Source: Malacoraja senta
Lineage: Eukaryota
Direction: 5' to 3'
Length of the DNA: 64,000 nt
Assembly (NCBI GenBank): GCA_038087875.1
Contig: CM075988.1
Span: forward strand, 13,206,001-13,270,000
In this document: in pieces, positions 1 through 64,000 of the stretch
How the letters are laid out: each line of letters starts with the position of its first letter
Numbering within the stretch: position 1 is the stretch's first letter
Notes under the pieces: generated by a model
Told to the model about the DNA's origin: nothing
The model's input: only the letters and a program-made list of their open reading frames with translations
The model's database searches: none
Program-made: the position numbers and the translations under genes

Positions 1-870
1 CGTATCACAGATGGGGATGAGTCAGAGTAAAGAAGAGAGATCCAGCGACTGTCCATATGGTGCCAGCTCAATAACCTGGCCCTCAACACCAGCAAAACCA
101 AGGAACTGATTGTAGAGTTTGGAAGGATTAGGATGGGGACCCACAGTCCCGTTTATATCAACGGGTCGATGGTTGAAAGGGTCAAGAGTTTCAAATTCCT
201 GGGCGTGCACATCTCTGAAGATCTTTCCTGGTCCGAGAACACTGATGCAATTATTAAGAAAGCACATCAGTGCCTCTACTTCCTGAGAAGATTACGGAGA
301 GTCGGTTTGTCAAGGAGGACTCTGTCTAACAGGTGCACAGTAGAGAGCATGCTGACCGGTTGCATCGTGGCTTGGTTCGGCAACTTGAGCGCCCTGGAGA
401 GGAAAAGACTACAAAAAGTAGTAATCAATGCCCAGTCCGTCATCGGCTCTGACCTCCCTTCCATCGAGGGGATCTATCACAGTCGCTGCCTCAAAAAGGC
501 TGGCAGTATCATCAAGGACCCACACCATCCTGGCCACACACTCATCTCCCCGCTACCTTCAGGTAGAAGGTAAAGGAGCCTGAAGACTGCAATGACCAGG
601 TTCAGGAATAGCTACTTCCCCACAGCCATCAGGCTATTAAACTTGGCTTGGACATAAACTCTGAACATTAATAGCCCATGATCTGTTTATTTGCACTTTA
701 TCAGTTTATGTATTCATGTGTGTATATATTTATATAATGGTATATGGACACACTGATCTGTTCTGTAGTCAATGCCTACTATGTTCTGTTGTGCTGAAGC
801 AAAGCAAGAATTTCATTGTCCTATCAGGGACACATGACAATAAACACTCTTGAATCTTGAATCTTGAATC
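1..870 (+). mobile_element. Rex1/Babar-type non-LTR retrotransposon 3' fragment
   Basis: ORF 133-573 (KKAHQCLYFLRRL...VESMLTGCIVAWFG) typical of the post-RT region; ends in a (CTTGAAT)n tail. Confidence 0.8.
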
Positions 871-1669
871 CAGTAATTCTTCAAAAATTACATGTGGTTT
901 ACATAAAATATCACCAAACGTGCACAGCAATAACTTTTGATACCATGAGGAAAATGTAGAATGGCTCGCGTGTTTTATAAAGACTGAACGATATAGTTGG
1001 CCAGCAATTATGTATTGCTATCATTGATTTTTACGCTCCCATTGCAGATATTATGCGTAAACTCTAATTAAATGCTGGACTTGAGTAAAGAATTGTAGAT
1101 CCCCTCTATCTAGCAAAAAATTTGACTTATCATGCAGAATCCATTGCCCCAATTATAACCATGTAAGAATGAGATGCTTCTCATCAGGCACACACCCCGC
1201 CTGAGATCATCGCCCACCAACTCTGGAACTGTCTGAGGTGACTCAAGAAGGTGACCCAAAATCAAACCTATTTCCATATTGGCACAGGAGGTAGGCCTCT
1301 CACAACAGACGTGGATAGAATAGTAAGATAATCCACAGTCGCACATCTCATGCAATGGCTTCATCACTGATGCATTTGTAAGGGTCTGATTTAGGTAGAT
1401 TTATTTCCAATGATAGCTCTTACATGGAGAGCTCTTACATGTGCATATGTCCAGTTGATTTCGTTACAAATTTTCTGAGGCATTAAAATAAAGACAAATG
1501 AGGAATTTATTTATCAATGCTTTGGACAACCTTCTCAAATCCAACATTCTTAAAGAAATATTTTGCCATTACAAACAGCCCCAGGCCCATATAAGGAGGT
1601 TTTTGGCTATTTCTTTCTCAACTTAAACTCAATACCGGTGAGTTTACTAAATTGGCATAATTTCTAGAG

Positions 1670-2830
1670 TCGTGGAGTCATACAGCACGGAAACAGGCCC
1701 TTCACCTCAACTGGCCCATGCCGAGCAAGATGCCCCATCTTTACTGGTCCCACCTGCCCATGTTGGCCCCATATCCCTCTGAACCTTTTCGACCATGTAC
1801 CTGTTCAAATGTCTTTCAAATACTGTTGTCGTACCTGCTTCAACTACCTCCTCAGGCAGCTTCTTCCAGAAACCCACTACCCTGTGTGTAAATGTTGCCT
1901 CTCGGGTTCCTATTAAATCTTTTCTCTCTCACCTTATACATATGTTCTCAGGTTCTTGATTCCCCTACTGTGGGTAAAATACCCTGTCCATTCACCCTAT
2001 CTATTCCTCACATGATCGTATATACCTCGATCACAGCATCCATCATCCTCATACGCTCCAAGGAATAAATTTCCAGCCTGTCCAGCCTTGATTTGATTTG
2101 ATTTGATTTTGATTTAATGTATTGTCATTGTCTTCAATTAAGAGACAACGACATTCTCTTTCCCTCACAGTCATACAAAAAATAAAAATAAATAGCCTCT
2201 CCCTATAGCTCAAGTCCCGGCAACATTAAGACAATAGACAATAGGTGCAGGAGTAGGCCATTCGGCCCTTCGAGCCAGCAGCGCCATTCAATGTGATCAT
2301 GGCTGATCATCCCCAATCAGTACCCCGTTCCTGCCTTCTCCCCATGTCCCCTGACTCCGTTATTTTTAAGAGCCCTACCTAGCTCTCTCTTGAAAACATC
2401 CAAAGAACCTGCCTCCACCACCCTCTGAGGCAGAGAATTCCACAGACATCCTCGTAAATCTTCTCTGAACCCCTTCCAGTTTTATATTTGACCATCAGAT
2501 GGTGCAAGAGCTACACTAGGATTCAGTACATAAATCAAAGTGCAGATAACTGCAGCAAATGTAGCAACAGTTTTTTTCTGAAAGCAAGAAAACTACAAAT
2601 ATGGAGCCAAGTAAAAGTCCGATAATCTGACACACTTGGGAATTTGGAAGATGGTTCATTGTTGGAAGTTGGTTGATCTTTAAGAGCCCTATCTAGCTCT
2701 CTCTTTAAAGTATCCAGAGAACCGGCCTCCATCAACCTCTGAGGCAGAGAATTCCACAGACTCACAACTCTCTGTGAGAAAATGTGTTTCCTCGTCTCCG
2801 TTCTATATGGCTTACTCCTTATCCTTAAAT
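1670..2830 (-). mobile_element. Cluster of CR1 LINE 3' fragments
   Basis: Reverse copies of the LWNSLPQ/ELDRAL coding end and the gggccgaa..ggcct 3' UTR. Confidence 0.7.
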
Positions 2831-3318
2831 TATTTCTTAAATTCTTAAATAGTATTTACTTTAGCTACCTCAACAAAGTAATTGGTTCTTGTTTGATACC
2901 CTTATTTTTCCAAGGTAGAATTGGTCTTCTTTGCTGACTATCTAGCTTCTCCACATAAATGCTTTTCTTCTTCATCTGCAAAGCAGTTAATGGGCCAATT
3001 TATCACATAAGCCATCGTACTCAAGTACGTTGATTTCTCACAACTGATCACCACTGGGAAAGGCCTAGATATTTCACCAAATAGGGTGTAAAAGGTAGTC
3101 ACCATCATGGAGAGATACAGCGTGAAAACAGACACTTTGACCCACCAAATCTGTGCCAACATATTATATTTTATCATTATACTATGTTATATTACATTTA
3201 ATGCACCAAACCAAATGTCTTTTAAGCACATAACTGCTATGTTAAATGTATGCACAAGGTGGCGCACTGGTAGACAAGATAGGAACAGCATCTACAGTGC
3301 CAATAGGTATAACTATGA

Positions 3319-3518
3319 AGGTACACAAAAATGCTGGAGAAACTCAGCGGGTGCAGCAGCATCTATGGAGCGAAGGAAATAGGCAACGTTTCGGGCCGAA
3401 ACCCTTCTTCAGACCCTCACTACCATCCCTTCGCTCCATAGATGCTGCTGCACCCGCTGAGTTTCTCCAGCATTTTTGTGTACCTTCGATTTCCAGCATC
3501 TGCAGTTCCTTCTTTAAC
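3319..3518. mobile_element. Fold-back Penelope-end element with 60-bp perfect arms and 14-bp TSD
   Basis: Arms 3317-3376 and 3428-3487; AGGTATAACTATGA at 3305-3318 and 3519-3532. Confidence 0.8.
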
Positions 3519-4004
3519 AGGTATAACTATGATATGGCCTTGTACAGATGCAGAGCAGTTCCACATATGCAATATAAGAGGTTAGTTCACAATCTGACCC
3601 CAGACTATAATACACAAGAGTAGAGTGAAAATCAAGTAAACACTTTAATGCCTCTGTTTATCACCTTCTCTATGATCTTCTCCCTACGAATCTAAAATTC
3701 AGTTGGGCCATTTCTTGCATCTCTCCCTTTTTCTGTAGCTCTCTGTCTCTGTCTCAGAAGGCTAACAATCTAGTGACATTTAATATAGTCCAACTGACTC
3801 CCATAATGATCTTGACAAGACTTCCTCCCAAATGGTCTCTTTTAAACATAGAAAATAGGTGCAGGGCGAGGCCATTTGGCCCTATGAGCCAGCACCACAG
3901 TGCTGTAAGTTCACCTTTCTTTCCTTTTCTCTCAGTCACCTTTTCTGTTGCAACTATTCTCAAGAAGAGACTTTCCTTTCCAGAACTTAGGCTCTGGTGA
4001 AGGT

Positions 4005-4285
4005 ATTTTCATCATAGGTTTAAGGTAATAGGGGAAAGGTTTAATAGGAACCTGATAGGGTGGAGGGTGCATGGAACGAGCTGCCAGAGGAGGTAATTGA
4101 GGGAGGTACTATCGCTTGCAGCGTTTAAGAAACATTTAGACAGGTACATGGATAGGACAGATTTAGTGGGATATGGACCAAACGCAGACAGGAGGGTCTA
4201 GTGTAGTTGGGACATGTTGGCCAGTGTGAGCAAGTTGGGCCAATGGGCCTGTTTCCACGCTGTATGACCCTATGACTCTATAACA
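4005..4285 (+). mobile_element. CR1 LINE 3' end
   Basis: tggaacgagctgccagaggag...gggcctgtttccacgctgtatgac tail. Confidence 0.7.
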
Positions 4286-4379
4286 TCTCAAATGTCCTCC
4301 AGGAAATGTGATTTCTCCTCTGCTGTGGTCGATGGACCTCCTGTTTACATTTCCTCCATTTAACAAAGATACTATTCCC

Positions 4380-4905
4380 TTGGTCTTTACCTTTCACCTT
4401 TCCACCAGCAGCGATGGGATCCCACCAGTAGTCACATCTTCCCCATCCCATCTCTTCCTGCTTTCCACAGGGACCATTCCCTCTGCCACTCACTAATTCA
4501 CTTATCCATTCCCACCCACCTCTCCCTGTCCCCTGGCACTTTCCACTGCAACCGTAAGAGATGCTACACTTGTTCCTACATCTCTGCCCTCACTACCATC
4601 CAGTGACCTAAACAGCACTTCCAGGTCAGATGTAGATTCACAATCTCATATGTAGGTCAAGCAGCTGCCTTGTGGAAGTGCTCTCTCCCTAATGGCTATT
4701 CGGATTTCCCAGTTGCCAGACCTTTCATCTCCCCTTCCTACTCACACTGACCAGTCTGTCCTAGGCCTTCTCATGACCATGGTGAGGCCTAATCCACATA
4801 GGAAGAACAGCACTTCAGATCTCATCTGGGTAATCTACAATTTAGTATGAACAATGAAAATTTGATTCATACATGTGTTCATATCTCCAATTTCAGGTAA
4901 TCCTG
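4380..4905 (+). mobile_element. Decayed Penelope-like fragment
   Basis: Similar to the GIY-YIG region of the 32905-33987 ORF. Confidence 0.65.
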
Positions 4906-5289
4906 TGCTCCCTTTTCTCTCATTTTTGCCATTGTGTAAAAAAGTTGCCCCTCAGATTCCTATTAATTCCCCCTTCACTTTAAATCTACGTGCTATAGGT
5001 TGAACAAGGGCGGAAAAAAACATTTTTCAGTGGTGCCACTGCAGGAAGTGGGAGTTAAACTTTATCGAAATGCTTCAATGGGGTGAAAGAAACTCATTTG
5101 AAGTAAGACAACCTTGCTGCAGCGAATTATAAAAAGGCACTGAAGTCACGCTGAAGGCGCATTGACTGGGGCAGTTGTTTTAGATGCTGTGACATGGTTT
5201 TTTATTCAGTTCTCTTCCAACACGCACTCTGTGGATTTCATCGACACAGATCCTCAGTGTTTGCTTCAACAAAGGCAGAGATATTAATC

Positions 5290-5335
5290 TAGGGAAAGTG
5301 AAAACTTCCTTCGGCTCGAACGTAACTTCCTCCGC
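5290..5335 (+). promoter_or_regulatory. ISRE (GAAAGTGAAA) abutting two ETS sites (ACTTCCT), ~190 bp upstream of the ATG
   Basis: agggaaagtgaaaacttccttcggctcgaacgtaacttcctcc; another CAGGAAGT near 5043. Confidence 0.5.
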
Positions 5336-5490
5336 TCAGTACACCCTCTGGCATTTCACAGTCTGTGCTATTCTCCGTCTGAGATGCGAGTTCACAGCGG
5401 ACGGATCATCCTCACTTGACATTTGCACGATTGGAGCTGGCCGCGGACGGAGAGTTTAACACTTCCAGGGACGGTCAGAACCAGGCAAAG

Positions 5491-5539
5491 ATGCAACTCC
5501 TCCTGAAGCTGCTTTTCCTCCTGCATGCAGGAACACAAG
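5491..5539 (+). CDS. IgSF exon 1, signal peptide MQLLLKLLFLLHAGTQ(G)
   Basis: ATG plus hydrophobic leader; phase-1 GC donor (CAAG|GCAAGT) in frame with exon 2. Confidence 0.8.
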
Positions 5540-8500
5540 GCAAGTTATGTTGATCGGACAATCTGTGGACCAAAGAGCCGTGATGGGGATCATCATTATG
5601 TGGCATGTTGCATCGATAGGTAGTTCAGGAGCGAGTCCGTTATTAAAACAGCAAGTCGATGAATATCTCTGCTCAAAGGCCGAGAAACCCTTCAAAAGAT
5701 TTAGTCTCCATTTAATCTATATTTTTAATGTTGGAATACAAGTTTTGCGTCTTCATTGCCTGCGATTGCCTGCAATGATTCAATTAGTTAAAACATTTGA
5801 GATATAATTCGGTCACTACAACTCCATCAGAGAGCACAAAGCAAGAATCTTACGAAGGTGTAGAAACGAGGAACAGCAGATTCTGGTTTGCAAGAGAAGA
5901 CGCAGAGGGCTGGAGCAACTCAGCGGGTCAGGCAGCATCCTTGGAGAACAGGAATAGGTGGCCTTTCGGGTCGGGACCCTTTTGCAGACTTTGAAAAGTC
6001 ATCTCATCCATGTGCTCCAGAGATGCTTCCTGACCCGCCGAGTTACTCCAGCCCTTTGTGTCTTTTCTAGCGTCCAAAGATCACGGTGCCACCAGCCACC
6101 GAATCTGCTGAGAGAAGGCATTTGCAACCATCATGGAAGCGAGAATCGTTTGAAAACGTCAGATTTGAATACGTTTCTTTTAAATATTGTTTCCGTTAGA
6201 AAACCCCTTGTTCGGTGTGTAAAGTGGATGTTTATTGAAGTACTAACGGGAGTATAATTGACAAATGTGTTTATTTTCCACCAGGAGTTCCGCTAATCAC
6301 AAATTTGACCCAGCCACGTCTGGTCAACGCGTGGAGAGGCGAGTCCGTCACGTTAAATTGTACATTTACTTATAATGGAAGTGTGAATGCCTGGCTCCGC
6401 GTTTCATGGCTTCGGACATCACCTGGAGAGTCTAAAGATACTTACAACACGAACAACTCGCTCTGCATTCCTCACCCCCTCTGGGGTGGTTTCAAAATCT
6501 GTACGGTATCACTGAAGATTGAAAATGTATCGGTTGGTCACTCTGATTACAACTACATTTGTGCGGTGAATGTACCAAGTGTCTTCCCTCCAATTCATGA
6601 AATGGGCCAAGGAACACGAATACAGGTTTATGGTAAAGTATTTGAAATACTATGATGATCTCCAGTCTCTGCACTTCATGTTTATGAAATCGATAATGTT
6701 AAACGCAGTGACATTTGAACCAAGCCATTTACAGATACTTTAACAGACATAATACCAAGCTGACCCAATTAGAAATAAGATGAAATGAACACATTTTGCT
6801 TCAACCTAAATGAATAAGGCATACTTAAGACGACACAAAGGGCTGGAGCAATTCAATGCGTCAGGCAGCATCCCTGGAGAACATGGATAGGTGACATATC
6901 GGGTCTAGATCTTCTTCAGACCATGTTCCCCTGAGATGCTGACTGACCCGCTAAGTTACTCCAGCACTCTGTGTTCTTTTGTAAACCAGAATCTGCAGTT
7001 CCGTGTTTCACAGAGGTATTTCAAGGTTGGTGTTTCCAGCTTTTTTTGTAAAACACGGCTTGTGATGTCTCATTTGATCTTAAATCGTATATGAATACCA
7101 ACAGTGACAATATTGCTCCATTTCTCTTTCATTTCACTTTCTATTCTGTCCATACCAAAGGATGAACTGGTTTTACAACAGTTTAAAAAAAAACTCTTTG
7201 AGATAGTTTGATTGACTGCATTCAGTTAGGATTCAGTTTGTGATAGATCTCACTCTAGCAATGGAGGAAGGGATGACAGGTCAGTATGGGAATGGAAAAG
7301 CGAATTGAAATGGATAGCAATTGGCAGCTCCTTCCCAGAGGGAGCAATGGTGGGTAGATGGGGATAGTGCATGGAAGGGAACATTTTAAGGGGAGTTCAC
7401 TTATTGTACTAAGAATTAATGGAAACAGAACTTAGCCAAGTCAAGCTGTTTATTACTTGACTTGCCTATTTCCTTCGCTCCATAGATGCTGCTGCACCCG
7501 CTGAGTTTCTCCAGCACTTTTGTCTACCTTCAAGCTGTTTATTGTCATTGGCACAAGAACGGTGAGGTACAGGTGTAACAAAAATCTGCACACAGAAACA
7601 TAAATTATAAGTAAATTGTTTATAAATCACATAAAATTCTACAAGACTAAAAAATGGAAGAAGACTGTAAAACACAATAAGAAAAACAAACAAGTCCATG
7701 GTGTTCCATTGTCGTGGGAGGATTGGGGTCGTGTGGGTTGGTTCAAAAAAGTTGTAGGAAAGTAGTGGTTTCTGAACCTGGTGGTGTGATACTGTAGGCT
7801 TTTATACCTCGCCCTATGGGAACAGTGAGAAGAGGGCATGGCCTGGATGGAGAGATAATAGATGCCACCATCTTGAGGCATGTAGGTAGGGAGGCCTGTG
7901 GCTGTGATTGCCTGAGCCTCTTGAGTTCCCGGGTATTGAAATTTCCATACCAGCCCAAGATGCAATCAGTCAGAATACTTCCTACAGTACATCAGTAGAA
8001 GTTTATTTGCATGTTGCATAACCTGCCAAATCTCTTTAAACTTCTAACAAAGTAGAGGCAGTGGCAGATCTTTTTCATGATTAGAGATTAGAGATTCCTT
8101 TATTTGTCATTCAGACCTTTCGGTCTGAACGAAATTTCGTTGCCTGCAGTCATACATATAATAATAAATACCAAAACACACAATAAACACAAATTAACAT
8201 CCACCACAGTGAGTTCACCAGGCACCTCCTCACTGTGATGGAGGCAAAAGTCTTAAAGTCTCTGTCTCTTCCCGCTTTGTTCTTCCTCTGCGCTGAGGCG
8301 ATCCAGGCTTCTGATGTTGTGACCCCGCCGGGTGATGGTAAGTCAGTCCCGCGGCTGAATCCGTGCTCCGCGACGGGCCGGTTCAAACTCCGCGGCCCGG
8401 GGTGGTCGAAGCTGCCGAAGCTGCTGCCCTCCAGTCCTGCGGACGCAGCTGTAGTTGCGGGAGCTCCAGAAAAACAGGTCATCCACCTGCGACCTGCGAG

Positions 8501-11500
8501 CTCCCAACGATGACGTCCACCGGGCCCGCGGCCGAGCCTCGGATTCAGGTCGCCACCAGCGTCCTCGGTCGCCACCGCCGGAACGCCACCGCAGCCCCGA
8601 AGCCGGCCAGCCCCGCGCTGGTAAGTCCTGGCACTGCCTCCGGAGCCTCGAGGTCAGTCGGTCGCAGTTGGAGTTGGAGGCCGGCAGCTCCGCCATTAGG
8701 CCTCGGCGCAGACGGAGGCAGAGAAGGGGGATACGACAAGAAAAAGTCGCATTCCCCCGAAGGTAGAGACAAAAATCATGTTTCATTACAGCTATGTGCT
8801 CTGCTTAAGAGAGGTCTTCTGAGATGTTATCATCCAGGAATTTGAAGTTGCTAACTCATTCCACCATTGACCCAATCTTAAAAACTACATGTTGTCGCCC
8901 GACTTCACCGTTCCAAAGTCAATGGTTCGCTACTTTGTTTTGTTGACCTTGAGTGAGAGTTTGTTGTTGCGGCACCACTCAACCAGTTGTTCCATCTCTC
9001 TCTTGCACACTAACTGATCACCACCCATAATTCAGCTAACCACAATGGTGTAATTGTTGAGTTTATAGATGGCATTGGAGCTATGCTTAGCCACATAGCT
9101 ATGGGTGAGAAAAGAGCAGAGCAGGGTGCTGAGGGGTTGGTCTCCTTGGTTTGCAATAATTAAGTCTGAGGAGCAATTAAATTGCAGTGCATTAAATTAT
9201 GTGAGGTCTCAACACACAAACCAGAAAGGACTTGGATCTTGTTGCCTGGAGTAACATGGAAGCATAGATGTACAGTATGTTAGCTGGTAGAAGAATTGGG
9301 TTGATGTTGTGAACAAACAAATTAACTCAATCAGTGGCAGTGACCGGAACTCATCACCTGAATGGGTAAAAGAAGTAGAAATCTTCACCAAATTTCATGT
9401 ACCTGAATGAGCACTTGAAGTGCATCACCTGCAGGGCTTTGAACTAGAGAAGTGAGAGTAAATTAAAAGTATGTTTTAGAGCAGCATGTATTCAATAGAT
9501 CTCCTACACCAGGGGTTCCCAACCTTTTTCGTCCCGTTTACCCCTGGCAACTTTAATAGGACATAACAATGTTATTTCACTTATTTATGAACAACTAATG
9601 ATGAACAGATGCCAGAACCAAACACAATCAGTCAATGAGAAAAAAAATGTACAAATCCAGAATCAACAAATTTACCCCCTGGGGGTAAATTTATCCCTGG
9701 TTGGGAATTCTTGTCCTACACCATAAATTTCTAGATGATTATCATTAACTCAAGCTTCCACTAATCTCTCACTGAAATGTTTTACTGTGCATTACGAGTA
9801 TTGTCAATACTAACCAAAAGATTACCGCATGTGAGTCTGTGTGATATACATAATCTCATTTAGCCAGGACCATGGAGTAATATTATAATGGTCCAGCATA
9901 TATTTGATCCTTGATGCTTCTCAGCTAAAGAAGGGCTCTATTATTATGATTCTACATCATTAACTTAACATATTCTCTATGAAAATAGAGCAGAATTTTG
10001 GACAATTTACTCTGTCAGTAAGTTTCACTAACATTGAAATGTGTGATATATAGTTTAATACTTTATGCTTTATCTTCTCTCAGATCATCCAGAAATGTAT
10101 ATACGGAGTGATACTTTGGTTGCTGGTCATGAATCCACTCTAATCTGCTCTGGCAGGGGATTGTACGGCAAGGATATCTCCTTTACATGGACATGCATTT
10201 CTACAAATATCACTGCACCAACTTTTGAAACAGTCAGGAATGGCACACTAGTTGCCACCAGTCATTACAAGATTGTCCAAGAGTGGAAGACAATGGGACT
10301 GTTTGCAGTTGTCAGATAAATCATTCCACTTTTGGACGACCAGCTGTAAATACAATCAAACTAAATATTATGTGTAAGTATCATCTTTGACTTTTGAAGT
10401 GGTATTCACTGTATTGCTAATCTTTGAATTCTTATTGTATGCACATTATTGTGTTATAACTGATATGTACTGTATATCACCATCTATACCAGTGTAACAG
10501 AATATCTTCTGCATCTACTTTACCTGCTCATTGATCCAGTTCCATTAGTTTTATCACTTACATGTTCTCTCGTTTATATTGTTCTCGGTTTCTTCTATTT
10601 TGCCTTTCTCTCTTGTCCTGTTACTCAGACCCAAAGTTTTAATTCACCTTTCTCAATTGCTTTAAATCAATCTGCCCCAAATACTCTATCTTCTTACTAT
10701 GATGATTATTTCCCAGATTTGAATCATTTTCAGTTAAGTTTGAAGCTTCCTTATAGATATCTCTTGGTAATCCTATGTGGTGTGTCACCCCATCTCCACT
10801 GAGGCAATCTCAAAGGCTAATCCTGCAAACCTTCCTTCTCAATCAGAGTTTGTGACACTTACAGGGTGGATCAATATTCATCAACCCTCTCCCTTCCACA
10901 TTCATATTCTGTCCTGTTCATTTTACAATTGGACTTTTGCCATCTAAGCCCTCATTGTGCGTGTGTGCATTGATAAAAGTATTTCAAGTATAACTAATTG
11001 CTCCTTCTCCAAACTTCTTGGCCAAGGACTCACAGAGGTTCTATGTTCCCTTTCACCAAAACTCACTTTCTTCTGTCCTTATCCATCTCCTGCAACACTT
11101 CACCCTTTTGCATCTCTGCTTGTTTTGTACTTCATATCTCTCCATTAAATTTATCTTTCTCTACCAACAAAAGTTGATTCTTCTCTCCCAGCTTTTGCAA
11201 TGAGTGGTATCTTCTTCTTGCTATTTTCAATGCGTGTCTTATGTACCTGTCTTAACCTTAGGTCTTTGATTTCATAGCCCTCTGTCCTGCATTAACTTTG
11301 TTTTCAATATCAACTCCTCTATTCATGGCCACACCAACAATATTCCCTTCTCATGTGTAGGAAGAAACTGCAGATGCTGGTTTAAAAAAAAGATAGACAC
11401 AAAATGCTGGAGTAACTCAGCGGGAGAAGGGTCTCGACCCAAAGCGTCACCCATGCCCTCTCCAGAGATGCTGCCTGTCCTGCTGAGTTACTCTCGTATT

Positions 11501-14500
11501 TTGTGTCTACCTTCCCTTCACAGGTGGCCCTGCTACTCTCACCATATGCAGGGGTATCTGTGATCATTTGTGGTAACCAAATAAATCACTTACAACCCCA
11601 CACCCACCAGTGTTCCGACAGGTGAAGAAAATCACCTAAGAATTATATTAGTGGCTTCACTCTTCAAACTGTTAGGCATTTGGAACTCCATTTGCCACGT
11701 TTACCAAACACCTCATCTCTCTACTACCAGCTGTATAACCCTCGAACAATTCTACATTTCTCCAGTCGTAATATCGAAGAATCTCAACTTTCATCGTGCA
11801 AATGGTTCATTAAGCTCTAGCATTCACTCTAGCATTCACTTTCCTCTCCACATCAATCCCTCACTCTCCATAGACAAGAGCAAGCTTAGCTTTTTGTTAC
11901 ATATTCGATTCTTTCCAACTTGGCTTCAGGCTGGCAGTTCCGAATTATACTGAGGTCCCTTGAGAATGATTAGTTTTCAGAAGTGCAAAGTTTGATTGTA
12001 AATAGCTGTTCTGTGTATACTTGCATGTTAATTCTTTTCACATTGCTTTAATCTACAATGAAGTGTACATTATCTTTACCGTTAGATGGACCACAAGATC
12101 TATTAATAACATACAGGTTGAAAGCAGTGGATACTTTTCGACCGATCAATGATAGCATCATCTTTGTTGCTGCTGATTCATTCCTGGAACTGAATTGTCG
12201 TGTAGATAGTAATCCGGTATCCACTGTTATCTGGACCAAGGCCATGGAGAATCATAATGTAACGTTGCAAACTGGAGTCAGGTGCAACAGTTCAAAAGAA
12301 TGGACACGTTTCCAGCATAAAGATGAAGGAATGTATTGGTGCATGGCAAAAAACGGCTACGGCCGGAGAAACAGAAGTATCTCGATAAACGCAAAACGGA
12401 AAGGTAAATAGAATTGTAATTATACATGTGCATAGCTAACAATGTTTATTGAGGTAGAATCATTCTTAGCAAATAAGACCTCAGCTTAATTAGTTCAATG
12501 TCTTCTTTCTTAATCATAGTGATTGACCAATTGTAATATTTTATTTCTTTTACAAATCATATATAGTAAAGACTGTTTAGGGCTGTCATTTTTAAACGCT
12601 TTGATTTTATAGTGTTTTTCCATTGTAGATAAAGAAAATTTTAACATTAGAGTGCTGCAGTTTTGTTTATTAATGGCAGTATCTCTTCTGGAATTGAAAG
12701 AAATATATGTACTCTGCTGTCAAATAAAGTAAAACGATTGCAGTTTTTTTTTAATGTATGTCTCAGAGCTGAAACATGACATTTAGTTGACATCTTGAAT
12801 TTTCTTTCACAGATTATCGTTATCTTTATGCTCTGCTCCCTCTAATTACTGCCATCATTTTGGCAATAATATATTTTTGCCTGATCTGCAAGAGGCAACG
12901 GAAAGGTAAAACTTAACATAAATCGTTGGATGTAGGTGTTAACCTTAAATCAACAACAATAGCCAGCTGAAAAAGAATGTGGTTTTCAATCAAGCGTGTT
13001 ATTACAATCCTTTTTGATATCCTGTGTGTTGATTGTGGGTTATTTTCATGGCCAATCCTCTGTTTGGTTAAATAAGTGTTACATTTCAAGTTAGAGGATC
13101 ATGAAAGATCTTGTTCAATATTTTCCAGCAATGCCCTGATCTCAAAAATGAATTTAGTTTAGTTTACAGATACGGCGTGGAAACAGGCTCTTCAGCCCAT
13201 CGAGACAGCTCCGGGCAATGATCACCCTTACACTAGTTCTGTTATCCCACTTTCGCATCCTACACACTGGGGGAAAATTACAGAGGCCAATTAACCTACG
13301 TCTTTGGAATGTGGGAAGGAACCAGAGCACCAGGAGAAAACCCATGCGGTCATAGGGAGAATGTACGAACTCCATACAGATAGCACCCGTAGTCAGGATT
13401 AAACCCGGGTCTCTGGTGCAGCAAGTCAGTAATTCTATGACTGTGCCACTGTGCCGCCCTAATTGAAAATAATATTATTTATTAATTCATAGAAAAACAC
13501 CAAACTTGGCAAGCCATTTTCAAAATTGGAATCAGGAACTACATTACAAAATATGCTAAAATTTTTAATATGATTAGTATGTTGGAGTAGTGCAGAAATT
13601 TTGAGTGAGCACATTTTGGAAATAAAAATTAAGACTTTTTATGGGAAATATTTAAATTAAGATAAAGAGATGCACTACAATGTGGAAAAACAAGTAGTTC
13701 AACTATGTTCTGTTTTGCATTCAAGAAACATTGGGGGGTTTTTCTACAATTCTTTGAGTCTCTACGAGTCTTTCAAATTTATTGATCATTATAATAGAAA
13801 AGGAAATGATCTTGAACTTGTTTGACCTACTGAAGTTAGGGAGGAATTTTGTAGAGGAAATTCATTTCTGGAAAAAGTGCAGCATGAATTCTTCACAAAG
13901 CCACCAGGACGTGGAATTATTCATTAAGAGACTTGAAAGGAAAAGCCCTTTTATTTAATTAACTCTGCAATGGTTAAAAGGATGAAAGGGCAAGTTGAAT
14001 TATGAGAGAGTAACATCACATTTCACAAGGGGAGCAGCAAGAAAGTTTTAAAATGAAATTCGTTGAGAGTAAATTTAGAAACAAAGTCTAATTCTCTGTT
14101 TGCTATTAACAGTTTATGATGACTGAAAATAATTTAGTTGTTTGGAAAAAAGAGACCTTTAAATACCGCAGGTAGACAAAAATGCTGGAGAAACTCAGCA
14201 GGTGAGGCAGCATCTATGGAGAGAGGGAATAGGCAATGTTTCGGGTTGAGACCCTTCTTCAGACTGATAATACAGCAGAGTGAGACTGGATAATGTGGAG
14301 TCAATTTGATTTAATTGGATTGATTGGATTTGATTGGACTTTTTCATGTCGTATATGATTCTCGATATTAGGCTGCGTGACAGCTTATCTGCCCCTCAGC
14401 TTATTAAATCAATATGTGAAATTGAAGCTTGAATGCCATCAATGACATTTGGAATATTTTTCCTGCTGTGAATCTTATCACTGGCCTTTCTTTATTGTCA

Positions 14501-17500
14501 CTGCTTTGCCATTTCTTTTCACTTGCTTCACTCAAGGCTAAAGTACACCATCCCCCATGCATTTCCTGTTCAAGAGTGCATTGGAATCACCCCAAAAAAA
14601 ATCCTCAAGACAGCGGAATGCCTTGCCTTCCACTGCAGTACATTTCCAGTGCAATGTACAGGCCTTTGTTAACCAAAGCGTGATGTGTTCTGACCACTAC
14701 TTCTCCGTATTTCTCATCACCCAGATCTTTTCAACATGAATGTGCAGTATTATTTCACCACAACTATAGACCTGAAAATTTAAACATGCAGATATCTGAA
14801 AAAATGAAATGCTGCTTTACAAAACGAGGCCAAGGTTAGAGGAAATTGGGTCCGAAATACGTCCACCTTGATGTGGGAAGGAATCTATCGATGCTAATCC
14901 ATTCTGAGCACTGTGCAAGAGAGAATATTTAGCATATGTATTTTGGGAATTTTGTTCATAGGTCCAAGTTTGACTTGGGCCTGTATAGAGTGGATGTGGA
15001 GAGGATGTTTCCACTAGTGGGACAATCTAGGACCAGAGGTTATAGCCTCAGAATTAAAGGATGGTCCTTTAGGAAGGAGATGAGGAGGAATTTCATTAGT
15101 CAGAGCGTGGTGAATCTGTGGAATTTATTCCCACAGAGGGTTGTGGATATCAGTGGATATTTGTAAGGCAGAGATAGATAGATTCTTGATTAGTACGGGT
15201 GTCAGGAGTTATTGGAAGAAGGCAGGAGAATGGGGTTAGGAAGCAGAGATGAATCAGCCAGGATTGAAAGGCAGAATGGCCTAATTCTGCTCCTTTCACT
15301 TGTGAACTTTTGAACATGCACTGCTAATCCAGTTGCAGTATATTCTTTTAAAATTTACAATATCTTGCACACTCCTACCAAAAGTGAATATAAACTGAGT
15401 TTAATAAATGCCTTCAGAGAAGACAAAATATCACCTGCCTTTGTATTGTCCTTACTCTAAATCAAAGCAGGTTTACTTTCCAATCTTTGACAGGATGGTC
15501 CAGATTTTGGCTTTTCACGTTTCTCCCTGAAAATTGTATGGTTTTCTTGACTCTGGGTTTCATCTTTCTGCTCTGCATTCCTCATTGGATGAGTTTCCTA
15601 ACTCAACACTAAGATTTAGTAAAAAACCTGTATTCTCTGGCAATGACCTTATCTGTTCCACCCTTTATGGCTTGTTGTATTGTTTATTTGGAGGGCAAAT
15701 TGACTAACAGCCAGCGAATGGCCACAACAGGTTTTAAATCAGCAAATCAGACACTATTTACATGCAAAAGTAGAAAATTGCACTGAAGTGGCAAAAAAAT
15801 GGGAGCTAATGTATCAGCTACATATTGATTTGGGGAAGATCTCATGCTATACTACCCATTTTGCACAGAAAAATCAAGACGCATTTCTACACCAATAATG
15901 ATGATACTCAGTGAAAAATCAATTATTAAAAAATAGCTGAGTATCAAAATCCTACATGCATTCTAGGTCCCAAATTCTAAATCAAAGAAAATTAATATTA
16001 AAAAATGAATAAAACAATTTACAAATATTTGTTATTCATTTGAATTTTAAAACATCTTAAGTTATGATTAAAGTAATCCTCCTAATTCAGATTTTGGCTT
16101 TTACTCCCTCACTGTTAGTCACTGAAGCAAATAAATTGGATTTTAATCACAGAAATATAGCATTGGTCCATTGATACATAATGTCTTCCATCTTAAAGAG
16201 ATTAAATGGTGTAATAGGGCAGGATTTGAAAAGTCCCAGAGTTCTACGCTCTAAGTTGTTCTTGTCAAAGAACAGAGGAAATAAAAAGTGGATGGTACAA
16301 TAGCAGCCTTCATACATGAAATCACATTTCAGCTTGCTTGTGCAGTGAACTGATACAAGAAGCCAAAGTAAAAAGGAAATTTGCAAAGATTGGAAGGGAC
16401 AGTGGCTTTACTCTTGCAGTTCTTATGCTTGGCCTGGTTTTGGAGCTACAGTTGTACAATGTGGTTAACTGCAGCATTTGTAAGTGAGAGCAGTGTGTGG
16501 TATGCAGCTGGATGTGCCTTTTGTATAGCTGTGGTGACCACAGTAAAAAATAGTAGTTCACTACAAATTGTCTATTTTTAAGTTTTAATCATTTTATCTC
16601 AACTAGAGATAAAATATAACATTTTGGGTTTGGAGTGAGATATACGATCAGAGAAATCCTTTGCATAGTGTGCAAGTTATTTTTTAAACAAATTCATTTG
16701 GGTTAATATTTTTTACTTAAAAATTAAATGTTGCTTGGCCATTTTTTTTAAATCAACATTTCAATTTGCTACCTATTATCACAGATATGTATCGTGTAAC
16801 AAAAGCTTTGTGACAAAAAATAGTTGATAAGCTTGATAATTCTAATAAGAATTATTAACATTATTCAAAGAACGTCTAAAATAAATTAGGATGGATTCAA
16901 AGTAAACAGGATATAACATTTTCCAAATTTTGAGAATAATCTTTTTGAGAGGTTCTTGTCACGGCCCATCACAAGTTACCACAGATACGATTTACTGTAT
17001 GAAGGCTACGGAACAGTGCTCTTCTTATTTTTATTCTTTGAAAATAAGATGAATTTACCATGTGCAATGCCACAATTTATCAATTACTTTATTCACTGAA
17101 ATTGTGAATTTATACCTGTAACCTTTGCAGCCAATAATTAATTATTATTTTATGAATTATTTCACAGAGGTCAATGTTGAATTCAACAGCCCAGTGGAGT
17201 AAATAAATAAAAGTTATTGATCTTTTTCCGATGGTCAGATCCTCACTTCTCACCCCAAACTGACAGGAATAAGATCACTTTAGCAATACAGATTTTGGGT
17301 TCTTTGCATTGTTTTTCTTGTAGAAATGTGGGTAGTAAATGTTTACAAACATTGTAGCTTCACTGTAACATCTTTCAAAGTTGGCCAAGACCACGTTTTG
17401 TTGCAGCTTGTGAGAGTCTGTCCGTCTTCTCCTGCATTTCTGAAGACATAAAACCCTGTCCCACGGTACAAGTTCATTCCACGAGTTCTCCCAAGTTTGC

Positions 17501-20500
17501 CATGATTCGAACTTGGAGATTTACGGTAATGGCCACTCGTCGGTACTCGGGGCTCTCGTGGACATTTTTCATCATGTTGAAAAATCTTCGCAAGTCTTTC
17601 CGTGCTTACCTGCTGTTAGTGAGTCTTCCCGAGTACCTGCCGTTAGCGCTAAGAGACGTCCCCGAGCTCCGACGTACCCGCTACGTTCATTCTCCGTGCT
17701 TACCACGAGTTTGATTTTTTTAAAACTCGGGAGAGCTCTTGGAATGAACTCGCACCGTGGGACAGGGCTAATACTCCCGGTATATTAAGCATTTAAAAAG
17801 CCTCTATGATATTCTCAGCGTATTTTATAACATTTTACAATGGTCGGTTTTTTTTCCTGAATTGTTGCCACTGGTGTTCAGCATGGAAACATGATGATAA
17901 TTAGCTTTCAAGATATATTCAATTGTACAATGGATGACTGCATAATCTGATTTGCTACTGATGATTGAATGAGGAAACAAAACCTTTTGCTGTTAGTTAG
18001 TTTGTACCACATGGTTTTGTGATTTCATCTCAGCAGGAAGTCTATATGTAATGTTTCCTCTGCTTATGGCAACAAGGCAGCATGCACAGAGTTACACTGA
18101 AGTATCGAGCAGCACTTGGGTCTGCAGAAGGACCACACATCCAGTGTTATAAGGATGAAACTGTTATCAATCAGGCCAATTATGATTTTACAAATAATTA
18201 ACAAGGAAGTACACATGCTATTGCTGAAGATAATACTCAAATAAGGCTTGGTCTGCCCATTCCACAGGCTCAGACAGTATTAAAGATTTGGTAATCCTAT
18301 TTTAAAGTGTTATAGAGTCATGCAGCATGGAAACAGACCCTTCGGCCCAACTTGCCCATGCCAACCAAGATGCCCCATCTTCACAAGCCCCACCTGCCCA
18401 TGTTTGGCTCTCTAAACCTTTCCTATCCATGTACATATTTGCTGCGTTTTCTGTGTGTTCACTATCATTGACAACATAAGTGTTATTGGATGAATGTCTT
18501 GGTTTGCCTTAAGCATTCCTGTGAGTTACTCCGGCACTTTGTGTCCTTTTGTGTAAACCAACATCTGCAATCCCTTGTTTTTACACTGAGAATTCTGCTG
18601 GAGTGGACTTGGAAGGACACAAGATACAGTAGAAAGGCAGATGTGGGAAGCAGAGGGCAGCTGAGTGACTGTCAATACAAACAGATAGTTAACAAAGTTG
18701 CTTGGGTGGAATACTTGTTCTAGTTCGCGATAGGTACTGAAGATGGTAGAAACATTACTCACTCTCTGAGCAATCACCTCTGCTTGTTGGGCTAATTGCT
18801 TGCTGATATTGTGAAGTGCCTTTCAACATTTTGTACTACAATGAATAATCGTACGATTTCCTGGAAGTGCACAAAAATAGTAATAACTTGTCAAAAGGCC
18901 TTCTGGTGGACTAAAGAACATATAATTATGCATTATCATGTTCTGTGTGAAATTATACTTACTTTACTTAATCTCTTTTAATTAAGAACATAAAATTATT
19001 GTAGCTGTTTGCTGCATAATCTATACAACATGTTTATGACACTCCCAAGTTTGGGTGCAATAGTTTTGTCAGAGAATTGGCCACAGTATTATGGTTCTTA
19101 ACATGTTAATTAAATGAAAACTCCTGAATTCTCTGAGCCCTATGTTATTCTAGTTATAACCAAAGCATGAAAGACAGCCGGACAAGTCTCTAGGGAAAAG
19201 TACTTTCAAATTAATTTATTTTTGATTAAATCTTATCTATTGTCTTCATAATTTTATATTACCTTCATGGGTGCAGGCGACCATCATATCCTTGTTTCAG
19301 TTCCCTCTTAAACCAGCGAAGACTCAGCTATACTGAGTTGTAGGAGTCATTTTATGACAATTCAGCTGTGCAAGTGTTTCTCCGTGTTTGCTGAACCCAT
19401 GTGATGCTCCACATCTACATATTCAGTCAAACAGGGAGGCCGCATGGATTTGAGTCAGTTAAGTCAGTGACCCCAGCGATGAGTCAAGAGACCTGAAACT
19501 AATTTTCTTGGTCCGGGCATCATGAACAGATACTTTATGATACATGAAAGCCATTATCAAGCACAATCATCCAGCAGGATAGCAGTGAAGACTATGTTTA
19601 GAAGCATGGTTATATTATTGTGGTCTAAAGCAGCCTTTAGTAGGAATTGTAACAAATTGATGCTCTATTGACAAAATGCATTCTGGTGATAAACAGAACT
19701 TTAAAAAAAACGATGGAAAAGATGGACTGTAAAGCTAAAATATAATTACTATGGTAATTAAAGTACATTTGAACGTAACATTTTAATAATTTAAAATGTA
19801 GGTGTGGTTGAATATTTTTTTCAGTTTGTTGGCTTAATTTTAGTTTTAGTGATTGTTACCAATATTCAGCCTTGCTGCATGAGCACCTGTGTTGGAGATT
19901 ATTATACCTTAAAACTGGCAAATAGCTTTCGATGCATACTAAGATAACGCCTTTGTTTTGGATCTGAATAACCTAGAACAGAGAACTTTCTACAGTGAAA
20001 AGCTCCAAGAAAGTTGGGACTACGTGTTCATTCATAATGTTATAATCAGGTTATAGGAGTAATCCAAAAACTTATTGGTTACAGATTTTTAGATCTGGAG
20101 GACATTGAAGTAAAAGTTTAGTTTATTGTTTATTGTCACGTGTACCGAGGCACAGTGAAAAGCTCATGTTGCCTGCTAAACAGTCAGCAGAAAGACAATA
20201 CGTGATTACAATCGAACCATCCACAGTGTTATCCAAAAGTTATACCTCAGTTATATAATTGGACTGATGACTGAACTGCAGGAGTACAATGGGCAGTTTT
20301 GCGGAACACTCCTAAATTGCCCTCTGCGACGTACAAGATCGTTATTGATTCTTTATGCCCACCAAAGTCCATTTGCAGAATATACGGACAAATACTCTCG
20401 GTGCACAAGAAGACCAAGGTGCAAACTTTTTATTCAAGGGTTTCGCAAGGAATTTCTCTCTGGAATTCACTACGGATATCATTACAGCCCAGAGCACAGT

Positions 20501-23500
20501 TAATCACATGGCACAATCTTTGGTAGTCTAAAGTAACATATATTGTTCATTGTCAATAATATACACACTTCATCCTGAGATGTGAATCTGTGTAACTTTA
20601 TCGGAATGGAATCTGGATTTCCAAATTTTAACGAGAAGCGAGTGAGCAAACTAGTACTGAATTAATTAAAACTGTGGAAGATGCAGGTTGACATTGCCTT
20701 TCGTGTTGAACATCTCCAGAGTAGGATGCAAGCCCACAGCCTTCTGACAACGTGTTACCAAACCAGGGTGATGCTTTCTACCGAGGGAGCAAAAAGCCAA
20801 TGCTAATGATACCTCAGGAGTGACTGATCTAATAATCACAACTGACAAGCTATGTGCTGAAATTAACATTCGATTGTCAAATACATGTTTTCTTTCCCTT
20901 TCCCCAGATCCAGTCACTGTAACCATTGAGCTGAGGTAAGAACTTTGACTTAATTTTAACATTATGTGAAAACATTTGATTAATATATTTATAATATTGT
21001 ACAAATTGTTTAATGATTTCACATTCCACCAGATCACTCGTACTAATTTATATCATTCCCAGAACCCCAAATTCTACTGAAATGTACTAAATGAGTTGAT
21101 GCTAACAGTGTCAGAAAATTACTGCAAACCTTCATGATTTAACATATCTCAGAAGTAAAAGCTGACGTGTAACAACAGAAATCAGTGTAGGGGTCTGTGA
21201 AAAGCTTCATTTGTCCATGTTTATTCTACACGTCCAATTCTTATAAGTTTGTTATCCACAGAAAATGTAATTGAAAACCCCCAAAGGGAACAATGTCCCT
21301 GGCCTATCCAAAATGTGTGACAATGAGATGGGTGTTTCCCAGTGGGTGATAGAATTAATGCTTTCAATTGGAATTAGAGGAAGAACTAAAGACAATGTAA
21401 AGGCATTAATTGCACTGACAAAACGCTGGTAGCTCAGAATATTTCACTTTCACCTTCACCAGTCTCCATATGCAACTCTGCATACATTGCTGAGGTGTCC
21501 AGCAGTTTTCTTCCAAACATCTAACTATACTTTAATCCCTGAGAATATTCCCCATCTGAGAGTCCAAGCATTCGGTGTCTTTCAGGCTTAGTGTAATTTT
21601 CCATTCTCTCAACCCCTGTTACACCAGAGCCCAAGATGAACGATGATTAGAAATGTCACAACTGCTAACACTGTTAGCTGCACTAACTGGTGATGATTCT
21701 AAACTGTGCCTGGTCAAGGTTTTTGTTGGACGATCAGTAATTCCCCTAGAACATTCAGTCAGCTCACCAGCAACTTGTAGTTTTTTATTAATTACTAATT
21801 TTAACAACACTAATTTGTTCAAATGATGGGATTTAATACCTTCAAGAGAGGAAAATCCTTATGTCCCATTCCCATTAATAAATGTTATTCTTCAATGGCT
21901 TTACGTTAAACACCATTTACTCATTTAAAAATGGGTGACATAACCATGGTAAGTGCTCTGGATGTCATTGAATACTTATGTAAAAAGATGATGAGTTTCT
22001 CTGTATTGAAAGGAAGTCTGGACAAAGGTGACAATGTGCATTATGACATTGGCTGGTAACATCGTTCAAGCCATAAAGCAATACATGGTTGTGGTAATTG
22101 TGCAAGTTATTAAAATGCATAAGACTGGCACATTTTTACCATTCTTGTATACAATGTCATTAGACAATGGAAGAATGAAATAAGGCTAATAGTATTCTCT
22201 TTTAAAATTCTTCCTACCTTGTATTTATTTTGTCTTTTTTATTTCTATCTGTTCAAGTCCTGAAAACATGCACAGGGATGCAAACTGCAACAAGGAGTTA
22301 GGTATGTATATTATATACAACTGTGTTTAGTTTAGTTTAGAGATACATTGTGGAAACAGGCCCTTAGGCCCACTGAGCCTGCACAGAACAACAATCACCT
22401 GTACACAAGTTCTATCCTACACCTGAAGGACAATTTACAGAAGCCAATTAACCTACAAACCTGCACGTCTTTGGAATGTGTGAGGAAACCGGAGCACTTG
22501 GAGATAACCCAAGTGGTCACAGGATGAATGTCCAAACTCCTTACAGACAGCACCCGTGGTCGGGATCAAACCCATGTGTCTGGTGTTGTATCAGACAGAG
22601 TACACTAACTATTCAATGTCAATTGTGAAAAGTTCAACTGTACATGTGAGACCAAAAGAGCATTGAACTAAAATGTAATCAGTGGGTTCACTCTTCTTCA
22701 GCAGTTCTAAAGGATACAACTTTATTTGGACCAGTATCTGAGAGTCCAAGCATTTGGCGTCTTTCAGGCTTTGTGTCATTTTCCATTATCTCAACGCCTA
22801 TGCCCAGCCTTCCTGCTGATGTCCTCAAAACCATCCCACCTCAATCCTGATCATCAGCCCAGAGCTTCGACTCCTGCACCCATCCTAGCTTCACTACCTA
22901 TCTAAAACAATAGCCTGGCAGATAATATGAAACAGGACATAAATCAAAGCTAAACTTGACATTGGTAGGTAACATAATACAAGCATTAAACTGATGGACG
23001 ATTGTGGTTATTATGCAAGTTACTAGGCAAAACAGTAGGGAATGGAGGGATATGGATTACGTGCAGGTAGAGAAGAGATGGTTTGCCATCATGTTCGGCA
23101 CAGGTATCATAGGCTACAAGGCCTCTTCTTGTGCTGTCCTGTGTTTTATGTGGTAAGTGTAGCATGCTTGAGACAATGTGGGTGACTTTTTGACANNNNN
23201 NNNNNNNNNNNNNNNNNNNNNNNNNNNNNNNNNNNNNNNNNNNNNNNNNNNNNNNNNNNNNNNNNNNNNNNNNNNNNNNNNNNNNNNNNNNNNNNNNNNN
23301 NNNNNNNNNNNNNNNNNNNNNNNNNNNNNNNNNNNNNNNNNNNNNNNNNNNNNNNNNNNNNNNNNNNNNNNNNNNNNNNNNNNNNNNNNNNNNNNATGAC
23401 TGGGCTTGTATTCACTGGATTTAGGATGAGAGGGGATCTTATAGAAACATATAAAATTATTAAGGGATTGGACACGCTAGATGCAGGAAACATGTTCCCG

Positions 23501-26500
23501 ATGTTGGGAGATTCCAGAACCAGGGGCTACAGTTTAAGAATAAGGGGTGGGCCATTTAGAACTGAGATGAGGAAAAACATTTTCAACCAGAGAGTTGTGA
23601 ATTTGTGGAATTCTCTGCCTCAGGAGGCAGTGGAGGCCGACTCACTGGATGCATTCAAAAGAGAGTTAGATAGAGCTTTTAGGGCTAGCGGAATCAAGGG
23701 ATATGGGGGAGAAGGCAGGAATGGGGTACTGAATGTGGATGATCAGCCGCGATCACATTGAATGGCAGTGCTGGCTCGAAGGGCCAAATGGCCTACTCTT
23801 GCACCTATTTTCTATGTAACTATGTATGTCTCTTAAATGTTGTTCTTGTATTTCCTCAACTACCTTCTCTGGCAGCTTGTTCCATTTACTCACCAGCCTC
23901 CGTGTGAAAGCATTGCCCCTCAGATTCCTATTCAATCTTTCCCCTCTCGCCTTAAATCTATGTCCTCTGGTTCTTGATTCCTCTACTTTTTGGGTAAAAA
24001 GAAACTCTGTGCATCTACCCTGTCAATTCCATCTTGATTTATCTTGAATTTGCATCTCTGAGCAAAGTGAGTGCAGTGAAAGTCCTCTCTGGGAAGCTCA
24101 AATAATCACAAGGATAAAAAGCTGCTGCTGCTCTGTGCTTCCTGCAAAGGCAGAGTGGGATGAATGACACAGTGAAGCCTGCGACCAGATTAAATCATTA
24201 AAATCCCCCCAAAAGTTTGCTCATCCCTTCTTTGCAACATATTTTCAAGAGGGATCCTATTTGCACATTCAGTATCATCAGCAATAGAATATTCACATCT
24301 GCAAAACATGTACGTCTATCTTGCACGTTTTGAGGCTACAAAGCCGCTCGGCCTTGTATTTTTCACAGAACAGTATATTAAATTAGTTGCCAGAATCTCT
24401 TTACTGAGAACACTACAGCATGCTTTATAGTGAAGTAGTTACTTTCATTTCTAAGCATGCATTACAAGGCACCAAATATGCAACCACCTGCTTTTTTCAA
24501 ATGCCAGCCATAAACCAATGTAAACAGCACCGTTGAGACTTTATTCAGAGAATCAGTAAGATAAGCCTTTAGACACGATAACAAACGTTAAGGCACAACG
24601 GTTATTACTACATCCCCAGTAGTGGTGTCAGAGCTACATTCAATTCTGAATATCATTTGTGGTTAAAAAAGCATGCGATACTGCAATTTTACGTCAAGGG
24701 AAGGATATGACAATAAAGCTCCGTGTTTGATGCTCTGTTCTCAACGGGCTGTGGATCAACTTACTACAGCTATGGTCAAGAGGAAAAAATTAAATACTCA
24801 GAACTTATGATCCTAACTACTAATAATTTATAGAATGATATAGCACAGAAAGGCCTTTTGCCTGCAAAGGCCAATCAGACCATTGTACTTGCCTATACTT
24901 AGCCCCATTTGCTAGCATTCAATCCATATTTTTTTTCGGAATAAAAACAAAAGAAGTTAACGAAAGTAAGGTGGAATCAGGAACAAAGACACAAAACATG
25001 TCAAAAATTGTACATGTGAAAGTATTACCACAACAAAAATTTGAGCCAAACCACGCTCTGCTTTTTTTGGGAGTTTGGTAGAAAACTTCCAAAGGACAAC
25101 CTCCTTATAGTTCAGCTGATCTCGGAGGCAAATCAGAGGTCAGATACCAAAAACATTTAAACCTCCTTTCCACAATGGACTAATCAACTGGTGGTGAAAT
25201 GCTTGACTGTTGTTATTGAAACATCCACATTCATATTAATGAGGTCACCACCACTGAATATAAATGAAATTGTTAGTATGTGGTTTACTTATTTTTCTTC
25301 ATTTACCATGTCTAAAACTTCAAGGTGCTTTTAATTAATTTTATCTTCTACTTTAAATAATTGTTATATTTTTAAAAATGTTTTAAAACCTTTTCAAGCT
25401 GCTTTTCATGTTCTCAGAGGCATTGAAATGAGAATCAGCTTGAAATGTCCTCTAGAGGTTAGTGTGGACAGGTGAGGACCTTTGGCAGTACGTTCAGGCA
25501 CTGGGTCAAAACTAGAACAGCATCGGCCAATATCCAAGCATGGCTGAGTGATCAACTTGTACTCTGTGAACTTGTGCCAGGGAATATTAATGGTGGGCAT
25601 ATCGTTTCAGTTGGTAGCACTCAAAACAGATTATAGAAGGTCAGGCACCTCACGTTTTATGCAAGTTTGATTTATGTGTTTTTGAAATAACGCACGTGTT
25701 TAATTAATAACTATATCAAATTTATGCGCTGTATTTTTTAAATATTGTGCCCAAAGTTACATCTCTTTAAATATATTTATTTAATTTATGCATCTTTGAA
25801 TTACATGCTCCGTTTCAGGAGCGTAACCCCTGCGTAAAGCACTGAAACAGCCTTACCGATCTTTGCTGGTATTTATTCCTCATACTTAGCTCCTCCCATC
25901 TTTATCTAAACTATCCAGATGCTAGAAGAGTTATTATTACTTCTGATATTCATGCGTTCTGATTTGTTTGGCAGATACAATATATGCAGTGGTCAGGAAG
26001 AATGGTCCACCAATTAGCAGACCGTATTCAACAGGTAAGATAAAATTCAGGGACTTAAACTTCTTCCATATATTACAATAAATGCTTCACATGTTCGTTC
26101 TTTTCCCCACAGAGGTTGCCTTTGTTAATGAAGGGAACAGTGAAGAAGAAGTCTCCTATGCGGACATTGTTATCCATAGTCCAAAACAACGCTACAACCA
26201 AAAAGCCAAGGTATTGGTAATTGCATCAGAGAAAGTATCCTTGTTTATTCATCCTTGATGTATCTTAAATACATCAGCAATTGCAGGACACTCATAGCTA
26301 CTGTATATCTCCGGAGAGGAATTATATCCAACAAAGTACACATTTCCCTGTGGCCGCATAGGTTTTCTCTGTTTCAGTTTTCTCACACATTCCAAAGACG
26401 TGTAGGTTAAATGGCTTCTGCAAAATTGTCCCTCGTGTGTTTGATAGAACTAATGTATGATGCATCATAGGTCAGCAGAGACTCGATGTGCCGAAGGACC

Positions 26501-27903
26501 TGCTTCCACACTATGTCTCTAAACTAAACTAAATCCTTTTGATTTTGGCATAGATGTAAAAATTGTTGATTGATTCACATTGCCTTGTTTTAGTGACAAT
26601 ACTATCCTGCCCCATAATCGACATTATAACTTTAGAAAGCTCCTTTAGCATAATAAAATGTTCCAAAGGTGGTTCATTATCAAACAGGATTTGCCACTGA
26701 ACACCAAAATAATGTTAAAACAGATCACCAAATTTGGACAAAGAAGTCGGATTAAGGAAGGTGAAGAAGGAAAATAAAGAGATTTAGAGAGTGGATAATT
26801 GTTCTTACGGTTTAATCAGTTGAAAAAAACAGCAGGCAATAATGGAAAAAATAATCTAGATAAAAGTTAGATGAGGGCAGATAACGATGTGGGTTCAAAA
26901 CAGATAATGCTGGAAATACTCAGCAGAACATGCAGCATCTGCGGAAAGAGAAACCGTCAAGGTTTCAGGTCAGAGAACGGTTGTAAGATTGACGTTGCAT
27001 TATTTTAGCAGCACCACCATCCCGCTTCGTAACCCACAGAACAACTTTACAAAGCTCCCTTAGCCCAGTAGGATGCCTCAAAGTGGGTCATTGGAAAGTT
27101 TTCAAGCAGAACAGTTTCCATTTTCTCAAATGTTGCCTGACCGACTGAGGGAAGGGTCTCGACCCAAAACGTCACCCATTCCTTCTCTCCAGAGATGCTG
27201 CCTGTCCTGCTGAATTACTCCAGCTTTTTGTGTCTATCATCAGTTTAAACTAGCATCCGCAGTTCCTTGTCACACATTTCCTGTTTTTACTTTAGTTTTC
27301 CAGCATTTGCAGTTTTTTTGACTACCTCTGTGGTCTGCAGGGCAGGCAGAGATGGAAAGGAATAGGGCAGGTTGAGGCTTTGAGGAGAGGGTGTGGCTTC
27401 AAAACAAAGATGACTATTTAAAAATTCAGCCGTTGCTTAACCAAGAGTTATTGGTATGCAGCAAGAATGTGTATGATGGCTGAACAGTAATCGGTGTGAG
27501 TTAAAATGTGAGTTTCAGTAGCGAGTTGTTTTGGGTATACAGGGATGAGATTGTGGGAGATGAGACCTGAGTGCCTGTGGTGGTAAAACATCGGTAACAG
27601 ATGAACTGAGGCATGGACCATGTTGGACAATATAACAGAAGTGGAAATAGTCAGTCCAGAGTGTTTGCTGTGTGGTTAGAGACATGGCTGTGCTTGGACT
27701 CGGAAATAGTAATATTCATCGATGTACTGATCTTAACCACATTCCCTGGCAGATAGCACCTGATCCTTCAAACTTCAAAAAATATGTTAATATTTTCTTA
27801 AAACAAAGATGGAGGCCATTCAGTCCATCATGTCTCTGGGAGCTCTCAGCACAATCCAATCATTCACTACCCCATTCATTTTCTGCAACCTATTCTCTGG
27901 TAA

Positions 27904-27934
<31 letters not shown>

Positions 27935-29773
27935 ACTCACCTCACAACTATGTCAGATGCACTGCACAGGATCCAATAACATTATATCTTTAGGATGCGG
28001 GAAGAAACCAGAGCAGATGTAGGAATCCTCATGGTCACATGGAGTATTAACAGATTCCACCAGTCACAGACCACAGTTCAGATTTGAACCAGATCATTGG
28101 AGCTGTGAGACAGCTGCAATGACTACACTGCCACTATGCCATCCTAACATAAAGGTTTAATACACAGAACATTTCCCATCATTTATCTTTGATGCTCCAA
28201 ATTTAGTTTTGCGCTGAAGTGGAAACGGATGTCAGTGCCTTCAGTCAAGTATCAACATTTTGATAATATTTTTCCATTTGTACATAGAACAGTACTGCAC
28301 AGGGACAGGCGCGTCAGCCCACAAAGTACTTGCCAAGCACGATGTTAAGTTTATCAAATCTCCCTTGCCTGCACATCATCCATATCTCTCAATTCCTTGC
28401 AAAACCATGTGCCTATGTAACTGCCACTATTGTATCTGTTAAATGCCCCTAACATATTGAATGCTAGTCTCATATCTAATAGAGAAACTGTATATAGTTC
28501 TCCACATAATGATCTCAAATCATCGTAACATTCCTAACAGTTCAAATGTAACTGTTTTGAATAAAAATCTGTTTATTTTTAACTGAAAATAAATTAGATA
28601 GTCTCCATGCCATTTACTGGATATGTCCTGGTAGAATTTGACATTCCAAAATACATTAATACCCGTCTGTATTAAATCCATCTTCCACTCCTCTGCCCAA
28701 TTTTCCAACTAATCAATGTTGTTCTGTTTTCTTTCACAACCCTCTTCACTATCTATTATTCCATTAATTTTTGTGTCATCAACAAGTTTACTAATCAGTC
28801 CACCTACTTTCTCATCCAAAGATAGCCACAAAATGCTGGGGTAACTTGGTGGGTCAAACAACATCTTTCGGGATCACACTGTCCCAAGCCAAGCATTGGT
28901 CTATCTGGAACCATCCTGCCTGAGGTCATCTGTTGCTGGCCCTGATTTGTCTTAGTCCTTTCTTGCTTCCTGCACTCCCCACCCCCACCACCCCCATACA
29001 ATCAGTCTGAAGAAGGGTCCCGACCTGAAACATCACTTGTCCATTTTCTCCAGAGATGCTGACTGACCTGCTGAGTTCCTCCAGCATTTTGTGTATATCT
29101 TTGTTATAAACCAGCATCTGCAGTTCCTTTTTATTACTTTCTCATCCGTCATTTACAATGCCATTCACCACTGAAAAATGGAAAAATGCCCCTCAACTAT
29201 TCTCATCTTTTAAACTAGAAAATATCGTAAAATAATAAGACTTTTTCAAAATATTATAAGATGACCCTTCTATTACTCTGATAGCCTTTGCTAACATCCA
29301 CGCAGGCATTATTTATAGACATTTGCAGGTAATGTGTGAATCATCAGAAATATCACAGATAATATGGAAAGTTCTGTGCTCATGTGCCAACCACTGTGTT
29401 TTTCACAAATCTAAATATAATATAATATAAGTTGTACATAAATATAAAATTGCTGACTTGATTTAAACCAGTACTAGTTGGCTCAAATGAGTGGATAATT
29501 CAATTTCCATTCCACTAGGTACATTTTCCTCTATCCACAGTTATGCCTGACCTAAACATTTCCAGTAATCTTGCTATTATTCCACTTGCCCTTGGCACGT
29601 GAAAGTGATTCTTCTTCTTTTTTGTGTTCATTCAGCAAATTTGCGACGTAATGGAGAAAAATGCCAAAAAACAGTTACCGTATCTTTACAGTTCATCTCC
29701 TCGCCATCATGTTGATGATACATCTGAATATTCTGTGGTGCGAGTTTCACGCCAAGACTTGAGGACTGTGTGA
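5491..29773 (+). CDS. 10-exon IgSF type I receptor (V-C1-like-C2/I-TM-ITSM/ITIM), ~488 aa once a 1-nt exon-3 frameshift is corrected
   Basis: Exons 5491-5539, 6285-6632, 10084-10373, 12086-12403, 12813-12905, 20908-20935, 22258-22301, 25975-26034, 26113-26210, 29636-29773. Intron phases 1,1,1,1,1,2,1,1,0 all match. Ig Cys/Trp motifs, a hydrophobic TM and Tyr motifs are present. Confidence 0.88.
5865..6070. mobile_element. Fold-back Penelope-end element in IgSF intron 1
   Basis: ctggagcaactcagcgggtcaggcagcatc and its reverse complement. Confidence 0.7.
6285..6632 (+). CDS. IgSF exon 2, V-set domain with J-like GQGTRIQV
   Basis: ttttccaccag acceptor; TLNC...VSW...YIC...GQGT; G|gtaaag donor; 348 nt, phase 1-1. 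Confidence 0.93.
6830..7010. mobile_element. Fold-back Penelope-end element in IgSF intron 2
   Basis: Same inverted arms as other copies. Confidence 0.65.
7535..9140 (-). mobile_element. Rex1/Babar-type fragment interrupted by a younger insertion
   Basis: Reverse similarity to 1-870 on both sides of 8080-8780. Confidence 0.65.
8080..8780 (-). mobile_element. CpG-rich retroposon with (AATCTCT)n tail, TTTCAT TSD
   Basis: GC-rich body; tail repeat at 8080-8096; TTTCAT at 8073-8078 and 8781-8786; related sequence at ~57680-58025. Confidence 0.55.
9510..9713. mobile_element. hAT-type MITE
   Basis: TIR CAGGGGTTCCCAACC / GGTTGGGAATTCTTG; 8-bp TSD TCCTACAC on both sides. Confidence 0.85.
10084..10373 (+). 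CDS. IgSF exon 3, C1-like domain (290 nt, 1-nt frameshift near 10277)
   Basis: DHPEMYIRSDTLVAGHESTLICSGRGLYGKDISFTW in frame 1, then RVEDNGTVCSCQINHSTFGRPAVNTIKLNIM in the shifted frame; cag acceptor and gtaagt donor. Confidence 0.88.
11355..11515. mobile_element. Fold-back Penelope-end element
   Basis: gacacaaaatgctggagtaactcagc ... gctgagttactc..tattttgtgtc. Confidence 0.7.
12086..12403 (+). CDS. IgSF exon 4, C2/I-set domain
   Basis: YGP...LELNCRVDSNP...VIW...DEGMYWCMAKNGYG; tag acceptor and gtaaat donor; 318 nt. Confidence 0.92.
12813..12905 (+). CDS. IgSF exon 5, transmembrane segment and basic stop-transfer
   Basis: DYRYLYALLPLITAIILAIIYFCLICKRQRK; tttcacag acceptor and gtaaaa donor; 93 nt; no charged residue in the TM. 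Confidence 0.9.
13153..13460 (-). mobile_element. tRNA-derived V-SINE (HE1-like)
   Basis: tRNA-like head, V-domain core, CR1-like tail with (ctaaa)n. Confidence 0.8.
14900..15315 (+). mobile_element. CR1 LINE 3' fragment
   Basis: MFPLVGQSRTRGYSLRIKG...VVNLWN. Confidence 0.8.
17452..17769. mobile_element. PIF/Harbinger-like MITE
   Basis: TIR CCCTGTCCCACGGT / ACCGTGGGACAGGG; extended internal palindromy. Confidence 0.7.
20908..20935 (+). CDS. IgSF exon 6, 28-nt cytoplasmic micro-exon (DPVTVTIELS)
   Basis: Strong pyrimidine tract tttctttccctttccccag and gtaaga donor; phase 1->2 bridges exons 5 and 7. Confidence 0.75.
22258..22301 (+). CDS. IgSF exon 7, 44-nt cytoplasmic exon (PENMHRDANCNKEL)
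   Basis: Pyrimidine tract plus aag acceptor, gtatgt donor; phase 2->1. Confidence 0.75.
22327..22595 (-). mobile_element. V-SINE (HE1-like)
   Basis: Same core and tail as 13153-13460. Confidence 0.75.
23196..23395. other. Assembly gap (200 N)
   Basis: Run of N within IgSF intron 7. Confidence 1.
23396..23820 (+). mobile_element. CR1 LINE 3' end
   Basis: RMRGDLIETYKIIKGLD...VVNLWNSLPQ...ELDRA plus tail. Confidence 0.85.
25975..26034 (+). CDS. IgSF exon 8 with ITSM TIYAVV
   Basis: DTIYAVVRKNGPPISRPYST; ggcag acceptor and gtaaga donor; 60 nt. Confidence 0.88.
26113..26210 (+). CDS. IgSF exon 9 with ITIM VSYADI
   Basis: EVAFVNEGNSEEEVSYADIVIHSPKQRYNQKAK; ccccacag acceptor and gtattg donor. 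Confidence 0.88.
28820..29140 (+). mobile_element. Penelope-like terminal repeat fragment with hammerhead motif at 29007-29034
   Basis: CTGAAGAAGGGTCCCGACCTGAAACATC. Confidence 0.65.
29636..29773 (+). CDS. IgSF exon 10, terminal, with distal motif SEYSVV
   Basis: QICDVMEKNAKKQLPYLYSSSPRHHVDDTSEYSVVRVSRQDLRTV*; phase-0 ttcag acceptor. Confidence 0.85.
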   Translation, partial: QICDVMEKNAKKQLPYLYSSSPRHHVDDTSEYSVVRVSRQDLRTV

Positions 29774-30994
29774 CCTTGAAATTAGTTCTCAGCTACTTTG
29801 TAGCCTCAGGAATGAACTACTCGCAAGTGGTTTCACAGAGCGACATGCAGGACGAGCCTCTGGAAACTGTGACCAACGCCAAGACGTCCGTGCTCAGCAA
29901 TAGACTTCATCGCTTTATAATTCTTCCTATGGACAAGAGTCGATTGTTCACTTTTCTTGGGTGTTAGATATCCTTAAGGAGTCAAACATTTTGTCAGGCA
30001 TATTTTAGTCCCAGTTTGTTATTCTCTTGCAAAAGACTAAATTATTTGGTGGCTGAACTTCTTTAGGAACTGGCAGCTCCAGGAGTAACTCAATAAGTTG
30101 ACCATTTTCTCAAGGGTCTAAAAATGCAATTTCTCTGGTGCTTAAATCGGGATCTTCCGTTGACTGGAGACAACTGTAAACTGTCCTTGCCCATCACATG
30201 TGGAGTTTACATGAAGAGGTATTGGCCATTCATCTGACTTTTCCATGCAGTCCAGGCCTGGGCACAAAAACAACGGTCACTGACCTCCCATCCTGCAGAG
30301 ATCAGTACAAGACTACTGCAATCCTTATACTTCAGCTCCAGGCTGGACTGTGCACTCACACTGAAATATCATTGAGCTGATGAGAAACATTAACACAGCC
30401 AAGTTGCTGTAGTGAACAGTAAAATTATTTGCATGTATTCTACTGTTTGAATGTACAAGTGTATACATAAAAATTGTGAAAAGAAACTTGAATTCTATGT
30501 AGAGTGCACTGTGAATTTTTTGCTCCATTGCTTTTATGAAATCAGACTGGATTTTGTAATACTGCCCCAATTAAAATTGGATTTAAAATTGTCCTACAAA
30601 TTTACAAAACCCAGAAGCATACAAAATGTATACAAACCAGCTTATTTAGTGGATGGAAGAATATACTGTAGGGCAGTATCTGACAATGAAAATACCAGGA
30701 TATCAGTTAAAATGATCCGACCGACCAACACAGGAACACACTGCGGCCCAGGGCTAGTGTCCAGAAAATTTGGGGCAACAGAAGATCTGCCTTGTTACCA
30801 TAGAAACTTGATCAACCAAACTTTAGCATGAGCGAGTAAATAGCCAAAGAGCATGAAAGAAGAATGTTTACAGACAGGTAATATGATTCCTATGCAATCT
30901 TTTAACAACATTCACTGTGCATGTGTTGGACAATGTGGGAACTCTCACCTTGTCAATATGTTGCTGCCATTAGTGCTCTAATATTGATATCTTA

Positions 30995-31180
30995 TGTGTA
31001 GGAAGGATATACAGATGCTGGTTTAAAACGAAGATAGACACAAAATGCTGGAGTAACTCAGCGGGACAGGCAGCAATCTCTATCTGAAGAAGGGTCTCGA
31101 CCCGAAACGTCACCTATTCCTTCTCTCCAGAGGTGCTGCCTGTCCCGCTGATTTACTCCAGCATTTTGTGTCTACCTTTG
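30995..31180. mobile_element. Fold-back Penelope-end element with the best-preserved hammerhead motif
   Basis: Inverted arms around CTGAAGAAGGGTCTCGACCCGAAACGTC. Confidence 0.75.
31084..31111 (+). ncRNA. Minimal hammerhead ribozyme motif (putative)
   Basis: CUGAAGA, extra A, stem II GGGUC-UC-GACCC, GAAA, C-GUC cleavage triplet. Confidence 0.6.
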
Positions 31181-31769
31181 ATATCTGTTGTACTGGGTAG
31201 TTACCTAGGATCATGCAGCAGATTCGTATAGCTCACAACATCAATCTAGATGAGATCGGAGGCATGATTGTGACTGGGCCCACTTAATAATTCTCTCTTG
31301 TTCATTTTCTGATCATTATTGAAAATAAAGCATAAGAAGGAAAGACAAGAGACTGGAGCTGCTGGGATCTGGAGCAAAAAACAATCTGTTCGATGAATCA
31401 GGCAATATCTGTGAGGGGGAAGGAATCATCAATATTTTGGGATGACTGGACAGGACTGGTAGAGAGAAGATAGCCAGTATAAAGACATGTTTGTCCTTGT
31501 GATGAACTAAAAATATACTGAGCAGTGGGTTAAAGAGGGGGAAATATTTCATTCTCAAAAGACTGCAAATATAATGTAATTGATTGATCCAATTAATGGG
31601 ATTAAGGTCAGTTGTCTTATTTTTTGATTTTCACATATTGTTTGAGTTTTGGACCACTCCAGCCTTTGATAAAATAGGAGGTCAGTTCTCAACAAATCCT
31701 CCAGTCGGTTTAAATGGGACTCTGATGCCTGTGGGACTATGTTCCAACATGAGTTGATGTGGAGAGAAA

Positions 31770-32560
31770 GGGAAAAATGATACTACAATTGGAGGTATCG
31801 CAGACGGTGAAGAAGGTTGTCAAATGCTACAGTTAGGTAATCGGGCCAAAAAATGGCTAGCGGCATTCATTTCAGGTAAGTGCGAGTTTTGTATTTTGGT
31901 AAGTCAAACCATATTTGGACTTACACAGTGAACGGTAGGGTGCTGGGGAGTGTTGTAGAACCTCGGAGTACAAGTACATTCTTCCCTGAAGGTTGCATCA
32001 CATGTAGACAGGGAGATGGATGTGACATTTTGCATGCTGGTTTCAACTGTCGGCATTGATTTGAGGAGTTGGGACATTATATTGCAGTTGTACAACTCAT
32101 TGTGAGGCTGTACTTGGAGTATTATGTACAGTTTTGGTTATCATGCTACAGGAAATATGTCATTAAGCTGTAATGATTGCAAAGATGTTGCCAGGACTTT
32201 TGAGCCAAAGTTAAAGGCAGAAGTTGGGCAGCGAAGACTTTATTCCTTAAACCATAGGATTCTGAGTGGAGACCTTATAGAGGCACATAAAATCAAGAGG
32301 GTCATAGATAAGTTGAGTGCACGCAGTCTTTTTCCCAAGGGAAGGGGAATCAAAAACTAATGAGCATAGGATTAAGATGAGAGAGACTTGAGGAGCAACC
32401 TCTTTACACAGAGGGTGGTACATATATGGATCAAACTGCCAGAGAAAGTGGTTGAGGAAGTTACATTAACTACATTCAAAATACATTTGAATGGATATAT
32501 GGATAGGAAAGATTTAGACTAGAGGGATGTGCGCTTAACACGGGTAAATTGAACTAGCTC
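31770..32560 (+). mobile_element. Decayed CR1 LINE 3' portion
   Basis: Degenerate RT C-terminal coding and 3' UTR similarity. Confidence 0.7.
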
Positions 32561-32644
32561 AGATGGACAATTTTCTCACAACACACACTTCCATCCAGAT
32601 GTCTGGCTCCATTACATCTGACAGCTTCATCCAAAGAAAAGATA

Positions 32645-34060
32645 GAATGTAGAAATGCTGGAGTAACTCAGCAGGTGAGGCAGCATCTCTGGAGGGAAGG
32701 AATGGGCGACGTTTCGAGTCGAGACCCCTTTCAGACTGATGTCAGGTGAGAGGGCGTGACAAAGATAGAAAGTAGGCGGAGAGAGTAAGACTAGTGGGAG
32801 AACTGGGAAGGGGATGGAGAGAGAAACAAGGGCTATCTGAAGTTAGAGAAGTCACTGTTCATACCGCTGGGGTGTAAACTACCCAAGCGAAATATGAGGT
32901 GCTGTTACTCCGATTTGCACTGGGCCTCATTCTGATAATGGATGAGGCCCAGGACAGAAAGGTTAGATTGGGAATAGGAGGAGAAGTTGAAGTGCTGAGC
33001 CACCAGGAGATCAGGTAGATTAAGACAGACTGAGTGGAGGTGTTCAGCGAAACGATTGCCGAATCTGCACTTGGTCTCATCGATGTGGAGCAGTTGACAC
33101 CTGGAACAGTGGATACGGCAGATGACCCTTCCGTAGATGCAAGTGAACCTCTGCCTCACCTGGAAAGACTGTTTGGGTCCTTGGATGGAGTTGAGGGGGG
33201 AGGTAAAGGGACAGGTGTTGCATCTCCTGCGGTTGCAGGGGAAAGTACCCGGGGAGGGGGTGGTTTGGGTGGGAAGGGACGAGTTGACCATGGAGTTTCG
33301 GAGGGAATGGTCACTGCGGAAAGCAGAAAGGGGTGAACATGGGAAGATGTGGCCAGTAATGGGATCCCGTTGGAGGAGGATTATACGCTGTATGCGATGG
33401 CTGATGGGGTGGAAGGTGAGGACAAGGGGGACTCTGTCCTTGTTACGAATGGGGGAAGAGGGAGTAAGAGCGGAGCTGTGTGATATCGAGGAGACCCTAG
33501 TGAGAGTTTTGTCTATAATGTAAGAGGGGATCCCCCATTTCCTAAAGAATGAGGACATATCCGATGGCCTGGTATGGAACACCTCATCCTGGGTCCAGAT
33601 GCGGCGTAGACGGAGGAATTGGGAGTAGGAGATAGAGTCTTTACAGGAAGCAGGGTGGGAAGAAGTGTAGTCAAGATAGCTATGGGAGTCGGTAGGTTTG
33701 TAGTTATTGTCGGTCAATAGTCTGTTTCTTGTGATGGAGATGGTGAGATCTAGAAACGGTAGGGAGATGTTGGAGATGGTCCAAGTGAATTTGAATGCCG
33801 GATGGAACTTAGTGGTGAAGTTGAGGAAGTCACTGAGTTCTGCATGGATGCAGGAGGTAGCACCAATGCAGTTGTCAATGTAGCGGAGGTAGAGTTTGGG
33901 GATGGGACCAGTGTACGCCTGGAACAGGGATTGTTTGACGTACCCTACAAAGAGGCAGGCATAGCTAGGGCCCATGCGAGTGCCCATAGCTACGCCTTGG
34001 ATTTGGAGGAAGTGGGAGGAGTAAAAAGGAGAAGTAGTTGAGGGTAAATCAAAGGAGAAG
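32645..34060 (-). mobile_element. 5'-truncated, inactive Penelope-like element (RT C-terminus + GIY-YIG + terminal repeat)
   Basis: ORF 32905-33987: MGTRMGPSYACLF, YIDN (normally YIDD), RRCNTC, degenerate GIY-YIG; terminal repeat at 32645-32760. Confidence 0.88.
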
Positions 34061-34667
34061 CTGTTGAGGGTAAGTTCAAAGGATAGAATGCGCAGAGCTG
34101 GAGCCCAATAGCAAGCCCTAGGTCATGTACCTGCCACAACCTACCAACACAACATCAACATCTGTTTCCATTTCCTATGAACCTCGTAAATCCTCAGCAA
34201 GTATGGTTGTGAAATTAGAATCTAAGACTTTATGCTTATAGCTACAAAGCAGCTTCTAGTTTAAATATAGAACATGGAAACTGCTGATAAATTTTGTGAT
34301 ATGTCGGGCATTTGAAATAAAATGTGCTGTTACTTCCAGTTTTAGAAATGAGATTGAGCACTCATAATTAAGATATCAACTGGTTCTATATTCAGACGTA
34401 TGAACTTGCATACAGATGAAAGTTGTTCCATGATCTTATGTTAGAATAGATTTTAAGATTTTAACAGCCACAGTAGAAAGGAGATAACATTTAATTTAGC
34501 GCACATTTACATTTGTGGTAAAGTAACACATTTAATGATATAAAATTATAGGCATAGAATTATAACAGTGAATTATAACAGAGAAAACTAGAATTATAAC
34601 GTAGCAAAACATTTTCAAGCCTTTCATAGGTGTGTTGCCAAATATGAAACTACATTAAAGGATACAA

Positions 34668-34820
34668 AATGCTGGAGTAACTCAGCGTGTCAGGCAGCAT
34701 CCCTAGATAACATGGATAGGTGATGTTTCGGGTCGAGACCCATCTTCAGACTCCAGCATTACGGGTCCTTTCATGTAGTAAGCAGCATCCTCAGTTCTTT
34801 GTTTCTGCATGAAACTACAT
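34668..34820 (-). mobile_element. Penelope-end element with hammerhead motif (34722-34749)
   Basis: Reverse complement CTGAAGATGGGTCTCGACCCGAAACATC. Confidence 0.65.
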
Positions 34821-36538
34821 TTGTAGATATCACAGTGGATGGCCAAAACTTTGCTCAAAGAGGTAGGAGATGAGGAACGTGGAGGTACGAGAGGTAAAGA
34901 CTTCAAGTCTTGTTTGAAGAAAGGAAGTAGAGGAATTAAAAGTGAGATGCTGAAGAGGTCAGGATTAGAAATGAGATAAAATCACGCAAAATATTATAAC
35001 AGAAGGAGATTGTTTAGTCCTTCACACTATGTTCATGTTGGTTGAAAAAGAGCTATCGGCTTAATCCATTTTCCAGTATTTGGACCATTGCCCCTAGGAT
35101 CTCTCTTCCAGTGCACATCCATGTACTCTTTAAGTGTGGTTGCTGGCTTAATCACATCATGGAGTAGTGAACTCCAAACCTTATATCAATTTCTTCAATT
35201 TTATGCCCCAAATCTTTGACACTAGTACGAACAGAAATACCGTAGCTCACCCTATTTGCCGTCCAGGTACCTTGTAATTGCATACACCATATAAATCTCC
35301 CCTCACACTACAAAAGAGCACAAATCCACCCAATCCAAGCTGTAGCTCTCTCTTAGATGTTTTTATTGTTCATAAGTTGTAGGAGCAGAATTAAGCCATT
35401 CGACCCATCAGTCTACTCTGCCATTCAATCTTTCCCTCTCAACCCCATTCTCCTGCCTTCTCCCCATATTCCATGGCACTTGCTATTGTGACCAATACCA
35501 AGTTTGACCTTGCCCAGATCCATTCATTCTATATTAGATGTTCTCGAGTTCATGATATCTGTCATAAGCTTTCCTTTTTGCCTTATCTGACCGTTTTTTA
35601 ATTGTCCAAGGAGCTTGCAGGCAATCTTACTGGAACGCGTGCATCCTGTTTTTATTTTAATCACTTTCCTGAAGGTCTCCTATTCCTCTCATTTTAATTT
35701 ACCTTCAAGTATCTGAACATTTTACTAAAACATCTCAGCTGAGTGAAATTTGCTATCACTCAGTTTGCTCCTGTTTCATCTTTCATCGTTTCCACTATTA
35801 TGCTAACTCTGTGCTCATTGCTGCAAACATCATCTCCCATTGTTATTGGGTGAATGGCAATAACTTGGAAAGATTTTTTAAGGCTGAAGGGACTGATCTT
35901 GAGTTGTATCCAGAGACAAATTCAACCCATTCAGCCCCATAAATCTCTCCCAGATATCTGCATTCATCCAGTAACAGTGGGAGAGTATTTTGTGGTCCTG
36001 ACCCGAAATGTCACCTATCCCTGTCCTCCCGAGATGCTGCCTGACCTGCTCATTTACCACAGTGCCTAGTCCTTTTTTTTTAGTAAAGCAGCATCTGTAC
36101 TTCCTTGTGCCTCCAAGTCTAAACAAGGGAGGCCAATAAAGAGTATCTTGGTCAAATCTTAAGATAATAAAAATGTAGGTCAGTGTTTCAACGCATTTGA
36201 TTGCGACAAACAGATTGGGCAATATTCGATTCGAAGAGTAATAAAGTTGTACAGCATAGAAACAGGCACTGCGGCCAACCAGGTCTATGCTGGCCAAGAT
36301 GCCTACACTGATTCCGCATCTCTCTGTGAAGTACCTAAACGGATGCCTCTTAAATATTGCAACGGTTCCAACCTCCACCACCTTCCCTGGTAGCTCATTT
36401 CAGATACCAACTAGTCCTTGTGTGAACATTTACCCCTCAGAACCCCTTCAAGCCTCTTCCCTCTCACCTTAAATATTGCATCCTTGATCCTTTCTCTGTG
36501 CACTGTGGTCGTCTTGATTGTAATCATATATAGACTTA

Positions 36539-36747
36539 AGGGCCTGTCCCACTTGGGTGTCATTTGTGAATCCCAAAAGCCTGGGGCGCCGCGCACGACC
36601 CCGCGTCACTGCCTACGCTACCACGCCTCACCACGCGCCATGCACACATAATGCATGCCATGCGCACATCACGACGCGCGCGCATCGTGACGCGTAAATA
36701 ATGTTGCGTAAATAATGCGCCAATGACGCCCAAGTGGGAGAGGCCCT
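36539..36747. mobile_element. PIF/Harbinger-like MITE
   Basis: ~27-bp TIR AGGGCCTGTCCCACTTGGGTGTCATT / AATGACGCCCAAGTGGGAGAGGCCCT; TTA/TGA flanks. Confidence 0.75.
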
Positions 36748-39219
36748 TGATCTTTAACTGGATAGCACGCAAACAAAAGCTTTTTACTGTACCTTGGTAC
36801 ACGTGACAATAATCAACTATACTTCTTCTTCTTATCGAGTCCACACGTAAGATTAGAAGTTGTTCAGCCAGAGCTGATCACACTTCTCGGCATCTGCATA
36901 CAATGGTGCCTGTCTTGCGTTTCTTGTGCTTTTTGTGCATGGTGGTGGAAAGATTGCTGAAAACAGGGCCGCAACGTGAACGCTCTTTCCTTGACCCCCA
37001 TCAACTATACTAAAAACTAAACTAAAACCCTTTTAATTTGGGACACATTTACCATGGGAAACATTCATTGTCTATCTGTGGTACATATTATTTTATCTAC
37101 TTCTATCATGTCATCTCTCAGCGTCCTTTTATCGACTATTGAGGTCAAAATGATCTATCCTCAGTAAAAAAAAGTATACAATCCTAAACAAAACCTGTGG
37201 TCAAATATCACCACAAGGTTCCATGTGGCCTTATTTGGTTTAGGTCTTTGGCTCAGGTGACAAATTGAACCAATAGATAGGAAACATTGTTTATGGTAAG
37301 ACAGTGTCTAATATTCTATAGTTGTAGAAATTTCTGTATATTCAGTGCTAGAGACCAGGAAGTGTAAGAGCTTGGAAAACAGTAGCAAGGTCAAAAGAGA
37401 TGTTGGTGAATTGGAGCTCAAAATCAAAATAATTTGTTTGGAAACTGACAATCTTTTCTCAGACATTGCCTCCAAGTAGCAACATATAAATGAAATGATA
37501 ACTGTTGTCAGAGCCTAAATTTTGCTTCCTCATATTAGTGTTACTTTTGTTCATATTCATTTTCATTCATATTTTTGTAGAGATGGTCAAAACATTTGCA
37601 GGAGTCATGTTATATTATTTTGCTGCCTGAAAAATAACTTTTATATTATAAATGAAAATAATAACGGTGACCAGATTGTATCAGATTTGCATGAAATAAA
37701 GACGTTATGGTAAATTCCACTTAGTCTCTACTTGCTTTTGATCTTTACCGCTGACGGAGACCTAGTTTAACATCAGCATAAATTTATCCAGCAAGCAGTC
37801 TCTTGCTATCTGCTCGATTTGATACTTTGCTACAGATAACTTTCAGCCCACTGGCTTGATCGTTATCTGTACGCAAATGTTGTTTAATTCATATTTTTTT
37901 ATGATTCATGTCTTTATTGTCAGTGTTCAAATGTCAGGCATTAAAACCCCGTCAGATTTTCTGACCTTTAAGAGAATATTTTATAAACTAGTTTCATTAG
38001 TTCCACAGAAGACACACTTTAAAACTTTTTGATTCTATAAAGTTTAGTTTAGATCTTATCTCTCTCTTATTACTTGCAAACATTTCTATCACCATAAATG
38101 GTATTGCAGAAAATTGAGCTCATTAAAGTAGGTGGTCTCAATTCGGTACAAGGATTGAACGAGGAAGAGCAATGTAATTTTCTTCTCAAAGGCCAATGGA
38201 AATCTAAAAATCTCACGAGAGTCTCTTGTTGGTGTGGATTGATAACTTTCAAGGTGAAGGCATAAACAAATAACCCAATGAATGCGATTTAGAAGCGGAT
38301 CTGCCGCTATCAGTATATACAAGAACCTGACTGGAGGCCATCTGTGAAATTATTTACATTGCAGTAGGTTTGCAATTCAACAAGTTTGCCACCAAATTTG
38401 ATCCCTGCTTTTCAATGTAAAATATAAAATCATCGCAATGAAAAGCTTTCAATTCCCTCGGTTTCCTGCACGAGCGATAAATGAGCACATTGTGATGAAG
38501 CAGATACTGTAAGTAACGTGTAATCCAGAACACAGGATGTGGTGCAATTTTACAGATGCAGGAAATGTTGGTTATTCCGAAGCACAAGTAACTACATTAT
38601 GAATTGTGCCTTGACCGGATGGCACCACCTGGAATTTAAAATATTTTGTATTCATGCTCAGCTGAGCCGATGTTTGCATTACATAACTGTCAACTGTGCA
38701 GCAAATAACTTGAGTCTTTCTTCAGTTTGCAATGTGCTCTACTGAATCGCATGATGGTTCAGCCCTTAACTGGATGCTCCCCCTTGTATAACACAGGTCG
38801 GTTTCCTGTATTCTGCTCAGTTACTTGGTGCTACTCATTGTGAGAGTGCAGTACTCTCTTATTTCATACCTCCATGTGGCATAGAAGGAGGCCATCTGGC
38901 CCAATGTGTGGGCTGACAGAGGATTCCCATCAGTCGACTTACTTTCAACAACGAACAACCCCCGATACTGTTCATCCTGGCTAAATTGCACCAGCTAGGA
39001 CTTCAAAATGGGGTTAAGTTTCAGGGTTGCTGGGAGATTTGGTCAAATTGGAATTACTCTCTGCAGAGCTGGGACAAGCTGCGGAGAGGTGTGTGTGTCT
39101 GGAGCTTAGATACAATTTGCAAGCAAAGAATGGGAAGCTCTGCAAACCCGTTCAATCTGGTGTAAAATGCATAGAACGGATTGAATGGCTGCAAACCAGA
39201 CATACACCTTGAAAATAGT

Positions 39220-39732
39220 TGTAAATAATGTTGCAGAGTTTGACTTTGCTAAGTGTTGATTGGATGAGGTGTTGAGCCTTGTCTGAGTTTCCTGTTAATC
39301 AGGGTAAATGTTTCCAAGTTGACTTCTCTCGAAGTCCGTTGTGAATGCAATGTATCGAACTGTTGTATTATTGGGTTAGGGAAATGCCTGTTATGTATGG
39401 GGTTATTCAATATCTGTAATTGGGTGATTAAGAGACCACCCCCATGTGGTTTGGCCCCTCGAGGTCCCGGGACATATAAAAGTCTGTGATCACAAGGCTC
39501 AGGGTCGATCTTTTGGAAGAGCGCCAGGGACTGCGTAACCATCTGGAGTGCCTCTGTCTGAGTGAGGCCTAGAGGGCTTGAACAGGCAAACGCGAGGATC
39601 GAACCCGCGGTGGGTTCAGTGTGCGATCTGTGACGCGCTTTTGGTAAAATAAAATTTAGTTGTTTCAAGTGCTTGATTTAGTGTTTTTACTGAAACTAGA
39701 CTGGGGGGAAGCTTAAAAACGAGCAATTATCA
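39220..39732 (+). mobile_element. Solo LTR
   Basis: TG...CA termini; 5-bp flanks ATAGT/ATACT; TATAAAA near 39476; AATAAA near 39650. Confidence 0.65.
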
Positions 39733-39849
39733 ATACTTCCACAACCACTTCTACTTGGGGGCAAATCACAAATGTCAATGAATCCACTAACCCGCAGATC
39801 TTTGGTGTGTGAGAGGAAACCTGTGCAGTATCAAGGGGGAATCTAGATT

Positions 39850-40085
39850 AAGATGTAGAAACAAAGAGCTGCAGATGTTGGTTTATGCCAAAGATGCTGG
39901 AGCAACTCAGCAGGTCAGGCAGCATCTCTGGAGAAAAAGGATGGGTGATGTTTCGGGTTAGGCCCATTCTTCAGACTCCGTCTTCAGCATCTGAAGAAGG
40001 GTCCCAACCCGAAACATCACCCATCCTTTTTCTCCAGAGATGTTACCTGACCCACTGAGGTACTCCAGCCCTTTGTGTCTATCAT
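39850..40085. mobile_element. Fold-back Penelope-end element with two divergent hammerhead-like cores
   Basis: ttcttcagact...ctgaagaagggtcccaacccgaaacatc. Confidence 0.7.
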
Positions 40086-41039
40086 AAGCATAGCATAGCA
40101 TTATAGAGCATGGAAACAGCCCTTTCAACAATTTATCTATCCTCACCAACCTGCTTATTTATGCTAATCCAATTTGCCTGTTTTTGGCCCATATCTCTCT
40201 AATCCTGTCCTATCCATGTATCTGTCCAACTGTCCTGTAAATGATGTTATTGTACTTGTTTCCAGCATCTCCACAAACTCTACACAGACTGTGCATAAGA
40301 TCAGGATTGAATCCAGGTAACTAGATCTGTAATTTCAGTCAATGGTGCAGTAAAGACTTGAGGAAAAGGATCCAAGATAACATCCAAGCCTGGCGACTCT
40401 TTGTGTGCTGGTCACAGAAGTGGATCTGCAATCACGCATTATAAAACTTACATAAAATTAATGCCATTCAGGGCTGGTCGCTGAAAAAATTGCCAGGTGT
40501 CTAAGTCTTATTTAGAAACAGTGAGAAACCATACATCAACTGAAGTTGGCGGTGTCAGGAAAAGAAGAGAAATCTGACACCTAGTGAAAGGTGTCATCTT
40601 GACTTTTCACACATTGTGGAAACTTGGCTTCAATAAGTGGGTATTTTCTATAAATAAACCATTTATTTTGAAGCCAGTATTACATGTAAAACTGATGTGC
40701 ACCCCAAACTGTGAGATTGCAATTATTTACCTGTATGTTTCTCACCCATGTATGGTTCATGTCAGTCCATACAGGCACCCATGCAAATATTAATTTGCAC
40801 AACTCATTAAGGCTATCCTTAACACCAGGGCAAGGAAAAGCCAGCAAAGTCCGGTCAAGGATAGTCAGAAGGACATCAAAGAGGTAGATAGTTCAGCACT
40901 GCTCTCTGGTTGTGGTAGGATGACTCAGTTGCCTGATAACAGCTGGGAAGAAACTGTTCCTGAATCTGGTGGCGTGCGTTTTCACACTTCTATACCTTTT
41001 GCTTGACGGGAGAGGGGAGAAGAAGGAGTGGTCTGGTTG

Positions 41040-41840
41040 CGACTCGTCCTGATTAGTTCTGCTGTTGCTCCTCCTACCCCCAAATCCAAGGATAGACTTC
41101 CCCTGGTCGTTCCCTTTCACCCCACCAGCCTCCACATCCAACATATCATTCTCCGACATTTACACCACCTGCAACCTGATCCTGCCACCAGTCACATATT
41201 CCCATTCCTGATCCTGCTGCCTTCCGCAGAGACCACCCCCTCTTGCATCTCCTTGGTTCACGAATCGCTTCCCACCTAAAGCACCCCCTCCCCAGGTATT
41301 TCCCCCTTCAACCGCAAGAGATGTTCCTATGTGCCTGAGATGTATCTGTGCCACTAACTCCTCCCTCACATCCGTCCAGGGACCCCAACAGTCCTTCTAG
41401 ATAAGACAGAGATCAATGTGCACCTTCTCTAACTTTATTTACTGCATTTGGTGTTCCCAATGTGACTTCCTATACATTGGCGAGACGAAGCATAGATTCG
41501 GTGACTGGGTCGCCAAATACTTGGGTCTGCCTGATGGATCTCCCATTTGTTAACCATTTTAACTCCTCTTCCAATTCCCCATACTAACCTATGTCTCCTC
41601 CACTGGCAGGGTGAGGCCACACCCAACTGGAGGAACAACACCTCAGTTTCCACTTGGATAGCTTACAACAACAATATGAACATTGAATTCTCCAATTTCA
41701 AGTAATTAACCTACATACAATTCCCCCTCCCCCCCCCCCCCCCACACACTTTTATCGCCCTATCTTTCGTGTGTCATATCTGAATTAGAACCCATTTCTC
41801 CTGTTCCCATCCCCTTCCACCTACAATATATTCCTTCCAC
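41040..41840 (+). mobile_element. Decayed Penelope-like fragment
   Basis: KDRLPLVVPFHP...IQHIILRH similar to the 32905-33987 ORF. Confidence 0.75.
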
Positions 41841-43019
41841 AGCCTTCATAATTCACACCTCTTCAAATTTAGTTAAATTTAGTTTATTATCACGTTTAGG
41901 CTAATTAACCTACATGTCTTTCTGATGTGGAAGGAAAGCAAACCACCCAGAGGAAATCCACACAGTCATAGAGGGAACATGCAAACTCCACACCAATAGC
42001 ACCCGAGGTCAGGATCGAGCCCGGGTCTCTGGTGCTGTGGGGCAGCAGATCTACCAGCTCTGCCATCCACCTTTTTTTTATTTTTTCAATATTTATAATG
42101 AATTTATAGCCAGGTGGATGCCCAATTGATACCAAATCCCAACCCCTAAACTTACAGCACAGAAACCTACAATGTAATGAGGTGCTTAGTTCATGATCGT
42201 CAACAGTAACCTCCTCCCATTGCCCTAGTTCAGATATTAAGCACAATGCAGCAAGTGAGAGGCTCAGACTAAAGTGTTGAAAAGTAGCCATTTGGAAACC
42301 AATGGAATAGCAAGTCTCCAGCTATGGTGTAAAGAGTTTGATAAATGTTTTGTTTAGGAAAGAACTGCAGATGCTGGTTTATACTGATGGTAGACACGAA
42401 AAGCTGGAGTAACTCAGTGGGTTAGGAGGCATCTCTGGAGAAAAGGAATGGGTGATGTTTCTGGTCAGAATCCTTCTTCAGACTGAATAATGGAAGTGCT
42501 GGAAGGGGTAAACTGGAGGCTAGAAAATGCCAGAACAAATCAGGACTGACAACAGATGACCTCACGAAGGGTGGAGTCCATAATAGCCCATTGTTGGCTG
42601 GGGAAGATGCGCTAATGAGAGGGATACAAAGATGCGAACAGTTGAAAAGCGAGGTCAACTAGAGAGGGGAGGTGAGGGCATGCGGGTGTTTCTTGAATTG
42701 TTGTTATGTCCAATACAGTATATGTGGTGATGTGCATCAGATCCCTTCAGCATACACTTGGCAGTTTTCTTCTGTTTGACTTGTAATGCAGCCCATGTGG
42801 GCATCTCAAACACTACCCAATTCTCCTTCCCTTGTTTTGACAGAGCACTTCATGTAAACAAAAGCATGTTGTGGATCTTGTTGGTCATATCCATCCTTTC
42901 TGTGGCTTTACAGGCTCCCGTTTCATCTTGGTAAGCTCTTTCCATTATTGATGTTGTTTCTCAAGTTTTCTTTATTTCCAACTAGAATACAGCACAGCAA
43001 AGTATACGATCATTCACTT

Positions 43020-43760
43020 TAGGTGAAGGAATAAAGGCATAGACTATTTTCTAAATGGGGAGACGATTGAGAAATCGAAGGTGCAAAGGGATTTGGGAGT
43101 GCTGGTGCAGGATCCCCAAAAGATTAATTTGCAAGTTAAATCAGTAGTAAGGAAAACAAAAACGATGTTAGCATTCATTTAAAGAGGACAGGAATATGAA
43201 AGCATGAAAGTAATGCTGAGGCTTTGTAAGGTGCTGGTCAGACCACATTTCTAATTTTGTAAGCAGTTTTGAATCCCATATCTGAGGAGGGATGTGCTGG
43301 TATTGCAGAGGGCCCAGAAGATGTTTATGTGAATGATCCTGGGGATGATTGAGTTAATATACAAAGAGTGTTTGATGGCTCTGGGCCTGTACTCACTGGC
43401 GTTTAGAAGAAAGAGGAGGATTTCAATGAAATCTACTGGATAATGAAGTGGACATGAAAAGGATGTTTCCAGTAATGGGAGAGTCTAGAACTAGAGAGCA
43501 CAGCCCTAGAACAAAAGGATGTACCATTAGAAAGGAGATGAGGAGGAATTAATTTAGTCAGAGGATGATGAATCTGTGGAATTCATTGGCACTGATGGCT
43601 GTGGAGGCCAAGTCATTAGGTATTTTCAAACCAGGGGTTGTTGATGAACAGTAACATCAAAGGTTACGTGGAGAAAGAGAATAGGAATGAGAGGGAGAGA
43701 TAGATCAGCCATGATGGAATGACAGAGCAGACTCAATGGGATGAATGACCTCATTCTACT
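43020..43760 (+). mobile_element. Decayed CR1 LINE 3' portion
   Basis: RT C-terminal and 3' UTR similarity. Confidence 0.75.
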
Positions 43761-44815
43761 CCTATATCTTGTGATAGGCACACTGAGACCAAAGTGCCAC
43801 ACATCACGTGACAATCTCTCAGGAATATTTGAGAAATGAAAGTACAGTCGTGTCATTGAAGTTTTAGATTTTGATCCCAGCATCTGGAGAAATTTGTCTC
43901 CAAACTTGACTGAGTTTTATGGACGAATCTTGTACCTACAGCTTTTGCCTAGATTCTATGGAAGTTGTGTCTGCCTGCAAGAATCATTCTAACCAGTCAC
44001 CTTTCAGCAAACAGGAATAATTGCTAGGACGCTTGTAGTCAATGATTGAAACTTCACTGATGATCTAATGGAATGATACAAGACACAAGTTACATATTAG
44101 TTGTGACTATCCAATGTAGTATGTTGCATTGTAAACATTTAACTTGTTTTTTATTAATCTATTCTTGGCCATTTGCGAAATTGAAAGAAAATTCTTTCTA
44201 TTAGAGATTCACACTATGGAAATTGATGCTTATCTCAAAACCAGGCAGATGTGTCACATTAAAGGTGTTGGTTAGTGAAGGTGGTCACCTTGCTAACCTC
44301 AAAATCATCAGCACATCCTCACTGTGAGCCAACAAGTCAATCTGTTAACCTCATTCTTTTTTTCAATAACATCTACACAAAATAAGAAGAGAAATAACAA
44401 GAAAGCTATTAACTCAGGCCTTGTCGATAAAATTAAGGGATGGAAGCGTTAGTGTAGGGGGCATTTCCTGGATTTTGTAGAGCTTGTCACGGCTCAGGAG
44501 AACATGTGTTACCACACTTTTAGGTACTGCTATGTACATATTATTACAATTGCAGGTTCTGAAGCAACTAGCTTCACTTGCATCATGGGAAGAGGAAAGC
44601 ACAGGAGTCTGTGTGACTTTAATTGATGGGGGAGGGACGGTCGCTGAGTTTAATTTTTGCGGCACTCTCCGCGGTCTTGGCATTTGTTCACACAATGCCC
44701 AGCCCAGATCTGCCCACATCAACCCAGCCCAGATATCATGAACTCCGAACAAACTATATTAACAATGCTTTCTTGTTTTGTGTCTTTAGTCTGTGCCTTG
44801 CTTTTCTTCCGCTGA

Positions 44816-63214
<18,399 letters not shown>

Positions 63215-63674
63215 CTGTAAAGAAGATCAATGATATACAGTTTAGCTCAGTGCTGTAATGCACAATAAAAACTCCCCTGAAAAATATATTGCAACAGTGA
63301 GATTTGTGATTTGATGTGTAGTCTGTGATGAATTAATTAAACTCACATAGACCATCTAGTGATGACAACACAGCTGGCTGTACTGTTGTTTTGCAGCATC
63401 ATAAACTAGGCTCAAACCTAACTGTAGGCATTGCCTGTGTGGAGTGTGCAGGATTTCCCAATGACCACTCACAGAGCTCCGGTTTCCTCCCACACCCTCG
63501 AGATATGCAGGATTGGTGATTAGCCATGATCATTCCAAGCAATGTAGAATTTCATTGGCTAGTCCTCCAATGGGTTAATTAGCCAAGGCTAACTGTCCCT
63601 TGCCCCTCGTGTGTAAGCGAGTAGTAGAATCTATGGTGCGTTTAATAGAATGTAGGGAGAACTAAATGAGTTTA

Positions 63675-63895
63675 AGTGTAGGAAGGAACTGCAGATGCTG
63701 GTTTAAACCAGATAGATACAAAAAGCTGGATTAACTCAGCGGGTCAGGCAGCATCTCTGGAGAAAAGGAATAGGTGATGCTTCGGGTCAAGAACCTTCTT
63801 CAGACATGACGATTCTGAATGACCCGAAACATCACCTATTCCTTTTCTCCAGAAAGGCTGTCTGACCCGCTGAGTTACTCCAGCTTTCTGTGCCT
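63675..63895. mobile_element. Fold-back Penelope-end element
   Basis: Inverted arms gctggattaactcagcgggtcag / ctgacccgctgagttactccagc. Confidence 0.7.
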
Positions 63896-64000
63896 AAATG
63901 AGATTGATGTCAATTTAACATAAATGGGTCGTTGATAGTTGGTGCAGTGGGTTTCCGTGCTGGATGTTCTTGGAATCTCAGAATATCCAAAGTGTGAACT

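Follow-up and report, generated by a model that had tools for sequence, protein, structure and literature searches.

The receptors closest in layout to the protein described here are the Siglecs, the nectin/PVR/CADM group, the SIRPs, the UrIg genes and CD28/CTLA-4. Siglecs of the CD33 type have a tail with a membrane-proximal ITIM and a distal xEYSxV motif. In the Siglec V domain an arginine sits right after the F-strand cysteine, and the canonical B-F disulfide is absent; there is an intrasheet B-E disulfide and a further cysteine linked to the second domain (D2). The domains behind the Siglec V domain are C2-set. The V domains of nectins, PVR and CADMs have the signatures (V/I)(S/T)Q in strand C, AX6G and T(F/Y)P, and the tails of these proteins bind PDZ or 4.1 proteins. 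The FG region of CD28 and CTLA-4 reads MYPPPY...GNGT. Binding to CD47 is a further mark of the SIRPs. Among living vertebrates that have antibodies and T-cell receptors (TCR), sharks and rays are the oldest. Siglecs are defined by the arginine that ligates sialic acid (PMC8161119). The SIRPs consist of one V-set and two C1-set domains; ITIMs of the SIRP-alpha/beta system act through SHP-1/2, and a basic residue in the transmembrane (TM) helix pairs with DAP12 (PMC12975943). UrIg and UrIg2 are non-rearranging, antigen-receptor-like genes of sharks, and genes with a germline-joined VJ beside a C1-set domain are watched as relics of the origin of antigen receptors (PMC12227049).

We rebuilt a gene with 10 exons on the + strand of the window, i.e., the whole 64,000-nucleotide stretch of Malacoraja senta DNA analyzed here, between positions 5491 and 29773 (Table 1). 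The gene is real and its product has 488 aa, with the start codon at 5491 and the stop codon at 29771-29773. It probably encodes the inhibitory partner in a pair of Ig-superfamily receptors restricted to elasmobranchs. The predicted product is a type I membrane protein. After the signal peptide come a V domain whose J strand is joined in the germline, a C1-set domain (D2), an I/C2-set domain (D3), a TM helix free of charged residues and a tail of 127 aa. The preliminary description had proposed a protein of about 488 aa with the same ends, the same three domain types, an uncharged TM helix and three tyrosine motifs in the tail, and our model agrees with all of this. The six motifs quoted there are all present on the + strand.

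All introns have canonical GT-AG splice sites except for the GC donor of intron 1, which is identical in both Leucoraja erinacea copies of the gene. Exon 6 was located by homology to the L. erinacea micro-exon and the acceptor of exon 10 (29635/29636) was picked by orthologue alignment; the alternative acceptors at 29675 and 29692 were dropped, as the alignments favor 29636. A model with 8 exons was also dropped, as it lacked the small exons 6 and 7 revealed by the orthologue alignments. Searching the whole window with every exon (tblastn) gave no paralogue within these 64 kb. A possible alternative last exon lies downstream of exon 5, and its sole AG acceptor (18589-90) gives a different frame after that exon.

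Table 1. Positions of exons, motifs and other features in the window.
Feature	Position	Strand	Remarks
Exon 1	5491..5539	+	Start codon and signal peptide MQLLLKLLFLLHAGTQ; phase-1 end; GC donor CAAG/GCAAGT
Exon 2	6285..6632	+	V-set, germline-joined J strand GQGTRIQVY, four conserved Cys, FPP/YPP FG loop
GQGTRIQV	6605-6628	+	
Exon 3	10084..10373	+	C1-set domain; 290 nt in the assembly, one base short
TLICSGRGLYGKDISFTW	10137-10190	+	C1 signature
One-base gap site	10276..10277	+	CC here, CCC in both L. erinacea copies
CQINH	10310-10324	+	C1 signature
Exon 4	12086..12403	+	Ig_3 / I-set (C2-like) domain
Exon 5	12813..12905	+	Stalk, uncharged TM helix LYALLPLITAIILAIIYFCLIC, stop-transfer residues KRQRK; from hydrophobicity scan, sequence and orthologue alignment
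Possible alternative last exon	18588..18629	+	ENSAGVDLEGHKIQ, then stop; C-terminal match to the 380-aa short form from Rhinoraja longicauda
Exon 6	20908..20935	+	28-nt micro-exon DPVTVTIEL, phase 1 to phase 2; flanks ccccag/ and /gtaaga
Exon 7	22258..22301	+	44 nt, SPENMHRDANCNKEL, phase 2 to phase 1
N run (assembly gap)	23196-23395		Intron 7, between exon 7 and exon 8
Exon 8	25975..26034	+	ITSM-type motif D-TIYAVV
TIYAVV	25977-25994	+	
Exon 9	26113..26210	+	ITIM VSYADI inside the invariant block EEVSYADIVIH
VSYADI	26151-26168	+	
Exon 10	29636..29773	+	Remaining tail, ITIM-type motif SEYSVV, stop codon
SEYSVV	29723-29740	+	

Spliced transcripts were present in a sister species. The X4 contig (2109 nt) and the X3 contig (880 nt) join 6285-6631, 10083-10373 and 12086 onward; here exons 2, 3 and 4 meet exactly where the model predicts. 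The depth of X4 and X3 over unique intron bins was zero. Record 24 of X4 extends 80 nt ahead of exon 2, which leaves room for exon 1 (49 nt) and about 31 nt of 5' UTR. The preliminary description had made its model depend on spliced transcripts; this was borne out for the exon 2-3-4 junctions by the sister species, and no RNA run of M. senta itself was found.

The assembled frame is broken in exon 3. An exon running from phase 1 to phase 1 demands a multiple of 3, and this exon has 290 nt; as assembled, the C1 signature starting with TLICSGRG and the CQINH motif are in different frames, and a TAA stop occurs at 10317-10319. This frameshift had been bridged silently in the preliminary description, so that its continuous protein stood with regard to exons and motifs but not with regard to the assembled frame. 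In alignment A1 with both L. erinacea copies the sole indel of exon 3 is one C absent from a CCC run at 10276/77, and bridging the missing base restores ...SHYKIVPRVEDNGTVCSCQINH, the same as in the orthologues. Exon 3 is one letter longer in the sister-species transcripts X4 and X3. A short-read contig from M. senta (X1 contig record 4) has 359 letters over the 358 places of 10159-10516, a stretch that spans 10276/77; it is otherwise identical to the window and has a depth of 69, about double. The extra letter of this contig lies somewhere within 10159-10516. Because the transcripts of the sister species and the contig of the same species are each one letter longer, we regard the break as quite likely an error of the assembly rather than the mark of a dead gene. 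A recent pseudogene in M. senta, with a real deletion and a protein truncated inside D2, appears unlikely, even though the deletion and the stop are present in the assembled sequence and immune receptor genes frequently die. Neither an RNA run of M. senta holding the exons nor an M. senta protein among the database matches was found, as would fit a pseudogene, but the break falls in a homopolymer and the same-species contig has the additional letter. Moreover, the remaining exons are all open with intact splice sites, and the tail exons show 2 nonsynonymous (N) versus 6 synonymous (S) differences from L. erinacea. An exact search of public assemblies for the frameshifted 84-aa ORF returned no record, a result that speaks for neither side.

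Full-length orthologues were present in about 19 elasmobranch species, and their gene models are already public as RefSeq predictions. The 488-aa product has 88.6% identity to a L. erinacea RefSeq protein named 'sialic acid-binding Ig-like lectin 13'; the automatic names of other orthologues are Siglec-8/12/13/14, MAG-like or sialoadhesin-like. No relatives outside the elasmobranchs were retrieved by an exhaustive HMMER search with the V domain, nor by word-indexed searches with a full orthologue, the family profile or D2-D3 alone, in which the word filter limits the reach. The next-best matches were generic, i.e., a lamprey multi-V protein, papilin, KIRREL, and NITR-like and pIgR-like proteins. 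We found no paper on this elasmobranch three-Ig family in the literature searched, with most subscription journals outside our reach.

Family members occur in pairs, in which one form is long and has ITIMs and the other is short. In L. erinacea the ectodomain exons occur a second time in tandem; of the two copies, the one with the ITIMs is colinear with the window, and in copy 1 a stop terminates the TM exon. No other called genes were present within 10 kb on each side of the orthologous loci. Two short forms from sharks, P0055 and P0049, have an arginine within their TM helix. Since the skate short copy has no charged TM residue, the idea of an activating partner may not apply in skates. The tandem pair and the short and TM-arginine partners were absent from the preliminary description. 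It had assigned the receptor to no known family; this must be modified in so far as full-length one-to-one RefSeq matches exist in these 19 or so species, and it holds in so far as the Siglec, MAG and sialoadhesin names fail at the V domain and no paper was found. We concluded that this is an uncharacterised inhibitory paired-receptor family.

The V exon matched Pfam V-set with an E-value of 7.6e-10, and the closest PDB matches of the V domain were V domains of Ig lambda and TCR-alpha. Its GQGT aligns to the J motif FGxGT. V domain and J-like strand share one unbroken exon of 348 nt, spliced in this way also in the sister-species transcripts, and the gene therefore falls outside the definition of rearranging Ig/TCR genes, in which separate V and J segments are joined by RAG. 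In the V domain, Cys, Trp and Cys fall on the positions of the canonical Ig lambda V core, and they are invariant in 15 orthologues. Two further invariant cysteines, C60 and C75 of alignment A4, could form another bond. The family consensus reads WVHxxWYR in strand C and VPxxYPP in the FG loop; this loop reads VFPP in the window, and most orthologues have xYPP.

D2 was recognized as Pfam C1-set in all 15 family members (best E-value 6e-15), and 13 of them also matched Pfam C2-set_2. A PDB profile search with D2 retrieved Ig constant domains, with UrIg2 among the top three matches. Fold matches of D2 were MHC II alpha-2, beta-2-microglobulin, CADM D2, SIRP-alpha D2 and tapasin, and the structural matches to CD22 D2 (Z 11.6) and MAG D2 (Z 10.8) were equally good. 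D3 matched Pfam Ig_3 (5.5e-9) and I-set (7.8e-7), not C1-set, and its PDB matches were contactin, Robo and MAG D3. For the ectodomain, the AF2 model had a pLDDT of 82; the fold and search work used orthologue P0029 and family alignments as stand-ins for the window's own spliced protein. Siglecs, nectins/CADMs and SIRPs tied in the fold searches, both for the whole ectodomain against Swiss-Prot and PDB and for D2 alone.

Taken at face value, the RefSeq names would make the protein a genuine Siglec, a CD33-related or MAG-type lectin that binds sialic acid. CD33-related Siglecs, MAG and CD22 indeed have, like the skate protein, at least three Ig domains with V first and a similar D2 end and D2-D3 joint. 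The Swiss-Prot fold matches with the highest identity were Siglec-12 (25%) and Siglec-7 (23%) versus 15-19% for nectins, and MAG and CD22 d1-d3 were among the top PDB fold matches. The tail also follows CD33-related Siglecs, having an ITIM and a distal xEYSxV motif (VSYADI and SEYSVV, both invariant in the family), and these Siglecs likewise form inhibitory/activating pairs. The D2 end, which matches CD33 (9.2e-7) and Siglec-8 (1e-4) with DHGT..CQ and LNVxYxPQ in common, is however matched as well by nectin-2 (7.3e-7) and PVR (1.1e-4). D2 itself scores as C1-set in Pfam, although the D2 domains of CD22 and MAG are structurally just as close. No arginine of the V domain was invariant or at least 90% conserved among the 15 orthologues of alignment A4; the residue after the F-strand cysteine is A in the window and variable in the family. 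Since the canonical Cys-Trp-Cys core aligned and was invariant, the non-canonical Siglec disulfide is predicted from the alignment to be absent. With this core and its J motif the V domain resembles V domains of Ig lambda and TCR, not those of Siglecs. Due to these differences in V and D2, binding of sialic acid is not expected. We consider a true Siglec improbable, and the Siglec, MAG and sialoadhesin names, given automatically, are unsupported by the V domain. At least a dozen RefSeq entries bear such names, and comparisons on the evolution of Siglecs would be misled by them.

The order of V, C1-like and I/C2 domains is identical in the nectin/PVR/CADM group, and an adhesion molecule of this group could have gained ITIMs, as PVR has. 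In favor of this, a nectin-3-like protein was the top Swiss-Prot match in the whole-ectodomain fold search (4.4e-16), followed by nectins and CADMs, with fold E-values equal to those for Siglecs; nectin-2 was the best PDB sequence match of the conserved D2 end, with CxVxHxxFxxP...LxVxYxP in common, and the C2-set_2 matches of D2 agree with it. But by inspection the V domain has none of the signature motifs of the group, being Ig/TCR-like with a J motif instead, and the tail bears ITSM and ITIM motifs and lacks an end that would bind PDZ or 4.1 proteins; the protein terminates with DLRTV, not with the afadin-binding xYV. No nectin or CADM was retrieved by the sequence searches with the V domain (HMMER), a full orthologue, the profile or D2-D3, and we give this origin a low probability. 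An elasmobranch counterpart of the SIRP family is very improbable. It would account for a non-rearranging VJ-type V domain beside a C1-set domain, a tail with several YxxV/I/L motifs including xYADI and SEYSVV types, and the shark partners P0055 and P0049 with a basic TM residue and hardly any tail. SIRP-gamma and SIRP-alpha matched the whole ectodomain in the PDB at E 3e-12 and TM 0.62, and D2 of SIRP-alpha matched D2. Unlike in SIRPs, the third domain of the skate protein is I/C2-set, and no SIRP was retrieved by sequence with the V domain (HMMER), the family profile or D2-D3, so that no kinship was detectable past the fold.

Like the UrIg genes, the family is confined to elasmobranchs, and in both the VJ exon is germline-joined and precedes a C1-set domain. 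UrIg2 contains three C domains and dimerises like an antibody, with its C2-C3 part resembling an Fc; the skate protein, in contrast, combines a single C1 domain with one I-set domain and a tail bearing ITIMs. CD28 and CTLA-4 share the VJ-type V domain and a proline-rich FG loop, and (Y/F)PP followed by GxGT recalls their MYPPPY...GNGT. The loop of this family however has only YPP or FPP, two residues further from the cysteine, and the ectodomain has three Ig domains and not a single IgV. Nothing further speaks for kinship with CD28/CTLA-4. We attach only a small chance to a broader reading, in which the family would be a surviving, elasmobranch-only lineage of non-rearranging V(J)-C1 genes, standing near the common stock of three-domain receptors of the Siglec, nectin/PVR and SIRP type, and perhaps of the V-C1 units of antigen receptors, and only later turned into a fast-evolving inhibitory/activating pair. 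If true, this lineage would be a new reference point for the origin of V-C1 modules and of paired receptors.

In the tail of the probable inhibitory receptor, TIYAVV is of the ITSM type, and VSYADI and SEYSVV are of the ITIM type. EEVSYADIVIH, DxxYAxV and SxYS were invariant in 12 orthologues from sharks to rays, as were the residues D, Y, A and V of the exon 8 motif. Compared with L. erinacea copy 2, the V exon showed 28 N and 4 S differences (dN/dS 2.2) and the first part of D2 showed 8 N and 0 S, versus the 2 N and 6 S of the tail exons (Fisher p = 4e-4); these are small numbers, open to distortion by gene conversion between the tandem copies. The comparison indicates that the V domain evolves fast, and from sharks to rays the tail has hardly changed. 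Receptors engaged in an arms race with pathogens or ligands usually show such a fast tip and frozen tail. The V domain may bind a ligand that itself changes fast and comes from the host or from a pathogen. The three tail tyrosines would be phosphorylated by Src-family kinases; SHP-1 and SHP-2 would then dock on the phosphotyrosines, with SAP-type adaptors possibly joining at the ITSM, and activation of the receptor-bearing cell would be damped. The partners with TM arginine would signal in the opposite way via a DAP12-type adaptor, as in SIRP-alpha/beta. Ligand, cell type and phosphatase binding are here deduced from motifs. An ITIM/ITSM brake is in itself an ordinary mechanism.

The sequences flanking the assembly gap in intron 7 are colinear and on the same strand with the L. 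erinacea locus, with 18248-23195 of the window corresponding to 42904-47808 of L001 and 23398-24734 to 49244-50577. None of the exons of the orthologue gene model at the L. erinacea locus maps into the gap interval. Since the gap is intronic and no orthologue exon maps there, the reading frame and the coding sequence are unaffected. A repeat-derived ORF (23396-23761) abuts the gap.

The gene model was built from the window sequence and alignments of orthologues and comprised ten exons encoding 488 aa, in agreement with the product of about 488 aa expected from the preliminary description. All six motifs named in that description were present on the plus strand where it had placed them. All splice sites were GT-AG except for the donor of intron 1, which was GC in a perfect context (CAAG/GCAAGT) and was the same in both Leucoraja erinacea copies.

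Exons of the receptor gene and other features in the window
Feature	Positions	Strand	Content
Exon 1	5491-5539	+	signal peptide
Exon 2	6285-6632	+	V domain
Exon 3	10084-10373	+	domain 2
Exon 4	12086-12403	+	domain 3
Exon 5	12813-12905	+	TM helix
Exon 6	20908-20935	+	28-nt micro-exon
Exon 7	22258-22301	+	44 nt
Exon 8	25975-26034	+	TIYAVV
Exon 9	26113-26210	+	VSYADI
Exon 10	29636-29773	+	SEYSVV, then stop
Possible alternative last exon	18588-18629	+	candidate ORF end
High-depth intron stretches	6685-7084, 7285-7684, 8085-8884, 9485-9684, 11285-11684		high-copy repeats
N run	23196-23395		assembly gap, intron 7
Repeated ORF family	14936-15166, 23396-23761, 46765-47055	+	common motif
ORF of 360 aa	32905-33987	-	candidate retroelement remnant
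Two ORFs	61529-62256	-	enzyme-like exons

Transcript contigs of the sister-species runs X4 (2109 nt) and X3 (880 nt) joined 6285-6631, 10083-10373 and 12086 onwards exactly at the predicted borders, and depth was zero over unique intron bins in both runs. The distance of this sister species from the window was about that of L. erinacea. Spliced transcripts, without which the preliminary description would have given up the model, were thus found in the sister species; a search for RNA runs of the window's own species found none. The high-depth stretches of introns 2 and 3, covered thousands of times more deeply than unique sequence in all four runs and with joints connecting 6860-6974 to 11390-11493, are copies of high-copy repeats.

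Exon 3 has a length of 290 nt, while a multiple of three is required to pass from phase 1 to phase 1. The two C1 signatures lie in different frames, a break that the preliminary description did not report; the first frame ends in a stop at 10317-19. The sole indel of exon 3 against both L. erinacea copies was one C absent from a CCC run at 10276/77, and with this base bridged the exon reads SHYKIVPRVEDNGTVCSCQINH, the same as in the orthologues. If the deletion were real, the gene would be a pseudogene in the window's species, which we regard as rather unlikely. The missing base is probably an assembly error, because one extra letter was present in exon 3 of two sister-species transcript contigs, a short-read contig of the window's species had 359 letters on 358 places (10159-10516, the extra letter lying somewhere within this stretch), the reading frames of all other exons were open, and the tail exons were under purifying selection. 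The 359-letter contig was otherwise identical to the window and had a depth of 69, roughly double what was seen for the haplotype contigs next to it. Of the two read runs labelled as the window's species and placed on 6285-12284, X1 gave contigs nearly identical to the window, yet contigs from X2 were about 3% off (18 differences in 574 letters, many of them indels), so X2 may come from another population or a mislabelled relative.

The assembly gap had no bearing on the reading frame, since it is intronic, its flanks were colinear with the L. erinacea locus, and the matching interval there contained no exon of the orthologue's model. One member of a repeated ORF family (common motif ..TRG(Y/H)(S/R)LRI(K/R)G.(P/S)FR.EMR.NF(F/I).QRVVNLWN.(L/F)PQ..) directly adjoins the gap, which is probably why the assembly breaks there.

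The V exon matched Pfam V-set (7.6e-10), and the nearest solved structures were Ig lambda and TCR-alpha V domains. The proposed germline-joined J strand was confirmed: GQGT aligned with the J motif FGxGT, with V and J in a single exon. The assignment of domain 2 (D2) to the C1-set also held, as each of the 15 family members compared matched Pfam C1-set (best 6e-15); 13 of these matched C2-set_2 as well. Matches of D2 in the PDB were Ig CH, Ig CL and UrIg2 domains, and by fold MHC II alpha-2, beta-2-microglobulin, CADM D2, SIRP-alpha D2 and tapasin. Domain 3 (D3), described before as C2/I-type, matched Ig_3/I-set. AF2 models had a pLDDT of 82-83.

Siglecs are defined by the sialic-acid-ligating arginine of their V-set domain (PMC8161119). 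An arginine that was invariant or at least 90% conserved was absent among 15 orthologous V domains, which retained the canonical Cys, Trp, Cys core and the J strand; the V domain therefore failed the test for Siglec identity. A family profile of the D2 end and the D2-D3 joint matched nectin-2 (7.3e-7), CD33 (9.2e-7), Siglec-8 (1e-4) and PVR (1.1e-4), followed by CD22, Siglec-5 and nectin-3. The family D2 end has CxVxHxxFxxP in common with nectin-2 and PVR, and DHGT and YxPQ in common with CD33, and the likeness to Siglecs and nectins in this region is real. Whole-ectodomain fold searches gave a tie between MAG, CD22, nectins, CADMs and SIRPs. Because D2-end matches pointed to both Siglecs and nectins and the fold searches were tied, the family is placed among the V, C1-like, C2 receptors, outside any named one. 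SIRP membership did not fit D3 (Ig_3/I-set; PMC12975943), and nectin membership did not fit the V-domain motifs and the tail.

When the V domain was searched exhaustively with HMMER, six cluster representatives were found at E values of 1e-24 to 1e-50, with the next level at 1e-11. Together with further sequence searches and name look-ups, the family comprised about 19 elasmobranch species, among rays Leucoraja, Rhinoraja, Mobula, Narcine and Hypanus, and among sharks Rhincodon, Stegostoma, Hemiscyllium, Chiloscyllium, Carcharodon, Cetorhinus, two Scyliorhinus species, Mustelus, Heterodontus, Heptranchias and Pristiophorus. The sequence searches gave no members from chimaeras, bony fish or tetrapods, the next matches being generic Ig proteins. 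The window protein shared 88.6% identity with the L. erinacea model and 82.7% with that of Rhinoraja longicauda; for the shark proteins and those of the remaining rays, identity was about 49-55%. The orthologues are named Siglec-8, -12, -13, -14, MAG-like, sialoadhesin-like or uncharacterised in RefSeq; the gene models are thus already public, and their names lack support from the sequence. We found no description of the family in the literature. ITIM-bearing paired Ig receptors are a well-known kind of system, and the main question is whether the V(J)-C1 unit of the window gene may be informative on the stock shared by the domains of Siglecs, nectins, SIRPs and antigen receptors.

Substitutions were counted between the window and the downstream L. 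erinacea copy. The V exon (compared with 30304-30648 of the L. erinacea locus) had 28 nonsynonymous and 4 synonymous changes (dN/dS 2.2), the first part of D2 had 8 and 0, and the tail exons together had 2 and 6. Taken together, the V exon and the first part of D2 differed from the tail exons (Fisher p 4e-4). Although the counts are small and gene conversion between tandem copies is possible, the fast-evolving tip contrasts clearly with the frozen tail. The tail blocks EEVSYADIVIH, DxxYAxV and SxYS were invariant from sharks to rays. Nearby intron DNA at 20567-21269 was 95% identical between the two skates, and in the V exon replacement changes outnumbered silent ones.

The L. erinacea locus on CM054038.1 contains tandem duplicate sets of V, D2, D3 and TM exons (11545-16492 and 30301-36582 of the locus sequence). 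The window was colinear with the downstream, ITIM-bearing copy, and the upstream copy has a stop four codons past the TM helix (IIYFCLFRNR, then stop). The RefSeq model P0039 may be a chimera of two genes, because its V, D2 and D3 are those of the upstream copy (copy 1; 99-100% identical), whereas its TM exon and tail belong to the downstream one (copy 2), and copy 1's own TM exon, the one ending in the stop, is omitted. The Hemiscyllium model P0041 likewise has two V domains. Short forms from Heptranchias perlo (P0055) and Pristiophorus japonicus (P0049) carry an arginine within the TM helix (IWIFVIRFIAVAAF and IWSFIIRSIAVAAY, respectively) and almost no tail, matching the activating-partner layout of SIRP-beta, and by this analogy are likely activating partners. 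In Heptranchias, P0055 and a long form (P0044) lie on one contig. A conserved ORF end in the window, ENSAGVDLEGHKIQ followed by a stop, corresponds to 43244-43285 of the L. erinacea locus (DNA 98% identical) and matches the C-terminus of the 380-aa R. longicauda short form (P0001). It may represent an alternative last exon; its only AG acceptor (18589-90) gives another frame after exon 5 in both skates.

In the mechanism we propose, the V domain would bind a ligand, the three tail tyrosines would be phosphorylated, and SHP-1 and SHP-2 would be recruited and inhibit the cell. SAP-type adaptors might perhaps act at TIYAVV, and short or TM-arginine partners could serve as counterweights or decoys.

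Elsewhere in the window, two minus-strand ORFs resembled exons of a cystathionine beta-synthase/cysteine synthase type enzyme, and the 360-aa ORF may be a remnant of a retroelement protein.
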